Assembly: GCA_041601415.1 (NCBI GenBank) | Contig: JBFIID010000001.1 | Location: 1-36,245, forward strand | Direction: 5' to 3' | Origin: Gammaproteobacteria bacterium | GTDB taxonomy: Bacteria > Pseudomonadota > Gammaproteobacteria > JBFIID01 | DNA: 36,245 bases | Part shown: positions 1 through 36,245 of the stretch, piece after piece | Numbering within the stretch: position 1 is the first letter of the stretch | How the letters are laid out: each line of letters starts with the position of its first letter | Notes under the pieces: model-generated | Database searches by the model: none | Told to the model about the DNA's origin: nothing | Seen by the model: the letters and a program-made list of their open reading frames with translations, nothing else | Position numbers and translations under genes: made by a program

Positions 1-2157
1 AAACAGCAGGATGCCAAAACCGAGGGCAAGGGCAAAACTTGAGACTATTAGCGGCGTCGCTTCTTCACGAACCGCTGTGTTTACCGCGCCAACATAATCT
101 GACGTGCGCCGACACAATTCATTATAACGTGCCAGCAGGTGGATAGTACCATCAATGGCAATACCAATCGCGATGACCGCAACCATCGCCGTGCCCGGAT
201 TCAATGGAATATCGAGATAGCCCATGATGCCGAACATCATGGCAATCGGGATTATCGCCGGTATCAGGGCGATAGCACCACCTTTAAGGGAGGTGAACAT
301 CACCGACATTATGATAAAGATCAGACCCAGTAACAGCAGCAAGGCCTTGATCTGCGCCACCATCAGATTCTCGGCGGCCTGGTTGACCATCAGGTTTTCA
401 CCGACGATATCGACCTTCATGTCGGCACCCGCAATCTGTTCTACTACCTCACGTAACTCGCCGATATAGCGATTCAATGTGTGTGAGTCATTGATATTAT
501 GGCGCACCACAATGTTCGCCCGGCTGTAATCATGGCTTACATAATTATCCAGATCGCTGCGGTGAAAAAACATCAGATACTGCGCGATGAGCTGTCGAGA
601 CTCCGGCACTGAACGTTCCGCGAAACCACCATGAAACTCCCGGTTTACGAAAGCCAGATGATCCGCCAGTGAGATACTGTTATCAAACACCTCCTGGCGC
701 TTTAGAAATGCCTGTGTATCAGCCAGTTTGAGTACATTCTGTGGCTCCATAAAGGCCTTTTCCTGACGTGACTCAAAGGTGATAAAGAATAGTTTTATGC
801 CGGCAAGATCCTCATGAATTAACTGCGTATCCTGAATCAGCGGACGGTCACTGGGGAAATAGGAAAGCGGATCATTTGTGACATACAGTTTGGATGCCTG
901 GAACAGAAAAAAGGCACACATCACCGCCGTCAAAATCAGCGTTGGGGTAGGAAAACGTTCCTGCGAAAACCGAAACACACGCATGATCCGGTCGGGTAGA
1001 TGATTACTGTCACCATCGGCGACAATACTCGAGTTAGTCTGTGGTCCAAAGAAAGACAGTATCATCGGCAACACCAGAATCGTAATAACACCATTGGCCA
1101 GCATGGCGAAGGTCGCTGCAAAGGCAAAATGCTGAATTAGCCCAATGTTGCTAAACATATTACTGGCGAAACCAAGCGTGGTGGTGAGCACCGTCAGAAT
1201 CAATGGCAAACCAATGTGTTTCGCCATGTAAAGAATCGCCTGGCGGCGTGGCTCTTCACCTTCGGCTTCTTCAAGCCCCCGATAGAATGCCGCCATCATA
1301 TGCGTATCTTCGGTTGAACCGATGACGATGATCAGCGAAGGCAGCATGGCACTCAGTATGTTTAGCGGAATACCCAGCCAGCCGAGAAAACCAAAGGTCC
1401 AGATAATAGATAGAACGGAGGTCACCAGAGGTATCATGGCCGACAGCCAACTGCGCATCAGAACCACAATGGAGAGCACCAGGATCAGGGCCGATAACGG
1501 GCCCAGCAGGCGGAAGTCTTCGTACAGGCTCTGCGACAATTCTGCGTTGATACGCGGCGGACCAACCTGCGCAAGATGATCAAAGTCCTTGCGCAATGGT
1601 ATTAGCACATCCTCCAGCGCCTGATAAAAGTTCAGACTAAAATCTCTTTCGTCGTTTTGATCCTGCGCCGAAATAATCATTGCAGTGACATCACCCTCGG
1701 CGGAAAAGAAATTCCCCAGATATAGTGGATTGGCCAATGCATGTTCTCGCGCTACCCAAACCTCATCTTCCGTTTCCGGTGCCTGTCGTAATAATGGACG
1801 AGACGATATTTTCCCATCGACACCCTGAATTGTGTTGAGGGTGTAGAGACTATCCACGCGCGTGACATAAGGAATTTTTTCGATATCACGATGTAACTTC
1901 TGTAGCTTCTCAAGCTTATCCACTGACCAGAGTTCATCATCACGGATATAGATGATTGTTTTATTATCCGTGCCGAATTCACCCATTACCCGCTGATACA
2001 CTAACCGCGCCGGATCATCTGCGGGGATCAAACTGTCGACGCCGGTATCTATGGTCAGCTTCTGCAGGCCCATAGCCGCCAGCATCGTCATACACAGCAG
2101 AAATAACGCCACCAGCAACCTGTTGTTGAGTCCCAGTTTGTAGATACTCAGGATCAT
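1..2157 (-). CDS. RND-superfamily (MMPL/HpnN-like) inner-membrane exporter; partial, 3' end runs off the window (719 codons visible)
   Basis: Absent from the supplied ORF track because it has no stop inside the window. I read the minus-strand frame codon by codon from 2157 to 1 and found no stop. The ATG at 2157-2155 overlaps the stop of the upstream gene (ATGA, 2154-2157). The product starts MILSIYKLGLNNRLLVALFLLCMTMLAAMGLQKLTIDTGVDSLIPADDP. It has two hydrophobic helix bundles (e.g. LSALILVLSIVVLMRSWLSAMIPLVTSVLSIIWTFGFLGWLGIPLN and LLLLLGLIFIIMSVMFTSLKGGAIALIPAIIPIAMMFGIMGYLDIPLN), each preceded by a soluble loop. This is the duplicated MMPL/RND topology. Confidence 0.75.
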   Translation of the reverse strand, partial: MILSIYKLGLNNRLLVALFLLCMTMLAAMGLQKLTIDTGVDSLIPADDPARLVYQRVMGEFGTDNKTIIYIRDDELWSVDKLEKLQKLHRDIEKIPYVTRVDSLYTLNTIQGVDGKISSRPLLRQAPETEDEVWVAREHALANPLYLGNFFSAEGDVTAMIISAQDQNDERDFSLNFYQALEDVLIPLRKDFDHLAQVGPPRINAELSQSLYEDFRLLGPLSALILVLSIVVLMRSWLSAMIPLVTSVLSIIWTFGFLGWLGIPLNILSAMLPSLIIVIGSTEDTHMMAAFYRGLEEAEGEEPRRQAILYMAKHIGLPLILTVLTTTLGFASNMFSNIGLIQHFAFAATFAMLANGVITILVLPMILSFFGPQTNSSIVADGDSNHLPDRIMRVFRFSQERFPTPTLILTAVMCAFFLFQASKLYVTNDPLSYFPSDRPLIQDTQLIHEDLAGIKLFFITFESRQEKAFMEPQNVLKLADTQAFLKRQEVFDNSISLADHLAFVNREFHGGFAERSVPESRQLIAQYLMFFHRSDLDNYVSHDYSRANIVVRHNINDSHTLNRYIGELREVVEQIAGADMKVDIVGENLMVNQAAENLMVAQIKALLLLLGLIFIIMSVMFTSLKGGAIALIPAIIPIAMMFGIMGYLDIPLNPGTAMVAVIAIGIAIDGTIHLLARYNELCRRTSDYVGAVNTAVREEATPLIVSSFALALGFGILLF

Positions 2158-3065
2158 GAGCCGGACTCTCCGACCTGATTGTTCTGCATTGCGGGTGTCT
2201 CCTCTGTCTCGCCGGGCAGTTGTTCCTCAGTCGGCATCTCTACCGGACGATGGGGATAATTTTTATATAACCACTCTGCGCTAAACATCTCGGCGGGCAC
2301 ATAATCCTGCGAAAAAACCCGACGTTCCACCTTGATCAATGACCTGTGCTGTTCCAGTTTATCGTCCATCAAAATCATATTGGCACGCCACATTTCGCCG
2401 TGAACGGCCTTTAGATCATGATGACTTAATTGTCTATTCACTTTCCCTTTCCTGTCGTAGTGATCCGTCATGGTGATATAGAAAATATCCTTGCGCACAT
2501 AGTGCCTGCGTTTTTTCAGATGACTGCTTTTTCCACCCGGACTGTCATACACATCGATCACAAAATAAGGTAGACCGGTAATATTCATGTCCTGGCGTCG
2601 CACATACCGATAGTCCTGTAATACTTCCCCACTGAGATCCTCAACCGAAAAATCCGTGCCAAGGAAATGTCCGTCTCTGCTGTCACTACGTGACTCAACC
2701 AGTTGCTCTGCAAAGGCCGGCAAATATAAAAAACGCCGTGTTATGCCCTGTGCATCCCGATGCGCCAGCAGGCTTACACCACGCACCTCTTCGGGATACT
2801 CAAAAATCAGCATGAAATGCGTACTGCCATCTTCTTCAACCCGGGAATAACGACGCGCACGACGCGTATCCCGATTTCCCTGTCTGTCGATTAAGACCAT
2901 CGACTGCTGTTCAAAAATGTACGGAAACTGCTGATGACGGTGGTAGACCTCGCGCATGATCTCCTCACCACTCATTACATCGCTTTCCTGCGCCACTGAC
3001 GCACTCTGCGATGTGCTCAGGAACACCATCAGGAATGCTCTGAAAAAATGTGCGAATATTTTCAT
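2154..3065 (-). CDS. LolA-like outer-membrane lipoprotein-sorting family protein (periplasmic partner of the RND exporter)
   Basis: 303-aa ORF with an N-terminal signal peptide (MKIFAHFFRAFLMVFLSTSQSASVAQ). The core resembles the LolA_like family usually found next to MMPL-type exporters (FLYLPAF...HFLGTDFSVEDL...YFVIDVY). Its stop overlaps the exporter start by 4 nt. Confidence 0.65.
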   Translation of the reverse strand: MKIFAHFFRAFLMVFLSTSQSASVAQESDVMSGEEIMREVYHRHQQFPYIFEQQSMVLIDRQGNRDTRRARRYSRVEEDGSTHFMLIFEYPEEVRGVSLLAHRDAQGITRRFLYLPAFAEQLVESRSDSRDGHFLGTDFSVEDLSGEVLQDYRYVRRQDMNITGLPYFVIDVYDSPGGKSSHLKKRRHYVRKDIFYITMTDHYDRKGKVNRQLSHHDLKAVHGEMWRANMILMDDKLEQHRSLIKVERRVFSQDYVPAEMFSAEWLYKNYPHRPVEMPTEEQLPGETEETPAMQNNQVGESGS

Positions 3066-3083
3066 CGAGCAGTCACAGATTTA

Positions 3084-3713
3084 TCAGGAACCTGTTTTCC
3101 GCTCTTGATACGTCACGATGCTGAGCCCAATCTGATGACATAATCGACCATACAGCTGACGCATTTCGCTGACCATTGCGGGGTAATCCTGTGCTGCAAT
3201 GTAGGCCGTGCCTTGCAGATCCAGACTTTGCACAGCTTCTGCAGCGGAACCGTCCAGTGAGGATAATTGCCAGCGAGCCGCCAAGCGCACACTGCCATCT
3301 CTAGCCTGTTCAAAGGCTTCGATATGAACCTGTAGACGAAGATCCGGGCTTGAGGACGTGCGATTCAGTGGCGTCGCAATATCCGCAGTGGACAGCAACT
3401 CCGACAGGTTTCTTGCCAGGGTACGTAGCAGGTTCTTGCGCAGGTTTTCTCCCCACTGATGATATTCGGAAAATACCAGCTGGTTTTCACCCTCTCGACT
3501 GGCAATGTGAAAGCGCTCAAGATACTGCGGAATCTGCAGGTCGATGATCTCTATACGCAAGGTCTGATCAGACGTCCATAGTTGCTCAGCCGGCACCGGA
3601 TCAAGCAGGTAGTATTTGATTGCAGGATTCCCTCCACCACCGAGACAGGCACTCAGGCCTGCTGCCATCAGTAGCACTACAATCATCCGACACGGTTTTG
3701 TTCTTTTCATCAT
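3084..3713 (-). CDS. pqiC: PqiC-type lipoprotein (ABC-type transport auxiliary component, DUF330-like)
   Basis: The ORF lies directly downstream of pqiB. It has a lipobox (LMAAGLSAC) after a basic N-terminus MMKRTKPCRM. I prefer the ATG at 3713 (GAGAG 5 nt upstream) over the track start at 3746, which would overlap pqiB by 26 nt. Confidence 0.7.
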   Translation of the reverse strand: MMKRTKPCRMIVVLLMAAGLSACLGGGGNPAIKYYLLDPVPAEQLWTSDQTLRIEIIDLQIPQYLERFHIASREGENQLVFSEYHQWGENLRKNLLRTLARNLSELLSTADIATPLNRTSSSPDLRLQVHIEAFEQARDGSVRLAARWQLSSLDGSAAEAVQSLDLQGTAYIAAQDYPAMVSEMRQLYGRLCHQIGLSIVTYQERKTGS

Positions 3714-3720
3714 GTCACTC

Positions 3721-5388
3721 TCACTTTGCCGGTTTATCCCTGCCAAAAATCAAGGCCTGCGGATCCCTTTCCAGGGTCTCGATCAGAGACCGGATGGCGC
3801 GCGCGGTCTCCTCCAGTTCACTGGTCATTTTGATCGCGTTGTACTGCATGGGTGCATTCGGCTTTAACAGGTGGTTTGTGGTGCTCAGGGTGGCATTCAG
3901 GCTGTCCAGAGCCAGTCTGGCGGAGCCGATGACATCCTCAACCTTCGCACCATCAATGTCCTGCATGATGTTACGGAATGATCCCAGCGCCGCCCGCAAA
4001 TCTTCAATCGTGCCGCCGATGGCTGGGTCATTGATCAATTCGTTGGCGCTGTTGATGGTCTGGCCGGCACCTTTCAGGGTATCGATCAAGACAGCAGCGA
4101 TTTCTTCAATATTCAGGGCATTGAGTTTCTGTAGAAGGCCTTCCATTGAGGCCGTGATAGCATCCAGATTAGCCGCCTTGAGGGTCGGTAGCTCGGTGTA
4201 TGGCATATCAGCATCACCACTTAGCAGTACCGGTGTGCCGGGATGCATGTCGAGTTCTACATATAGCTGACTGGTTAGCAGACTACCGGTCTGCAATCGT
4301 GCGCGCAGACCCTGTTCCACAAGTTTGTTCACTGTGTCATAGGGTTCAACATCTGTCCCATTCTTTTCAAGAATGCGTTCAGGTTCGATTTCGATCACCA
4401 CGGGGATCCTGAAACCGGTGGTATCACTGTCGAATTCAAGTTTGATATCCAGCACGGATCCCACCTTGATGCCCTTGAATTCCACCGGCGCATCAATGCT
4501 CAGACCCCGTACTGAACCCTCAAAAAACATCACGAACCTGAGTTTTCTGGTGTAGGTCTGTTCCTGAATAATGTCGTAACTGTCATGCAGGGTGAAAACC
4601 AGATCATTGATATCGGTGACAGTCGATTCTGTCGCCAGCGGGGTTTCAAACGCGATGCCGCCAAACATCAGGCTTTCCAGTGATTCACTCCTGACCCTGA
4701 AACCATCGGCGCCGACTGACACATCAATACCGCTGACATTCCAGAACAGGGTATTTCCCCGGATTAATTGATCGAATGGATCGCGTACAAAGGCATGAAT
4801 AAATATGCTCTTGCGATCATTACCCAGTTCACGACCCAGTACCTCGCCTGCGAGCAGTCCCTGATAATAAATCGGTGAACCCGTATCGATGGAACCGAGC
4901 TTCTGCGTCACCAGAACCACACGTCTACCGATTTCATCAGCAGTGATAACCGGCCTGGTCTCGAGTCCCGTGAAGTGTGTCTGGTTTGCCCCCGGCCCCG
5001 GCTCAATTTCAATATAGGCACCGGACACGAGGGTGCCCAGGCCGGTGGCACCACGGATACTCAATTGTGGTTTCACCACCCAGAAACGGGTATTTCGGCG
5101 TAAAAAGTTCTCCGTTCCATGATTGAAATCTACCGTCACCACAACATGCGAAAAATCATCGCTGAAGCGCACCGTATCGACCACGCCAATATCGACATTT
5201 TTGTATTTGACCCGGGTCTTGCCGACTTCAATACCTTCGGCGGTCTTGAAACTGATCGTTGCCTGCGGCCCCTGCTCTGAAACGGTCTTGACCACCAGCC
5301 AGGCACCCACCAGCAGGGTAATCAGGGGAATAAGCCAGACCAGCGATGGGCCGGACTGTTTGTGTACTTCAGGGTTTGATACTTCCAT
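3721..5388 (-). CDS. pqiB: Intermembrane transport protein PqiB (three MCE domains)
   Basis: 555 aa with an N-terminal membrane anchor (SLVWLIPLITLLVGAWLVV). It carries repeated MCE-like segments (GIEVGKTRVKYKNVDIGVV, GSPIYYQGLLAGEV, GIKVGSV) and a C-terminal helical region. Size and context (between pqiA and pqiC) fit PqiB rather than the 7-MCE LetB. Confidence 0.85.
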   Translation of the reverse strand: MEVSNPEVHKQSGPSLVWLIPLITLLVGAWLVVKTVSEQGPQATISFKTAEGIEVGKTRVKYKNVDIGVVDTVRFSDDFSHVVVTVDFNHGTENFLRRNTRFWVVKPQLSIRGATGLGTLVSGAYIEIEPGPGANQTHFTGLETRPVITADEIGRRVVLVTQKLGSIDTGSPIYYQGLLAGEVLGRELGNDRKSIFIHAFVRDPFDQLIRGNTLFWNVSGIDVSVGADGFRVRSESLESLMFGGIAFETPLATESTVTDINDLVFTLHDSYDIIQEQTYTRKLRFVMFFEGSVRGLSIDAPVEFKGIKVGSVLDIKLEFDSDTTGFRIPVVIEIEPERILEKNGTDVEPYDTVNKLVEQGLRARLQTGSLLTSQLYVELDMHPGTPVLLSGDADMPYTELPTLKAANLDAITASMEGLLQKLNALNIEEIAAVLIDTLKGAGQTINSANELINDPAIGGTIEDLRAALGSFRNIMQDIDGAKVEDVIGSARLALDSLNATLSTTNHLLKPNAPMQYNAIKMTSELEETARAIRSLIETLERDPQALIFGRDKPAK

Positions 5389-6641
5389 TATCTACTGTTG
5401 TTATTCCTGTCGCCGTTATTATCCCAGATCAAACGTGGGTCGAAACTGTGTGCTGCAAACATGGTTAGCACCACGACCGCAGCAAAAAAACTGGCACCGA
5501 TACCGGGCCGTATAGTTGATAGTGCATCGAGGCTCACCAGTGCCGACAGGAGGCCGACGAGAAATATATCCACCATCGACCAGGCACCAACCACCTCGGT
5601 CACCCTGTATAGCTGGGTTCTGTCGCGTGCGCGCCAGGTGGACTTCTTCTGCACACTGATGAGCAAGAAGCACAGTACGATGAGTTTCACACCCGGTACG
5701 ACGATACTGGCAAAGAACACGATCAGCGCTAAGCCCCACATGCCGCCTTCTATGAGGTGCAATACCCCGCCCAGAATCGTGCTTGGTTCCCCCTGACCGA
5801 AGCGTATCACAGTCATCACCGGGTATAGATTTGCAGGAATAAACAGGACTGCGGCAGAAAACAGCAATGCCCAGGTCTTCTGTAGACTATGAGGAATTCT
5901 ATAGTGCAGGGTCGAGTGACAACGGCCACAGCGCTCAACCCCCGGCTCGGCAGGCATCAACCAGCCACAGCTATGGCAGTTCAGATGTTCCTCTGTGTGG
6001 CCCTCTTCGGTTAGCACCAGACCAGTGCCCCTGACGTTCACCGTACGCCACAGTTCTCCGGGTTCAAAACTGGCCCGGGCCGCCGAATAGATCATCAGCA
6101 AGGCTGCCAGCGCATAGATAGACACACCGGGGATTACCTCGGCCAGATCCTGTAATTTTACGATGGCAATAAGTACCCCGAGCAGAAACACCCCAACCAG
6201 ACTCCACGGGGTAATCACAGACACCACGCGATACACCGCGCCAATCCCTGCTGCGGTATAGCCCAGCACCGCCGGAACGAGCAGATATAACATGCCGAGA
6301 ATGGCGACCAGGGGGAAGACCACGCTGGTCATGAACACCAGCAGACCGAGATCCGGCATGCCTAGCTGATACAGAGCCCATCCACCTGAAAACAATGACG
6401 TTTCGACCACTCTCCCGCCCAATTGCAGGGATAAAAAGGGAAAGGAATTGGCCAGTACAAACAATACAAAAGTGGCCACATACAGGGCCAGACTGCGTTG
6501 TAGAGAATGGGGGATGTGGCGATACAGCTGGTTACCGCATTGCTGGCAACTGGCTCTGGCTCCGGGCGGGATTGGGGCGAGGTGATAAAGCGCATCACAT
6601 TCGTGACAGGCAATTAGCTCGCTGGCAGGATGATTGGACAT
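5388..6641 (-). CDS. pqiA: Paraquat-inducible protein A family integral membrane protein (two PqiA repeats)
   Basis: It has two tandem halves. Each opens with a Cys4 motif (CHECDALY...CQQCGNQL and CHSCGWLM...CGRCHSTL) followed by four hydrophobic helices. The stop overlaps the pqiB start by 1 nt (TAATG). I prefer the ATG at 6641 (MSNHPASELIACHEC, AGGGA 9 nt upstream) over the track start at 6692. Confidence 0.85.
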   Translation of the reverse strand: MSNHPASELIACHECDALYHLAPIPPGARASCQQCGNQLYRHIPHSLQRSLALYVATFVLFVLANSFPFLSLQLGGRVVETSLFSGGWALYQLGMPDLGLLVFMTSVVFPLVAILGMLYLLVPAVLGYTAAGIGAVYRVVSVITPWSLVGVFLLGVLIAIVKLQDLAEVIPGVSIYALAALLMIYSAARASFEPGELWRTVNVRGTGLVLTEEGHTEEHLNCHSCGWLMPAEPGVERCGRCHSTLHYRIPHSLQKTWALLFSAAVLFIPANLYPVMTVIRFGQGEPSTILGGVLHLIEGGMWGLALIVFFASIVVPGVKLIVLCFLLISVQKKSTWRARDRTQLYRVTEVVGAWSMVDIFLVGLLSALVSLDALSTIRPGIGASFFAAVVVLTMFAAHSFDPRLIWDNNGDRNNNSR

Positions 6642-6899
6642 GCAGCAATCCCTAGTAGGCTTTTCGCGGTTGATCACCGCTGACAATCTCAAACAGGCTC
6701 TTGTTAAAGCAGAACGTGATGAAGTAATTAGAGAATATCACATCATTGGATACGGGCTACATCTGTCTCGCCGGGCAGATCCGGATAGAAATTATTGACC
6801 TATGTTAGGTATTTTCTGGCAAACCCGAGCAATTTGGTACGGGAATGAGTGATCTGGTTCACAACAGTGTTAACCCATTAGAAATCATACATATATAGC

Positions 6900-6929
6900 T
6901 TGACACAAACACCTCTCACGGCGTATGTT
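6900..6929 (+). promoter_or_regulatory. Candidate sigma-70 promoter for the 6978 gene
   Basis: TTGACA at 6900-6905, an 18-nt spacer, then TATGTT at 6924-6929, about 50 nt upstream of the ATG. A perfect palindrome TGTTGC-GGT-GCAACA (6926-6940) overlaps the -10 element. Confidence 0.4.
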
Positions 6930-6977
6930 GCGGTGCAACAAATAATGCCCTGAGTGGGTTAAATACAGGTAAAGACT

Positions 6978-7334
6978 ATGAACGCTCAAATGATCACACT
7001 GTCACGCGACAGATGGAATGAACTGAGCACGGAAATTATGGAGTGTGCACTCCATGCCACCAATATTGCACTCACTGGCCTGCGCGGTATGTCTCTACGC
7101 AGCTTTCGTGTCATGAAGCTTGCTGAAAACAATCATCTGGCCAGGCTTGAACTGCTGAAAGCAGAGCCGGATCTGAAATCTGTGGTGGATCAGGAGTCAG
7201 ATATATTGCAGCGTACCCAGGATGAAATTCTGGAAGACGCACGCAACCTGATTCAGATCTCAATGTTCAATCAGGATGAAATGCGCTACTGGTTTGAAAG
7301 AATAACGGGGATCTGGCTAAAAACTGGAAAATAG
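6978..7334 (+). CDS. Hypothetical helical protein (118 aa)
   Basis: Clean ORF preceded by a promoter-like element and followed by a strong hairpin. I recognise no motif. A phasin-like fold is only a vague impression and is not claimed. Confidence 0.55.
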   Translation: MNAQMITLSRDRWNELSTEIMECALHATNIALTGLRGMSLRSFRVMKLAENNHLARLELLKAEPDLKSVVDQESDILQRTQDEILEDARNLIQISMFNQDEMRYWFERITGIWLKTGK

Positions 7335-7413
7335 ACCTGCCAAATACGGCACACGACCCGTTCGTGATGGCCTGTGGCAGTAGACTGAAACGCCGATCTG
7401 CGTGAAACTGGGG

Positions 7414-7450
7414 CAGTGGACAGGTGCTTTTACCTGTCCACTGTTTAATC
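7414..7450 (+). terminator. Hairpin terminator after the 6978-7334 gene
   Basis: Perfect 12-bp stem CAGTGGACAGGT / ACCTGTCCACTG (7414-7425 and 7432-7443) with a 6-nt loop, followed by TTTAATCT. The T-tract is short. Confidence 0.55.
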
Positions 7451-7478
7451 TAACCGCCAGGGAGGGTAATCAGTTCCG

Positions 7479-8051
7479 ATGCGCTGCTTCACAATTCTTC
7501 CCCTCCTGATCCTGCTGATGTCAACTACCCCGGTTGCTCATGCAGATGAGACTGACGACCTTGCCCTTGAGGCTCGACAGATCATCAAGGAATTCCGCAC
7601 ACGTCTGAAATTCACCATTAACGTAGGCATGCAGGATGCGGGTATTCCTGGCACGATTGACGGCTGTGCCTACCTGGCACCCGAAATAGCCCAGGAAATC
7701 TCCTTACACGAGGGCTGGCTCGTCGGCCGTACCAGCCTCAATACCCGAAACAGGGCCAATAAGCCCGATCCCTGGGAATCCCGGACTCTCATGTCCTTCG
7801 AGCAGCAGCACGCCGATGGCATCGATCTGGAAAGCCTGGAGGCGCAAACCGTTGAACAGGATCAGCAGGGGCGTCGATTCCGCTTCATGATGGCGATTCC
7901 GGCCGATAATGAATGTCTGAGTTGTCACGGCACAGAAATTTCTGATGTCGCAGCGAGAAAACTGGGTACACATTACAAACAGGATCAGACACGTGGCGAT
8001 GAGCCGGGCGGCATTCGTGGCGCCTTTACTCTGACCAAGGATCTGGATTAA
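7479..8051 (+). CDS. DUF3365 (Tll0287-like) c-type haem family periplasmic protein
   Basis: Signal peptide MRCFTILPLLILLMSTTPVAHA, a single CXXCH motif (CLSCHG) near the C-terminus, and GGGAGGG upstream of the ATG. Confidence 0.6.
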   Translation: MRCFTILPLLILLMSTTPVAHADETDDLALEARQIIKEFRTRLKFTINVGMQDAGIPGTIDGCAYLAPEIAQEISLHEGWLVGRTSLNTRNRANKPDPWESRTLMSFEQQHADGIDLESLEAQTVEQDQQGRRFRFMMAIPADNECLSCHGTEISDVAARKLGTHYKQDQTRGDEPGGIRGAFTLTKDLD

Positions 8052-8107
8052 TCTCGTCCCTCGCTCATCGCGTCATTACACATAGTCACCAGGGGTCGTT
8101 AGAAATC

Positions 8108-8875
8108 ATGCATAGAGTCGTTTTTAATCAGAAAGGAGGTGTTGGTAAATCAACCATCGCCTGTAATCTGGCCGCTATCAGCGCGGCAAATGGATACCGG
8201 ACATTACTGGTAGATCTGGATACCCAGGGTAACTCGACACAGTACCTGTTAGGCAAGCAAGCAACCGAACTCGACAGTCATATCGGCCACTTTTTTGAAC
8301 AGACCCTGAGTTTCAGTCTGCATCCCAAAGGCCCCGAAGAATTTATTCACAGTACCGCATTTGAAAATCTCTACGTGATGCCGGCCTCACCGGATCTGGA
8401 TGTCCTGCAAAGCAAGCTTGAGTCACGCCACAAAATCTATAAATTACGAGATGCGCTGGATGCGCTGGAAGATTACGATTATGTGTATATCGACACCCCG
8501 CCAGCACTGAATTTCTTTACCCGTGCCGCGCTGATCTCTGCACACCGCTGTCTGATCCCCTTTGACTGCGACGACTTTTCACGCAAGGCACTGTATTCAC
8601 TGCTGGATTCCGTGCAGGAGATCAAAATGGATCACAATGAGGCGCTGGAGATCGAAGGCATCATCGTCAATCAATTTCAACCCAGAGCCAATCTGCCAAC
8701 TAAACTGGTCAATGAACTGATCAGCGAAGGCCTGCCAGTGCTGACCTCGCGCATCTCCAGTTCAGTGAAAATAAGAGAATCACATAACCAGTCAAAACCA
8801 CTGATTCACATGGCGCCAAAACATAAACTCAGCGAAGAATTCATTCGACTCAGCGAAGAGATTAATAATCTATAG
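8108..8875 (+). CDS. ParA/Soj-family P-loop ATPase (orphan; no parB nearby)
   Basis: Deviant Walker A KGGVGKST at the N-terminus (VFNQKGGVGKSTIACNLA), followed by LLVDLDTQGNST and a YIDTPPAL Walker B-like segment. Confidence 0.85.
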   Translation: MHRVVFNQKGGVGKSTIACNLAAISAANGYRTLLVDLDTQGNSTQYLLGKQATELDSHIGHFFEQTLSFSLHPKGPEEFIHSTAFENLYVMPASPDLDVLQSKLESRHKIYKLRDALDALEDYDYVYIDTPPALNFFTRAALISAHRCLIPFDCDDFSRKALYSLLDSVQEIKMDHNEALEIEGIIVNQFQPRANLPTKLVNELISEGLPVLTSRISSSVKIRESHNQSKPLIHMAPKHKLSEEFIRLSEEINNL

Positions 8876-8965
8876 AATCTGATCTGTCAGTTGATGTCTC
8901 TGCCAGGCAACCGGGGTATGCACAGCAAGTGCTGCTGTCAGGCGATCAACCTGCATCAATGTGGT

Positions 8966-9847
8966 TTATTTGCTGAGAATATCTGGCTGATAGAAATTAA
9001 GAATCGTATGCTCGTCTGACATTTCTTCCTCTGTCGTTCTGTCTGGCACCAGCCAGTCCGTGCGCGCGGGCTTATCCGTACCCAGCGAGGAGAAATCGAA
9101 CAACGCCCTGTCGCTGAGCTGTGAGGGTCGCACATTACCCAGACTGGCAAAGATGCTATCCAGACGCCCGGGATGCTGCTGCTCCCACCCCTGTAACATC
9201 GCCTTTATGGCCTGACGTTGCAGGTTTTCCTGCGAGCCACACAAATTACACGGAATGATCGGATAGTCCTGAGTTTGCGCAAAGGCCTCTATGTCTTTTT
9301 CCTTGCAGTATGCCAGCGGCCGGATCACCACATGCCGACCATCATCGCTGAGTAATTTGGGCGGCATGGCTTTTAGAGAACCACCATGAAACATATTCAG
9401 AAACAGGGTCTCAAGCATGTCATCCCGATGATGTCCCAGGGCAATTTTTGTAATCCCGTGTTCCTCGGCGAAACCATACAGGGTGCCACGACGCAGGCGT
9501 GAACACAGTCCGCAGGTGGTCTTTCCTTCAGGAATAACACGCTTCACCACACTGTAGGTGTCTTTCTCGATGATGTGATAAGGCACACCGAGTGATTCCA
9601 AATAAGCCGGCAACACATGTTCCGGAAAACCGGGCTGTTTCTGATCCAGATTGACCGCGATGATCTCGAAATCTACCGGGGCACTGTCCCGCAAACCCCG
9701 CAGGATATCCAGCATAGTGTATGAATCTTTACCACCAGATAGACACACCATGACCCGATCACCATCCTCGATCATGTTGTAGTCCTGAATCGCCTTACCG
9801 ACATTCCGACGCAGGCGTTTGTGCAATTTATTAAGTCGTATGCTCAT
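8966..9847 (-). CDS. ttcA: tRNA 2-thiocytidine(32) synthetase TtcA
   Basis: PP-loop SGGKDS ([13 protein letters not shown]) plus the two TtcA Cys motifs [10 protein letters not shown] and CNLCGS. The length (293 aa) is typical. Confidence 0.9.
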
Positions 9848-9857
9848 GCTTGTCTGG

Positions 9858-10442
9858 CTAAAACTTTTCCGGGTATCTGGCGGTCACGCCCTCGAATTCC
9901 GCCTGTATTTTCGGCAGGTCCTGCTGTAGATCACCACTGGGCTGAAACAGCGGGCCAATGGTAATGCTTTTCTTCGCGTAGTCCAGTTTTGCCAACAGAA
10001 TCGGCAGGCCTGCGCCGTGCGCAATATGATAAAAACCTGTTTTCCACTCTGGCACTTTCTTGCGCGTACCTTCTGGCGGTATGGCCAGAATTATCTGTTC
10101 ATGGGCATGCAATTGTCCGATCATCTGTTCTACCGTGCCCTGCGGTGAACGGCGATCAATCGCGATCCCCCCCAGCCAGCGCATCAAACCGCCGACAGGC
10201 CAGCTAAACAGCGTGTGTTTACCCATCCAGTAGATGCGGAAACCAATCGCGTACATGGCGCATATCCCCAGCGGGAAATCCCAGTTGGAGGTATGTGGCG
10301 CAGCGATGATCACAAACTTGGGAAGATTCGGAATTTCCCCCTGCACTCTCCAGCCGACAAGTTGCAATCCTGCTATACCCAACCAGCGGGTGCAACGATT
10401 GCCTCGTGCCGGAACGTGTTCACCAATCGTCGGTACCTGCAT
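9858..10442 (-). CDS. Lysophospholipid (1-acyl-sn-glycerol-3-phosphate type) acyltransferase family protein
   Basis: HX4D motif (HTSNWD) and a PEGTR block (IPPEGTRKK). It lies 10 nt upstream of ttcA on the same strand. Confidence 0.75.
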
Positions 10443-10447
10443 ATCGA

Positions 10448-10825
10448 CTAGAAGCTCTTCGCACCGCAGGGATAGCGCTGATGTAGTATTTCACTCACCA
10501 CGGCATAGCCATCATCCGCCGCCCGTTCAGGCATTTTCTGTAGTTGCTGAAGGATCGTCTGACGCACTTCGTCGAGGGTAATGACCTGCGGGTTAATACA
10601 GAACAGGGATGGTCCCTCACCTGCTTCCTGCATCGCCGTTACCGTCTGTACCAGGGTCACAATAAACGTATTACAGAAACTGGCTGCGGCTTCGGCCTGA
10701 CAGGCCTCGGCAAGTTCACCCGCACTGATGACCTCCTCCTCCGGCTGTTGTGCAGAAAGATTACTGCCAAGCAGCAGACCAAGGCCAAGCATTACAATCA
10801 ACAATCTAGGCATGAATTTCCTCAC
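10448..10825 (-). CDS. Secreted four-Cys protein, Rap1a/Tai4-like immunity-protein fold (tentative)
   Basis: Signal peptide MRKFMPRLLIVMLGLGLLLGSNLSA. The Cys spacing and context (ELAEAC...FCNTF...LFCINPQVITLDEV...MPER...RYPC) match my recollection of the Rap1a family pattern. It ends 5 nt upstream of the acyltransferase start. Confidence 0.4.
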   Translation of the reverse strand: MRKFMPRLLIVMLGLGLLLGSNLSAQQPEEEVISAGELAEACQAEAAASFCNTFIVTLVQTVTAMQEAGEGPSLFCINPQVITLDEVRQTILQQLQKMPERAADDGYAVVSEILHQRYPCGAKSF

Positions 10826-10964
10826 AATAAAGACAGTGGTGTTCAGGGTTTAAGGCTGTACATCAATCTGCACAGCAGTGAGAATATACCCCATCAGGTA
10901 GCGGATTACATGACGTGCCTGTGCCTGTATTCAACGCCCAGGAAAGCGATTAGACCGTATTCTG

Positions 10965-11429
10965 ATGTCCATGATCGATAAAATTCAGCTCGTCCCGGCA
11001 CGCCTGTCAGAGGCGGGTATTATGGCGACCCTGTCTCGCGATCTGGTTGAGCAGGGTATGGATGACTGGAGCTGGACACACAAACGCGTGCTGAAAAACC
11101 TCAAACACCCCGATGTTGCCGGCGTCACCGCACGCGAAGGCAAAGCGATCGCCGGCTTTACCATCATGCACTTTTCTGAGCAAACCGCGCATCTCAACCT
11201 GCTCGCGGTCTACCCAGTCTATCAACGCTGCGGGGTTGGTCGCGCATTGATGGAATGGCATGAAGAAACGGCTCGGACGGCCGGTATTCGACGTATTGAC
11301 CTGGAAGTCCGTGAAGCAAACATGAACGCACGTCGCTTCTACCGCAGGCTCGGTTATCAGGAAAAACGTTTGATTGAGACCTATTACTGTAACGGTGAAT
11401 CCGCCGTCACCATGGTCAAAATTCTCTGA
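10965..11429 (+). CDS. GNAT-family N-acetyltransferase (RimI-like)
   Basis: Acetyl-CoA binding motif QRCGVGRALM, a downstream NMNARRFYRRLGY segment, and a length of 154 aa. Confidence 0.8.
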   Translation: MSMIDKIQLVPARLSEAGIMATLSRDLVEQGMDDWSWTHKRVLKNLKHPDVAGVTAREGKAIAGFTIMHFSEQTAHLNLLAVYPVYQRCGVGRALMEWHEETARTAGIRRIDLEVREANMNARRFYRRLGYQEKRLIETYYCNGESAVTMVKIL

Positions 11430-11471
11430 ATCCCCACTCTCTGTGCCACTTAGCATGCAGACCTGCCTGGC

Positions 11472-12551
11472 ATGAACCCACAGCGTAAAATCATCCACAT
11501 CGACATGGACGCTTTCTATGCCTCCGTGGAGCAGCGTGATCGCCCCGAGCTGCGTGGTAGACCCGTCATCGTAGGTGGTCAGCCAAACACGCGGGGCGTG
11601 GTAGCGGCCTGTAGTTACGAGGCACGTCGCTATGGAATTCATTCCGCGATGCCTTCTTCACGCGCGTCACGCCTGTGTCCTGAGGCGGTCTTCATTCCAC
11701 CACGTTTCCCCGCCTATCGTGAGGTCTCGCAACAGATTAACGCGGTTTTCAAACGCTATACCGCACTGGTCGAACCGCTGTCGCTGGATGAGGCCTATCT
11801 GGATGTCAGTCAGGCGCCTGACTTCAGGGGTTCTGCCACACTCATCGCACGCGCCATCAAGCAACAGATTCAAACCGAGACCGGCCTCACAGCATCGGCT
11901 GGGGTTTCCTATAACAAGTTTCTGGCCAAAATGGCATCGGATATGGACAAGCCAGACGGGCTCACCTTAATTACGCCGACAGAGGGACTGGCCTTTATTC
12001 AGCAGCTCCCGATCGGCAAGTTTTACGGCATAGGTCGAGCGACCGAAAAAAAGATGCTGGCTCTGGGCATCACGAATGGTGCGGATCTGGCGCTCTGGAC
12101 AGAACAGGATCTGATTGAGCGCTTTGGTAAGGCCGGTCATTATTACTTCAATGTGGCACAGGGGGTTGATGAAAGGCCGGTCAGAAATCATCGGCAACGA
12201 AAATCTCTGGGTAAGGAACTAACCTATCAGCAGGATCTACTGGATCATGCCGCCATCCGTACTGCGCTCTTCGAGATAGCGGAACAATTGGGGCGTGCGA
12301 TGCAGGCGAAGAAGTTGTCCGGGCGTACCCTCACAATCAAGTTAAAATACGATAACTTTCAACAGATCACGCGCAGCAAAACCACAGAAACCAGTATTGC
12401 CGGCAGTGATGAGATGCTGCCGCTGATTGATGAGCTATTGCTGAAAACGGAGGTCGGCCAGCGCAAAATCAGACTCCTCGGCGTGACTCTTTCCGGTCTG
12501 GATAATGCCAAACCCAGCGAAACAGCTGATCAACTCGGGCTGTTTCGCTGA
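11472..12551 (+). CDS. dinB: DNA polymerase IV (Y-family)
   Basis: N-terminus KIIHIDMDAFYASVEQRD, SLDEAYLDV, and little-finger region. The length (359 aa) is typical of DinB. Confidence 0.92.
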   Translation: MNPQRKIIHIDMDAFYASVEQRDRPELRGRPVIVGGQPNTRGVVAACSYEARRYGIHSAMPSSRASRLCPEAVFIPPRFPAYREVSQQINAVFKRYTALVEPLSLDEAYLDVSQAPDFRGSATLIARAIKQQIQTETGLTASAGVSYNKFLAKMASDMDKPDGLTLITPTEGLAFIQQLPIGKFYGIGRATEKKMLALGITNGADLALWTEQDLIERFGKAGHYYFNVAQGVDERPVRNHRQRKSLGKELTYQQDLLDHAAIRTALFEIAEQLGRAMQAKKLSGRTLTIKLKYDNFQQITRSKTTETSIAGSDEMLPLIDELLLKTEVGQRKIRLLGVTLSGLDNAKPSETADQLGLFR

Positions 12552-12568
12552 GCTAACGCATAGACCAA

Positions 12569-15457
12569 TCAGGTCCCTGTTGGCGCAATACGCGGATATA
12601 CCTCATGTCCCTCGCGTACCTGCTCTGCCGACTCGATGGTTTTCAGGTTCTCGATACTTATCCTGTTATCGGTCTTGAAGCGGGTACCCGTGGTATTAAT
12701 CATCAGGCGTCGACTGTCATCGCTCAGCAACAACTCCCGGTAGGCCTGTTGCACATCTTTCGCACTTAGCGCACGTATTTCAGTTGCAAGTTGTTCACGT
12801 GAATCGAAGTCTTCATACTGCATATCGATCTCATTCCAGTAACGCCCGGTACGTTGCTGCAGGTTTTTCTCTTCTTCCAGCAAACGTGTCAATACGGCCT
12901 GTCGGTGTTCTTCAAACTCCTTCGCTGACATCTCCTGCATGGTCTTGCTAAAGCCCTGTAGAAAATCTGTTACATGACCATGCAGGGTTGCCGGATCGGC
13001 CACCGGTGACTGGATCAGGAACATAACACCTGGAACCTCAAGCAATGACACGGGGTTGCTGAAAACGATATAGCCCAGTTGCTTTTCAGTGCGCAGGTCA
13101 CTGTAGAAAGGTGCATCCAGAATCTGGGTGAGCAGACTGATTGTGGCGCGGTTACGAAGATTTCTATCTGCGGCCTGCAGATACAGGGTATAGACGGAAT
13201 CAGGATGATCAATGGCCAGATCGCGCAACAGGTTCTCACCGGCTTTCAGCTTCACCACGTTGCCGTCATTCACGCTTGTCGGTTTGCTGTTGGCAAGTAG
13301 CTCAGCGTTCAGAATGTCGACTAACTCTAGTGTCTCATTGGCCAGCGCATTGCCATGCGAGAGTGCCACCACATCCAGTTTACCGAGGAGTTGTGGTACA
13401 AAATCACGCAAATCCTGTGCAGAAATGACTTTCAGGGCCTGTAGTTGTTGTGCCTCAGTCCAGTGTGGCTGTAGTAACAGTTTGCCAATCTCGGCGTAGG
13501 CCTGATGATAGGGACGCTTGCGTTTATAGTTTTCCAGCTCACGTTGCATATCTTCCCTGATCAGGGCAAATCGTTCATCACTGAACTGTGGTGAACTCAG
13601 CGTGCCCACGATTTTTTTCAGCAGCACTGTCTGTTTGTCATTGAAGCCGGAGATACGCACACCAATGCCACGGATGTGTGAATAAATCGAATAATTAAGC
13701 CCTGCCAGCTTTGCCTGATAGCCATATTCATTTAGTTGATCGGTCACCAGTCTACTGTACAGTTCGGTCTTCACCCTGTTCGCCAGTGAGGCATTGGCTG
13801 CTGGTGAGCGCAGTGAAAAATAAAAGTCCGCTTTCGGTAATTTAAAACTGTCGTCCTGCTGGTGCCAGACAGTGAGGCCATCGCGACTAAGGATCCGCTG
13901 GGGTTTATCCTGCTGCCCGGTTACAGTTTTAAGCGACAGGTCCTCAGCGATAAGATCGTTCGGCTCAGGCAATTTCAGTGCGGCGTCGACCTGTGTTGTG
14001 CTCCAACGCTGCAGCTGAGCCGTTGTGATTGGGCGCAGGCTGTAATCGGCGTCATACCAGGGATCTTTTTTATCGGTTTCCAGCCCCTGCGACATGACAC
14101 TCAGCAACATGCCTTCCGGACGCATGGACTGCATGAAGCGCTGAATCAGCTCTGCATCAAACTTATCATAGAGGTAGGCCGAGCGAATCAGATCGGAGGC
14201 AGGATAGACGTGCATATGGCTGGAAAGGCTGCTTACATAATGGATCGGCTGACTCTTTTCCAGAAAGCGAAATTCCATTTCTGCAATCTTCGCCACTTCA
14301 TCAAAACTCCAGGCTTTTATGCCCTGCTCACGGATCAACTTCAGATATTGAAAGCTATGCTCAACGATATCATCCACGTGCTGTAAACCTTCATTGGTGA
14401 GCTTGACCGTAATCGAGAACAGGGACTGGCTGGTTGTATCCATCGACAAACCGGCACTCAGCCCATCACTCCAGCCCTTATTCTTGAGTAGCGATAGCAG
14501 GCTACCAGGCCCTTCATGGCCCAGGAGATGACCGATATAGCTGGCAGGTTTGGTATGGTAGTGAGGACGGCTCGCGGGCATCTGGAACATCATCTGCAGC
14601 ATGCGCTCATCCTTTAACGGAATCATGTTGAGGCGAACCGGGGTTTGAGCCTCGGACAGTATTGGCTGCGGATATGTTTTGCGCTGGATGTTGCGATCCG
14701 CGATGGCGGAAAACTTTTCCGTTGCCCACTGTTTCAACTGTTCGAGTGACTCATGTCCCAGAATCACCAACGCCATCTGATTCGCGGAATAATGTGCCTG
14801 ATAGAACTTGAGCAGTTCATCACGCACCGTACTGCCTTCTCGATCGGCCAGGGTATCCAGGCTGCCAACTGAGAAATTTGAAAAAGGGTGTGCCGGGTTG
14901 ACAGCCTGTTTCAGGACTGAGTAGGCACGACGCCCATCATCCTTAAGCTTCGCCTGATATTCAGAATGCACGGCATTTTTTTCACGTGATACATATTCCG
15001 CTGTGAACAGTGGTGCCACAAAGAACTGGCTAAATCGATCTAGCGCTGGCTCCAGTGAGTCTTTATCCACATCAAAGAAATAGTTTGTGTGCTCAAACGA
15101 AGTATAGGCGTTGTGACTGCCACCGCGGGCACTGATATAGGCCTGATATTCACCGGCTTCAGGATACTTTTCGGTACCCAGAAACAACATGTGTTCCAGG
15201 AAATGGGCCAGTCCCTCACGGCCTTCAGGGTCATCCCGACTGCCTGCGTAGACATCCAGTGATGCCGCAGCCTTGTCTGTAGCCGGATCCGAAATCAACA
15301 ACACCTTGAGTCGATTGGGTAATTCCAGGTATTCATACTGCCGCTGGTCATTCGGGCTGGTAACGACCTGTTCCGCATTTACAGAAAAGCAGGCCAGGCA
15401 CAGTGCCTGTAGCAAGAGGGTAGATATCAGCCGCTGGGCGGCCAGGCGGAAATTCAT
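12569..15457 (-). CDS. ptrA: Periplasmic M16-family zinc metalloprotease (pitrilysin / protease III-like)
   Basis: Signal peptide, inverted zinc motif HXXEH (GLAHFLEHMLFLGT) and a downstream EHTNY glutamate. At 962 aa it is the same length as E. coli PtrA. Confidence 0.8.
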   Translation of the reverse strand: MNFRLAAQRLISTLLLQALCLACFSVNAEQVVTSPNDQRQYEYLELPNRLKVLLISDPATDKAAASLDVYAGSRDDPEGREGLAHFLEHMLFLGTEKYPEAGEYQAYISARGGSHNAYTSFEHTNYFFDVDKDSLEPALDRFSQFFVAPLFTAEYVSREKNAVHSEYQAKLKDDGRRAYSVLKQAVNPAHPFSNFSVGSLDTLADREGSTVRDELLKFYQAHYSANQMALVILGHESLEQLKQWATEKFSAIADRNIQRKTYPQPILSEAQTPVRLNMIPLKDERMLQMMFQMPASRPHYHTKPASYIGHLLGHEGPGSLLSLLKNKGWSDGLSAGLSMDTTSQSLFSITVKLTNEGLQHVDDIVEHSFQYLKLIREQGIKAWSFDEVAKIAEMEFRFLEKSQPIHYVSSLSSHMHVYPASDLIRSAYLYDKFDAELIQRFMQSMRPEGMLLSVMSQGLETDKKDPWYDADYSLRPITTAQLQRWSTTQVDAALKLPEPNDLIAEDLSLKTVTGQQDKPQRILSRDGLTVWHQQDDSFKLPKADFYFSLRSPAANASLANRVKTELYSRLVTDQLNEYGYQAKLAGLNYSIYSHIRGIGVRISGFNDKQTVLLKKIVGTLSSPQFSDERFALIREDMQRELENYKRKRPYHQAYAEIGKLLLQPHWTEAQQLQALKVISAQDLRDFVPQLLGKLDVVALSHGNALANETLELVDILNAELLANSKPTSVNDGNVVKLKAGENLLRDLAIDHPDSVYTLYLQAADRNLRNRATISLLTQILDAPFYSDLRTEKQLGYIVFSNPVSLLEVPGVMFLIQSPVADPATLHGHVTDFLQGFSKTMQEMSAKEFEEHRQAVLTRLLEEEKNLQQRTGRYWNEIDMQYEDFDSREQLATEIRALSAKDVQQAYRELLLSDDSRRLMINTTGTRFKTDNRISIENLKTIESAEQVREGHEVYPRIAPTGT

Positions 15458-15634
15458 TCAGCCAACTCCTTAAGAATAAAAGACTAATCTGTGACAGTCT
15501 GAAACTGTCGGGGTTCACAGGATGGCATTATAGAGGCTTATTACTGTCATTTTGTGGTGTGTGTTCAGTTTTTGTTCAGTCTGGATGGGCTAACCTCTCT
15601 TACAAGTCCACATCTGGATAGATTCTGACGGAGA

Positions 15635-16015
15635 ATGGAAATGAACAGACAACTCAGTAAACTTCTCGCGGCGGCAATACTGTCACCCATCCTGTTATTT
15701 GCCGCTCCCGCGCAGGTACTGGCGGAAATCTCCCTGTACTACAACTCTGGTGGAGGCCTTAATAAGTATTACAGGCAACACACGCCCTATCGGAACTCAC
15801 ACAAAGCCTACACCTATTCAAAACCTTATTATGGCTATGGGTATTATAATCAACCCCGCTACGGGTATTACGCATCACGTCCGCACCTGCAGCGTAAGTA
15901 TGACGACCACCGCCAGCATAAATACGACCGCCACCGCAACCATCACAGGCATGAGCGTCAACATCGAAACCGCAATGATCAGTATCGCAAAAAATTTCGC
16001 CACTACCGTGATTGA
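15635..16015 (+). CDS. Secreted Tyr/His/Arg-rich low-complexity protein (hypothetical)
   Basis: Signal peptide (LSKLLAAAILSPILLFAAPAQVLA) followed by about 95 residues with no hydrophobic core (YYGYGYYNQPRYGYY...HRQHKYDRHRNHHRHERQHRNRN). The real start is probably the second ATG at 15641, with GGAGA 7 nt upstream. Confidence 0.55.
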   Translation: MEMNRQLSKLLAAAILSPILLFAAPAQVLAEISLYYNSGGGLNKYYRQHTPYRNSHKAYTYSKPYYGYGYYNQPRYGYYASRPHLQRKYDDHRQHKYDRHRNHHRHERQHRNRNDQYRKKFRHYRD

Positions 16016-16094
16016 TCCGGTGACTTGATGACGAACGTAGATCAGCTACTATGGGTGCATGACTGAACATCTACTCGACCTCAGGTAGAGCTCT

Positions 16095-16592
16095 ATGGAT
16101 AAGCAACGTCTGGAATTGTTACAGGGCATGCCCGTGTTTGGTGGCATTGATGAAAGTATTCTGCAGTCACTGGTTGATATGAGTGACACCGTAGAGGTAC
16201 CAGCAGGAAGCTTTTTCTTTCATGAGGGCGATGAAGAGCATTCCATGTATGTGCTGGAATCAGGCGAAGTCATTGTGCTTAAAAACTGGGAGGGACAGCA
16301 GTATTTTCTATCGCGGCTATCGCGTGGGGACTGTCTCGGAGAAATGGCAATGATTGACCTCGACCGACGTGCTGGATCGGTACTCGCCGTAAAGGATTGC
16401 AGCGCTCTGGTCATCACCACCGACCACCTGCACGAAATCTATCAACGTGATGTCACCCAGTTCGCAATGATTCAGATGAATCTGAGCCGTGAATTATCCC
16501 GGCGATTACGCAAGGCCGATGAACGGATTTTTCTACCCCGTATCCGCGCGGTTAGCGTCGGTGGCGGTTATGAATTCATCTCCGAGGTCTAA
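16095..16592 (+). CDS. Stand-alone cyclic-nucleotide-binding (CNB) domain protein
   Basis: CNB beta-barrel with a phosphate-binding cassette (GDCLGEMAMIDLDRRAGSVLA). I see no HTH or other output domain in its 165 aa. Confidence 0.75.
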   Translation: MDKQRLELLQGMPVFGGIDESILQSLVDMSDTVEVPAGSFFFHEGDEEHSMYVLESGEVIVLKNWEGQQYFLSRLSRGDCLGEMAMIDLDRRAGSVLAVKDCSALVITTDHLHEIYQRDVTQFAMIQMNLSRELSRRLRKADERIFLPRIRAVSVGGGYEFISEV

Positions 16593-16598
16593 CTTCCA

Positions 16599-18416
16599 TT
16601 AGTGCTGCAGGTGTCCATACAGACGCTGATACAGTCCCCCGTTCTCAATCAACTCATCGTGCTGGCCTTCTTCGATGATGGAACCTCCGTCAAATACGTA
16701 AACACGATCGGCCTGTTTAACCGCACTTAAACGATGGGCAATGATCAGCGTTGTACGATCCTTTAGAAATTCTGCCATCGCCTGATGCAACAGCACTTCG
16801 GTCTCGGTATCCAGAGATGAGGTTGCCTCATCCAGAATCACGACTTTTGGATCCGCCAGGATCATTCGCGCTATCGCGAGACGTTGACGCTGTCCCCCCG
16901 AAAGGCGGATTCCCGTATTGCCAATCACGGTATCCAGCTTACCTGGCATCGCTTCTACCGTGCTTTTCAACTGCGCAACCTCAAGTACATTCCAGAGTTC
17001 CTGATCAGATAGCGTCGTCCCAAGCGTCAGATTATTCCTCACCGTGTCGTTAAACATCGCCGGATGCTGTAATACCGTGGCAACATGTTCACGCACCACA
17101 TCCATACCGATTTCGGTAACCGGCACATCATCAAAATAGATTTGACCGGAGTGTGGCGTATACATCCCCAGTATTATCTGCACCATGGTTGATTTTCCAC
17201 CTCCACTGGCGCCAACCAGAGCGACTTTTTCACGTGCGCCAATATCGAGGTTTATGTTATCCAGTACCGTTGGGTTATCACCATAGGCAAAGCTAATATC
17301 CCTCAGCTTCACAGAGACCGTAGTTGCCTTGTCGAAAGGGTTTTTCAGATGTGGATACTGCGGTTCCTGCTGCAGAGCCAGTAAACGATTTAAACGCGCC
17401 ATCGCTGCGCGTGCGGCAAAATAGGCGTATTGAATATTCAGGATTTCCTGTACCGGGCCCATCATGAACCACAGATAGCCAAATACCGCCATCATGCGAC
17501 CAACCGATAGATCCGAATACACTACCATGAGCATACTTATCGCCCGAAACACATCAAAACCAAATAAAAATACGGCAAATGAGAGGCGCCCAGCGGCGTC
17601 AGATTTCCAGGAAAAGTTACTCGAGTGGGTGCGAATATCACTGGCGGTATCGATGACTCGATTCAGGTAATGTTTCTCACGGTTGCTGGCGCGTATTTGC
17701 TGGATCGAATCCAGTGTTTCTGTGAGGCATTGCTGAAAAATCTCAAACGCAGAATTCTCTTTTTTCTTTAATTCTTTAACGCGCTTCCCCATGACCATGG
17801 TGAGATAGATCACAACCGGGTTCATTAACAAAATAAATAATGCCAGTTGCCAATGCATCCATAGCAGGATGATGCTGACGCCGATCAGAGTGAGTGAGGC
17901 GACCAGAAATTTACTTAACGTAGCGCCGACGAAGCTATCAACGGCATTCAGATCGGTCACAAAATGAGAGGCCACTGCACCACTGCCAACCACTTCATAC
18001 TCCGCCATGGAAATCCGCTCCAGGCGCGCAAGTAACTCACAACGAATACGATAGACCACATCTTTCGCAACCAGGGTGAATTTCTGCATCTGCCAGACCC
18101 CCAGAAACAGTGCGATCAGGCGTAACACCACCGTGATCAGAAGTATCGCCGAGAGATAGAGAACGGGGCCATGCCAATCTGCCGGAAATAATGCATTGAG
18201 ACTGGCGACAAGGGTACCCGGCTGGTTCAGCAGGACTTCGTCGACCAGCAGTGGCATCAGTAAAGGGATTGGGACACTGGCGATGGTTGCCAGAATGGCG
18301 ACCAGGTGGGCCGCGATTAAAGAGTGTTTATGTTCGCGTGCAATTCCAAGTACGTAGGCCCAGTCATACCCCTTTGCGGGTGGTGGGCGCCTTGTATTAC
18401 TACTGGTCATGATCAA
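16599..18416 (-). CDS. ABC exporter, fused permease-ATPase (type I exporter, MsbA/ABCB-like half transporter)
   Basis: Six-helix N-terminal TMD, Walker A GASGGGKST, signature LSGGQRQR and Walker B VVILDEATS. Length 605 aa. Confidence 0.88.
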   Translation of the reverse strand: MIMTSSNTRRPPPAKGYDWAYVLGIAREHKHSLIAAHLVAILATIASVPIPLLMPLLVDEVLLNQPGTLVASLNALFPADWHGPVLYLSAILLITVVLRLIALFLGVWQMQKFTLVAKDVVYRIRCELLARLERISMAEYEVVGSGAVASHFVTDLNAVDSFVGATLSKFLVASLTLIGVSIILLWMHWQLALFILLMNPVVIYLTMVMGKRVKELKKKENSAFEIFQQCLTETLDSIQQIRASNREKHYLNRVIDTASDIRTHSSNFSWKSDAAGRLSFAVFLFGFDVFRAISMLMVVYSDLSVGRMMAVFGYLWFMMGPVQEILNIQYAYFAARAAMARLNRLLALQQEPQYPHLKNPFDKATTVSVKLRDISFAYGDNPTVLDNINLDIGAREKVALVGASGGGKSTMVQIILGMYTPHSGQIYFDDVPVTEIGMDVVREHVATVLQHPAMFNDTVRNNLTLGTTLSDQELWNVLEVAQLKSTVEAMPGKLDTVIGNTGIRLSGGQRQRLAIARMILADPKVVILDEATSSLDTETEVLLHQAMAEFLKDRTTLIIAHRLSAVKQADRVYVFDGGSIIEEGQHDELIENGGLYQRLYGHLQH

Positions 18417-18451
18417 TAGCGTTCAAATAAACAGACTGATTTGAACGTTGC

Positions 18452-18640
18452 TTATTTATCTTTCAGCTTATATTCCAACAATTCGATGGCCATATTGGGC
18501 ACTTCTTTATGATGGTGTGACTCACGCGGTAATAACCACTCATCGACTTCACCTCGATCGACACTCAGGAGTTCTGCGACTTCACGCCTTTCCAGATGGT
18601 GATCAATCATCAAATCCATTAGCCGCTCACGATTATTCAT
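18452..18640 (-). CDS. Small protein (62 aa), possibly XRE/MqsA-like HTH
   Basis: An internal ATG at 18640 is preceded by a strong SD (AAGGGGAG, 7-nt spacing). It lies 13 nt downstream of the bolA stop. The sequence REVAELLSVDRGEVDEWLLP...PNMAIELLEYKL resembles short HTH proteins. The longer track ORF (to 18769) would overlap bolA. Confidence 0.5.
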   Translation of the reverse strand: MNNRERLMDLMIDHHLERREVAELLSVDRGEVDEWLLPRESHHHKEVPNMAIELLEYKLKDK

Positions 18641-18653
18641 AGCTACTCCCCTT

Positions 18654-18974
18654 TTATTTCTCTGGACTACTGCCACCCATACAGGCAGGTGAAGTGGTAG
18701 CACCGGCCTGCTTACCCTGCCATTCCTGCTGCGTAAACGTGTGCAGGGCGAGTGCGTGAATACCACCACTCATCTGTGAAGCCAGCAATTTGTAAATCGT
18801 TTGATGGCGCTTTACCAGACTCATACCCTGAAAATCATCGGACACAACCACAAGCTTAAAATGACTCTCTGAGCCTGGCGGTACATTATGCTGATGGCTC
18901 TCATTCTCGACCTCCAGATGTGAGATGTTAATGGACGCTTTAATTGTGTTCTGGATCGTTTCCTGAATGCTCAT
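18654..18974 (-). CDS. bolA: BolA-family protein (stress morphogene / Fe-S associated regulator)
   Basis: Near-collinear with E. coli BolA as I recall it: HLEVENESHQHNVPPGSESHFKLVVVSDDFQG...KRHQTIYKLL...IHALALHTFTQQEW...SPAC. Confidence 0.88.
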   Translation of the reverse strand: MSIQETIQNTIKASINISHLEVENESHQHNVPPGSESHFKLVVVSDDFQGMSLVKRHQTIYKLLASQMSGGIHALALHTFTQQEWQGKQAGATTSPACMGGSSPEK

Positions 18975-18980
18975 GGGTTA

Positions 18981-21497
18981 TCAGTTGTCACTCTCTCTAA
19001 AAGAAGCAAGGTCATCAAATAATGACTGTTCGTTCTGTTTACTTTTTTGCATCGCCTGCTCCGCACGCTTTGCGATTCGCTGCATTTGTTCCAGCATCCG
19101 AATATTTTCCTCTCGCTGGTTGGTAGAGTTTTCGAATTTCTCCTGATCTTGCGTCCATAACTCTATATCGTCTTCTATCATCTTTCGTAATTCGGCGGCA
19201 GTGTCTTCCGTACGTTTCATCTCCTGTGTATTGATGATCTGTGCATTATTTGCCGCCTTTTCTGCGAGTTGCGCAGATATCAGTTGCTCACGCGCCTGTT
19301 CAGCCATGGCTTCAACAGCGTTGATCTCATCCTGTAGCTTGGCCTGTTCAATGTTATCAGTTTCCTCTTCTGCGCGTTGTAACTGATTCAACCTTTCTAC
19401 TTCATTCTCAGCCTTCAGTCTTGCTGCTTCCGCCTCTTCACGTGCCTGAAGCGTGAGTTTTAACTCTTCCCGAATCCGTCGAGCCTCCTCCTCCAGCGTC
19501 TGCTTCTCCTGTCTCAGCTTTTCCTCTCCCAGTTCACGCGACTGATGATGTGAGGTTTTGAGTTCACTGATAATCTGTTCAGCTTCTTCTGTGGCAGCGC
19601 GCCTGGCGACTTCAGCTGCGACACGTGCTCGTTGTGCCTGATGAAGTTGCTGCGTTGTTCTGGCAAATTCACTTTCCAGTTTCTTTCTCTCCGTACGAAT
19701 TCTTTCCTCGGCCTCCATGCGCAGGCGCTGCTCCATCTGTTCCTGTTCCTCTGCCTGTTTCTTTAACTGTAATTCTGCCTGCTGCTTGAGTCGCTGGACC
19801 TCAGCCAACTGTGTGCGATTCGCGACACTCTGCTGCTCCAGTAGACGATGTTTGTTTTCCATCTCTACGGCAGCCTGTTCTTTCATTTTCTGTACACGTT
19901 GTAGTTCTTCCGTATTCCTGACGAAAACCTCTTCAAGCCGGGCTTTTTCTTCACGCATTCTTCGCTCTGATTCGGCCTGTAGCTGTTGAATTCTCTGCTC
20001 TTCCTGCAGACGCGTTTGTTCTACTTCTTTCTCAGCCTGTTCCTTCGCCGTGCTGATTTCCTGCTTCATTCGCTGCGCTTCCTGCAGTAGCTGATTGACA
20101 CGTTCAGCCTCTGCATTCATTTTTTCACGTTCCAGACGCAGTTTTTCCTCCAGCTCTTCCTCCATCTGACGACGCGCCGCCTCGACGACACTCCTGAGGT
20201 TTTCGGCCTCCTGCATCTGCAAATCTGCTTTCGCCAGGTCCGCCTTCAAACTGGCCGCTCTGACGCCAACATCCAGTGCAGACCTGTCATCCTCTTCCTG
20301 ACTCTGTTCGCCTGTCTCAGGATCAGCTGAAGCAGACTCCTGTTTCTGAGCGGGTAATTTTTCCTGTTGGTAATTAATTTCGGTAATGGATTCACTACTG
20401 TCAGGTTCATCGTCGACAGCATCTGCAAGCACCTGTGTATCTACACTGGCCGCAAAGGGCGTATTCATAATGCCCGATTCCAGATAACTCACATCAAGTC
20501 CCATCTTGCTCAGAAGATAGGCTGCAACCGAGGCACGACTGCTCACCTCTGAATAGATAATGTATTTTGTGTCTGGCGTGAGTTCACTGACCCGCTGGCG
20601 TAATTCTTTGAGGGGTATATTGATACTGCCAGGGATACTGCAGGCGGCGTGCTCATCCTGAAAGCGAATATCCAGCCAGACCCCGCCCGCTTCAACCAGG
20701 CTTATACCCTCTTCATAGCTCACCGAATTGAGCACCGGTTTTTTAATGAGTTCCGCGAAATCATCCTTGGTCAGTCGCATTACGGATCCCTCCGTTAACA
20801 TAACAACAGAGGCATTTCGCCGGGCACCTGAGACGAGTGCTTCTTCTCCGAAACTCTCCCCGGCGCGCAATTCAGCGAGCTGCACATCCTTTCCATCATC
20901 GGTGCTGCGCAATACCATGCAGCGCCCCTGCTGAATGATGTAATAATAATCTCCGGGTTCGCCCTGGGTAATTACCTTATCACCCGGCTTATAAGTCACC
21001 TCTTCCATGAGGCTGAAGATGCGCTGGATATTCGCGGCGGGAATACGCGAGAATAATTCCGACTCAAGCATTGTGCTCATCCAGTCGGCCTCATCATCTT
21101 CATCAGTTATTGTTATACCGGATGTGTCCTGAACATCTTCTGCATCGAGAGCAAGAAGCCGGTTCAATAAATCCTTGTCAAAACGGATCAGGATTGATTC
21201 ATGTGTGCATCTCGCCGACATCTGCCTCGGCTGTAATTGTGCCAGCGCATTACGCGCACCATCAGTGTCCTCCAGAACTTTTTTCACCAGAGAACCATCG
21301 GCATCCATCTCGACCTGACCTTTGAGCAGATAGTAAGCGTAGTTGTCACGGTCACCCTGTTTGAAAACCAGCTTCCCTTTCGGGTATTTAAACAACCTTC
21401 CCTGTTTTACGAGTTGATCCTGATACTTTTGCGACAGGCCATTGATAGGAATGAGGTTTTTAATCCGGCTCAGCAATTCTTCCTGTTGATTATCCAT
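18981..21497 (-). CDS. CNB(degenerate)-CNB-rhodanese-like-long coiled-coil protein, paralog 1 (838 aa)
   Basis: aa 15-120: CNB-like barrel lacking the FGE/R[ST]A cassette. Acidic linker DEDDEADW. aa 140-255: canonical CNB (GESFGEEALVSGARRNASV). aa 260-345: rhodanese-like (VWLDIRFQDEH...INIPL) whose active-site loop reads YSEVSSRAS, with no Cys. aa 407-838 (nt 18984-20279): uninterrupted E/Q/R/K/A-rich sequence typical of a coiled coil. Confidence 0.8.
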   Translation of the reverse strand: MDNQQEELLSRIKNLIPINGLSQKYQDQLVKQGRLFKYPKGKLVFKQGDRDNYAYYLLKGQVEMDADGSLVKKVLEDTDGARNALAQLQPRQMSARCTHESILIRFDKDLLNRLLALDAEDVQDTSGITITDEDDEADWMSTMLESELFSRIPAANIQRIFSLMEEVTYKPGDKVITQGEPGDYYYIIQQGRCMVLRSTDDGKDVQLAELRAGESFGEEALVSGARRNASVVMLTEGSVMRLTKDDFAELIKKPVLNSVSYEEGISLVEAGGVWLDIRFQDEHAACSIPGSINIPLKELRQRVSELTPDTKYIIYSEVSSRASVAAYLLSKMGLDVSYLESGIMNTPFAASVDTQVLADAVDDEPDSSESITEINYQQEKLPAQKQESASADPETGEQSQEEDDRSALDVGVRAASLKADLAKADLQMQEAENLRSVVEAARRQMEEELEEKLRLEREKMNAEAERVNQLLQEAQRMKQEISTAKEQAEKEVEQTRLQEEQRIQQLQAESERRMREEKARLEEVFVRNTEELQRVQKMKEQAAVEMENKHRLLEQQSVANRTQLAEVQRLKQQAELQLKKQAEEQEQMEQRLRMEAEERIRTERKKLESEFARTTQQLHQAQRARVAAEVARRAATEEAEQIISELKTSHHQSRELGEEKLRQEKQTLEEEARRIREELKLTLQAREEAEAARLKAENEVERLNQLQRAEEETDNIEQAKLQDEINAVEAMAEQAREQLISAQLAEKAANNAQIINTQEMKRTEDTAAELRKMIEDDIELWTQDQEKFENSTNQREENIRMLEQMQRIAKRAEQAMQKSKQNEQSLFDDLASFRESDN

Positions 21498-21658
21498 GCC
21501 ATGTCTCAGTAGTTTCGGTTATACGTTTAGCAGGAGTTTAGCATTGAAAAGCAGAGGATCGTGCCCTGAATGAGGAGATATTCAGGTCATTTTAACGAAT
21601 TGGAAGTAGCGGTGAGGTAAACAACAAACGGAATAAATACGAGGTTAATACCGGTTTA

Positions 21659-24253
21659 TCAATCGTCTTCCAGATCAAATTGCATAGAGAGTTCATTAAT
21701 CAGTTGAAGATCGTGCTGCTTGACGTCTTTACTGGCCTGTTCTGCTCTGGCCAGAATACGTTGCATTTCCTCACGTTGACGTTGCTCCAGACTACGCTGC
21801 TCATCACTATTGGCGTGGAGGGTCTGTTCGGTGATCCATTCCTGCAGGTCTGCTTCCAGTTGCTGACGCAGACCTTCCTCAGCCTCCTGCTGTTGATCCA
21901 GCTTAAGCCGATTATTCTCCTGGGCTGATTCTGCATCGGCATGTACTCGGCGTGCACTACGCAACTGATCGGATGCCTCGTGCAAACGTTCCTCGGTACT
22001 AGCAATGTCCTTTCCAATCTGTTGCTTTATACTATCTCCGGTGGCCTGCTTTTCAAGTAACCGTTTGGTGGCCTGTAAACGTTCCAGATCCTGTTCGGCA
22101 CGCTGCACCGCAAGTCCTGCATCTCGACTCGCGGTGCGCGAGACTAATAACATCTGTTGAATCCGGCTGGCTTCTACTTCAAGTTCTTTACGCTGTTCCT
22201 GCAGGCGTTGCTCCTGCTCCTTCATTGCCGCCTCATGTTCACGCCTGTATTCTTCGACAATTGCCTGCGCTTCACGGTTGGCGGCAATGCGTGTTTCCTC
22301 TGCGGTCTGTTTATCCTTTTGTGCCTGCTCAAGTAACTGACTGTTGTTCGCAAACTCCTGCTCAAGCCTGCGACGTTCAGCCAGCACCTCTGCTCGCATT
22401 TTCCGTTGTAGTGCTTCTTCTTTCCTGATCCTTTCCAACTGTTGTTGTTCGAGCTGTTTTTCAGCGGCTTTCTGGGCTGCTTGCATCACCTCTTTCATGC
22501 GTTGCACTTCACTCAACTGCTGACGATTTTCTTCAACCGTCCTGGACATTTCTCTACGTTCTTCAATCAGTCGGGCCTCTGCCTCCTGTTTAAGCTGTTT
22601 GATGTGTTCCAGTTCCTGAGTATTCCTGGCCGCGATCTGCTGCAATTTCTCCCGCTCAACTTCGAGGTTACGTTCCGCCTGTGTTTCAATTTCACGGATA
22701 CGTTGCTCAACCTTTACATGTGCCTCATTCGACTGTTGATCGGCGATCTGCTTGGCCTTCGCGATCTCCTGTTTAATCTGCTCTGCCTCATCAAGCATGG
22801 CCTTGGCACGCAGATTCTGATGTTCGATTTTCTCACGTTCGAGACGGAGCTTTTCCTCCATATCCCGTTCAATCTTTTCCCGTGCGAGTTCGAGCTCATG
22901 CTTCATTTGCACCGCATCGGAAAGAGATTCATTAATGCGCTGTTCCTGCTCCTTAAGCTTCAACTCCTGCTCACGCATTTGTGCCTCAGCACGCTGCTTC
23001 GCTCTTGCACCTTCAAGCTCGGCCTGTTTTTCCAGTCTTGCGGCCTCCTGCAACCTGATATTTGCGCGCGACAATTCACTATCCAGGGCCGCTGCACGCA
23101 CATCGGCAAGCACAGTCGCTCCACGATCCGGGGCCAAATTAGCCGGTTCTACAGAAGGCCTGGCAGTTTCTGTCACAGGCGTAGGGCTGATCGAGTTAAG
23201 ACCCGTCTCAAGAAAATACACGTCATAACCGAGATTAATCAGTATGAATGCCGCCACAGCAGCGAGACTGCCGTCGTCACAACAGGCGATATATGTCGAA
23301 TTTTCGTCAAGCCTTCTATGTTGAGCCCGAACCAACGGGAGGGGTAAGTTCAGGCTGTTTTCCAGAGACTTCTCGGCATGAGCCTGGGTAGAACGAACAT
23401 CTAGCCACACAGCACCCTCAGATACTCGTACGCGCGCCGTGTCGTTATTAACACCCTTCAAAATCGGCTTCAGCAGTAATTCGGCAAAGTGTTCCCGGTT
23501 GAGCCGCATCAACTCGCCATCTGAATCCATCGTCACAGAGGCGCTACGAATGGCGTTTGCAATGAGAGCCTCCTCACCAAAACAGTCTCCGGTATCGAGT
23601 TGCGCCAGTACGATGTCTTTCATGCCCACCGGAGATCGACGTGTGACACGCGCCTTGCCACTCTTGATGATGTAGTAGTAATCGCCCGGTTCACCCTGAC
23701 AAATGACAATTTCTCCAGCTTTCACTGGAATCGATTCCATACGACTAAATACCATCTGTATATTTGCCGCGGAGATTCGGGAGAACAGGGGGGAATTGAG
23801 GAGAATACTCATCCAGTCATCGTCATCCTCCTCTTCAAGGTCATGCACTTCGAAGTCGGCCTCATGAAGATTCCTTACCTCATCAAGCAAGCTCTCAAGC
23901 AATGTCCGTGAAGTACGGAACAGGGTAACGTCACTCACTGCTTTTGCGGTCATCTGACGTGGACGTAACTGTGACAGGCGGTATCTGGCCTCGTCACTAC
24001 CACCTTCAACCGTTTTCATCATCTGTCCATCACACTCAAGCTGCAACTTACCTTCCAGCAGATAAAACACGTGATCGTCTTTATCTCCCTGCCGGAATAT
24101 TGTTTGTCCTGCTGGGTAAGGTATAAGCTCGGACTGCTTAACGAGTTTTTTCTGTAACTCCAGGGGGAGGGAATTCAGGGGGTCAAGATCACGGATCACT
24201 TCTGGCATCAGGGTGACCAGGCCGGGATCGGAATGTTTTTTCGCTTGTATCAT
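21659..24253 (-). CDS. CNB(degenerate)-CNB-rhodanese-like-long coiled-coil protein, paralog 2 (864 aa)
   Basis: Same domain order as paralog 1: degenerate CNB, EEEDDDDW linker, canonical CNB (GDCFGEEALIANAIRSASV), then a rhodanese-like domain with loop IACCDDGSLA in which Cys is retained. aa 383-864 (nt 21662-23107) are E/Q/R/K/A-rich coiled coil. No obvious SD precedes the ATG at 24253. Confidence 0.8.
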   Translation of the reverse strand: MIQAKKHSDPGLVTLMPEVIRDLDPLNSLPLELQKKLVKQSELIPYPAGQTIFRQGDKDDHVFYLLEGKLQLECDGQMMKTVEGGSDEARYRLSQLRPRQMTAKAVSDVTLFRTSRTLLESLLDEVRNLHEADFEVHDLEEEDDDDWMSILLNSPLFSRISAANIQMVFSRMESIPVKAGEIVICQGEPGDYYYIIKSGKARVTRRSPVGMKDIVLAQLDTGDCFGEEALIANAIRSASVTMDSDGELMRLNREHFAELLLKPILKGVNNDTARVRVSEGAVWLDVRSTQAHAEKSLENSLNLPLPLVRAQHRRLDENSTYIACCDDGSLAAVAAFILINLGYDVYFLETGLNSISPTPVTETARPSVEPANLAPDRGATVLADVRAAALDSELSRANIRLQEAARLEKQAELEGARAKQRAEAQMREQELKLKEQEQRINESLSDAVQMKHELELAREKIERDMEEKLRLEREKIEHQNLRAKAMLDEAEQIKQEIAKAKQIADQQSNEAHVKVEQRIREIETQAERNLEVEREKLQQIAARNTQELEHIKQLKQEAEARLIEERREMSRTVEENRQQLSEVQRMKEVMQAAQKAAEKQLEQQQLERIRKEEALQRKMRAEVLAERRRLEQEFANNSQLLEQAQKDKQTAEETRIAANREAQAIVEEYRREHEAAMKEQEQRLQEQRKELEVEASRIQQMLLVSRTASRDAGLAVQRAEQDLERLQATKRLLEKQATGDSIKQQIGKDIASTEERLHEASDQLRSARRVHADAESAQENNRLKLDQQQEAEEGLRQQLEADLQEWITEQTLHANSDEQRSLEQRQREEMQRILARAEQASKDVKQHDLQLINELSMQFDLEDD

Positions 24254-24396
24254 GGTTAAGACGTCTGGTCGCCCTGTAGATCTGGTTTTGTTTATCTCAT
24301 TAGAGTGTTCTCAACGTCCTGTCGGCACTGTAAATCATTCGCATGCCTCCTATTTATCAGGAATCCCCATTCCAGTGAAGTTGTGTGGCAACCAAC

Positions 24397-24412
24397 TGTG
24401 AATAGATTCACG
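24397..24412. promoter_or_regulatory. CRP/FNR-type palindrome TGTGA-N6-TCACG
   Basis: TGTGAATAGATTCACG matches the CRP core consensus TGTGA-N6-TCACA at 9 of 10 positions. It sits in the divergent intergenic region between paralog 2 (start 24253, minus strand) and the DUF465 gene (start 24507, plus strand). A TATGCT -10-like hexamer lies at 24472-24477. Confidence 0.45.
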
Positions 24413-24506
24413 CAAATACCCAATTATTAAGCATTTTCACTTAAGTCCTAGGGCAAAAAATACGCATCTGCTATGCTACTCAGCAACACGGACACCCCAA
24501 CACACA

Positions 24507-24716
24507 ATGACAGATTTCGAAACAGAAACAGCACTCAGAACTCGCCTGCAGGAACTTGAAATAGAGCATCGGGATCTGGATGACGTGATTGAAAACATGA
24601 TTCAGAATCTTTACGTTGATCAGCTACTTATGCGTCGATTAAAGAAGCGGAAACTGCAAATCAAGGATCAGATTATCAGACTACGTAGTGAGTTAATACC
24701 CGATATTGATGCATAG
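24507..24716 (+). CDS. DUF465 (YdcH-like) small coiled-coil protein
   Basis: 69 aa with the family hallmark LQELEIEHRDLDDVI...RRLKKRKLQIKDQIIRL. Confidence 0.7.
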   Translation: MTDFETETALRTRLQELEIEHRDLDDVIENMIQNLYVDQLLMRRLKKRKLQIKDQIIRLRSELIPDIDA

Positions 24717-24887
24717 TTGATCAGCACGGAATGAAGCTCCGACTTTGACTGTCGTCACAAAGTGACATATTTCGGCAGTAGCCATACCCGCCAGGACCAG
24801 CCGCAAACACTTACCGGAACAACAGAAAGATCATAACGCACTGTTTTTATTGCTATTTATTGCCTTTTACCTGACGATATTGGTATC

Positions 24888-24903
24888 TGGCACAGAACCT
24901 GCT
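24888..24903 (+). promoter_or_regulatory. Candidate sigma-54 (-24/-12) promoter
   Basis: TGGCACAGAACCTGCT against the consensus TGGCACG-N4-TTGCW. GG and GC have the exact canonical spacing, and its first nine bases, as I recall them, match the E. coli glnAp2 core. It lies 38 nt upstream of the ATG at 24941. Upstream there is a 10-nt-phased direct repeat TTTATTGC (24846-24853 and 24856-24863) and a palindrome GTCAC-AAA-GTGAC (24755-24767). Confidence 0.5.
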
Positions 24904-24940
24904 CTATCCACTATAGGAACAAACACAGCAGGGGATTCAA

Positions 24941-25201
24941 ATGCATTTCAACGAACTGAACCAGGTTTCATTCCGTGAAAAACAGTTGTTAAACGACATT
25001 TTTGCCTGTGAGCAAACTCTGGGCAGAAAAGAAGAAGAATTAATGGAAGACCTGGCCTACTATCAGGGCAGGTTGATGGCAGCTAAACAGTCCCCAACTC
25101 AAACCGAGTTATACCAGGAACACATTCATGCAATTCAGGCCCTGCTGGCTGAAATCTACCTGGATGCGGAAGTCGCTACTGAGGAATTCTGCTACGCCTG
25201 A
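24941..25201 (+). CDS. Hypothetical helical protein (86 aa)
   Basis: ORF with an AGGGGA SD 7 nt upstream, downstream of the sigma-54-like promoter, followed by a 9-bp hairpin. I recognise no motif. Confidence 0.55.
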   Translation: MHFNELNQVSFREKQLLNDIFACEQTLGRKEEELMEDLAYYQGRLMAAKQSPTQTELYQEHIHAIQALLAEIYLDAEVATEEFCYA

Positions 25202-25227
25202 GTAATACCGTTGTTCCACACACATTC

Positions 25228-25249
25228 GCCCAACAGATAACTGTTGGGC
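25228..25249 (+). terminator. Stem-loop after the 86-aa gene (possible terminator or attenuator)
   Basis: Perfect 9-bp stem GCCCAACAG / CTGTTGGGC with loop ATAA, 27 nt after the stop. No T-tract follows, so intrinsic termination is uncertain. Confidence 0.35.
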
Positions 25250-25383
25250 CACATACCACACCTCCTATTTAGCTCTTCCTGACACCCGAAACTGTGTGCT
25301 ATCCATTACAGTGCACAGACAGGGATATGATCTGTTATGCTTTCGCTATAGTGTACTAATCGGCAACCAGGAAGTGCTTACCG

Positions 25384-26226
25384 ATGGATTACCATATCAG
25401 CAAAAAAATCTTGATACTTGATGATCAGCCTGAGATCACCAGTATGCTTGAGATCCAGATAGGTCAGACGTTTGACTGTGTCTTTGTTAACGATCCCTCA
25501 GAAGCCCTGTCCCTGCTGCTTGCAGAAGGGCCGTTTGCTGTAATCATGTCTGATTACCAGATGCCGGGAATGGACGGCGTTACCTTCCTGCAGGAGGCCA
25601 ATGCAAGAAGTCCAGACAGCATTCCAATAATGCTGACCTCTCATATCGATATAGACATTGCGGTTGCGGCCTTGCATGAAGGCAATATTTTCCGGTTTCT
25701 GCGCAAGCCCTGGGAACGGGATGTCATCGTCAAGTCCATCACTGATGCAATGGAACTCTATCGGATAAAAGTCTCGGAACGACTACTGAAAAGAGATCTT
25801 GAACAGGCCAATGAGGAATTGTCGGCTAAGGTTCAGCAACTGATGGAAAGCAATAGCCTGCTGCAACACTGGGTGGAATTCAGCCCGGCAGTAGTGTACT
25901 CACTCGAAGAGCATGATGACGGTTATAAAACCAGTTATGTGAGCAAAAACTTTGAAGATTTGTGTGGCTATGATCGTACCGAATTGTTATCCAATCCGAA
26001 GTTCTGGCTGGATCTGATCCATCCCGATGACCGTTCCAGCGCGATAAAAACAATCATGAACGCTCTGAGCTCGGATCAGGATCCGGGCGTCTACTCGTAT
26101 CGTATCAAACACCGAAACGGTGACTACATAACAATCCAGGATGCCTCGAGAATCGCCTATAACCCGGTCAATAATCGCAAGGAACTGATTGGTGCATGGA
26201 CCAGAATTAATACCACAGCCAACTAG
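25384..26226 (+). CDS. Response regulator: receiver (REC) domain, coiled-coil linker, PAS domain; no enzymatic or DNA-binding output
   Basis: REC with an intact acidic pocket (LILDDQ), phospho-acceptor Asp (VIMSDYQMPGMDG), Thr/Ser (MLTS) and Lys (FLRKPW). A helical linker follows (LKRDLEQANEELSAKVQQLMESN), then a PAS fold (SPAVVYSLEE...YVSKNFEDLCGYDRTELL...IHPDD...YRIKHRNGDY). Confidence 0.8.
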   Translation: MDYHISKKILILDDQPEITSMLEIQIGQTFDCVFVNDPSEALSLLLAEGPFAVIMSDYQMPGMDGVTFLQEANARSPDSIPIMLTSHIDIDIAVAALHEGNIFRFLRKPWERDVIVKSITDAMELYRIKVSERLLKRDLEQANEELSAKVQQLMESNSLLQHWVEFSPAVVYSLEEHDDGYKTSYVSKNFEDLCGYDRTELLSNPKFWLDLIHPDDRSSAIKTIMNALSSDQDPGVYSYRIKHRNGDYITIQDASRIAYNPVNNRKELIGAWTRINTTAN

Positions 26227-26252
26227 CTGGTTTTCTGTTCTTATCTGAAATC

Positions 26253-27533
26253 TCAAAGGCGTTTCGAGAGTTCCTGGCTGGTCTCAGAGAGCCGTTTGAT
26301 GAGTAATTTCTGAAACAGTTTATTGGTGCGCATCTGCACCTGAAGTGACGCCCATTCGGGCAGTGGCGTATCAATTTTAAGCAGAATCACATGATCCAGC
26401 GCCCTTACAGTCGCTGTTCGTTTACCACCGTCCAGATAGGCCATTTCCCCAAAGCAATCACCCGCAGATAAATTTGCAATGATCTTGCGGTTTCTTTCGA
26501 CGGTGACCTGTCCGGAAATGATGATATAAAAACCATCCTGATCATCACCCTCTTCAATCAACGCGCTGTTCCTTGGAAAGGATACCCACTCAGCAACGTC
26601 AACCACCTCTTCTAGCTCCAGTTCAGAGAACTCTTTAAAAAATACCAGCCCCTTGAGGAGTTCCAGTTTCTGCTGATCATTCATCAGACGGACGGGATCC
26701 TGCAGGTCTTCCAGTACCAGCCGCAGATCATCTGCCATTTGCGTACCGTTCTGATAACGATCAGGTAGTTTCTTTTGCAGTGCCCGTTCTACAACCTGAT
26801 TGAGTGATTGCGGTAATTCAGGGCGGAGCTCAATAACCGGCTGTTGTGCCTTATTGATTACATTGTTGATCAGTCCGGAGATACCCTTGGCCGCAAACGG
26901 CGTAGACCCGACCAGCATTTCGTACAACACAACACCAAGAGAAAACAGATCCGTCTGATGGGTGAGTTGTCCATCTGCAGCCTGCTCTGGCGACATGTAC
27001 ATGGGTGAACCATACCAACCGAGAATCTGTGTCTTATCGGCCATGGTACGCTGCGCGATACCGAAATCCCCTATTTTGACCTGTCCCTGCTCCGTCAGCA
27101 TGATATTGGCGGGTTTAATATCCCGGTGGGTAATACCGCGCTCATGTGCGTAGTTCAACGCATCGGCACAATTCATAATGTAGCGAACCACCGTTTCTAC
27201 CGGAAGTAAAACATCTTTTTTGCAGAAGGATCTCAGGGTGTCAGCATGTTCAACAAATTCCATGGAGATATAGGGCTGACCGTCGGCGTCTCCCGCATCA
27301 TAGACTTTCAGAATATTCGGATGATCCAGTGAGCCTGCGGCCTGTGCCTCGTTGAAAAAGAGTTTGCGCGCTTTATGCACCTCTTCTTCTTCAACTTCTT
27401 CGATGGTGCTAACCTTAATCGCAACCTGACGATCAACGAACGGGTCATAGCCGATATAGACCATTCCCATGGCCCCCTTACCGGCGACCCCTGTGATCTC
27501 ATACTTCCCGATTTTTTCCGGCAGGGATTCCAT
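26253..27533 (-). CDS. Hanks-type Ser/Thr protein kinase fused to a C-terminal cyclic-nucleotide-binding domain
   Basis: Kinase motifs: GKGAMGMVY, VAIKV, HRDIKPANIML, IGDFGIA, MSPEQ. The C-terminal CNB has a canonical cassette GDCFGEMAYLDGGKRTATVRA. The start overlaps the stop of the upstream gene by 1 nt (TAATG at 27533). Confidence 0.85.
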   Translation of the reverse strand: MESLPEKIGKYEITGVAGKGAMGMVYIGYDPFVDRQVAIKVSTIEEVEEEEVHKARKLFFNEAQAAGSLDHPNILKVYDAGDADGQPYISMEFVEHADTLRSFCKKDVLLPVETVVRYIMNCADALNYAHERGITHRDIKPANIMLTEQGQVKIGDFGIAQRTMADKTQILGWYGSPMYMSPEQAADGQLTHQTDLFSLGVVLYEMLVGSTPFAAKGISGLINNVINKAQQPVIELRPELPQSLNQVVERALQKKLPDRYQNGTQMADDLRLVLEDLQDPVRLMNDQQKLELLKGLVFFKEFSELELEEVVDVAEWVSFPRNSALIEEGDDQDGFYIIISGQVTVERNRKIIANLSAGDCFGEMAYLDGGKRTATVRALDHVILLKIDTPLPEWASLQVQMRTNKLFQKLLIKRLSETSQELSKRL

Positions 27534-30500
27534 TATGCAACCTCTTCCATCACTACGGATTCGGCGACAGCCAGACCCTGTATATAATCCACGCCTATGT
27601 CCTTCAACGACTCTATGGTCTTCTCATTATTGACCTGATCAGCAATGGTCTTTTTACCCATAAGGTGACCAATCTCATTCATTGATCTAACCAATGCGAG
27701 GTCATTAGGGTTTTTATGCATGCCACGAACGAACAAACCGTCCATCTTGATGAAATCAATTGGCAGAGTATTCAGATAGCCCTGCGCTGTGTCACATTGC
27801 CCAAACCCACCCATACTAAACTTGCATCCGAATTCTTTCATGGTACGAATAAAGCGTTCCGCCTCCTGTTGATTATCAATCACAACTGACTGTTTAATCT
27901 CGAAACAGACTTTCCCCGCAGGCACCCTGGACTCGGTCAACTGCGCAATAATATATTCAATTAACTTATCATCACACAATGAAAGTTCACTGATGTGAAT
28001 CGCACACACCGCCACATCTTTTAGTGTCTTTCTATGGGCAAACATCCATTGCAGCGATCCACGGATCAGCATTCTATCAATCTCGGGACTCTGTTTATTC
28101 AGATGTGCGGCCTGTAGAAAATCCTCCTGTGGGATGAGGATGCCATCCTCGTCTTCAATCCCCAGTATGATCTCATATTGTTCTTTGTCCTTGCTGTCCG
28201 AATGCAGGGGAACTATGCGTTGATAACGCAGCTTCAGAGATTCAGATTTGACGACTTTCTCGACCAGTGCGCGCCAGTCCTTTTTAACCTCTTCGAGCCC
28301 GGTATCTGCCTCATCCTGTGTATGGACATATATCTGGTTTTTTCCCTGTTTCTTCGCGTTGGCCGCCGCACCTGTCACTTCATCAAGCAATTTTTCGGCC
28401 GAGATATCCAGCTCCTGCAGTGACAAAAGACCAATCGATGCACCCACTGTGAACATCTGTTCCTGCCATTTAAAACGGAAGGCCTTAATGTCCTCCAGCA
28501 AAGACTGGAGCTGCTGTTCTGCAGCCTGCTTGTCAACGTCCTTCATCAGTACTGAAAAGCGATCTCCCCCCAGACAACCCGGCAATGGTTGTGGAAAATG
28601 CTCTCGCATAAACTTAGCCAGGGACTTTAACAGGTCATCGGCAGCGTCCTGGCCAAACTTTCTGTTCATTGCTGCTACGCAGTCAAAATTAACTTCTGCC
28701 AGGATGGAGTCTACTCCTGTCTGTTCAACGGCAAGTTGAACTTGTTTGATTTTTTCCATCATATGGCGGCGATTTGGTAGCCCTGTAATCGCTTCATTAT
28801 TGGCCTGCTGGCCTATTTCGTCATGCATCTTATACAGGGTGGTTCGCATCGCACGGTCAACCGGCGGCAGGGTAGGCTTTTCGAGCAGTACGGCAGTACC
28901 ACGGCGTAGCTGCATCGCCAGTTCCTGTAAGGTCATATTCAGGGCTTTATTACCGTTAGCGTCAACAAACACATAGGGGTTGTAGTTGTCACCAATCCAG
29001 GCCAGCGTTACACAATCATCATTTTCAGATGCTTTTTTGATCCCTAACAAGTCGCCGATTTGCATTTTCATCGCACGTTCCAGCCACAGACGCCAGTCAG
29101 CGGGTTGTCGATCTGCATTCGCTAATGGATCAATGTCTGCCGATTTGCCACCACGACGTTTGCGTAACAGTTCCTGCTGCTGCTGATACTGTTTCACTAC
29201 CTGATCAACATTGGACTCATAACGTTCCTGTTGCTGGTGAGCCAGGTGACTGATTTCCGGCATCATCTCGGCAAAGACATTGGCGTCCTGATCATAGTTC
29301 TGATTAATACGCTCCACGATGGTGTCGAGCTGTTCGATGGTCTCGCTATCACCGGCAACTTTAAGATCCGCTATCTGATTCAGTACGGCTCTTGCAGGAT
29401 GCGCTTCATCACTCAGAAAAGCGCCATCCTTGATCGCGAGTTTCTGGATAGTTCCCTGCATCTGGGTAAGACGTGACTTGATCCCTGAACCGAGAAGGTG
29501 ATCAACATCGAATGAACTAACGAATTTGTCAGCCATATTCAGTGCATTTGCATGCGCCTGATTAATTTCAATCGGTGTATCGTCACCCACACGACTTTTA
29601 AGAATTCGTTTAATTCTTGACATGTTATCTTCATTGCCCAGTTCATTCTTCCAGCCTGAGCGATTTTCCCTTTGCAGGACAGACAGGGCCTCCAGAATAT
29701 CTTCACTGGCATATTGCTGGTAGGAAGCGGGCCCCGTATTTTGGCCTGCGACTTCAGAACCCGTGCTCATAGCAGGCACCGGGTTCGTCCCGAACTGTCC
29801 ACCGCCGCTCGAAGACAATGGTGGTGCAACTGAGGGGGCAGCACCTCCCATTGCACCTGCACCTACAGGGCTGCCGGAAGGCATTGAATGCGGTGTCATA
29901 CCCGGTGCATGACCGGCAACCGGTGTGGGCACAACCGCAGAGAAATTACCCTGTTTCAGATTCATCAGATTCTGCATTGCCTGCATGGTCTGACCCGCAG
30001 GTGTGCGGGGAGCCAATTGATTGTCTACCTGACCCGTTACACCTGGACCTGATGGCATCGCAGGCTGCGGGTGAGCTGTTGCAGGAGCTGTCCCTGTCGC
30101 CAACGGTGTCTGGCCGGGTACAGCAGCAGCGCCAGTCGTCGCAGCTGTCTGCCCTGACGTATTTCCCTGAGGACTCACAGCACTACCAGTGGGGGGAATG
30201 CTGTCTGCCGTATTACTCAATTCCTGGGTGTTTGACAACGGCTCAACCACCTCATCAATCTGGCGAGTCGGTTTTGACGTAGGTTTTTTCCAGCCTTCTG
30301 TCTCTGGCTTCTTCTCGGGGAGGCTATAGTATTTGCGTAAAGACTCGTCCAGATCACGGAAGAAAAACTCCAGCCGAGGCACCACGGACTCTTCATAGAC
30401 ACGAAATAAAAGTTCGTTGGTATCGTAACTCAGGTCTATCTGATCCTTGGCGTTCGAAAAGGCAGAGGTGATGGCCGAAACCCCTAGCGGGTTAGTGCCT

Positions 30501-31321
30501 CGTTCCATGGGAAGATTAAACAACTGGCTCAGACGAATTTCTATCTTGTCTAACAATTCGCTATAGCGTGGTTCTGCACGCGAGACAATTTCGGAAGAGG
30601 TCAGAAGATCCTCGAAATCGTCTTTTTCGATCAGTTTCAGTTCACCAGACTGATTAATATTAGAAAAGTCCGGTGCCTGGCCCGATTGCCCCGTCTGTTC
30701 ATACGTTTCCTGTATTTCGTTGAGAAAATAGCTGCTGATGTCAGCCTGTTTCTTTTTTAGCAGGTTCATACATCCGAAATAATCACTCTGCTGCACATTA
30801 TTTTTTGCATCTCGAGCGGCAATAAATAATTGCTCATCGGCCTGTTCAAAGAAGGTCTTTATCAGTGATTTAAGATGCTTTGCAGACAGGAACCAGGTCT
30901 CGTCGAGCACCTTGGCATTTCTTTCCTGTGGCAAGTCAGAACGCCCCAGAGTTGCCTCTGCTTTTTGCTGCTCTGCCAGCAAGGTAAGCGCCTTGAGTGC
31001 ATCTTCCGCAGGGTTTATAAATGCAGCGCCGATCCCTGTGTTGAATACACGCGCGATACTGCCCTGCATTTTGAAAGCGCGCCTCGCCTCATTCAGTTCG
31101 ACATTAAAACTGATGGTTATCTTGTCATCACGCGACAAAAAGCTGATTGCTTCTGCATTGGCCTGAGGGTTTACCAGCGCCAGAAACATTCCCCCGGGGC
31201 AAAAATCCCTTATTTTGCACTGAATATTGGCTGATTTTGCGGTATTCAGAGACGCATCGAGGGATAGAGACTGCCGTACAAATGCACGTTGGTTATTACC
31301 GGAAGAATTATCAGCAGACAT
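27533..31321 (-). CDS. PilZ - DUF1631 - degenerate GGDEF - degenerate EAL multidomain protein (1262 aa)
   Basis: The N-terminal PilZ has RxxxR (RAFVR) and a D-x-C-x-x-G variant of DxSxxG (DFCPGG). DUF1631 hallmarks are present (ADEQLFIAARDAKNNVQQSDYFGCMNLLKKK near the start, LAWIGDNYNPYVFVDANGNK near the end). A P/G/A/T/S-rich insert of about 170 aa lies within it (aa 365-535). The GGDEF domain reads GGDRF (nt 28556-28570) and also lacks the upstream Asp, Lys and His residues. The EAL domain reads YEIILG, with N to H (AIHIS), DDFG to GGFG and EGVE to DQVN. Confidence 0.8.
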   Translation of the reverse strand: MSADNSSGNNQRAFVRQSLSLDASLNTAKSANIQCKIRDFCPGGMFLALVNPQANAEAISFLSRDDKITISFNVELNEARRAFKMQGSIARVFNTGIGAAFINPAEDALKALTLLAEQQKAEATLGRSDLPQERNAKVLDETWFLSAKHLKSLIKTFFEQADEQLFIAARDAKNNVQQSDYFGCMNLLKKKQADISSYFLNEIQETYEQTGQSGQAPDFSNINQSGELKLIEKDDFEDLLTSSEIVSRAEPRYSELLDKIEIRLSQLFNLPMERGTNPLGVSAITSAFSNAKDQIDLSYDTNELLFRVYEESVVPRLEFFFRDLDESLRKYYSLPEKKPETEGWKKPTSKPTRQIDEVVEPLSNTQELSNTADSIPPTGSAVSPQGNTSGQTAATTGAAAVPGQTPLATGTAPATAHPQPAMPSGPGVTGQVDNQLAPRTPAGQTMQAMQNLMNLKQGNFSAVVPTPVAGHAPGMTPHSMPSGSPVGAGAMGGAAPSVAPPLSSSGGGQFGTNPVPAMSTGSEVAGQNTGPASYQQYASEDILEALSVLQRENRSGWKNELGNEDNMSRIKRILKSRVGDDTPIEINQAHANALNMADKFVSSFDVDHLLGSGIKSRLTQMQGTIQKLAIKDGAFLSDEAHPARAVLNQIADLKVAGDSETIEQLDTIVERINQNYDQDANVFAEMMPEISHLAHQQQERYESNVDQVVKQYQQQQELLRKRRGGKSADIDPLANADRQPADWRLWLERAMKMQIGDLLGIKKASENDDCVTLAWIGDNYNPYVFVDANGNKALNMTLQELAMQLRRGTAVLLEKPTLPPVDRAMRTTLYKMHDEIGQQANNEAITGLPNRRHMMEKIKQVQLAVEQTGVDSILAEVNFDCVAAMNRKFGQDAADDLLKSLAKFMREHFPQPLPGCLGGDRFSVLMKDVDKQAAEQQLQSLLEDIKAFRFKWQEQMFTVGASIGLLSLQELDISAEKLLDEVTGAAANAKKQGKNQIYVHTQDEADTGLEEVKKDWRALVEKVVKSESLKLRYQRIVPLHSDSKDKEQYEIILGIEDEDGILIPQEDFLQAAHLNKQSPEIDRMLIRGSLQWMFAHRKTLKDVAVCAIHISELSLCDDKLIEYIIAQLTESRVPAGKVCFEIKQSVVIDNQQEAERFIRTMKEFGCKFSMGGFGQCDTAQGYLNTLPIDFIKMDGLFVRGMHKNPNDLALVRSMNEIGHLMGKKTIADQVNNEKTIESLKDIGVDYIQGLAVAESVVMEEVA

Positions 31322-31604
31322 TACATCGCACCATCCATCTTTTCGAACACGCTTTCATAACGCAGAGTATACCTACTATACACAGATGATTTTAGTAGTA
31401 AATTCATAAGGATGTCATCTCTCCGCAACGCTAAAGGCATAATTGGCGGGTCAGTGAAATGGGTGCTATTGAAAGCAGCAGAATTGTCTACGTCGCAAAA
31501 CCACTAGCAAGTCACAGATTGATTTCTAATTGCTGCCGAGAGTCGAATATACTCTGTTACCCTAATTTCAAATATGTGGCCTTCGCATTCAGGAAAAGAC
31601 CGTC

Positions 31605-32687
31605 ATGCAGTCCCCCGATACGATTGAACATCTTGATACTCTGCTCACCGAAGCACGTCGAAATGAATCGACCTGGAAGCGTTTTCAGCAGATGGAATTA
31701 AGCCTGATGTCCTGTGAATCATTACAGGACCTGTTTTCCCTGATTTATCAGCAGACCCGTCGCGAACTTGACTGTGAGTACAGTCGATTACAGCTACTCG
31801 ATCCTGGTTTCATTCTGCAGCGACTGCTAGAAGAATCCGGTATTCAGACTGGTGCAGAAACGATAGAACTGACATTTTGTGACCGTGAGCATCCGTTTAA
31901 TCTGCGCTATCCAGAATGTCATCGACCTGTACTGGGGCAATACGAAACGCTTCAGCATGCCGAGTTCTTTGCCAACGGCATAACCCCCCGATCTTTTGCC
32001 CTGCTACCGCTGATTCGAGGTGGCGTCCTGATTGGTAGCCTGAACCTCGGCAGTCTTGATGCAAACAGGTTTCATCATGCCAGTGCAACCGACTTTCTAC
32101 AGCATTTCTCGTCGGTCATTGCGGTCTGTCTCGAATCAATGGAGGGGCGTGAACGCCTCAAACACCTGGGCCTGAAAGATGCCCTGACCGGAATTAATAA
32201 TCGCCGTTTTTTTGACCAGCGTCTGCTTGAAGAAGTATCACGTGCCCAACGTAACAACCTGAGCCTGAGTGCCCTGTTTATCGACATTGATCATTTCAAA
32301 TCAATCAATGACCAGTATGGACATAAGATGGGCGACTTTATTTTACAGCAGGTCGCTCAGAATATTCGTGTCCAGTTACGAACCACAGACACCGTCGCGC
32401 GTTATGGCGGAGAGGAATTTGCCGCTTTACTCTGTGCAGACACCATGACCGCGGTTGAGATTGCAGAACGTATTCGCATCAGCACCCATCAGCACAGTAC
32501 ACCGAGCCCGGATAGCGGTGAACCCATACAGGTTAGCGTCTCGATTGGCATCGCCAGTTTGACTGATCTTGATCGCAGTTTAAGCAGTGATGATATTGCC
32601 CAGCAGTTAATCCACCTGTCAGATACCGCGCTCTATCATGCAAAGTCGGCGGGCAGGAACCGTACGATTATTTATCAGCCAGAGTGA
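31605..32687 (+). CDS. GAF/DUF484-like sensor domain diguanylate cyclase (intact GGEEF with I-site)
   Basis: DALTGINNRRFF, IDIDHFKSINDQYGHKMGD, and RTTD-TVARY-GGEEF (an RxxD I-site at canonical spacing). The N-terminal 170 aa look GAF-like (LPLIRGGVLIGSLNLGS). Confidence 0.85.
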   Translation: MQSPDTIEHLDTLLTEARRNESTWKRFQQMELSLMSCESLQDLFSLIYQQTRRELDCEYSRLQLLDPGFILQRLLEESGIQTGAETIELTFCDREHPFNLRYPECHRPVLGQYETLQHAEFFANGITPRSFALLPLIRGGVLIGSLNLGSLDANRFHHASATDFLQHFSSVIAVCLESMEGRERLKHLGLKDALTGINNRRFFDQRLLEEVSRAQRNNLSLSALFIDIDHFKSINDQYGHKMGDFILQQVAQNIRVQLRTTDTVARYGGEEFAALLCADTMTAVEIAERIRISTHQHSTPSPDSGEPIQVSVSIGIASLTDLDRSLSSDDIAQQLIHLSDTALYHAKSAGRNRTIIYQPE

Positions 32688-34528
32688 TCCGTCTTCCCTG
32701 TCGGGTTGTCACTCGCTGGCGGAGTCTGGTCGACCGCTGATTCTGGTGTTACCAGCCCAAGGATGGTCCAGCCAGACTCCGGTTCTGGTTGTCGACCTAC
32801 ACCAAACATATAAAGTCTCTCATTTGGCGCTATCGCAAAAAATGGAATTACGCGATCCTGATATTTGTCCAGATAATCCTGAAAGCCAAACTCGGCACCG
32901 AGTTGTGTACTTCTAATCTCGGCATTCTTCGTTAAAAGACTGGCGATTCGACCGTAGGTGACATCTTCACCAAACAGCAGGGTACCGCGATGTTGAACCG
33001 ACACACGTTGTTTTTGCCGACTGTCTTTTTCCGGGCTAACCTGTAATTCATAAACCGCATTCGCTCCGAATTCCTGGCGAAACCGCAGACAGGCAAGGGC
33101 ATTGAAATCGGGTTGGGTAGAGATCGCCAGCAAACTGCCATAACCAACCAGATCCATATGTCGATCCGCATGCTCAGAAATAGGACTTCCAAAAAAGGTA
33201 TTTAGCCCCTTCATTCTGGCCTGACTCAGATTATCCCAACGTCGATCAGCGAGCATCACCTGATAGCCCTGTTCATGCAGCGCAACGCCGACGGCCAGCG
33301 CAACGGGATTGCCCCCAGCGATCAAAACGCCATTTGGATGTGGCTCAGAGAGCCCCAGCATGCGTGCGATTATTCCGGCCGTGGCACTCTGTATCGACAC
33401 GGTACCAATGATGACCATGAAGGTCATCGGAATAAGGAAGGTCGCCGCAGGATACCCCGCCGCTTCAAGTTTGATAGAAAACAGGGCCGACACCGCAGCG
33501 GCAACGATGCCTCGAGGTGCAATCCATGACAGCAGGAGTTTCTCCCGGAACTCCAGACCCGATCCCAGGGTACTGACAAAGACACTCAGTGGTCTGGCCA
33601 CAAACATGATCACCACCAATACCAGCAACGCCATGACTCCCAGTTCTCTAAACTGTTCCAGGTCGAGCCGTGCCGCAAGAATGATGAAGAGCCCGGAAAT
33701 TAATAACAGACTGAGGCTTTCCTTAAAATCCAGGATATCTTCAAGATGTATATCCGGCAGGTTGGCCAGCATGATGCCCATCACGGTGACCGCCAGCAGT
33801 CCGGACTCATGCTCAAGGTGATTGGAGACCGCGAATACGGTAAAGACCAGGGTTAATGTGAACACATTGCGCAGGTAGCTGGGGATCCATTGTTGTCTGA
33901 ACACATACCAGACCAGCAGGGCAGCAAACACACCGACCAGACTCCCGAACAATACCAGCAGGCCGAAGACCTCAAGCACAGAACCAATCACCGCCCCCTG
34001 ATCGGAGATGATATAGGTATAAACCAGCACCGCTAGGATCGCTCCCAGAGGGTCGATCAATATACCCTCCCAACGCAGAATATTGGCCAGGTTACTACGT
34101 GGTCGCACAGTACGTAATATCGGCACTATCACGGTTGGCCCGGTCACTACGACCAGCGCACCAAACAGAAAGGACAGTCCGAGTGACACTTCCATGAAGA
34201 CGTGCGTACTAAGCGCCACCAGTAGCCAGGTGACAGCGGCACCGATACTGACCAGATTACTCACCACCTTGCCATGCCCGCGAATATCGGACATGCGCAG
34301 TGTCAGGCTACCCTCGAACAGGATCACCGCAACCGACAGTGAAACCATGGGAAACAGGAGTTCACCAAACAGGGCGTCAGGATCGAGGATACCGGTGACA
34401 GGACCGACTAGCAGGCCGATCAACAGCAGAAACAGAATGGCCGGAAGTTTTACCCACCAGGCAAACCACTGGGTCAGCACACCGACCATGCCGATTCCCG
34501 CCAATAACAACAGACTATGTTCTGTCAT
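32675..34528 (-). CDS. CPA1-family cation/proton (Na+/H+) antiporter with a C-terminal TrkA-N/RCK-like domain
   Basis: About 12 hydrophobic helices over 400 aa, then a Rossmann-like segment (VLIAGGNPVALAVGVALHEQGYQVMLAD). The 3' end overlaps the convergent GGDEF gene by 13 nt. Confidence 0.8.
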   Translation of the reverse strand: MTEHSLLLLAGIGMVGVLTQWFAWWVKLPAILFLLLIGLLVGPVTGILDPDALFGELLFPMVSLSVAVILFEGSLTLRMSDIRGHGKVVSNLVSIGAAVTWLLVALSTHVFMEVSLGLSFLFGALVVVTGPTVIVPILRTVRPRSNLANILRWEGILIDPLGAILAVLVYTYIISDQGAVIGSVLEVFGLLVLFGSLVGVFAALLVWYVFRQQWIPSYLRNVFTLTLVFTVFAVSNHLEHESGLLAVTVMGIMLANLPDIHLEDILDFKESLSLLLISGLFIILAARLDLEQFRELGVMALLVLVVIMFVARPLSVFVSTLGSGLEFREKLLLSWIAPRGIVAAAVSALFSIKLEAAGYPAATFLIPMTFMVIIGTVSIQSATAGIIARMLGLSEPHPNGVLIAGGNPVALAVGVALHEQGYQVMLADRRWDNLSQARMKGLNTFFGSPISEHADRHMDLVGYGSLLAISTQPDFNALACLRFRQEFGANAVYELQVSPEKDSRQKQRVSVQHRGTLLFGEDVTYGRIASLLTKNAEIRSTQLGAEFGFQDYLDKYQDRVIPFFAIAPNERLYMFGVGRQPEPESGWTILGLVTPESAVDQTPPASDNPTGKTDHSG

Positions 34529-34574
34529 GTGCCTTCCTGATCGATGTGTTAGATAGAGTTATGACACCTGGCAT

Positions 34575-34606
34575 AAAAAAAGGCCAGCCCCAGGCTGACC
34601 TTTTTT
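34575..34606 (-). terminator. Rho-independent terminator downstream of the glycerate kinase gene
   Basis: The minus strand reads GGTCAGCC-TGG-GGCTGGCC (8-bp stem including one G-U pair) followed by TTTTTTT. On the plus strand the same stem has a C-A mismatch, which favours minus-strand function. Confidence 0.7.
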
Positions 34607-34634
34607 ATCTGTAACGCCCTGCATGACGGCCAGA

Positions 34635-35816
34635 CTATTTTTTATTTGCTGTCCTGCGCGTTTTTTTCTTCTGTATCTGTTGCCCGATCAGCAGCATTCG
34701 CATGGTGCGTTCTCCGGCATTGGCCAGATAGTCTCGCGAGTTCTTCAATGCCTCGTCGATAGTCATGTCTCTGGAGACAGCACTTTCCAGGCCATGGATG
34801 CCATGGGCAAACACGCCGGCGGCATCATCTGCCAGTCCGCCGCCAATCGCCACCACCGGCACCTTATGCTTTTTAGCCGCCTTCGCTACCCCGGATGGGG
34901 TCTTGCCAAACACGGTCTGAAAATCCACCCGACCCTCACCAGTAATCACCAGATCCGCGCCTTTCAGATACTTATCCAGCCCGGTAACGTCGACGACGAT
35001 ATCGATACCACTCTTCAGTTTTGCCCTGGCAAAGCCCACCAGTCCGGCCCCCAGTCCACCGGCAGCACCGGCGCCAGCTAATTTACTGACATCCCTGCCG
35101 GTGGTCTTTTTGATCAACTGGCCATAATGTTTCAGGTTGGCATCCAGCAACTTAACCATCGCCGGATCGGCACCTTTCTGAGGACCGAACACATGCGCCG
35201 CACCTTTCTTTCCACACAGGGGATTGTCTACGTCCGAGGCAATGATAATGGTATTGGCGCGAATGCGTTTATCCACCCCGCTGATATCGATTGAAGCAAT
35301 GCTGGCGAGCATGCCACCGCAGCCCGGTTGTTTGAGTTCCTGTCCGGACTGATCCAGAAAACGTACGCCAATCGCCTGTGCCATTCCCGAGCCACCATCG
35401 GTGGTTGCAGATCCACCCAGCCCCAGGATAATTTTTTCTGCACCCCTGTTGAGCGCATCGATGATTAATTCTCCCGTGCCATAGGTGGTGGTCAACAGGG
35501 GATTACGTTGATCTTTGGGTACCAGTGGCAGACCGGAGGCCTCGGCCATTTCTATTACTGCGGTGACACCATCGCCCAGCATCCCGTAGCGTGCGGTAAC
35601 GGGGTCACCCAGTGGGCCGGTAACCTTCTTTCTAACCATCTTGCCCGCGGTGGCATCAACCAGTGACTGCACCGTTCCCTCGCCACCATCGGCCATTGGT
35701 ACGGTCACCACTCTGGCCCCTGGAATAACCCGGCGGATGCCTTTTTCTATGGCCTGTGCGACCTGCAGGGATGTCAGATTTTCCTTGAAGGAATCCGGTG
35801 CTATGACAATTTTCAT
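34635..35816 (-). CDS. Glycerate kinase
   Basis: N-terminus MKIVIAPDSFKENLTS...VPMADGGEGT and an overall Gly-rich pattern typical of the GlxK/GarK family. It has a short basic C-terminal extension. Confidence 0.85.
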   Translation of the reverse strand: MKIVIAPDSFKENLTSLQVAQAIEKGIRRVIPGARVVTVPMADGGEGTVQSLVDATAGKMVRKKVTGPLGDPVTARYGMLGDGVTAVIEMAEASGLPLVPKDQRNPLLTTTYGTGELIIDALNRGAEKIILGLGGSATTDGGSGMAQAIGVRFLDQSGQELKQPGCGGMLASIASIDISGVDKRIRANTIIIASDVDNPLCGKKGAAHVFGPQKGADPAMVKLLDANLKHYGQLIKKTTGRDVSKLAGAGAAGGLGAGLVGFARAKLKSGIDIVVDVTGLDKYLKGADLVITGEGRVDFQTVFGKTPSGVAKAAKKHKVPVVAIGGGLADDAAGVFAHGIHGLESAVSRDMTIDEALKNSRDYLANAGERTMRMLLIGQQIQKKKTRRTANKK

Positions 35817-35986
35817 CGATTTTCTCCTCCTGGCCTGCGTGCTTATGAGCTGCAGACAGCCAGTTATTATTATTGTTAAGGTCCAGGGGTATATTATTTT
35901 AGTGTGAGCCCCGGCCAGCGGCGATTATAAACCGATTAATCATCGGCATGGCATGTGACACAGCGTTTCCTGCTGGCTGACAACCA

Positions 35987-36245
35987 TTAGCTACGAATAC
36001 CTGAGGCATCAGGTGCAACATCGCCAGCACTCGCCCTCACCACCCGATCGCGGATCAGCAGTTCACGCACACGCCACTGTTGGCTAGTATTGATGTCCGT
36101 TAGAAAGCGCACCTCTTCCGCCTGTTTGACGGCGATATATTCGCCATTGCGAATCACCAGTCGATTCGTATGCAGTGCGGGCAGCCGTTCACCGGGATGT
36201 AGCGTACCCAGAAGATTGAGTGGGTCGGTGGCGGAAATCATAATG
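35987..36245 (-). CDS. C-terminal end of a larger protein that starts beyond the window (possibly an Lhr-type DEAD/DEAH helicase C-terminus)
   Basis: The frame stays open upstream of the track ATG (36241) to the window edge. The segment ATDPLNLLGTLHPGERLP...VIRNGEYIAV resembles the C-terminal region of large Lhr-like helicases as I recall them. The functional call is weak. Confidence 0.4.
   Translation of the reverse strand, partial: IMISATDPLNLLGTLHPGERLPALHTNRLVIRNGEYIAVKQAEEVRFLTDINTSQQWRVRELLIRDRVVRASAGDVAPDASGIRS

Follow-up and report, generated by a model that had tools for sequence, protein, structure and literature searches.

Several bacterial proteins bring c-di-GMP signalling under the control of a cyclic mononucleotide sensor. 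The Bdellovibrio CNB-EAL protein Bd1971 is a c-di-GMP phosphodiesterase activated by cAMP or cGMP, and Lcd1 (GAF-GGDEF) and Tlr0485 (GAF-HD-GYP) are cAMP-regulated (PMC8846402). All three are cross-talk nodes in which such a sensor governs c-di-GMP signalling (PMC8846402), as a gene pair described below would be, but each of them joins sensor and active enzyme in one polypeptide, whereas here the CNB domain sits on a kinase and the partner is a separate scaffold that is, by its motifs, catalytically dead. In Xanthomonas campestris, deletion of XC_3388, whose only predicted domain is DUF1631, disturbs the regulation of GGDEF genes, of biofilm formation and of motility (10.1101/2022.02.07.479439), a phenotype that points to a link with c-di-GMP. 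Receptors for cAMP other than CRP include CbpA of Pseudomonas aeruginosa and CbpB of Myxococcus (cited in PMC11139211).

The window analysed here is an entire 36,245-bp contig from the MAG of an uncultured gammaproteobacterium, and the region of interest occupies 16.6 kb of it. The original prediction had described this region as a single signalling island, and its inventory of genes and domains held up throughout. Pfam placed six CNB domains in four genes and, with motif reading, recovered a PilZ-DUF1631 protein with degenerate GGDEF and EAL domains, a GAF-GGEEF cyclase and a REC-PAS protein; bolA, an ABC exporter, a DUF465 gene and two small ORFs lie interleaved with them. The word 'giant', applied to two paralogues of 838 and 864 aa, proved overstated. 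The canonical phosphate-binding cassette (G-E...R-x-A-[ST]) could be read in 4 of the 6 CNB domains. As predicted, the window lacks a class III cyclase, a cNMP phosphodiesterase and a histidine kinase: across all ORFs of the 36 kb, with the MMPL-type exporter gene truncated by the left end included, Pfam gave no match to Guanylate_cyc, HisKA/HATPase or phosphodiesterase domains. Because the window is one whole MAG contig, however, the missing cNMP writer carries no weight, being a statement about 36 kb and not about the genome. With moderate confidence, we read the 16.6 kb as a lineage-specific juxtaposition of two independently conserved second-messenger modules, A (18981-25201) and B (25384-31321), together with four unlinked genes, a reading that includes the mechanism proposed below for each module.

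Module A is centred on two genes for CNB-CNB-rhodanese (CCR) proteins, CCR838 (838 aa; 18981-21497, minus strand) and CCR864 (864 aa; 21659-24253, minus strand), which share one Pfam architecture of two cNMP_binding stretches and a Rhodanese domain. In CCR838, a divergent CNB, a canonical CNB and the rhodanese domain are followed by a 478-aa helical tail (18984-20417) that is rich in Glu, Gln, Ala and Arg and contains 1.3% Pro plus Gly; the tail of CCR864 has 504 aa (21662-23173). Both tails show a helical periodicity of around 3.6 residues with no clear 7-residue signal, and may form single α-helices rather than coiled coils. By motif reading, Ser replaces the catalytic Cys in the rhodanese domain of CCR838, whereas CCR864 keeps the Cys (CCDDGSL). 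The two proteins are 36% identical across 853 aa, and a tree grouped CCR838 with an 'A' type of around 800 aa and CCR864 with a different clade; judged from their sequences, they are anciently diverged paralogues. Full-length orthologues of CCR838 amounted to 17 ORFs in 13 closely mapped relatives (34-40% identity). The AF2 model of the CCR864 head (pLDDT 85.4) had the tandem CNB domains of PKG and PKA-R as its best fold matches, and in sequence the CCR head matched, among others, the CNB of Bd1971. CbpB is PKA-R-like and interacts with the kinase SpkA, and in CbpA, as in the CCR head, a divergent CNB precedes a canonical one. By their descriptions, CbpA and CbpB, like the window proteins, carry CNB domains without being transcription factors, and CbpB has a tie to a Ser/Thr kinase; the same descriptions set the CCR proteins apart by their rhodanese domain, tail of around 500 aa and conserved pairing.

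Short CNB-CNB-rhodanese proteins of around 350 aa, such as those of Sulfuriflexus mobilis and Thiogranum, have the same head architecture (37-47% identity); there were 671 hits with E ≤ 1e-10, whose sole annotation is 'cyclic nucleotide-binding domain-containing protein'. Unlike these gammaproteobacterial forms, the window proteins belong to a long-tailed subfamily. We sampled 80 related neighbourhoods, 29 long-tailed and 51 short-form, and found two CCR genes per locus in 14 of the 29 long-tailed loci compared with 0 of 51, and DUF465 or orf86 in 18 of 29 compared with 1 of 51. Pairing and the DUF465/orf86/DUF520/DUF3301 neighbourhood were characteristic of the long-tailed subfamily alone (29/80 loci). 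The DUF465 gene (24507-24716, plus strand; Pfam E = 2.4e-13) encodes a small helical protein, lies divergent from CCR864 across 253 nt and adjoins CCR genes in 11/29 long-tailed versus 1/51 short-form loci; its homologues found by tblastn (52-65% identity) were aligned. The second small gene, orf86 (24941-25201, plus strand), is conserved, with homologues adjoining CCR genes in 7/29 long-tailed loci, and belongs to no known family, having no match in Pfam or NCBIfam. A relationship between orf86 and DUF465 was rejected (hhalign probability 0.15%).

Module B consists of a kinase gene, a scaffold gene and a response-regulator gene. The kinase (426 aa; 26253-27533, minus strand; Pfam Pkinase and cNMP_binding) has a complete set of Hanks-type catalytic motifs, with the G-loop, VAIK, HRD, DFG and SPE intact, and a CNB domain encoded at 26370-26585 with a canonical cassette (GEMAYLDGGKRTAT). 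Its AF2 model (pLDDT 83.9, pTM 0.69) matched PknB over the kinase domain with a TM score of 0.84-0.89 at 33-35% identity. The best 120 homologues were all Pkinase plus cNMP_binding proteins of 422-471 aa and at least 50% identity; some orthologues neighbour housekeeping genes, including those for glutaminyl-tRNA synthetase and isocitrate dehydrogenase. PKG and the PKA holoenzyme likewise combine a Ser/Thr kinase with PKA-R/PKG-type CNB domains bearing the canonical cassette, but use an AGC-type kinase and tandem N-terminal CNB domains, whereas the window protein has a PknB-like kinase and a single C-terminal CNB. No solved structure among the structure matches spanned a kinase with a C-terminal CNB, and the arrangement looks like an independent bacterial fusion.

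The scaffold (1,262 aa; 27533-31321, minus strand) carries Pfam DUF1631, GGDEF and EAL domains and a borderline N-terminal PilZ (30983-31294; 22.3 bits against a cutoff of 22.5). The PilZ domain retains RxxxR and has DxCxxG as its second motif, with Cys for Ser relative to the usual [D/N]xSxxG; R12, R16, D39, C41 and G44 of these motifs are at least 90% conserved in a sample of 38 family members, which contained DUF1631 in 38, EAL in 34, GGDEF in 33 and PilZ in 23 proteins. The GGDEF domain (28334-28792) reads GGDRF and lacks RxxD, and the EAL domain (27560-28252) has EII, GGFGQC for DDFGTG and ADQVN for EGVE; both are degenerate in most scaffold orthologues as well. The protein would thus be catalytically dead and presumably serves as a receptor or scaffold, not as an enzyme, with c-di-GMP most likely bound by its predicted PilZ. 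A disordered insert rich in Pro, Ala, Gly, Thr and Ser (29642-30316; 19.6% Ser plus Thr) splits DUF1631; it occurs in all scaffold orthologues, with 15-21% Ser plus Thr in 5 of 6. Homologues formed 233 clusters at E ≤ 1e-30, and no relative was found in the PDB. LapD and FimX are similar in carrying tandem GGDEF-EAL domains without catalytic motifs in a large multidomain protein, but differ at the N terminus, which is PilZ, DUF1631 and a long disordered insert in the scaffold, HAMP/periplasmic in LapD and REC-PAS in FimX; the top NCBIfam LapD match in the window was to the other GGDEF protein, far under cutoff. XC_3388 shares DUF1631 with the scaffold, which has PilZ, GGDEF and EAL in addition and a kinase-CNB gene as its partner.

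The stop codon of the scaffold gene and the start codon of the kinase gene share 1 nt, and the two genes are probably a translationally coupled pair. In 9 of 10 informative relatives the kinase-CNB gene lay directly beside a PilZ-DUF1631-GGDEF-EAL gene, co-directionally in 7 loci (from a 4-nt overlap to a 17-nt gap) and divergently in 2; the exception, L174, has a distant scaffold homologue (24% identity) with no adjoining kinase. Among the loci anchored on the DUF1631 gene, 3 of 4 had the pair. The adjoining kinase was always a true orthologue (49-61% identity), with extra paralogues at 42-45%. The third gene (25384-26226, plus strand), convergent with the kinase gene across 26 nt, encodes a REC plus PAS_3 response regulator (Pfam) that has no output domain and in which receiver residues DD13-14, D57, T85 and K107 could be read from the sequence; orthologues (48-51% identity) hold the equivalent position in three relatives (L086, L087 and L088).

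The rest of the region belongs to neither module. CNB165 (165 aa; 16095-16592, plus strand; Pfam cNMP_binding E = 1.5e-18) is a stand-alone CNB protein with a canonical cassette (GEMAMIDLDRRAGS), and no orthologue was found beside CCR genes, the kinase pair or ABC-exporter orthologues. The MsbA-like ABC exporter (605 aa; 16599-18416, minus strand; Pfam ABC_membrane and ABC_tran) scored 365 bits against its top NCBIfam match, MsbA, under the 602 cutoff. The BolA-family gene (18654-18974, minus strand; Pfam E = 7e-29; NCBIfam 124.6 bits against a cutoff of 137) lies 6 nt downstream of CCR838 and is absent from 80/80 CCR loci. A small ORF, orf105 (18452-18769, minus strand), had no Pfam match but, over its C-terminal 60 aa, shares 52% identity with an L009 ORF; because it overlaps bolA by 116 nt as listed, its true start is probably internal. 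The GAF(DUF484-like)-GGDEF diguanylate cyclase (31605-32687, plus strand; Pfam and motifs), with an intact GGEEF and an RTTD I-site (RxxD), is the window's sole c-di-GMP writer; its gene is divergent from the scaffold gene across 283 nt and was not conserved beside module B in 10 relatives. CNB165, BolA and the GAF-GGEEF gene are conserved neighbours of neither module.

The two modules were never found together. With the CCR gene as anchor, 80 loci yielded no kinase, DUF1631, BolA or REC-PAS gene, and with the kinase/DUF1631 pair as anchor, 10 loci yielded no CCR gene, BolA, DUF465 or orf86; the modules co-occurred in 0 of 90 related loci, and their adjacency was observed in one genome only. 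The nearest sampled relatives are distant (35-47% identity for CCR proteins and 59-61% for kinases on long contigs), so the adjacency could be conserved in closer, unsampled ones. The expectation that the whole gene set would be syntenic in relatives was not borne out. It is unlikely, although less so than the other alternatives, that the whole 16.6 kb is one coordinated, co-regulated output and integration layer selected as a unit. The genes are closely spaced, few unrelated ones lie among them, the density of CNB genes greatly exceeds the measured background, and CNB genes do recur beside c-di-GMP components, as kinase-CNB beside PilZ-DUF1631 (9/10) and, in other lineages, as long-tailed CCR genes beside standalone PilZ (6/29) or DUF520/YajQ (14/29); to this extent the original interpretation is supported. 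Against a single unit, synteny was lacking between the modules and with BolA, CNB165 and GAF-GGDEF in the 90 loci, the partial exception being ABC exporter orthologues (62-65% identity) that lie 5-8 kb from CCR genes, differently arranged, in L011, L018, L032 and L035 only. Strands also alternate, giving at least five transcription units, and a promoter and terminator scan of the region yielded nothing exceeding chance.

We estimated the background of CNB genes by running a custom CNB profile over 1.29 Mb around the 80 related loci and 0.78 Mb of unrelated contigs; neither contained an unrelated CNB gene. At this background, finding two extra CNB genes in a 16.6-kb stretch has P ≤ 7e-4; the value rises to 0.07-0.2 if the genome has 25-50 CNB genes per Mb. 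The latter figures, the single occurrence of the A-B adjacency and the 2-3 kinase-CNB paralogues found within 20 kb in the closest module-B relatives, which suggest that the lineage may have expanded its CNB genes, would suit a signalling-rich genome in which A and B have no functional relationship and their closeness to each other and to the singletons means nothing. We regard this as rather improbable, given that roughly 2 Mb of comparison DNA held no unrelated CNB gene, that genes with a common messenger tend to cluster and that in other lineages CCR genes repeatedly neighbour genes for c-di-GMP effectors.

Some or all of the CNB domains might instead bind c-di-GMP, a nucleoside, another ligand or nothing, leaving a c-di-GMP network with no need of a cNMP writer, in keeping with a window that has no cyclase. 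In both CCR proteins the N-terminal CNB has a cassette without Gly-Glu, a variant conserved family-wide. CNB domains with other ligands are known, and the nucleoside-binding trypanosome PKA-R structures were among the fold matches of the CCR864 head. The CRP-like proteins Clp and Bcam1349 reportedly bind c-di-GMP. We nevertheless consider this doubtful: 4 of the 6 CNB domains have the canonical cassette, and the closest relatives in sequence were the cGMP- and cAMP-binding domains of PKG and PKA-R. Class III cyclases, moreover, adjoin the pair in two relatives, L172 and L175, the latter with Lys at the base-specifying position in place of the Glu of Cya2 (2w01); co-occurrence with a specific cyclase, which the original prediction proposed to check, extends to these 2 of 10 loci only. 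It is very improbable that the region is a mobile island or one for anti-phage defence in which Pycsar-like CNB effectors or a defence Ser/Thr kinase operate, because the PADLOC matches (CNB to the CNB part of PycTIR; kinase to the PD-T4-6 and mad6 profiles) cover generic domains only and do not extend to the scaffold, REC-PAS, GGDEF, DUF465 or orf86, because the window has no TIR, transmembrane effector, Pycsar cyclase, tRNA, flanking repeat, integrase or transposase, and because the kinases are a well-conserved ortholog set among housekeeping neighbours, even though L087 and L088 have IS elements and an integrase close to the pair and L172 has TIR, MotA-like and OmpA-like genes after it.

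For the favoured juxtaposition of two modules, we infer ligands, hetero-oligomerisation and output of module A as follows. CCR838 and CCR864 would hetero-oligomerise through their tails and the small helical proteins would bind this assembly; cyclic nucleotide at the second CNB would switch its state, as may a thiol or sulfur signal at the rhodanese domain. The ligands, phosphorylation targets and output proposed for module B are equally conditional. Cyclic AMP, supplied by a class III cyclase whose gene would lie elsewhere in the genome, would release the PknB-like kinase through its C-terminal CNB, and the kinase would then phosphorylate the scaffold, with the Ser/Thr/Pro-rich insert as the obvious target, or alternatively the neighbouring REC-PAS protein. 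The cAMP input would in this way be merged with a c-di-GMP input, for which the nearby GAF-GGEEF cyclase could provide a local supply in this organism. Coupling would go through phosphorylation or binding and not through allosteric control of turnover. In module B, a previously unstudied gene set as is module A, the gene for a kinase predicted to sense cyclic nucleotides is paired in many bacteria with that for a c-di-GMP receptor-like scaffold.

The region between 16095 and 32687 is best explained as two conserved modules placed side by side in a lineage-specific way, with four unlinked genes, those for the stand-alone CNB protein CNB165, an ABC exporter, BolA and a GAF–GGEEF cyclase. From the ORF listing and Pfam scans of the window we mapped CNB165 (165 amino acids; 16095–16592, +), the MsbA-like ABC exporter (16599–18416, −), a small ORF (18452–18769, −) and BolA (18654–18974, −). 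Module A comprises CCR838 (838 amino acids; 18981–21497, −) and CCR864 (864 amino acids; 21659–24253, −), both of which have two CNB stretches and a rhodanese domain ahead of a long tail without a known domain, together with DUF465 (24507–24716, +) and the 86-amino-acid orf86 (24941–25201, +). Module B comprises a kinase with a C-terminal CNB (kinase–CNB; 26253–27533, −), a 1,262-amino-acid PilZ–DUF1631–GGDEF–EAL protein, hereafter the scaffold (27533–31321, −), and, in some lineages, a REC–PAS_3 protein (25384–26226, +). A GAF/DUF484–GGDEF protein (31605–32687, +) completes the region, and its gene overlaps by 13 nt the 3′ end of a convergent KefC-like antiporter gene (32675–32687). The scans recovered the six CNB domains in four genes that the original prediction had counted and, as it had stated, found no class III cyclase, cNMP phosphodiesterase or histidine kinase domain in any window ORF; the absence of a cyclase carries little weight because the window is 36 kb of a genome.

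No protein of the region reached an NCBIfam equivalog cutoff. CNB165 and the kinase CNB matched TIGR03896 weakly (47.6 and 54.9 bits, cutoff 161), a family whose CNB proteins are linked to ABC transporters of the bacteriocin type. The CNB165 gene and the ABC exporter gene are convergent, with 6 nt between them (16095–18416). Outside Logan metagenome assemblies, a protein identical to the kinase–CNB occurred in a single NCBI record, that of the window itself. The source is an uncultured gammaproteobacterium, and its relatives recovered in a genome scan were all MAGs. Elsewhere the window encodes a LolA-like protein, PqiAB with an auxiliary lipoprotein, a Tll0287-like protein, ParA, a PP-loop protein, an acyltransferase, a Rap1a-like protein, GNAT, DinB, a pitrilysin-like M16 peptidase, the KefC-like antiporter and glycerate kinase. 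An MMPL/RND-type exporter gene (1–2157), missing from the ORF listing, is cut short by the left contig end and adjoins the LolA-like and pqiAB-type genes. Near the gene for the Rap1a-like protein (10448–10825), which belongs to a type VI secretion immunity family, no effector or T6SS gene was visible.

The kinase–CNB family is tight: all of its top 120 clusters were 422–471 amino acids long, combined Pkinase with cNMP_binding and were at least 50% identical. The kinase and scaffold genes form a pair in nine of ten informative loci from related genomes, seven co-directional and tightly spaced and two divergent (identities below are to the window protein; L176, too short to inform, was left out). 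With the kinase as anchor, the scaffold lies upstream in L086 (61%; 4-nt overlap, with a convergent REC–PAS gene downstream), L088 (61%; 1-nt gap, REC–PAS present), L087 (59%; scaffold split by an IS21 insertion, REC–PAS present), L090 (53%; 1-nt overlap) and L091 (51%; 17-nt gap), and the pair is divergent with 272 nt between in L089 (54%). With the scaffold as anchor, scaffold precedes kinase in L173 (27%, kinase 50%; 4-nt overlap), a class III cyclase, the scaffold and the kinase follow one another in L172 (30%, kinase 49%; 16-nt gap), and in L175 (28%, kinase 49%) the kinase is divergent, the scaffold is in two parts and a GAF–PAS–cyclase gene is convergent; the kinase is absent from L174 (24%), which has an Hpt–REC–GGDEF gene upstream and a histidine kinase gene downstream. 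A class III cyclase thus adjoins the pair in two of the ten loci (L172:1–809 and L175:7082–8905). The kinase beside the scaffold was always the true ortholog (49–61% identical), extra paralogs being 42–45% identical.

Several further features of these loci stood out. One or two extra kinase–CNB paralogs lie within 10 kb in the closest relatives (L086:2014–5433; L087:822–2126; L088:1–4538; L091:1–179), which suggests that this kinase type has expanded lineage-specifically; in L087, L088 and L091 one of them adjoins a GSDH/DUF7133 (sorbosone-dehydrogenase-like) gene. In L087:3842–9998 an IS21-family element (IstA- and IstB-like genes at 6778–9032) separates a DUF1631–GGDEF part of the scaffold gene from an EAL part directly upstream of the kinase, a natural disruption of module B. 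Directly after the kinase, L172 encodes TIR-domain, MotA/ExbB-like and OmpA-like proteins (6931–9562), a trio reminiscent of anti-phage systems.

The kinase catalytic motifs are complete (G-loop GKGAMGMV, VAIK, HRDIKPAN, DFG and SPE; Pfam Pkinase E 3.6e-47), as expected of an active Ser/Thr kinase domain. Its CNB has a canonical cassette, GDCFGEMAYLDGGKRTAT (cNMP_binding E 1.9e-18), with the phosphate-binding cassette sequence also given as GEMAYLDGGKRTAT. In the AlphaFold model (pLDDT 83.9, pTM 0.69) the kinase domain superposes on Mycobacterium tuberculosis PknB with a TM score of 0.84–0.89, and PknB and StkP are its closest matches; no solved structure has a CNB after a kinase domain, and we found no description of kinase–CNB proteins in the literature. 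The REC–PAS protein retains all receiver residues (LDD13–14, SD57, T85 and K107-P; Response_reg E 2.7e-15), and the window encodes no histidine kinase partner for it.

Of the two cyclases beside the pair in relatives, that of L175 carries GAF and PAS sensor domains and has the catalytic domain of Cya2 as its closest match. At the base-specifying position, where 2w01 has Glu, it has Lys ("vdKymgd"), which suggests an adenylate cyclase; the 6fht fusion, named an adenylate cyclase, likewise has Lys there. The L172 cyclase resembles the Ma1120 and Rv1900c type, and by inference both enzymes would point to cAMP.

An exhaustive phmmer search with the PilZ and DUF1631 part of the scaffold returned 233 clusters at E ≤ 1e-30. 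Lengths of 1,150–1,385 amino acids prevail among the best 150, and an evenly spaced sample of the family (n = 38) contained DUF1631 in 38, EAL in 34, GGDEF in 33 and PilZ in 23 proteins. Many proteins thus share the PilZ–DUF1631–GGDEF–EAL architecture, of which we found no description; the PDB has no scaffold relative. At E ≤ 1e-10 the DUF1631 domain itself is found in 1,464 protein clusters, and its fusions to PilZ, GGDEF and EAL independently tie it to c-di-GMP. The scaffold PilZ domain, a borderline call at 22.3 bits against a Pfam cutoff of 22.5, has the RxxxR motif as QRAFVRQ (residues 11–17; R12 and R16 at least 90% conserved in the family sample) and, as its second motif, DFCPGG, with Cys for the Ser of [D/N]xSxxG, a variant conserved across the family.

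The marks of degeneracy that the original prediction had placed on the scaffold GGDEF and EAL domains agree with our motif reading. The GGDEF domain reads GGDRF and lacks an RxxD I-site, which excludes an active diguanylate cyclase, and its orthologs are degenerate too; EII, GGFGQC and ADQVN stand in place of EAL, DDFGTG and EGVE, which excludes an active phosphodiesterase. Because the family consensus is near-canonical, the loss of the EAL motifs is specific to the window scaffold and its closer orthologs. The DUF1631 region is broken by an insert rich in Pro, Ala, Gly, Thr and Ser (Ser plus Thr 19.6% in the window copy), present in all six orthologs compared, that we take from its composition to be disordered and that is a plausible kinase substrate. 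The separate 360-amino-acid GAF–GGDEF protein has an intact GGEEF motif and an RTTD I-site.

For module A, the AlphaFold model of the CCR head (pLDDT 85.4, pTM 0.42) found its best fold matches in the tandem CNB-A/B domains of PKG I-beta and of PKA R subunits such as RI-alpha (E 1e-19 to 1e-21), with TM scores of only 0.3–0.4; the TM scores and the model pTM do not fix the relative domain orientation. The first CNB has a cassette without Gly–Glu that keeps the invariant Pro–Arg, and the cassette of the second is canonical. Ligands other than cNMPs are plausible for the divergent first CNBs; for the four canonical CNBs, the class III cyclases adjacent in relatives make them less so. The rhodanese loop, CDTGxRS in the family consensus, is CCDDGSL in CCR864 (23189–23280), with the Cys present and the loop Arg missing, and YSEVSSRAS in CCR838 (20433–20520), with Ser in place of the active-site Cys, so that the two proteins have diverged at the residue that defines catalysis. 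The tails are 17–20% Glu, 13% Gln and 10–11% Arg, with less than 2% Pro plus Gly, and have a helical periodicity of about 3.6 residues; because a heptad test gave no clear 7-residue signal, we describe them as helical tails and do not claim a coiled coil. The CCR838 and CCR864 tails resemble each other over their last approximately 60 residues.

A search with the CCR864 head gave 671 homologs at E ≤ 1e-10. Even the best is only 47% identical, and tail-less proteins of approximately 350 amino acids predominate. According to profile searches, 29 of the 80 CCR loci carry long-tailed CCR genes and the other 51 carry short forms alone, and the neighbourhoods of the two groups differ. Within 3 kb, a second CCR gene, DUF520 (YajQ) and DUF3301 each occur in 14 of the 29 long-tailed loci and in none of the 51 short-form loci, DUF465 in 11 and 1, an orf86-like gene in 7 and 0, and a standalone PilZ gene in 6 and 0, respectively. 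Conservation patterns and motif states such as these are direct observations. DUF465 and orf86 occurred together in none of the 29 long-tailed loci; they substitute for each other in relatives, and hhalign dismissed them as homologs (probability 0.15%). One CCR protein of each pair aligns over its full length with CCR838 at 34–40% identity. CCR838 and CCR864 are themselves 36% identical and fall into different clades of a neighbour-joining tree, so their duplication is old and a recent tandem duplication is ruled out. A second uncharacterised family is that of the long-tailed CNB–CNB–rhodanese pairs, whose partner set is clear and conserved, and we found no literature description of CNB–rhodanese coiled-coil proteins.

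Other neighbours of the CCR genes vary. The DUF520 and DUF3301 genes (for example, L006:12755–13780, and in 13 other long-tailed loci) are both missing from the window; YajQ proteins are known c-di-GMP effectors (PMC4199771). RxxxR and NxSxxG motifs were present in four inspected sequences of the standalone PilZ proteins, which have no specific similarity to the scaffold PilZ (best E 0.02) and thus offer no link between the modules. A Tll0287-like protein is encoded about 1–1.5 kb from the CCR gene at L010:8081–8884 (Methylohalomonas lacus) and L014:7923–8543, 38–40% identical to the window copy (7479–8051), which is 11 kb from a CCR gene. Genes for large M16-family peptidases are also found at a distance of a few kb from CCR genes, at 12569–15457 in the window, at L006:14588–17494 and at L020:15039–17939; because the first is pitrilysin-like and the others are M16C/PreP-like, two different subfamilies, the association may be coincidence.

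Pure chance may account for the adjacency of the genes in the region, which is seen in one genome. A profile made from the window CNB domains and their homologs picked out 94 CNB ORFs across the 1.29 Mb that surround 80 related loci, and every one was an anchor gene or a paralog. In 0.78 Mb of unrelated contigs it found none, and a threshold relaxed to E 0.1 added one hit. With the background at its 95% upper bound, two further independent CNB genes in 16.6 kb have P ≤ 7e-4, a value to be read with the caveats that the profile may miss Crp/Fnr-type domains and that the closest module B relatives have 2–3 kinase–CNB paralogs per 20 kb; for a CNB-rich genome with 25–50 CNB genes per Mb, P = 0.07–0.2. 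A scan of metagenome contigs with the kinase–CNB alignment responded to generic kinase motifs and returned 80 unrelated Ser/Thr kinases (35–41% identity, kinase domain only), which served as background DNA only.

The CNB enrichment, together with the recurrence in relatives of CNB readers beside c-di-GMP readers, keeps the single coordinated signalling island of the original prediction in contention, a reading that the lack of synteny between the modules weakens. We searched 80 CCR-anchored loci with 10-kb flanks by tblastn with 28 window proteins; a kinase domain, DUF1631, BolA or REC–PAS lay near the CCR gene in none of the 80, so the whole island is not syntenic. None of the ten loci anchored on the kinase–scaffold pair had a CCR gene, DUF465, orf86, BolA or the GAF–GGDEF ortholog. 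Neither gene set nor order is kept across relatives, and only the sub-modules recur; ABC exporter orthologs (62–65% identity) lie 5–8 kb from CCR genes in four loci in a different arrangement. Also against one island, its genes alternate in strand and fall into at least five transcription units, and the promoter scan was uninformative: promoter-like sites in 15400–32800 numbered 11 against 19.5 expected and terminator-like sites 21 against 15.8, evidence for operons in neither direction. The gene and domain content first described therefore stands, and its interpretation as one island holds only in part.

A defence or mobile island finds little in its favour: GC content dips mildly, to 0.455–0.48, no window ORF has an integrase or transposase domain, ARAGORN found no tRNA and Rfam no RNA family at the gathering threshold in the window, repeats are short and at chance level, and PADLOC matched only CNB or kinase domains. 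Pycsar-type systems combine a dedicated cyclase with a CNB protein bearing a TIR or transmembrane effector, and the window has neither effector nor cyclase.

Returning to two separate modules, we infer their ligands, targets and complexes, as we do every function ascribed to the region. In module B, cAMP from a class III cyclase would release the PknB-like kinase through its C-terminal CNB, and the released kinase would act on, or dock to, the scaffold encoded directly upstream, which would read c-di-GMP through PilZ; REC–PAS would bring phosphorelay input in the closest lineages. In module A, the two long CCR proteins would form a hetero-oligomer with small helical partners. A cyclic nucleotide bound to the second CNB would switch it, perhaps along with thiol or sulfur signalling through the rhodanese domain. 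It is possible, if rather doubtful, that the pair is a widespread, unrecognised bacterial cAMP-dependent kinase system on a c-di-GMP receptor scaffold and, separately, that the CCR pairs are a heteromeric, nucleotide- and thiol-gated filament or tether.

All the domains are of known kinds, and the two conserved gene sets appear undescribed. In most bacteria cAMP acts only through CRP-type regulators, according to a recent review (PMC11139211), and the known proteins of cAMP to c-di-GMP cross-talk, Bd1971, Lcd1 and Tlr0485, are single chains in which a cNMP sensor is joined to a catalytically active enzyme of c-di-GMP metabolism (PMC8846402), whereas in module B a kinase carries the sensor and the scaffold that partners it is catalytically dead. 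Like PKA and PKG, the kinase–CNB has a Ser/Thr kinase domain and a CNB with a canonical cassette, but those are AGC-type enzymes with N-terminal tandem CNBs; the PknB-like catalytic domain and single C-terminal CNB here exclude membership of either family. With LapD and FimX the scaffold has only a degenerate GGDEF–EAL in common, their N-terminal modules being HAMP/periplasmic or REC–PAS rather than PilZ and DUF1631. The only functional lead on DUF1631 so far is a pleiotropic Xanthomonas mutant, in which loss of XC_3388 deregulates GGDEF genes, biofilm formation and motility (10.1101/2022.02.07.479439).

The dense "island" resolves into separately conserved units, and those units are the objects for follow-up. 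On the doubtful reading above, the CCR proteins would make up a filament or tether with a length of about 500 residues, and a cyclic nucleotide as well as the thiol or sulfur state would gate it. A kinase that phosphorylates or docks on the scaffold would be a direct post-translational junction of cAMP and c-di-GMP, differing from known ones in working by phosphorylation and not by control of c-di-GMP turnover; from the pair would follow a testable hypothesis for DUF1631, which would thereby gain its first function.

What the first reader, a model, noticed from the sequence alone, without database searches (positions are those of the whole stretch)
18981..24253. Tandem paralogous giant proteins with the architecture CNB-CNB-rhodanese-long coiled coil
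Two adjacent co-directional ORFs (838 and 864 aa) share the same unusual domain order. First comes a degenerate CNB domain whose cassette reads DGARNALAQLQPRQMSARC in one and SDEARYRLSQLRPRQMTAKA in the other, with no FGE motif. Next is an acidic linker ending in W (DEDDEADW and EEEDDDDW). Then comes a canonical CNB domain (FGEEAL...RRNASV and FGEEAL...IRSASV), then a rhodanese-like domain. Finally there are about 430-480 residues of uninterrupted E/Q/R/K/A-rich sequence, which would be a rod of tens of nm if it forms a coiled coil. Neither protein has a transmembrane segment, a DNA-binding domain or a catalytic output domain. I know of no characterised family that couples cyclic-nucleotide sensing and a rhodanese module to a long coiled coil. 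A cNMP-gated filament, scaffold or tether is a plausible but unproven function. A heteromeric coiled coil formed by the two paralogs is also possible.
Basis: partly seen in the sequence, partly recalled or inferred. Interest (0 to 1): 0.82.

Follow-up and report, generated by a model that had tools for sequence, protein, structure and literature searches.

The report
Cyclic-nucleotide sensor on a helical rod
Two neighbouring genes encode paralogous proteins that join a cyclic-nucleotide sensor resembling the regulatory subunit of protein kinase A, plus a rhodanese domain, to a roughly 45-nm helical rod ending in a domain found only in this family; the family occurs in hundreds of gammaproteobacterial genomes and nobody has studied it.

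Summary
Two minus-strand ORFs, A (18981-21497, 838 aa) and B (21659-24253, 864 aa), are 36% identical end to end. Both read modified CNB, acidic linker ending in DW, canonical CNB, rhodanese, disordered linker, then 430-490 proline-free helical residues.

They are not unique. The pattern scan confirmed 570 related stretches in species-representative genomes, almost all Gammaproteobacteria, and none carries more than a generic name. No paper on the architecture was found.

The sensor core is the constant part. Tails range from none (350 aa) to about 1,560 residues, and some relatives add PP2C or a transmembrane segment plus an FGE-sulfatase domain.

The tail is not generic coiled coil. It is as constrained as the folded core. 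A profile of its last 257 residues finds only 222 of 1.84 billion representative proteins, nearly all with the match at the C-terminus.

Paired paralogs from separate deep clades recur (18 of 80 loci), often with a small DUF465 gene.

Both window copies have damaged rhodanese active-site loops.

The best reading is a non-enzymatic cNMP receptor on a rod-like adaptor. Filament formation and an A/B heterodimer remain untested.

The parts
18981..21497 (-). Gene A, 838 aa. It belongs to the A-like clade of the CNB-CNB-rhodanese-helical-tail family.
   Evidence: ORF; Pfam; 72% identical ortholog P0002/L081; tree.
21132..21455 (-). A: first CNB domain (about residues 15-122) with a modified phosphate-binding cassette, ALAQLQPRQMSARC. 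The Pro-Arg is kept and FGE is lost.
   Evidence: Pfam second stretch; AF2 beta-barrel with pLDDT above 90; Pro 93/96 and Arg 92/96.
21081..21131 (-). A: low-confidence acidic linker (residues 123-139) ending in the near-invariant Asp-Trp.
   Evidence: pLDDT below 50 for residues 123-135; Trp 95/96 and Asp 89/96.
20733..21080 (-). A: canonical CNB domain (residues 140-255), cassette GESFGEEALVSGARRNASV.
   Evidence: Pfam PF00027, best stretch 167-252; F-G-E-E 96/96 and Arg 95/96; Foldseek matches to the tandem CNB of PKA-R and PKG, E about 1e-19.
20457..20732 (-). A: rhodanese domain (residues 256-347) directly after the CNB-B C-helix. The active-site loop reads S-E-V-S-S-R, with the catalytic Cys replaced by Ser.
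   Evidence: Pfam PF00581, E = 1.1e-12; loop census; same change in the ortholog.
20310..20456 (-). A: disordered, fast-evolving acidic linker (residues 348-396).
   Evidence: pLDDT 34-50; 35% identity and pN 0.40 against the ortholog.
19743..20309 (-). A: proximal helical stalk (residues 397-585). This is the part that varies in length across the family.
   Evidence: Helix in both AF2 models; length variation lies upstream of the mid2 block; conserved hydrophobic columns spaced mainly 4, 7 and 3 apart.
18984..19742 (-). A: family-specific distal helical module (residues 586-838). It holds the blocks ER.KLE.EFAR...AEEAE.II.E.K, (D/E)-L-x-x-W, and RI(K)..A......LLDDLA, with robust helix breaks near residues 711-714 and about 790.
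   Evidence: Conserved blocks; fixed distance of 185-190 aa from the mid2 block to the C-terminus; highest tail pLDDT; only 222 hits in 1.84e9 representatives.
21659..24253 (-). Gene B, 864 aa, a paralog of A from a different deep clade.
   Evidence: tree; ortholog of 1,030 aa in L081.
23864..24190 (-). B: first CNB domain with modified cassette RLSQLRPRQMTAKA.
23462..23812 (-). B: canonical CNB domain (GDCFGEEALIANAIRSASV), preceded by the acidic linker ending in DW at nt 23813-23863.
   Evidence: Pfam best stretch 177-260; alignment.
23183..23461 (-). B: rhodanese domain with a weaker Pfam score. The loop reads C-D-D-G-S-L: Cys is kept and the loop Arg is replaced by Leu.
   Evidence: Pfam E = 5.3e-8. 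The precomputed Pfam list for the L081 ortholog shows no rhodanese call.
21662..23119 (-). B: helical tail (residues 379-864), with the mid2 block at residues 622-673, 191 aa from the C-terminus.
24507..24716 (+). DUF465 small protein (69 aa), transcribed divergently from B. It is a recurrent neighbour of the family.
   Evidence: Pfam PF04325, E = 2.4e-13; present in 21 of 83 loci, usually 10-60 bp upstream of an A-like copy.
21498..21658 (-). B-A intergenic region of 161 nt, with a weak hairpin and a block shared with the sister genome (TTCAATGnTAAACTC).
18654..18974 (-). BolA-family gene starting 6 bp downstream of A and probably co-transcribed with it. The association is specific to this lineage.
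   Evidence: Pfam PF01722; same order in L081; absent from the other 82 loci.

Best explanation
A and B are paralogous cytoplasmic receptors for a cyclic nucleotide, most likely cAMP or cGMP. They belong to an uncharacterised gammaproteobacterial family.

The sensor head of about 350 aa has three parts: a modified first CNB domain, a canonical second CNB domain, and a rhodanese domain joined directly to the C-helix of the second CNB.

Inferred mechanism. Ligand binds the canonical cassette of CNB-B (FGE plus Arg). This moves its C-terminal hinge and lid helix, as in other CNB proteins. Because the rhodanese domain begins where that helix ends, its orientation relative to the two CNB domains would change.

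The head hangs from a flexible acidic linker on a continuous helix of about 300 residues (roughly 45 nm). The helix ends in a conserved, family-specific module of about 250 residues, in which two further helices probably fold back on the rod.

The proteins have no enzymatic or DNA-binding output, and in this genome both rhodanese loops are damaged. The output is therefore most likely a ligand-dependent protein-protein interaction made by the head. The tail would supply oligomerisation and attachment through its distal module, making the protein a cNMP-switched adaptor or scaffold.

Shown: domain composition, conservation of binding residues, helicity, selective constraint, family-specific tail end, and recurrent pairing of paralogs. 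Inferred: ligand identity, the conformational relay, oligomeric state, and scaffold function.
For: - Domains: CNB x2 plus rhodanese. The head matches the tandem CNB-A/B of PKA-R and PKG, E about 1e-19, and is modelled at pLDDT above 90.
- Binding residues: in CNB-B, F-G-E-E is invariant in 96 of 96 cores and Arg is present in 95 of 96.
- Coupling: there is no linker between the CNB-B C-helix (244-255) and the rhodanese domain (from 256).
- Tail structure: proline-free and helical. Conserved hydrophobic columns are spaced mainly 4, 7 and 3 apart, with a local period of 3.5-3.65. Helix-stabilising charge pairs are +5.7 SD above shuffles.
- Constraint: the tail is as constrained as the core (pN 0.155 versus 0.148, with saturated pS), while the linker is free (pN 0.40).
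- Specificity: the distal module sits at a fixed distance from the C-terminus whatever the total length. Its profile finds only 222 of 1.84e9 representative proteins.
- No known output: no output domain or transmembrane segment is present.
- Modularity: the sensor core is reused with other outputs, including none, PP2C, and transmembrane plus FGE-sulfatase. This marks it as a regulatory module.
- Rhodanese loops: both copies are altered, and the change is inherited in the sister genome.
Against: - No ligand-binding data exist. A CNB fold does not prove cNMP binding: the CNB-fold insertions of the Family 2B encapsulin do not bind cAMP (PMC11550324).
- The residue after the cassette Arg is Asn (R-N-A-T), so specificity cannot be read from the sequence.
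- The hydrophobic seam is sparse, at 13% of columns, and only 40% of residues are charged. Neither a classic dimeric coiled coil nor a classic single alpha-helix is established.
- AlphaFold2 monomer models have low pTM (0.34-0.39) and say nothing about oligomers.
- The covariation test for fold-back of the distal helices was inconclusive.
- No partner protein is identified. Synteny beyond the paralog and DUF465 is weak.
- In most of the family the rhodanese Cys is intact (87 of 96), so a purely non-catalytic reading may not hold for the family as a whole.
Confidence: 0.5

Rival explanations
1. The rhodanese domain is the output. The proteins would be cNMP-gated sulfurtransferases, persulfide carriers, or thiol or redox sensors, and the rod would only position them.
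For: Eighty-seven of 96 family cores keep the sulfurtransferase-type C-D-T-G-x-R loop. The family is concentrated in Chromatiales and Ectothiorhodospiraceae-type sulfur oxidisers and in tubeworm symbionts. The rhodanese domain is fused directly to the CNB-B lid helix.
Against: In this window A has Cys replaced by Ser and B has the loop Arg replaced by Leu. Both changes are inherited in the sister genome, yet both genes remain under strong purifying selection, so function persists without a canonical loop. The taxonomic bias may simply reflect phylogeny; Methylohalomonas is a methylotroph. No sulfur-metabolism genes are conserved nearby.
Confidence: 0.15
2. A and B form an obligate heterodimeric coiled coil, possibly with the small DUF465 protein as a third subunit.
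For: Two family copies from separate deep clades lie side by side in 18 of 80 loci, either divergent or co-directional. In the window the two tails align end to end. The mid2 block is present in both A-like and B-like partners. DUF465 lies directly upstream of A-like copies in many loci.
Against: Partner tails differ up to about two-fold in length (441 versus 990, 465 versus 956, 455 versus 264), so a full-length in-register pairing cannot be general. Many genomes have a single copy within the fetched locus. B carries a 43-residue insertion at the start of its tail. No multimer modelling was possible.
Confidence: 0.2
3. The tail assembles into filaments, making this a cytoskeleton-like coiled-coil-rich protein whose polymerisation is gated by cNMP.
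For: The helical rod is long, rod length varies within the family, and both ends of the tail are conserved.
Against: Pfam finds no intermediate-filament or other cytoskeletal family even at E <= 10. The hydrophobic seam is sparse and the net charge is about -22. The nearest structural matches are generic hairpins and none is significant. Nothing here tests assembly.
Confidence: 0.1
4. The head acts like a PKA regulatory subunit. It would bind and inhibit a separate enzyme, for example a Ser/Thr kinase or a PP2C phosphatase, and release it when cNMP binds.
For: The fold matches PKA-R. A Ser/Thr kinase with its own CNB domain lies 2 kb away and is syntenic in the sister genome. A homolog of it occurs in 7 of 80 loci. 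One relative fuses the same head to a PP2C domain.
Against: Only about 15 residues precede CNB-A, so there is no docking domain or pseudosubstrate. The neighbouring kinase already carries its own CNB sensor. The kinase is not conserved near the family.
Confidence: 0.12
5. The CNB domains bind a different small molecule, or none, so the protein is not a cNMP effector.
For: Encapsulin CNB-fold domains do not bind cAMP (PMC11550324). CNB-A lacks the Gly-Glu of FGE. The Asn after the cassette Arg is unusual. No cyclase is encoded in the window.
Against: In CNB-B every residue that contacts the ribose-phosphate in canonical sites is invariant across 96 cores (G, F-G-E, R). That is hard to explain without a phosphate-ribose ligand.
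Confidence: 0.12

Closest known systems
Regulatory subunits of cAMP-dependent protein kinase and the regulatory region of PKG (tandem CNB-A/CNB-B)
   Same: Two consecutive CNB domains with the same fold and order. These are the top 50 Foldseek matches, E about 1e-19 over about 260 aligned columns, and the top PDB sequence matches. The second site has a canonical FGE...R cassette.
   Different: There is no N-terminal dimerisation and docking domain and no inhibitor sequence. The first site lacks FGE. A rhodanese domain and a helical tail of about 440 residues follow. No catalytic-subunit partner is known.
Pseudomonas aeruginosa CbpA (PA4704; Endoh and Engel 2009, J Bacteriol 191:7193). Cited; the details below are recalled from memory because the paper is not held.
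   Same: As I recall the paper, CbpA has an N-terminal degenerate CNB domain and a C-terminal cAMP-binding CNB domain, is modelled as PKA-R-like, has no known enzymatic or DNA-binding output, and localises to the cell pole in a cAMP-dependent way.
   Different: To my knowledge no rhodanese domain or long helical tail is reported for CbpA.
Single-domain rhodaneses GlpE and PspE
   Same: The domain scores above the Pfam threshold, with weak NCBIfam matches to PspE and GlpE. Most family members have the six-residue C-x-x-G-x-R loop typical of sulfurtransferases.
   Different: Here the domain is embedded in a multidomain protein, and both window copies lack a complete active-site loop.
Bacterial coiled-coil-rich scaffold and polarity proteins (crescentin/FilP-type rods; PodJ/TipN-type anchors). 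This comparison is from general knowledge.
   Same: A long, charged helical rod of variable length. Sister clades add a transmembrane segment and a C-terminal FGE-sulfatase domain, giving an architecture like an anchored scaffold.
   Different: There is no sequence or profile similarity. None of those proteins carries a cNMP sensor head. Assembly and localisation are untested here.
Pycsar effectors (CNB domain fused to TIR or transmembrane effectors)
   Same: They share the CNB domain, giving PADLOC matches to PycTIR and to TIR effector models at E about 1e-9 to 1e-10.
   Different: The matches cover only the CNB part of those profiles. There is no TIR or transmembrane effector and no adjacent cyclase.

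Membership tests
Canonical ligand-binding CNB domain (Pfam PF00027) | Profile match above the curated threshold | tested here: met
   113.8 and 110.9 bits against a cut-off of 27.5, with two stretches in each protein.
Canonical ligand-binding CNB domain (Pfam PF00027) | Phosphate-binding cassette with the Gly-Glu of FGE and the Arg | tested here: met
   Met for the second CNB domain: F-G-E-E 96/96 and Arg 95/96 across the family, and present in both A and B. Not met for the first CNB domain, which keeps Pro-Arg but has lost Gly-Glu.
Canonical ligand-binding CNB domain (Pfam PF00027) | Demonstrated binding of cAMP or cGMP | not testable with these tools
   This needs ITC, thermal shift or cAMP-agarose binding on purified protein.
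PKA regulatory subunit | Tandem CNB-A/CNB-B fold | tested here: met
   Foldseek E = 5.7e-19 to 1e-15 against RI, RII, Bcy1 and PKG tandem domains.
PKA regulatory subunit | N-terminal dimerisation and docking domain plus an inhibitor or pseudosubstrate segment before CNB-A | tested here: not met
   The first CNB domain begins about 15 residues from the N-terminus, with helix 2-13 followed by the barrel.
PKA regulatory subunit | Partner catalytic subunit | not testable with these tools
   The only nearby kinase (26253-27533) has its own CNB domain. No interaction data exist.
Rhodanese sulfurtransferase (GlpE/PspE type) | Rhodanese fold (Pfam PF00581 above threshold) | tested here: met
   48.7 and 33.7 bits against a cut-off of 22.2.
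Rhodanese sulfurtransferase (GlpE/PspE type) | Catalytic Cys heading a six-residue loop that ends in Arg | tested here: not met
   A reads S-E-V-S-S-R, with no Cys. B reads C-D-D-G-S-L, with no Arg. The family norm is C-D-T-G-x-R in 87 of 96 cores.
CbpA-type cAMP-binding protein (P. aeruginosa PA4704) | Degenerate N-terminal CNB followed by a canonical C-terminal CNB | tested here: met
   The arrangement is seen here. That CbpA has this arrangement is recalled from memory of Endoh and Engel 2009.
CbpA-type cAMP-binding protein (P. aeruginosa PA4704) | Sequence homology to PA4704 beyond the generic CNB fold | not testable with these tools
Dimeric heptad coiled coil or coiled-coil-rich cytoskeletal proteins | Continuous a/d hydrophobic seam (about 2 of 7 positions) | tested here: inconclusive
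   Conserved hydrophobic columns are spaced mainly 4, 7 and 3 apart with a local period of 3.5-3.65, but they cover only 13% of columns and leave gaps of 17-24 residues.
Dimeric heptad coiled coil or coiled-coil-rich cytoskeletal proteins | Self-assembly into dimers or filaments | not testable with these tools
   Only monomer AlphaFold2 was available.
ER/K single alpha-helix | Very high charge content (most residues E, K or R) with i/i+4 salt-bridge patterning and almost no hydrophobic seam | tested here: not met
   The charged fraction is 0.40, about 21% of residues are hydrophobic, and a conserved seam is present. Salt-bridge patterning is nevertheless enriched at +5.7 SD.
Pycsar anti-phage system | A CNB effector carrying a TIR or transmembrane killing domain next to a pyrimidine cyclase | tested here: not met
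   PADLOC matches cover only the CNB part. No TIR domain, transmembrane segment or cyclase is present.

The most novel reading that the evidence does not exclude
A, B and the small DUF465 protein form a hetero-oligomeric, cNMP-switched rod of about 45 nm that acts as a bacterial counterpart of a PKA-R/AKAP-type scaffold. The conserved distal module would anchor the rod at a fixed cellular site. The sensor head would recruit or release signalling partners, such as the neighbouring CNB-kinase or c-di-GMP enzymes, according to cyclic-nucleotide level. This would define a new class of non-transcriptional cNMP effector that is widespread in sulfur-oxidising and related Gammaproteobacteria.
Probability: 0.15. 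Interest if true: 0.8.

Novelty: new variant of a known kind. Interest (0 to 1): 0.58.

Why it matters
Outside CRP-type transcription factors, very few bacterial cyclic-nucleotide effectors are understood. This family offers one that is widespread, with 570 confirmed stretches in species-representative genomes, and strongly conserved. It has no obvious enzymatic or DNA-binding output. Its PKA-R-like head is reused with several different outputs: none, a helical rod, PP2C, or a membrane anchor plus an FGE-sulfatase domain.

If the head is a true cNMP switch, the family would show how second-messenger signals in bacteria can be turned into changes in protein assembly or position, not transcription. 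It also gives a clean test case, because the tail-less, rod-bearing and enzyme-fused versions can be compared directly.

The tail end is a new domain restricted to this family, and no existing domain model describes it.

Tried and rejected
- Internal repeats: BLASTP self-comparison of the tails with composition correction gave no self-hits. Block HMMs later showed that the 512-540 and 598-625 segments cross-match, so a weak internal repeat exists but was not resolved.
- Whole-tail Fourier analysis of a single sequence: weak, with a peak at 3.6 within the range of shuffles. It was replaced by a column-wise analysis.
- Pfam on tails at E <= 10: nothing.
- PDB profile search with the tail alignment: only a Beclin-2 coiled coil at E = 0.048, treated as noise.
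- Foldseek on the tail model: no match below E = 0.09.
- Covariation (MI with APC, 130 sequences) to test fold-back of the distal helices: about 27% of the top pairs lie on the expected antiparallel diagonal, against 26% background. Inconclusive.
- Neighbourhood clustering for a conserved operon partner: no gene family occurs in more than 16 of 81 loci. BolA is specific to this lineage.
- Defence-system reading: rejected, because the PADLOC matches are CNB-only.
- Structured RNA in the window: none by Rfam.
- Terminator between B and A: only a weak 5-bp stem, and the number of terminator-like sites is not above shuffles.
- Reading the CbpA paper: not held.
- An idea that the invariant Trp139 corresponds to the Trp260 capping residue of PKA RI-alpha: dropped. 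A hand alignment against the RI-alpha sequence recalled from memory put Trp139 about 16 residues further upstream.
- Model coordinates are not exposed, so helix packing in the AlphaFold2 models could not be inspected directly.


Full report

Yes. Two co-directional ORFs lie on the minus strand: A at 18981-21497 (838 aa) and B at 21659-24253 (864 aa). BLASTP aligns them end to end at 36% identity, E = 4e-148.

Pfam finds two cNMP_binding stretches and one Rhodanese domain in each, all well above the curated thresholds. NCBIfam has no family-level model for them and gives only sub-threshold matches to CRP, Pat, PspE and GlpE through the individual domains.

The tails have no proline and only 2 and 5 glycines. 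E+Q+A+R+K make up about 62%, and the net charge is about -22.

Neither protein has a transmembrane segment. The maximum 19-residue hydropathy is 0.79 for A and 1.86 for B, the latter inside the rhodanese domain.

**2. Are these real, functional genes?**

Against the 72%-identical ortholog in GCA_025450675.1 (L081, same synteny), synonymous sites are saturated (pS 0.73-0.88). Non-synonymous divergence is low and equal in core and tail: for A, pN is 0.148 in the core and 0.155 in the tail; for B, dN/dS is 0.07 and 0.08.

Only the 50-residue linker between the rhodanese domain and the tail evolves freely (35% identity, pN 0.40). The tail sequence is therefore under the same constraint as the folded sensor domains, which is not what a mere spacer or disordered region would show.

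**3. The family.**

A protein search returned at least 541 homologs with the same Pfam content. Their only names are 'cyclic nucleotide-binding domain-containing protein' or 'CRP-like cAMP-binding protein'.

Some genomes contribute two. Nearly all are Gammaproteobacteria:
- Ectothiorhodospiraceae and Chromatiales
- Thiohalobacter, Thiogranum, Sedimenticola and Halofilum
- Granulosicoccaceae
- tubeworm endosymbionts
- the cultured Methylohalomonas lacus

Family proteins in the fetched loci range from 350 aa, which is the CNB-CNB-rhodanese core with no tail, to 1,905 aa. The sensor core is the constant unit.

A neighbour-joining tree of 96 cores resolves these groups:
- a tail-less clade
- a very long clade of 1,100-1,900 aa
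- an A-like clade with tails mostly 440-475 residues, containing window A
- a clade of longer-tailed partners (620-990 residues)
- a small clade containing window B

The very long clade has unrelated SMC-like coiled coils. Several of its members continue into a transmembrane segment and a C-terminal FGE-sulfatase domain. One relative, P0233, inserts a PP2C phosphatase domain after the rhodanese domain.

**4. Paralog pairs and neighbours.**

Eighteen of 80 loci carry two family genes side by side, either head to head or co-directional. The two members always fall in different deep clades. The duplication is therefore old and both copies have been kept together, which supports a joint or complementary function.

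Partner tails often differ greatly in length, for example 441 versus 990, 465 versus 956, and 455 versus 264 residues. A full-length, in-register heterodimeric coiled coil cannot be the general rule.

Otherwise synteny is weak, with no neighbouring gene family in more than 16 of 81 loci. The exception is a 65-70-aa DUF465 gene in 21 of 83 loci, typically 10-60 bp upstream of an A-like copy and co-directional with it. In the window it lies at 24507-24716 on the plus strand, divergent from B. DUF465 itself is uncharacterised.

BolA, which starts 6 bp downstream of A, is shared only with the sister genome.

The window is a signalling island that the sister genome conserves. It contains:
- a standalone CNB protein
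- a Ser/Thr kinase fused to CNB
- a DUF1631-GGDEF-EAL protein
- a GAF-GGDEF protein
- an RR-PAS protein

No nucleotide cyclase is encoded in the window.

**5. The sensor head.**

AlphaFold2 with a 61-sequence alignment models residues 1-355 at pLDDT above 90, apart from the acidic linker at 123-135. Foldseek matches the first ~260 residues to the tandem CNB-A/B of PKA regulatory subunits and PKG, E about 1e-19. PDB sequence searches agree.

Across 96 cores the second CNB cassette is essentially invariant: G, F-G-E-E in 96 of 96, Arg in 95 of 96, followed by N-A-T/S-V. These are the residues that hold the ribose-phosphate in canonical sites (established knowledge of CNB domains), so a cyclic-nucleotide ligand is likely.

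The first CNB has lost the Gly-Glu, but its cassette length is preserved. Its Pro-Arg (93 and 92 of 96) and the surrounding LAQLQPRQ.SA.A are among the most conserved motifs in the protein. It is a specialised site, not a decaying one. What it binds is unknown.

The acidic linker ends in a near-invariant Asp-Trp, with Trp in 95 of 96.

The rhodanese domain starts immediately after the CNB-B C-helix (244-255). In CNB proteins this is the hinge and lid element that moves when ligand binds, so a direct mechanical link is plausible. This step is inference.

**6. The rhodanese loop.**

Eighty-seven of 96 cores have C-D-T-G-x-R, the six-residue loop of sulfurtransferase-type rhodaneses. Window A has S-E-V-S-S-R and window B has C-D-D-G-S-L. 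The same changes are present in the orthologs of the sister genome, so they are inherited and are not sequencing errors.

In this lineage canonical sulfur transfer is unlikely, yet the genes remain constrained. For these two proteins, that points to a structural or interaction role for the domain.

**7. The tail.**

The full-length model gives helices 397-448, 453-559, 564-710, 715-788 and 793-837. In the tail-only model the first two breaks vanish, leaving one helix of about 306 residues (A 405-710). At 0.15 nm per residue that is about 45 nm. Two further helices follow (A 715-790 and 792-835), and confidence is highest in the distal third.

The lengths match a fold-back arrangement, since 74 + 45 residues is close to the last 120 residues of the long helix. 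I could not confirm this: model coordinates are not exposed and a covariation test was inconclusive. The closest Foldseek geometries are helical hairpins (ROP, FliJ/YscO, IpaB, SMC arm, Vipp1), but none is significant, with a best E-value of 0.095.

Column-wise analysis of 61 sequences shows 57 conserved hydrophobic columns, spaced mainly 4, 7 and 3 apart, with a local period of 3.5-3.65. This is heptad-like, but it covers only 13% of columns and leaves gaps of 17-24 residues.

Charges are arranged to stabilise a helix. Opposite-charge i/i+3,4 pairs are +5.7 SD above shuffles and like-charge pairs are -5.4 SD below, but only 40% of residues are charged.

The tail is thus a stable helical rod with features of both coiled coils and single alpha-helices. 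Its oligomeric state is open.

**8. The tail end is a specific domain.**

The alignment shows conserved blocks: ERRKLEAEFAR...AAEEAE.IIAEYK, (D/E)-L-x-E-W, and RIK..A......HD..LLDDLA.

The first block always lies 185-190 residues from the C-terminus, whether the protein is 790 or 1,362 aa long. Length changes are therefore confined to the proximal stalk.

A profile of the last 257 residues, scored against 1.84 billion representative proteins, finds only 222 hits at E <= 1e-3, of which 164 are at E <= 1e-10. The long hits are 750-1,000-aa proteins with the match at the extreme C-terminus.

Shorter hits fall into three kinds:
- gene fragments that start inside the rhodanese domain
- a few module-only proteins of about 270 aa, which may also be fragments
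- one variant, P0143, that joins only the first CNB domain to the tail

Pfam has no model for this region even at E <= 10, and PDB sequences match nothing. This is a new, family-restricted helical domain and not generic low-complexity coiled coil.

**9. Most likely mechanism.**

The evidence best fits a cytoplasmic cNMP receptor whose PKA-R-like head switches conformation when ligand binds CNB-B. The head sits on a long helical rod, and the conserved distal module mediates oligomerisation or attachment. In short, it would be a ligand-switched adaptor or scaffold.

What is shown and what is inferred are separated in the Best explanation section. The main caveat is that CNB folds do not always bind cNMP (encapsulin example, PMC11550324). 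Nothing here tests assembly or partners.

**10. Comparison with known systems and novelty.**

The head works like, and is structurally related to, PKA-R/PKG tandem CNB modules, but it lacks their docking and inhibitor elements. The closest bacterial analogue I know of is P. aeruginosa CbpA, which from memory has a degenerate plus a canonical CNB and shows cAMP-dependent polar localisation. Homology to it could not be tested. Literature searches found no work on this architecture or on DUF465 function.

All the component ideas are known: a CNB sensor, a rhodanese domain, and a helical rod. The combination, the family-specific distal domain and the conserved paralog pairing are uncharacterised. 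I therefore rate it a new variant of a known kind, of moderate to high interest.

Noticed in passing
window 15635-16592, 25384-32687: The pair sits in a second-messenger signalling island. It contains a standalone CNB protein (16095-16592, +), an RR-PAS protein (25384-26226, +), a Ser/Thr kinase fused to a CNB domain (26253-27533, -), a 1,262-aa DUF1631-GGDEF-EAL protein (27533-31321, -) and a GAF-GGDEF protein (31605-32687, +). The whole arrangement is syntenic in GCA_025450675.1.
   Followed up: partly
window 24941-25201 (+): An 86-aa ORF with no Pfam family lies between DUF465 and the RR-PAS gene. It is conserved in L081 (63% identity) and more weakly in L009, L003 and L016, where it lies next to family genes.
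   Followed up: partly
window 18452-18640 (-), within the listed ORF 18452-18769: A probable 62-aa small protein (MNNRERLMDLMIDHH...) lies just downstream of BolA. A 62-aa gene is called at the same position in the sister genome. The longer GTG-started ORF overlapping BolA is probably not real.
   Followed up: no
window 22442-23347 (+) and 19001-20000 / 22001-23000: A 301-aa Leu/Phe-rich ORF runs antisense to the tail of B. It looks like a shadow of the purine-rich Glu/Gln/Lys codons, not a gene. The same codon bias produces strong local skews in the two tail regions (AT skew about -0.4, GC skew about -0.17).
   Followed up: no
window 21498-21658: The B-A intergenic region contains a 7-8-bp hairpin (CCTGAAT...ATTCAGG). 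About 45-60 nt upstream of the A start there is a block shared with the sister genome (TTCAATGnTAAACTC), which may be an internal promoter or operator for A.
   Followed up: partly
L043 7944-12083, L058 7965-12752, L059 7971-11288; P0233: Sister clades fuse the same CNB-CNB-rhodanese head to unrelated long coiled coils, a transmembrane segment and a C-terminal FGE-sulfatase domain. P0233 also has a PP2C phosphatase domain after the rhodanese domain.
   Followed up: partly
L048, L051-L057, L062-L072 (tail-less clade): The 350-aa tail-less versions sit in a conserved housekeeping neighbourhood whose neighbours look, by eye, like rnhA, dnaQ, holB and a lytic transglycosylase. In 8 loci they lie next to a 537-aa protein that looks like GAF plus HD-GYP. 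These neighbour identities were judged from the sequences only and were not confirmed by Pfam.
   Followed up: no
P0143 (469 aa): This variant joins only the modified first CNB domain and the acidic linker directly to the tail and distal module, with no canonical CNB and no rhodanese domain. It may be a real minimal form or an assembly artefact.
   Followed up: no
window 2154-6692 (-) and 8108-8875 (+): A lipid-transport-type cluster (PqiA, a MlaD-domain protein, an ABC auxiliary lipoprotein and a LolA-like protein) and a ParA/MinD-like ATPase lie upstream. They appear unrelated to the finding.
   Followed up: no

Follow-up and report, generated by a model that had tools for sequence, protein, structure and literature searches.

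Introduction

Does a bacterial Ser/Thr kinase that carries a cyclic mononucleotide-binding (CNB) domain on the same chain answer to a cyclic nucleotide (cNMP), and what would such a switch be connected to? The question is raised by a gene in the 36,245-nucleotide stretch of gammaproteobacterial DNA that was analysed here as a whole (the window). Control of protein kinases by cNMPs is a textbook eukaryotic principle, and the CNB domains of bacteria gate transcription factors, channels, an acetyltransferase and c-di-GMP enzymes. The initial annotation of this DNA held that direct cNMP control of a bacterial Hanks kinase is not an established paradigm, which is in line with our full-text literature search, as it found no characterised bacterial case of a Hanks kinase joined to, or gated by, a CNB domain. 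The sole mention found was in a survey of Planctomycetota kinase domains, which lists CNB among the associated domains (PMC11032199).

Results

Architecture of the kinase-CNB gene

The gene lies on the minus strand according to the ORF list, a point that the initial annotation had left unstated, and its features are as follows.

26253..27533, minus strand: kinase-CNB gene, 426 aa, ATG at 27533, stop codon at 26253-26255 (ORF list and Pfam)
26754..27503, minus strand: Hanks-type Ser/Thr kinase domain, PknB-like, residues 11-260 (Pfam Pkinase, Foldseek)
26985..27068, minus strand: activation segment D156-E183, DFG...SPE (sequence reading)
26586..26753, minus strand: last part of the kinase C-lobe, followed by the short linker and the first helices of the CNB module, residues 261-316 (AF2)
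26370..26585, minus strand: CNB beta-roll, residues 317-388 (Pfam cNMP_binding)
26406..26453, minus strand: phosphate-binding cassette F361-GEMAYLDGGKRTATV-376 (cassette residues kept across 117 members)
26256..26369, minus strand: hinge W394-A395-S396 and long C-terminal helix 397-425 (AF2 helices 391-394 and 397-425)

The ORF and its two-domain architecture are confirmed as real, far beyond chance. In Pfam, the Pkinase model (PF00069) matched with 161 bits, where the cut-off is 31.7 (E 3.6e-47), and cNMP_binding (PF00027) with 66.6 bits, where it is 27.5 (E 1.9e-18), and an identical protein is also encoded on other assemblies. There is exactly one CNB domain, C-terminal to the kinase domain, so the Pfam order agrees with the arrangement first proposed, and each of the Hanks motifs and the CNB cassette quoted at that time was found intact. 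The linker had been put at about 20 residues and is shorter in the AlphaFold model, which has a coil of about 8 residues (278-285) after the last kinase helix ending at 277; the two Pfam envelopes are separated by 56 residues, and the CNB module begins with helices that take up residues 286-313. The linker, acidic with a net charge of -3, was searched for a PKG-style pseudosubstrate, which was not found: it has no RRx[S/A] sequence, and there is no dibasic motif between 255 and 310, the KK at 254-255 lying inside the kinase domain. The protein has no transmembrane segment (maximum Kyte-Doolittle 19-residue mean 1.45, in kinase helix F), gives no PASTA or HTH match in Pfam, and stops at the C-helix (residue 426).

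The kinase domain

The conserved elements of a Hanks kinase are all there, namely the Gly-rich loop (G18-K-G20-A-M-G23), the VAIK motif (V37-A-I-K40-V), E62 as the alpha-C glutamate, the catalytic loop (H136-RDIKPAN-143-IML), D156-F-G158, S181-P-E183, D195 of subdomain IX and R259 of subdomain XI. All conservation counts given here rest on 117 family members from two clades. In this alignment K40 is kept in every member (117/117) and E62 in 116/117, the catalytic set K40, D138, K140, N143 and D156 in 116-117 of the 117, E183 in 114 and R137 in 113. The best Foldseek matches were to PknB of Mycobacterium tuberculosis (34% identity, TM 0.83-0.89 when normalised by target length); PknB and PknA made up the top 22, with AGC kinases such as Rsk2 ranking below at 24% identity. 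The best NCBIfam model, PknB_PASTA_kin, scored 274 bits, below its cut-off of 450. Because the Hanks catalytic residues are all there and so strictly kept, and because the fold is PknB-like, we predict that this is a complete and catalytically competent Hanks-type Ser/Thr kinase. The activation-loop threonines of PknB are autophosphorylation sites, and by analogy T168 in the activation segment, kept in 106/117 members, is a candidate for the same role. In the AF2 model, pLDDT drops below 50 at residues 161-174 and nowhere else.

The CNB domain

In the cassette FGEMAYLDGGKRTATV, the residues expected to contact the ribose 2'-OH (G-E) and the phosphate (R-[S/T]-A) are intact. G362 and E363 are kept in 117/117 members, R372 in 114, Ser or Thr at 373 in 115 and A374 in 114 of the 117, and this holds across two clades that share only some 40-50% identity. 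The closest solved CNB sequences are those of Plasmodium PKG, PKA RI-alpha and PKG I, together with Mtb CRP and Bd1971, whose matches are significant and reach into the C-terminal helix (query residues 53-162). Since the cassette is near-invariant and the closest similarity is to genuine cNMP-binding domains, the CNB domain is predicted to be competent for a cNMP ligand. Position 373 is Thr, as in PKG; because Ser and Thr alternate there across the family and CRP has Ser, the sequence cannot separate cAMP from cGMP. Among NCBIfam models the domain gives a weak match to Pat, and the CRP model scored 33 bits against a cut-off of 266.

The full-length AlphaFold model is confident and compact (pLDDT 86.9, pTM 0.74), and its inter-domain segment is ordered, with helices at 263-277, 286-294 and 304-313 and a mean pLDDT of 83-93 per 10-residue block across 261-320. 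DSSP assigns eight beta-segments to the CNB domain between 315 and 387, of which seven have three or more residues, and helices at 304-313 and 391-425 flank them. From the pTM and pLDDT values we infer that the sensor packs on the kinase. When the CNB domain alone was predicted without an alignment, the pLDDT was 48 and the model was unusable.

A large, conserved family

The picture of the architecture given by the initial annotation did not include a family. We found that the gene belongs to a large, conserved and unstudied one and is not an oddity, as at least 586 relatives were confirmed in a metagenome scan. The kinase fusion was present in 88/88 family ORFs uncut by a contig end, and the fusion of CNB and kinase is obligate in the family. 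Among the matches listed, 120/120 database clusters had full-length coverage and the same two domains, at 50-100% identity, and the residues for catalysis and for cNMP contact hardly vary in the 117 aligned members. The taxonomy of the relatives is taken from the labels 'MAG: Gammaproteobacteria bacterium' alone. A profile search of genome contigs with the full-length alignment, which used generic kinase motifs, returned 80 kinase-only paralogues from many phyla and none with the C-terminal module. A representative search with the C-terminal 165 aa returned mostly multi-CNB repeat proteins, so no family size can be taken from it.

A c-di-GMP-receptor-like protein encoded next to the kinase

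The gene directly upstream of the kinase encodes a large multidomain protein, referred to here as the partner.

27533..31321, minus strand: partner gene, PilZ-DUF1631-GGDEF (degenerate)-EAL (degenerate), 1262 aa (Pfam)
30983..31294, minus strand: partner PilZ, residues 10-113, motifs R-AFV-R and D-F-C-P-G-G (Pfam)
28817..30928, minus strand: partner DUF1631 region, residues 132-835 (Pfam, E 7.6e-73)
29687..30256, minus strand: partner low-complexity insert, residues 356-545 inside DUF1631, S/T/P/G/A/Q-rich (composition scan)
28334..28792, minus strand: partner degenerate GGDEF, motif GGDRF (Pfam, E 1.6e-17; alignment to RbdA/PA0861)
27560..28252, minus strand: partner degenerate EAL (Pfam, E 7.4e-42; alignment to RbdA 5xgb)
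27531..27535, minus strand: TAATG junction, in which the partner stop and the kinase start share one base (sequence reading)
25384..26226, plus strand: convergent REC-PAS_3 response-regulator gene, 280 aa, a lineage-restricted accessory neighbour (Pfam)

The GGDEF motif of the partner reads GGDRF, and the canonical GG[DE]EF occurs in 0/18 orthologues. Aligned with RbdA 5xgb, its EAL domain reads EIILG, H, EIKQ, GGFG, KMD, DQVN and QG, the changes being DDFG to GGFG, N to H, ExxE to EIKQ and ExVE to DQVN; a complete set of EAL residues was found in only about 2-3 of the 18 orthologues. The PilZ domain lies barely above its Pfam cut-off (23.5 bits against 22.5), its RxxxR motif is kept in 13/13 orthologues with an aligned N-terminus, and D[FY]CxxG is kept in 12/13, with Cys replacing the canonical Ser. 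The solved or curated relatives of the partner include FimX and LapD, both of them c-di-GMP receptors without catalytic activity. Because the GGDEF domain is degenerate in 18/18 orthologues and the EAL domain in most, and because the PilZ RxxxR is kept throughout, the partner looks like a c-di-GMP receptor and not like a cyclase or phosphodiesterase. Binding of c-di-GMP by its PilZ domain is a candidate function at most, given the Cys in the place of the canonical Ser.

DUF1631_2nd and DUF1631_C are also listed for the partner. The NCBIfam model of PacR (NF058594) scored 55.7 bits against a cut-off of 1200, with the match limited to residues 145-375. PacR (XC_3388) is the sole studied DUF1631 protein, and the phenotypes of its loss, in motility, EPS, biofilm and the expression of GGDEF genes, are of the c-di-GMP type (PMC9543026). 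The low-complexity insert holds 38 Ser and Thr residues and might be a substrate region of the kinase. This idea is weak, because a shorter insert (42-69 aa) is also found in five stand-alone DUF1631 proteins and because the linked orthologue L094 has none by the composition criterion; in 17/18 kinase-linked partners the insert measures 40-264 aa.

Linkage of the two genes and their surroundings

A partner gene of this architecture, encoding about 1200 aa, adjoins the kinase gene in 19/19 evaluable loci of clade A, to which the window protein belongs (6/6 exact look-up genomes and 13/13 metagenome loci), as counted from the kinase side in loci evaluable for the neighbour. This adjacency holds across about 47-60% protein identity, with the surrounding genes differing between loci. 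The TAATG overlap suggests that translation of the partner and the kinase is coupled, and GGAAGAGG sits 7-14 nt upstream of the kinase ATG. In nine of the 13 metagenome loci both genes point the same way, and the gap between them ranges from -90 to +124 nt; because the pair is divergently transcribed in the other four and at locus L087, it is not always one operon. The partner neighbour was present in 0/33 sister-clade ORFs with at least 3.6 kb upstream, and the sister-clade loci examined adjoin pgi/CBS or PEP-mutase genes. Likewise, no kinase gene adjoins the stand-alone DUF1631 genes of Pseudomonas and Rhodanobacter. The linkage is clade-specific. At the hinge of the kinase-CNB protein, W394 is present in 56/56 members of the DUF1631-linked clade and is Q or R in the sister clade, and Q400 is near-invariant in both. 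The linked clade has the signature [EDR]WAS[LI]PxQ[ML]R. Gene adjacency of this kind shows co-inheritance and probably co-expression, not physical interaction.

The REC-PAS neighbour was also seen at the P0006 and P0038 loci, is 47% identical to the L090 copy, and is absent from 13 more distant clade-A loci. The window contains three further CNB genes, because of which cNMP signalling appears prominent in this organism. Another gene of the window, at 31605..32687, encodes an intact GGEEF cyclase that has an RxxD I-site. Neither the window nor the flanks of the six looked-up loci showed an adenylate or guanylate cyclase, and neither a PP2C phosphatase nor an FHA protein was seen near the kinase gene. 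Rfam gave nothing in the window, where promoter and terminator scans yielded no excess over the shuffled expectation.

Discussion

A proposed two-messenger module

We put at about one in two the probability that a cNMP-gated kinase and a c-di-GMP receptor form a two-messenger module at this locus. This reading starts from the architecture, its conservation, the linkage and the degenerate motifs of the partner, and it would supply a ligand, the sign of its effect, an interaction and a substrate. Regulation of the kinase by a cNMP is plausible. The CNB domain would bind a 3',5'-cyclic mononucleotide, cAMP or cGMP, and would control the kinase in cis: ligand bound at the cassette (G362-E363 ... 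R372-T373-A374) would shift the hinge W394-A-S and the C-terminal helix, and the altered packing of the sensor on the kinase would permit autophosphorylation of the activation loop, probably on Thr168. The ligand would be expected to activate, as in every characterised CNB-enzyme fusion. Two precedents show cNMP signalling converging on c-di-GMP: the CNB-EAL enzyme Bd1971, which is activated about 8-fold by cAMP or cGMP (PMC6717892), and XC_0249, a CNB-GGDEF protein in a cGMP pathway (PMC3770947). The partner, with its PilZ, DUF1631 and degenerate GGDEF and EAL domains, would sense c-di-GMP and neither make nor degrade it. Most likely the kinase and the partner interact. The Ser/Thr-rich disordered insert may be phosphorylated by the kinase, or the partner may act as a scaffold or gate for it; in both cases, the levels of cNMP and c-di-GMP would be merged into one phosphorylation output. 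In its most specific form the module would be a dedicated coincidence detector, in which cNMP turns the kinase on, the partner reads c-di-GMP, and Ser/Thr phosphorylation of the insert or a partner-gated output couples both. We offer this form tentatively, as something possible and short of probable.

Regulation of the kinase in trans would leave the link to the partner as it is in the main reading. In a CRP-like switch, the CNB domain and the C-helix would dimerise and cNMP would turn the dimer, so that back-to-back kinases trans-autophosphorylate, with no need for intramolecular docking of the sensor. PknB-type kinases activate by dimerisation, which speaks for such a switch, as do the significant matches to Mtb CRP and Bd1971 that extend into the helix. 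The helix itself, 29 residues long and straight after the beta-roll, is placed as in CRP and Bd1971, both of which dimerise on it (PMC6717892). However, it has no clear heptad pattern, a modest hydrophobic moment and a weak coiled-coil signal, the best CNB matches are of the cis-acting PKG/PKA type, and the monomer model is already compact and confident. We regard a dimer switch as unlikely.

The two-messenger module also presumes that the two proteins work together, and the genes might instead be co-transcribed for biochemically independent products. The cNMP-regulated kinase would then act on other targets, such as the REC-PAS regulator or global substrates, and the partner would merely be co-regulated or belong to the same pathway without contact. 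Bacterial Hanks kinases are typically pleiotropic (PMC4601284), the three closest lineages all have a REC-PAS gene beside the kinase gene, and the divergent orientation of some pairs fits the same picture. Nevertheless, an adjacency kept in 19/19 loci while all else changes is stronger than usual for mere co-regulation, W394 in the hinge tracks the partner's presence, and most clade members have no REC-PAS gene. Independence of the two proteins is quite doubtful on this evidence.

A further possibility is that the CNB domain is not a cAMP or cGMP sensor, and that it binds another ligand (c-di-GMP, as in CRP proteins of the Clp/Bcam1349 type, a cyclic pyrimidine or a compound that is not a nucleotide) or does no more than give the partner a surface to dock on. 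Domains of c-di-GMP signalling crowd the locus, the intact GGEEF cyclase among them, no cNMP cyclase was seen nearby, and CNB domains of the window give weak matches to models of Pycsar cyclic-pyrimidine effectors. However, the residues that contact the ribose and phosphate of 3',5'-cNMPs are near-absolutely conserved, which a pure docking domain would not need; c-di-GMP-binding CRP homologues bind their ligand outside the cassette and require a DNA-binding domain; and the kinase itself gives no Pycsar match. Such a non-canonical role strikes us as distinctly improbable.

Finally, we reject the reading as a PD-T4-6- or MADS-like anti-phage kinase whose CNB senses an infection-induced nucleotide, a very remote prospect, because the strong matches to the PADLOC PD-T4-6 and mad6 models (E down to 1.3e-79) and to NCBIfam MAD6 (147 bits against a cut-off of 460) span only the generic kinase domain (residues 8-286), the partner and the neighbours have no defence matches, the synteny is stable, chromosomal and not defence-island-like, and mobile copies are lacking, with the full architecture in 0 of 72,556 plasmids and 0 of 50,697 phages and a sole weak relative (27% identity) among 2.9 million viral contigs.

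The family is large, strongly conserved and soluble, and has one sensor and one catalytic domain, and would thus offer a clean test in bacteria of the principle that cNMPs control protein kinases. The 19/19 pairing with the partner shifts the key question from cNMP regulation to the coupling of cNMP and c-di-GMP. If the coincidence detector is true, it would be the first link by Ser/Thr phosphorylation between cNMP and c-di-GMP signalling in bacteria, and the DUF1631/PacR domain, with its strong virulence and biofilm phenotypes in Xanthomonas and no known mechanism, would gain a first molecular handle.

Comparison with known systems

The initial annotation described the protein as 'PKA/PKG-like logic in reversed order'. 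The order of kinase and then CNB stands; the relationship does not, and the likeness is one of analogy only, to a PknB-type and not AGC kinase with one CNB domain. Because it looks like an independent fusion, the protein is not a member of the PKA/PKG group, although the best solved matches of its CNB are the CNB domains of those enzymes. PKG has two to four CNB domains, N-terminal to an AGC kinase, with a pseudosubstrate and a leucine zipper, whereas the single CNB here follows a PknB-type kinase, and both the RRx motif and the zipper are missing. In PKA, the two-chain counterpart of PKG, tandem CNB-A and CNB-B domains are on a separate R subunit, in contrast to the single C-terminal CNB here. 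M. tuberculosis PknB is the closest in fold and sequence and shares the activation-loop Thr followed by Gln, but it sits in the membrane as a receptor kinase and senses through extracellular PASTA repeats, while the present protein is soluble, with a cytoplasmic CNB domain fused to the kinase C-lobe. In CRP/FNR factors the CNB and C-helix are followed by an HTH, and the kinase-CNB protein ends at the C-helix.

Among c-di-GMP proteins, PacR shares DUF1631 with the partner but is a stand-alone protein of about 750 aa, whose relatives in Pseudomonas and Rhodanobacter are not encoded beside a kinase, and FimX and LapD share the degenerate GGDEF-EAL pair but lack PilZ and DUF1631. Pkn1 of Myxococcus xanthus joins a Hanks kinase and a PilZ domain on one chain (PMC8316039); that PilZ is predicted not to bind c-di-GMP, and here PilZ is on the neighbouring protein and the CNB on the kinase. 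The nearest bacterial functional analogy is Pat (Rv0998 / MSMEG_5458), a single chain in which a CNB domain gates a protein-modifying domain (PMC8316039), although its CNB is N-terminal and its output is lysine acetylation instead of Ser/Thr phosphorylation. In Bd1971 and XC_0249 a CNB domain gates an enzyme on the same chain and thereby feeds cAMP or cGMP into c-di-GMP signalling, whereas the link proposed for the kinase-CNB module would use two proteins, the kinase and a receptor-like neighbour whose catalytic motifs are degenerate.

Domain architecture and origin of the kinase-CNB protein

The Ser/Thr kinase with a cyclic-nucleotide-binding (CNB) domain is encoded by a single ORF in the ORF list, in which all the motifs quoted in the initial annotation were found, and Pfam confirmed both domains, each far over its curated cut-off.

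26253..27533 (-), kinase-CNB gene, 426 aa
Residues 11-260 (-), Pkinase domain, Pfam E 3.6e-47
Kinase motifs: GxGxxG 18-23; VAIK with K40; E62; HRDIKPAN 136-143; DFG 156-158; SPE 181-183; D195; R259
Residues 317-388 (-), cNMP_binding domain, Pfam E 1.9e-18
Residues 361-376, CNB cassette, FGEMAYLDGGKRTATV

By these motifs both the kinase and the cNMP pocket are intact, and a sequence scan of the 426 aa gave no transmembrane segment. The AlphaFold2 model, built from a 37-sequence alignment, was confident (mean pLDDT 86.9, pTM 0.74); in this model the activation loop (161-174) is the only disordered part, the unstructured linker spans about 8 residues (278-285), helices 286-313 are part of the sensor module, and the protein ends in a 29-residue helix (397-425).

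The kinase domain is PknB-type: its top 22 Foldseek matches were M. tuberculosis PknB and PknA (33-34% identity, TM 0.83-0.89 normalised by target length), and AGC kinases ranked below them. The best solved sequence matches of the CNB domain were the CNB domains of Plasmodium PKG, PKA RI-alpha and PKG I, and M. tuberculosis CRP and Bd1971 were likewise significant. Because the kinase is PknB-type and the CNB domain standard, we regard the protein as an independent fusion. The initial annotation had described PKA/PKG-like logic in reversed order; the order of kinase and C-terminal CNB holds, but kinship with PKG does not. PKA and PKG have an AGC catalytic domain, tandem N-terminal CNBs and a pseudosubstrate, whereas kinase-CNB lacks the first two and no pseudosubstrate was found in it. 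With these three defining features failing, a rearranged PKG is ruled out, and the original interpretation as a whole is borne out only in part, although its observation was correct.

A large and unnamed family

Kinase-CNB belongs to a large, conserved family without a name of its own. Among the matches listed in the first protein search were 120 protein clusters with 50-100% identity, all full-length (about 425-440 aa) and with both domains; their source names were only 'serine/threonine protein kinase', and the organism, where stated, was 'MAG: Gammaproteobacteria bacterium'. A metagenome scan with two C-terminal patterns specific to the family (G[ED]C[FV]GE[ML].. and [EDR]WAS[LI][PS].Q[MLI]R) confirmed at least 586 relatives. 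The fusion is obligate: the kinase domain was present in 88 of 94 family ORFs from 80 fetched metagenome loci and the remaining 6 end at contig ends, so the C-terminal module was never seen without the kinase. Over 117 full-length members, the catalytic residues K40, D138, K140, N143 and D156 are conserved in 116-117, cassette G362-E363 in all 117, R372 in 114, [S/T]373 in 115, A374 in 114, and activation-loop T168 in 106, a pattern that would be expected if purifying selection acted on kinase chemistry and on cyclic-nucleotide binding alike.

No NCBIfam model reached its cut-off with kinase-CNB, and Foldseek returned no solved structure matching the two domains together. Architecture databases certainly already contain the kinase and CNB combination. 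The open-access literature on cyclic-nucleotide-binding with Hanks, STPK or eukaryotic-like kinases yielded no experimentally characterised bacterial example. CNB goes unmentioned in a 2005 survey of prokaryotic kinase architectures, and a 2024 Planctomycetota kinome study gives it among associated domains, without follow-up (PMC11032199).

A conserved, receptor-like partner

The gene neighbourhood was the most informative result, and the conserved partnership it revealed gives a lead that is both more specific and easier to test than the original proposal. The partner lies directly upstream of the kinase gene, and their stop and start codons share one base (GCA-TAATG-GAA).

27533..31321 (-), partner, 1262 aa, PilZ + DUF1631 + GGDEF + EAL (Pfam)
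30983..31294 (-), PilZ domain of the partner, Cys variant motif, putative c-di-GMP site

Exact-protein look-ups (contigs up to 4.7 Mb) showed the same partner beside five relatives with 51-59% identity, at loci whose other flanking genes all differ. It was also adjacent in 12 of 12 metagenome members with 49.8-55.9% identity to kinase-CNB and an upstream sequence of 1.3 kb or more, and in one further member at 46.7% (L094), giving 19 of 19 evaluable loci, of which L099 and L122 may be duplicates. Nine metagenome pairs are co-directional (gaps -90 to +124 nt) and four divergent (132-413 nt). None of 33 sister-clade ORFs (at most 48% identity, at least 3.6 kb upstream) has the partner, and no kinase adjoins the stand-alone DUF1631 genes looked at in Pseudomonas and Rhodanobacter. 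In the alignment, the linked clade has an invariant sensor-hinge residue of its own, W394 (56 of 56 members), where the sister clade has Q or R.

Sister-clade genes often occur in tandem pairs, with paralogues 1.5-3.8 kb apart (loci L098, L109, L120, L123, L130, L135, L147, L151, L155, L156, L162, L166 and L169). The copies in L098, L101 and L130 are each divergent from pgi and a CBS-pair gene or from a PEP-mutase/nucleotidyltransferase pair, and in L089 the distance between a pgi-adjacent copy and the DUF1631-linked one is about 6 kb. The homologue protein P0006 occurs in two assemblies (L088, 4555..7032, compared with L089); in one, an IS21-family element (transposase and IstB) splits the partner between GGDEF and EAL, a naturally occurring disruption that may prove informative.

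The partner is degenerate. In an alignment with RbdA (PDB 5xgb), an active phosphodiesterase, it has GGDRF for GGDEF, GGFG for DDFG, H for the metal-binding N, EIKQ for ExxE and DQVN for ExVE. GG[DE]EF was found in none of 18 orthologues and the full EAL catalytic set in only about 2-3 of 18, whereas PilZ RxxxR was present in all 13 orthologues whose N-terminus could be aligned; in 12 of these 13 the second PilZ motif has the form D-[FY]-C-x-x-G, peculiar to the family, instead of the canonical [D/N]-x-S-x-x-G. Its solved or curated relatives include FimX and LapD, which are the well-known c-di-GMP receptors with degenerate GGDEF-EAL domains. From these motifs, the partner looks like a receptor rather than an enzyme. 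Among DUF1631 proteins only PacR (XC_3388) of Xanthomonas campestris has been studied, and the DUF1631 region of the partner is a distant relative of it; when PacR is lost, motility rises, EPS is low, biofilm is disturbed and GGDEF genes are induced (PMC9543026). A composition scan found a low-complexity insert in this region (residues 356-545, 38 Ser+Thr); such inserts are generally much longer in kinase-linked partners (40-264 aa) than in stand-alone DUF1631 proteins (42-69 aa), and one kinase-linked partner has none.

Other genes in the window

2154..6692 (-), PqiA / MlaD-domain (PqiB-like) / ABC_trans_aux (PqiC-like) operon, then a LolA-like lipoprotein-sorting gene
10448..10825 (-), 125-aa ORF, Rap1a-family match (type VI secretion immunity proteins), E 1.5e-12
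16095..16592 (+), stand-alone CNB protein, 165 aa, convergent with the ABC exporter
16599..18416 (-), ABC exporter (ABC_membrane + ABC_tran)
18981..21497 (838 aa) and 21659..24253 (864 aa) (-), tandem paralogues, two cNMP_binding + Rhodanese each
24941..25201 (+), 86-aa ORF upstream of a REC-PAS gene, no Pfam match
31605..32687 (+), DUF484/GAF-GGDEF gene, divergent from the partner-kinase pair

Four CNB-domain genes, the kinase included, thus lie within 36 kb, and no cNMP cyclase was found near the kinase-CNB gene. The C-terminal ~480 residues of the tandem paralogues had no Pfam match even at E<=1, and their CNB parts gave weak PADLOC matches to Pycsar TIR effector models. The 165-aa protein matched the NCBIfam 'bacteriocin-type transport-associated protein' model TIGR03896 below threshold (47.6 bits, cut-off 161). 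The 31605..32687 gene has an intact GGEEF, preceded at a distance of five residues by an RxxD I-site (RTTD-TVARY-GGEEF), and its product is therefore probably an active, product-inhibited diguanylate cyclase; outside the window it was seen only in L081, another assembly with an identical kinase, and not at any of the five homologue loci looked up. The 86-aa ORF is likewise called as a gene in L081, which is an independent assembly. The genes adjoining the Rap1a-family ORF included no recognisable T6SS effector, and 2154..6692 appears to be a standard locus for lipid transport in the envelope.

Discussion

The most likely reading, to which we give a probability of about 50%, is that kinase-CNB is a cNMP-gated kinase working with its partner. 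Binding of cAMP or cGMP to the cassette would shift the hinge and C-helix, as in the general CNB mechanism (PMC6717892); this may free a restraint on the kinase and allow autophosphorylation, probably at T168. The active kinase would then act on or with the partner, so that cNMP and c-di-GMP inputs would converge. A CRP-like dimer switch, with CRP among the significant CNB matches, is an unlikely alternative to this gating. Co-transcription of the two genes without direct interaction seems less probable still, and about equally improbable is that the CNB domain binds something else than cAMP or cGMP or serves purely for docking, given a cassette conserved as for cyclic nucleotides. An anti-phage defence kinase is highly improbable, because the PADLOC matches are confined to the generic kinase domain, 72,556 plasmids and 50,697 phages contain no copy of full length, and 2.9 million viral contigs gave a single weak match.

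As a cNMP-gated kinase, the protein would belong to known kinds and could be described equally well as a CNB-gated enzyme or as a Hanks kinase with a fused sensor. Precedents are Bd1971, a CNB-EAL enzyme whose activity cAMP or cGMP raises ~8-fold (PMC6717892), XC_0249, a CNB-GGDEF protein of a cGMP pathway (PMC3770947), and Myxococcus Pkn1, in which a Hanks kinase and a PilZ domain share one chain (PMC8316039). However, the known convergence of cNMP on c-di-GMP, as in Bd1971 and XC_0249, sits within single proteins, whereas here, if our reading is true, it would be routed via Ser/Thr phosphorylation between two proteins, which would be new.

Follow-up and report, generated by a model that had tools for sequence, protein, structure and literature searches.

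The window analysed here, a single stretch of 36,245 nucleotides from a gammaproteobacterium, carries on its minus strand two genes whose reading frames overlap. The upstream gene (27533..31321, minus strand) is an intact and complete open reading frame of 1262 codons for a protein, hereafter the receptor, that is composed of a PilZ domain, a DUF1631 region, a degenerate GGDEF domain and a degenerate EAL domain. Its start is the ATG at 31321, the first start codon downstream of an in-frame stop, and the resulting N-terminus matches that of a 70%-identical orthologue at locus L001. The predicted open reading frame and its four domains were recovered, together with the motifs quoted for them: RAFVR and DFCPGG in the PilZ domain, GGDRF in the GGDEF domain, and AIHIS, GGFG and DQVN in the EAL domain, in which KMD and IQG are retained.

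The downstream gene (26253..27533, minus strand) encodes a Hanks-type Ser/Thr kinase (residues 1–280) followed by a cNMP-binding domain (residues 281–426), with Pfam scores of 161 bits for Pkinase and 67 bits for cNMP_binding. All of its catalytic and phosphate-binding-cassette residues are intact (cNMP cassette G-E...R-[ST]-A). The predicted overlap between the two genes, TAATG (27531..27535, minus strand), in which the TAA stop codon of the receptor meets the ATG of the kinase, is present in the sequence and recurs in the orthologous locus L001. On the 5′ side of the receptor gene lies a divergent intergenic region of 283 bp (31322..31604), whose sigma-70-like hexamers are not above chance. 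Promoter and terminator scans likewise gave counts at chance level, and no credible Rfam match to a riboswitch or other RNA was found in 24200–32000.

The PilZ domain spans residues 10–127 (30941..31294, minus strand), as delimited by Pfam, AF2, Foldseek and its motifs. When the N-terminus was scanned alone, Pfam reported PilZ (PF07238) at residues 10–113, with 23.3 bits against a cutoff of 22.5 (E = 8e-5); it was not reported in the Pfam scan of the full-length receptor. The AF2 model (pLDDT 82.8) is a six-stranded barrel (strands 17–27, 33–41, 44–49, 67–76, 79–93 and 96–101) with a C-terminal helix (106–127). Its top Foldseek matches in the PDB were all PilZ domains (BcsA, PA0012, Alg44, MotI, MapZ and YcgR; probability 1.0), the majority of them c-di-GMP-bound. 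The RxxxR motif of the N-terminal loop reads R12-A-F-V-R16, with R12 found in 129 of 129 and R16 in 130 of 130 aligned representatives. The (D/N)xSxxG site reads D39-F-C41-P-G-G44, where Cys replaces the canonical Ser. This Cys is a signature of the family, as position 41 is Cys in 131 and Ser in 6 of 140 representatives, and G44 is conserved in 139 of the 140. The PilZ domain thus seems equipped to bind c-di-GMP, and we infer that the receptor binds this nucleotide.

DUF1631 is a widespread domain, of which the only studied protein, to our knowledge, is PacR, which affects Xanthomonas virulence. In the receptor, Pfam assigns DUF1631 (PF07793) to residues 132–717, with 246.6 bits against a threshold of 33.7. 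The N-terminal helical region (residues 130–345; 30287..30934, minus strand) is defined by PF07793, by the family alignment and by a partial match to the NCBIfam PacR model (NF058594), which is limited to residues 145–375 and, at 55.7 bits, stays below the cutoff of 1200. It is followed by a fast-evolving, low-complexity linker rich in Pro, Ala, Gly, Ser and Thr (residues 346–539; 29705..30286, minus strand). The second region (residues 540–735; 29117..29704, minus strand; precomputed PF26671, AF2 pLDDT 86) is a helical bundle with a conserved HPAR motif, and the third region is missing, appearing as a deletion of about 115 residues in the alignment with P0003. The C-terminal part (residues 736–830; 28832..29116, minus strand; PF26670 and AF2) consists of a small beta domain and a connecting helix, and holds most of the residues specific to the kinase-linked clade described below (W743, D787, T797, M803, R806 and R807). 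Foldseek returned nothing significant from the PDB for the model of residues 540–838 (AF2 pLDDT 86; best E 0.15); a weak likeness to Tudor, PWWP and KOW barrels was seen. The C-terminal domain was also considered as a second PilZ-like barrel, a reading rejected because its profile-profile comparison with the family PilZ alignment gave a probability of 4%.

The degenerate GGDEF domain covers residues 838–1000 (28322..28810, minus strand; Pfam 844–996, 64 bits). Alignment to RbdA bears out the predicted loss of ligands: the equivalents of PleD D327, K332 and H340 are N878, A883 and Gln, the first two positions being metal and phosphate ligands in PleD, and those of N335 and D344 are kept. Its motif at residues 918–922 is GGDRF, where the published diguanylate cyclase criterion has GG[D/E]EF (PMC2952852), and no RxxD I-site lies five residues upstream of it, the sequence there being FPQPLPGCLGGDRF.

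The degenerate EAL domain covers residues 1024–1254 (27560..28252, minus strand; Pfam, 144 bits, and alignment). Its observed motifs are AIHIS, CFEIKQ, GGFG and DQVN. We judged it by seven Mg-site positions, RocR E175, N233, E265, E268, D295, K316 and E352 (PMC2952852), of which three are kept (E1050, E1141 and K1192) and four are changed (N to H1109, E to Q1144, D to G1171 and E to D1228). Among the RocR residues that recognize c-di-GMP, Q161 and D318 are kept as Q1034 and D1194, and R179 and D296 are replaced by G1054 and G1172; the Gly at the R179 position is found family-wide. As had been predicted, GGDEF and EAL domains each depart in sequence from the published catalytic sites, and the receptor is presumably devoid of enzyme activity. 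The original prediction had also counted up to three c-di-GMP readers. That number is too generous: the PilZ domain is a probable reader, but the GGDEF domain has no RxxD, and the EAL domain has two of the four recognition residues. The receptor in the window probably still senses c-di-GMP but, to judge by its catalytic residues, has lost the ability to synthesize or degrade it.

Purifying selection still acts on the two degenerate domains. In a comparison of the window with L001, dN is 0.14 for the degenerate GGDEF domain, 0.16 for the degenerate EAL domain and 0.17 for the PilZ domain, compared with 0.54 for the linker and 0.07–0.18 for the folded domains; this comparison is limited to dN because synonymous sites are saturated (pS 0.68–0.82).

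The original prediction regarded DUF1631 proteins as normally standing alone and the fusion as unusual. This has to be abandoned, as a large family with the identical four-part architecture exists. An exhaustive homologue search gave 2716 matches at E ≤ 1e-3 and 242 at E ≤ 1e-30, and nearly all of the best 150 are 1150–1350 residues long and have the same four modules. The full PilZ-DUF1631-GGDEF-EAL architecture was established in 115 of the top matches from this search, with an intact EAL domain in 71 and an intact GGDEF domain in 17 of these representatives. Rarity of the architecture had been suggested by a word-indexed search that returned two proteins, which the exhaustive search revealed to be an artefact of sensitivity. 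The receptor thus belongs to an extensive, uncharacterised group of proteins from Gamma- and Betaproteobacteria, which carry only the annotation "DUF1631 family protein"; neither this family nor the receptor-kinase gene pair was described in the literature that we searched. For most of the family, the sequence motifs suggest an EAL domain active as a c-di-GMP phosphodiesterase and a PilZ domain that senses c-di-GMP, and the ancestral role was therefore probably c-di-GMP-responsive turnover of c-di-GMP.

Since the EAL domain is intact in most of the family, the receptor might be a PilZ-regulated enzyme like its relatives, with a phosphodiesterase that uses a non-canonical active site. The equivalents of E175, E265, K316, D318 and Q372 are kept, and the replacements of E352 by Asp and of N233 by His are conservative and could in principle bind metal. 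We nevertheless hold such an enzyme to be very improbable. The Asp pair of DDFG is replaced by Gly and E268 by Gln, changes at positions where substitution abolishes activity (PMC2952852), and the closest orthologue differs at four such sites (N for H, A for E and ND for GG), which argues for relaxed constraint specifically on the catalytic positions.

The genomic context was surveyed in 80 related loci, about 60 of them complete, with a scan built on a 5-sequence alignment. A gene for a kinase with a cNMP-binding domain lies directly downstream in 26 of the about 60 complete loci, all 26 from metagenome-assembled genomes. The gap between the two genes is −8 to 0 nt in 13 loci, 2–17 nt in 8 and 45–74 nt in 5. 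The link between receptor and kinase is therefore firmer than the single overlap on which the original prediction was based. In 26 of 26 orthologues, the kinase keeps its G-loop, K40, E62, HRD, DFG, T168 and SPE, as well as the phosphate-binding cassette of the cNMP domain. The adjacency and overlap of the genes speak for co-expression, not for interaction; the predicted co-translation, and the predicted physical or functional complex of the two proteins, would go a step further.

The kinase-linked loci form one clade (neighbour-joining bootstrap 88/100), and no neighbour except the kinase is conserved, as the pair formed by the window and L001, the pair formed by L005 and L006, and the main subclade have nothing else in common. 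Neither PP2C phosphatase nor FHA genes recurred beside the receptor in the related loci. The window and its closest relative, L001, are alone in having a GAF-GGDEF cyclase, an RR-PAS protein and a cNMP-rhodanese protein nearby.

This single origin would also suit co-transcribed neighbours that were merely inherited together, with a receptor acting independently of the kinase, for example in a PacR-like c-di-GMP homeostasis through its DUF1631 region, an explanation that we regard as rather unlikely. Much of the clade has common flanking housekeeping synteny (GlnS, LexA-ImuA-ImuB and DgkA), and vertical inheritance therefore accounts for part of the conservation of the pair; moreover, stand-alone DUF1631 proteins function without a kinase (PMC9543026). 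However, the pair has survived divergence of the receptor N-terminal region to 24–32% identity with that of the window (tblastn; the exception is L001, with 70%), with other flanking genes differing among the subclades. The overlapping or abutting frames have been maintained in 13 of the 26 loci, and EAL inactivation is both concentrated and recurrent in the kinase-linked clade.

At least three EAL catalytic residues are lost in 24 of the 26 kinase-linked loci, compared with 2 of the 34 loci without the kinase. Behind this association stand a single acquisition of the kinase and two or three instances of EAL decay, not 24 independent ones. L005 and L006 are linked to the kinase and have an intact or nearly intact EAL domain (0 and 1 positions changed); the kinase therefore does not require a dead EAL domain. 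Comparison of the window lineage with the main kinase-linked subclade gives nearly non-overlapping sets of lost residues, which argues that the EAL domain was inactivated independently in the two. This argument rests on the near-disjoint sets because the neighbour-joining bootstrap did not resolve the branching order within the clade. By the residues concerned, the predicted EAL active site has been lost independently at least twice inside the kinase-linked clade.

The same residues bear on a receptor of the FimX or LapD type, in which the degenerate EAL domain would be the high-affinity c-di-GMP site that drives the output, and the PilZ domain would be accessory or bound to its own EAL domain. 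Such a receptor seems clearly unlikely to us, even though the tandem of degenerate GGDEF and EAL domains resembles those of FimX and LapD, and in FimX, too, His replaces the Asn and DDFG is missing. The purifying selection on the degenerate EAL domain and the retention of the Q161, D318, K316 and Q372 equivalents would suit it, as would the described binding of a PilZ protein to the EAL domain of FimX in Xanthomonas (10.1101/814665). However, the recognition residues R179 and D296 are replaced by Gly, and the main kinase-linked subclade has also lost the equivalents of E175, N233, K316 and Q372; the EAL pocket is therefore not conserved clade-wide, whereas the PilZ motifs are conserved throughout. 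In addition, the GGDEF-EAL module is nearest in sequence to RbdA, an active phosphodiesterase, and not to FimX or LapD.

We therefore favour, with a probability of roughly 0.55, the reading that the receptor is an inactive member of its family, a PilZ-based c-di-GMP sensor or scaffold acting with the cNMP-gated kinase. The PilZ domain would bind c-di-GMP, perhaps with a contribution from the degenerate EAL domain, and binding would alter the conformation of the scaffold formed by DUF1631 and the degenerate GGDEF and EAL domains. This scaffold may then act with the co-expressed kinase as a regulator, docking platform or substrate, which would make the Ser/Thr phosphorylation output dependent on both c-di-GMP and cAMP or cGMP. 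The direction of signal flow between receptor and kinase is a presumption of this scheme. More tentatively, and in our estimate with less than even odds, the two proteins may form a dedicated node, in which c-di-GMP bound to the PilZ domain and cAMP or cGMP jointly gate the kinase. After capture of the kinase, the receptor lineage would repeatedly have given up phosphodiesterase activity to become a pure sensor or scaffold, and the C-terminal domain of DUF1631 (W743, D787, T797, R806 and R807) could serve as the kinase interface or as a phospho-acceptor.

Receptors for c-di-GMP derived from PilZ or dead GGDEF and EAL domains are well known, and so, separately, are bacterial Hanks kinases. In the literature, we found no described c-di-GMP receptor genetically locked to a cyclic-nucleotide-gated Ser/Thr kinase, and the pairing of the two in many uncultured bacteria hints at a connection among three signalling systems that has not been described before. 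Should the two proteins cooperate, c-di-GMP, cAMP or cGMP, and protein phosphorylation would converge at one point. The architecture itself is domain-fusion evidence for a role of DUF1631 in c-di-GMP signalling, and a dedicated node, if real, would for the first time assign a mechanism to DUF1631/PacR proteins, that of adaptors in c-di-GMP signalling. The family may also offer a natural series in which a phosphodiesterase was converted to a receptor more than once.

Compared with known systems, the receptor has the DUF1631 core, with its N-terminal, second and C-terminal sub-regions, in common with PacR (XC_3388) of Xanthomonas campestris and stand-alone DUF1631 proteins. The PacR-type proteins are about 750 residues long and have no PilZ, GGDEF or EAL domain, whereas the receptor has all three; identity is 15–26% over short stretches, and the third DUF1631 region is absent from the receptor. 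PacR has been tied to c-di-GMP regulation by its mutant phenotypes and by deregulated c-di-GMP-related genes in the mutant transcriptome (PMC9543026).

The predicted likeness to FimX and LapD stands for the degenerate GGDEF-EAL tandem and fails for the N-terminal modules and the nearest sequence, which is RbdA. Neither the REC-PAS modules of FimX nor the transmembrane, periplasmic and HAMP modules of LapD were found; Pfam gives only PilZ and DUF1631 before the GGDEF domain. In FimX of Pseudomonas and Xanthomonas, as is proposed for the receptor, the degenerate tandem serves to perceive c-di-GMP and not as an enzyme; FimX has the same His and DDFG changes in our alignment, and it works with a PilZ protein. 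However, it has N-terminal REC and PAS domains and keeps the EALxR arginine, its PilZ partner, which does not itself bind c-di-GMP, is a protein of its own instead of a fused domain, and it acts on type IV pili and has neither DUF1631 nor a partner kinase. Its similarity to the GGDEF-EAL module of the receptor (E 4e-35) is weaker than that of RbdA. LapD of Pseudomonas fluorescens also has degenerate GGDEF and EAL domains, senses c-di-GMP through the latter and signals by conformational change, but it is a membrane protein that controls a periplasmic protease through a periplasmic domain and HAMP, modules absent from the receptor, which matches the NCBIfam LapD model only partially (128 bits against a cutoff of 1020). 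Among proteins of solved structure, the nearest to the module is RbdA (PA0861, PDB 5xgb), an active phosphodiesterase, with which it aligns over the whole length (E 3e-63). The aligned RbdA sequence keeps the GGDEF motif, the RxxD I-site, N, ExxE, DDF and the second ExxE, all of which the receptor has lost, and the N-terminal sensor modules of RbdA differ.

For the proposed partnership, the nearest parallel is Pkn1 (MXAN_1467) of Myxococcus xanthus. Here the PilZ domain and a Hanks-type Ser/Thr kinase are combined in one polypeptide, whereas the receptor and its kinase are separate proteins from adjacent genes, and Pkn1 has no DUF1631, GGDEF-EAL or cNMP-binding domain. It nonetheless provides a precedent for the coupling of c-di-GMP sensing to Ser/Thr phosphorylation (10.1101/814665).

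The receptor is encoded by an unbroken reading frame of 1262 codons (27533..31321, minus strand). Its ATG follows an in-frame stop with no earlier start codon in between, and its N-terminus agrees with that of P0002, a 70%-identical orthologue. All four domains named in the original prediction were matched by Pfam on this strand: DUF1631 at residues 132–717 (246.6 bits), GGDEF at residues 844–996 (64 bits), EAL at residues 1024–1254 (144 bits) and PilZ at residues 10–113, the last with a marginal score (23.3 bits versus a cutoff of 22.5) when the first 135 residues were scanned alone. The motifs that it quoted (RAFVR, DFCPGG, GGDRF, AIHIS, GGFG, DQVN, KMD and IQG) are all present in the translated frame. 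The PilZ motif carries Cys in place of Ser. In the AlphaFold2 model of residues 1–130 (pLDDT 82.8), a disordered loop at the N-terminus is followed by six strands and, at the C-terminus, a helix. When Foldseek compared this model with the PDB, the top matches were PilZ domains only, mostly solved with c-di-GMP, and included BcsA, a P. aeruginosa PilZ protein (4xrn), PA0012, Alg44, MotI, MapZ and YcgR, each with a probability of 1.0.

The catalytic sites were scored by residue-by-residue alignment to RbdA and by the criteria of Seshasayee et al. (PMC2952852), which require GG[D/E]EF of an active GGDEF site. The receptor reads GGDRF and fails this criterion, and the equivalents of PleD D327 and K332 are Asn and Ala in the RbdA alignment. 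At the seven Mg-site positions of the EAL domain (RocR E175, N233, E265, E268, D295, K316 and E352), the residues are E, H, E, Q, G, K and D, with three of the seven kept, while the c-di-GMP recognition positions (Q161, R179, D296 and D318) are occupied by Q, G, G and D. Both sites are thus degenerate, as first read. Because the catalytic positions of both domains fail the criteria, the cyclase and phosphodiesterase activities are very probably both gone. No RxxD I-site lies five residues upstream of the GGDRF motif, and the GGDEF domain is predicted to be unable to read c-di-GMP in this way. The earlier count of up to three c-di-GMP readers appears too generous: PilZ is a probable reader by fold and motifs, the EAL pocket, with two of its four recognition positions kept, may be one, and the GGDEF domain lacks the I-site for it.

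The degenerate domains are not decaying. Constraint was measured as non-synonymous divergence per region between the window and L001, the locus of its closest relative, synonymous sites being saturated. The dN values of the GGDEF (0.14) and EAL (0.16) domains show that they are as strongly constrained as PilZ (0.17) and the DUF1631 regions (0.15 for the second region and 0.07 for the C-terminal domain), suggesting that both are still needed in a non-catalytic role. Residues 346–539 (29705–30286, minus strand) form a long Pro/Ala/Gly/Ser/Thr-rich, low-complexity linker that joins the first DUF1631 region to the second, with only 45% identity to the orthologue and a dN of 0.54. Similar inserts occur in stand-alone DUF1631 proteins, such as the Gly/Thr-rich run in P0022. 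The linker is a possible candidate for multi-site phosphorylation.

The original prediction regarded the fusion as unusual, on the view that DUF1631 proteins normally stand alone. A word-indexed search returned only two other proteins with the four-part architecture, but we rejected this estimate of rarity, as the search was too insensitive compared with exhaustive HMMER. When residues 1–835 were searched with HMMER against 1.84 billion cluster representatives, 2716 matches were obtained at E ≤ 1e-3 and 242 at E ≤ 1e-30. Nearly all of the best 150 are 1150–1350 residues long. Mapping six regions of the window protein onto these 150 located PilZ in 140, the DUF1631 regions in about 150, and PilZ, GGDEF and EAL together in 115. 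The fusion therefore belongs to a large family rather than being an isolated case. Across this family, the PilZ motif residues are near-invariant (R12 in 129/129, R16 in 130/130 and G44 in 139/140; position 39 is D in 126 and N in 13), and in 131 of 140 Cys takes the place of the canonical Ser of (D/N)xSxxG, making (D/N)xCxxG a family signature. The corresponding codon, C41, lies at 31199–31201, and the conserved thiol sits at a c-di-GMP-contacting position of PilZ; one idea is that it permits redox control of binding.

Among the 115 full-architecture members, the GGDEF site is intact in 17, and the EAL domain is intact at all eight scored catalytic positions in 71. The family as a whole thus looks like one of c-di-GMP-sensing phosphodiesterases, with PilZ as the sensor and a GGDEF domain that is usually degenerate. 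In most members, even where the site is otherwise intact, Gly or Ser replaces the EALxR arginine (RocR R179), which is unusual for presumed active EAL phosphodiesterases. G1054 of the window protein is therefore a family trait rather than local decay. A cultured member with an intact EAL domain, Marinobacter litoralis WP_199005825.1, is labelled by NCBI simply as a "DUF1631 family protein". In the literature that we searched, neither the PilZ-DUF1631-GGDEF-EAL family nor its pairing with a cNMP-binding Hanks kinase was described.

The overlap noted at the receptor stop codon was confirmed: in TAATG, the stop shares one base with the ATG of the kinase frame (26253..27533, minus strand, 426 aa). 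Scanning bacterial species with one genome each yielded 80 loci, mostly from gammaproteobacterial MAGs, the others including Ectothiorhodospiraceae, Alcanivoracaceae, Methylococcaceae, many Thiobacillus (T. denitrificans DSM 12475 among them) and Marinobacter litoralis. In 26 loci, a same-strand gene for a kinase with a cNMP-binding domain (about 415–450 aa) lies directly 3' of the receptor gene; loci that lack this arrangement contain no such kinase in the vicinity. From the receptor stop to the kinase start, the distance is −8 in three loci, −4 in four, −1 in three, 0 in three, 2–17 nt in eight and 45–74 nt in five. These kinases are 47–53% identical to the window kinase over their full length (88% for L001), and all 26, the window's included, retain every catalytic motif, along with a conserved Thr in the activation loop and the phosphate-binding cassette for cNMP (G-E...R-[ST]-A). 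The kinase is the sole neighbouring gene of the window kept beyond its closest relative. The kinase-linked loci are MAGs without exception, and no cultivable host with the pair was found among the 80 loci.

Kinase pairing evidently tracks the loss of the EAL active site. Scored at 10 positions, the EAL domain has lost at least three in 24 of the 26 kinase-linked loci, with one intact and one bearing one or two changes, whereas among 34 loci without the kinase it has lost at least three in two, is intact in 18 and bears one or two changes in 14. GGDEF is intact in none of the former and in seven of the latter. In a phylogeny built by neighbour-joining only, on the full alignment, the kinase-linked proteins form one clade (bootstrap 88/100), composed, in an order that the bootstrap values do not fix, of a main subclade (100/100), the window and L001 pair (100/100), L053, and L005 with L006. 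The 24 decayed domains are therefore not 24 independent events, and the association reflects few evolutionary events. Within this clade, the EAL domain of L005 is fully intact and that of L006 has a single change. The implied ancestor of the window and L001 kept the equivalents of E175, N233, E265, D296, K316 and Q372 but had lost D295; the main subclade kept those of D295 and E265 but lost E175, N233, K316 and Q372. Since these sets of lost residues barely overlap, they point to at least two independent inactivations after the kinase was gained.

The residues whose conservation is confined to the kinase-linked clade (W743, D787, T797, L798, M803, R806 and R807) cluster in the C-terminal domain of DUF1631, which is therefore a lead as a candidate interface or phospho-acceptor region. 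The AlphaFold2 model of residues 540–838 (pLDDT 86) shows a helical bundle, a small beta domain and a helix leading into GGDEF, with no significant structural neighbour in the PDB. We also considered the beta domain as a PilZ relative, and no relationship was detectable.

Other signalling genes surround the pair. A stretch of about 11 kb in the window encodes four proteins that carry cNMP-binding domains: the kinase (26253–27533, minus strand), a stand-alone protein of 165 aa (16095–16592, plus strand) and two large paralogues of 838 and 864 aa (18981–21497 and 21659–24253, minus strand). Both paralogues combine two cNMP-binding domains with a rhodanese domain and some 500 residues without a Pfam match, and they are conserved in L001 only. 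Divergent from the receptor gene is a DUF484/GAF-GGDEF gene (31605–32687, plus strand), kept at this position in L001 only. As its product has canonical GGEEF, an RxxD I-site (RTTD) and DIDHFKSIND, it is probably an active diguanylate cyclase adjoining the dead-enzyme receptor. A gene for a response-regulator receiver and PAS protein without an output domain (25384–26226, plus strand), also conserved only in L001, converges on the kinase 3' end, with 26 bp between the stop codons.

In L014, L023 and L028, two extra paralogous kinase and cNMP-binding genes lie within 10 kb upstream of the receptor gene, with 45–49% identity to the window kinase (39% for one in L014 that is cut by the locus edge). 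At 14 related loci, the pair is preceded at a distance of about 2 kb by a gene for a class III adenylate/guanylate cyclase with GAF-GAF-PAS domains (826 aa; for example, L022:5400–7880, plus strand), which the window lacks. The cyclase is possibly a local cNMP source for the kinase, or it may reflect mere shared synteny. In the main subclade (for example, L003, L008, L019 and L022), a gene resembling glutaminyl-tRNA synthetase by sequence lies divergently upstream of the pair, and LexA- and ImuB-like genes (read by eye), a frame of weak RecA-like similarity and a diacylglycerol kinase confirmed by Pfam lie downstream. This conserved housekeeping context shows that the pair resides in the chromosome and is inherited vertically, not carried on a mobile element.

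Taken together, we propose that in the kinase-linked clade, including the window, the protein has turned into a non-enzymatic c-di-GMP sensor or scaffold. Its gene would be co-transcribed with that of a cNMP-gated Ser/Thr kinase, probably with translational coupling. c-di-GMP at PilZ would alter the engagement of the kinase by the scaffold, which may act as an activator, inhibitor, docking platform or substrate, and the phosphorylation output would integrate c-di-GMP with cAMP/cGMP. In this model, we infer c-di-GMP binding, the lack of enzyme activity, the receptor–kinase interaction and the direction of signalling. The PilZ–Hanks kinase fusion Pkn1 of Myxococcus xanthus provides a precedent (10.1101/814665).

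Among solved structures, the C-terminal half is most closely related to the GGDEF-EAL protein RbdA/PA0861 (5xgb; E 3e-63), with FimX (E 4e-35) and LapD (E 4e-22) further away. The suggested resemblance to FimX and LapD holds for the logic of a putative degenerate GGDEF-EAL receptor. It does not extend to membership: the window protein lacks their defining N-terminal modules, its GGDEF-EAL module is nearer to the enzyme RbdA, and we place it outside both families. The sole studied DUF1631 protein is the stand-alone PacR of Xanthomonas campestris; in its deletion mutant, c-di-GMP genes are deregulated, as are biofilm, motility and virulence (PMC9543026). The window protein shares the DUF1631 core of PacR, but scores 55.7 bits versus the NCBIfam PacR cutoff of 1200 and lacks one DUF1631 sub-region. 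The component parts and the receptor logic are thus already familiar; what is new is the conserved receptor–kinase pairing and the apparently recurrent conversion of an enzyme into a sensor.
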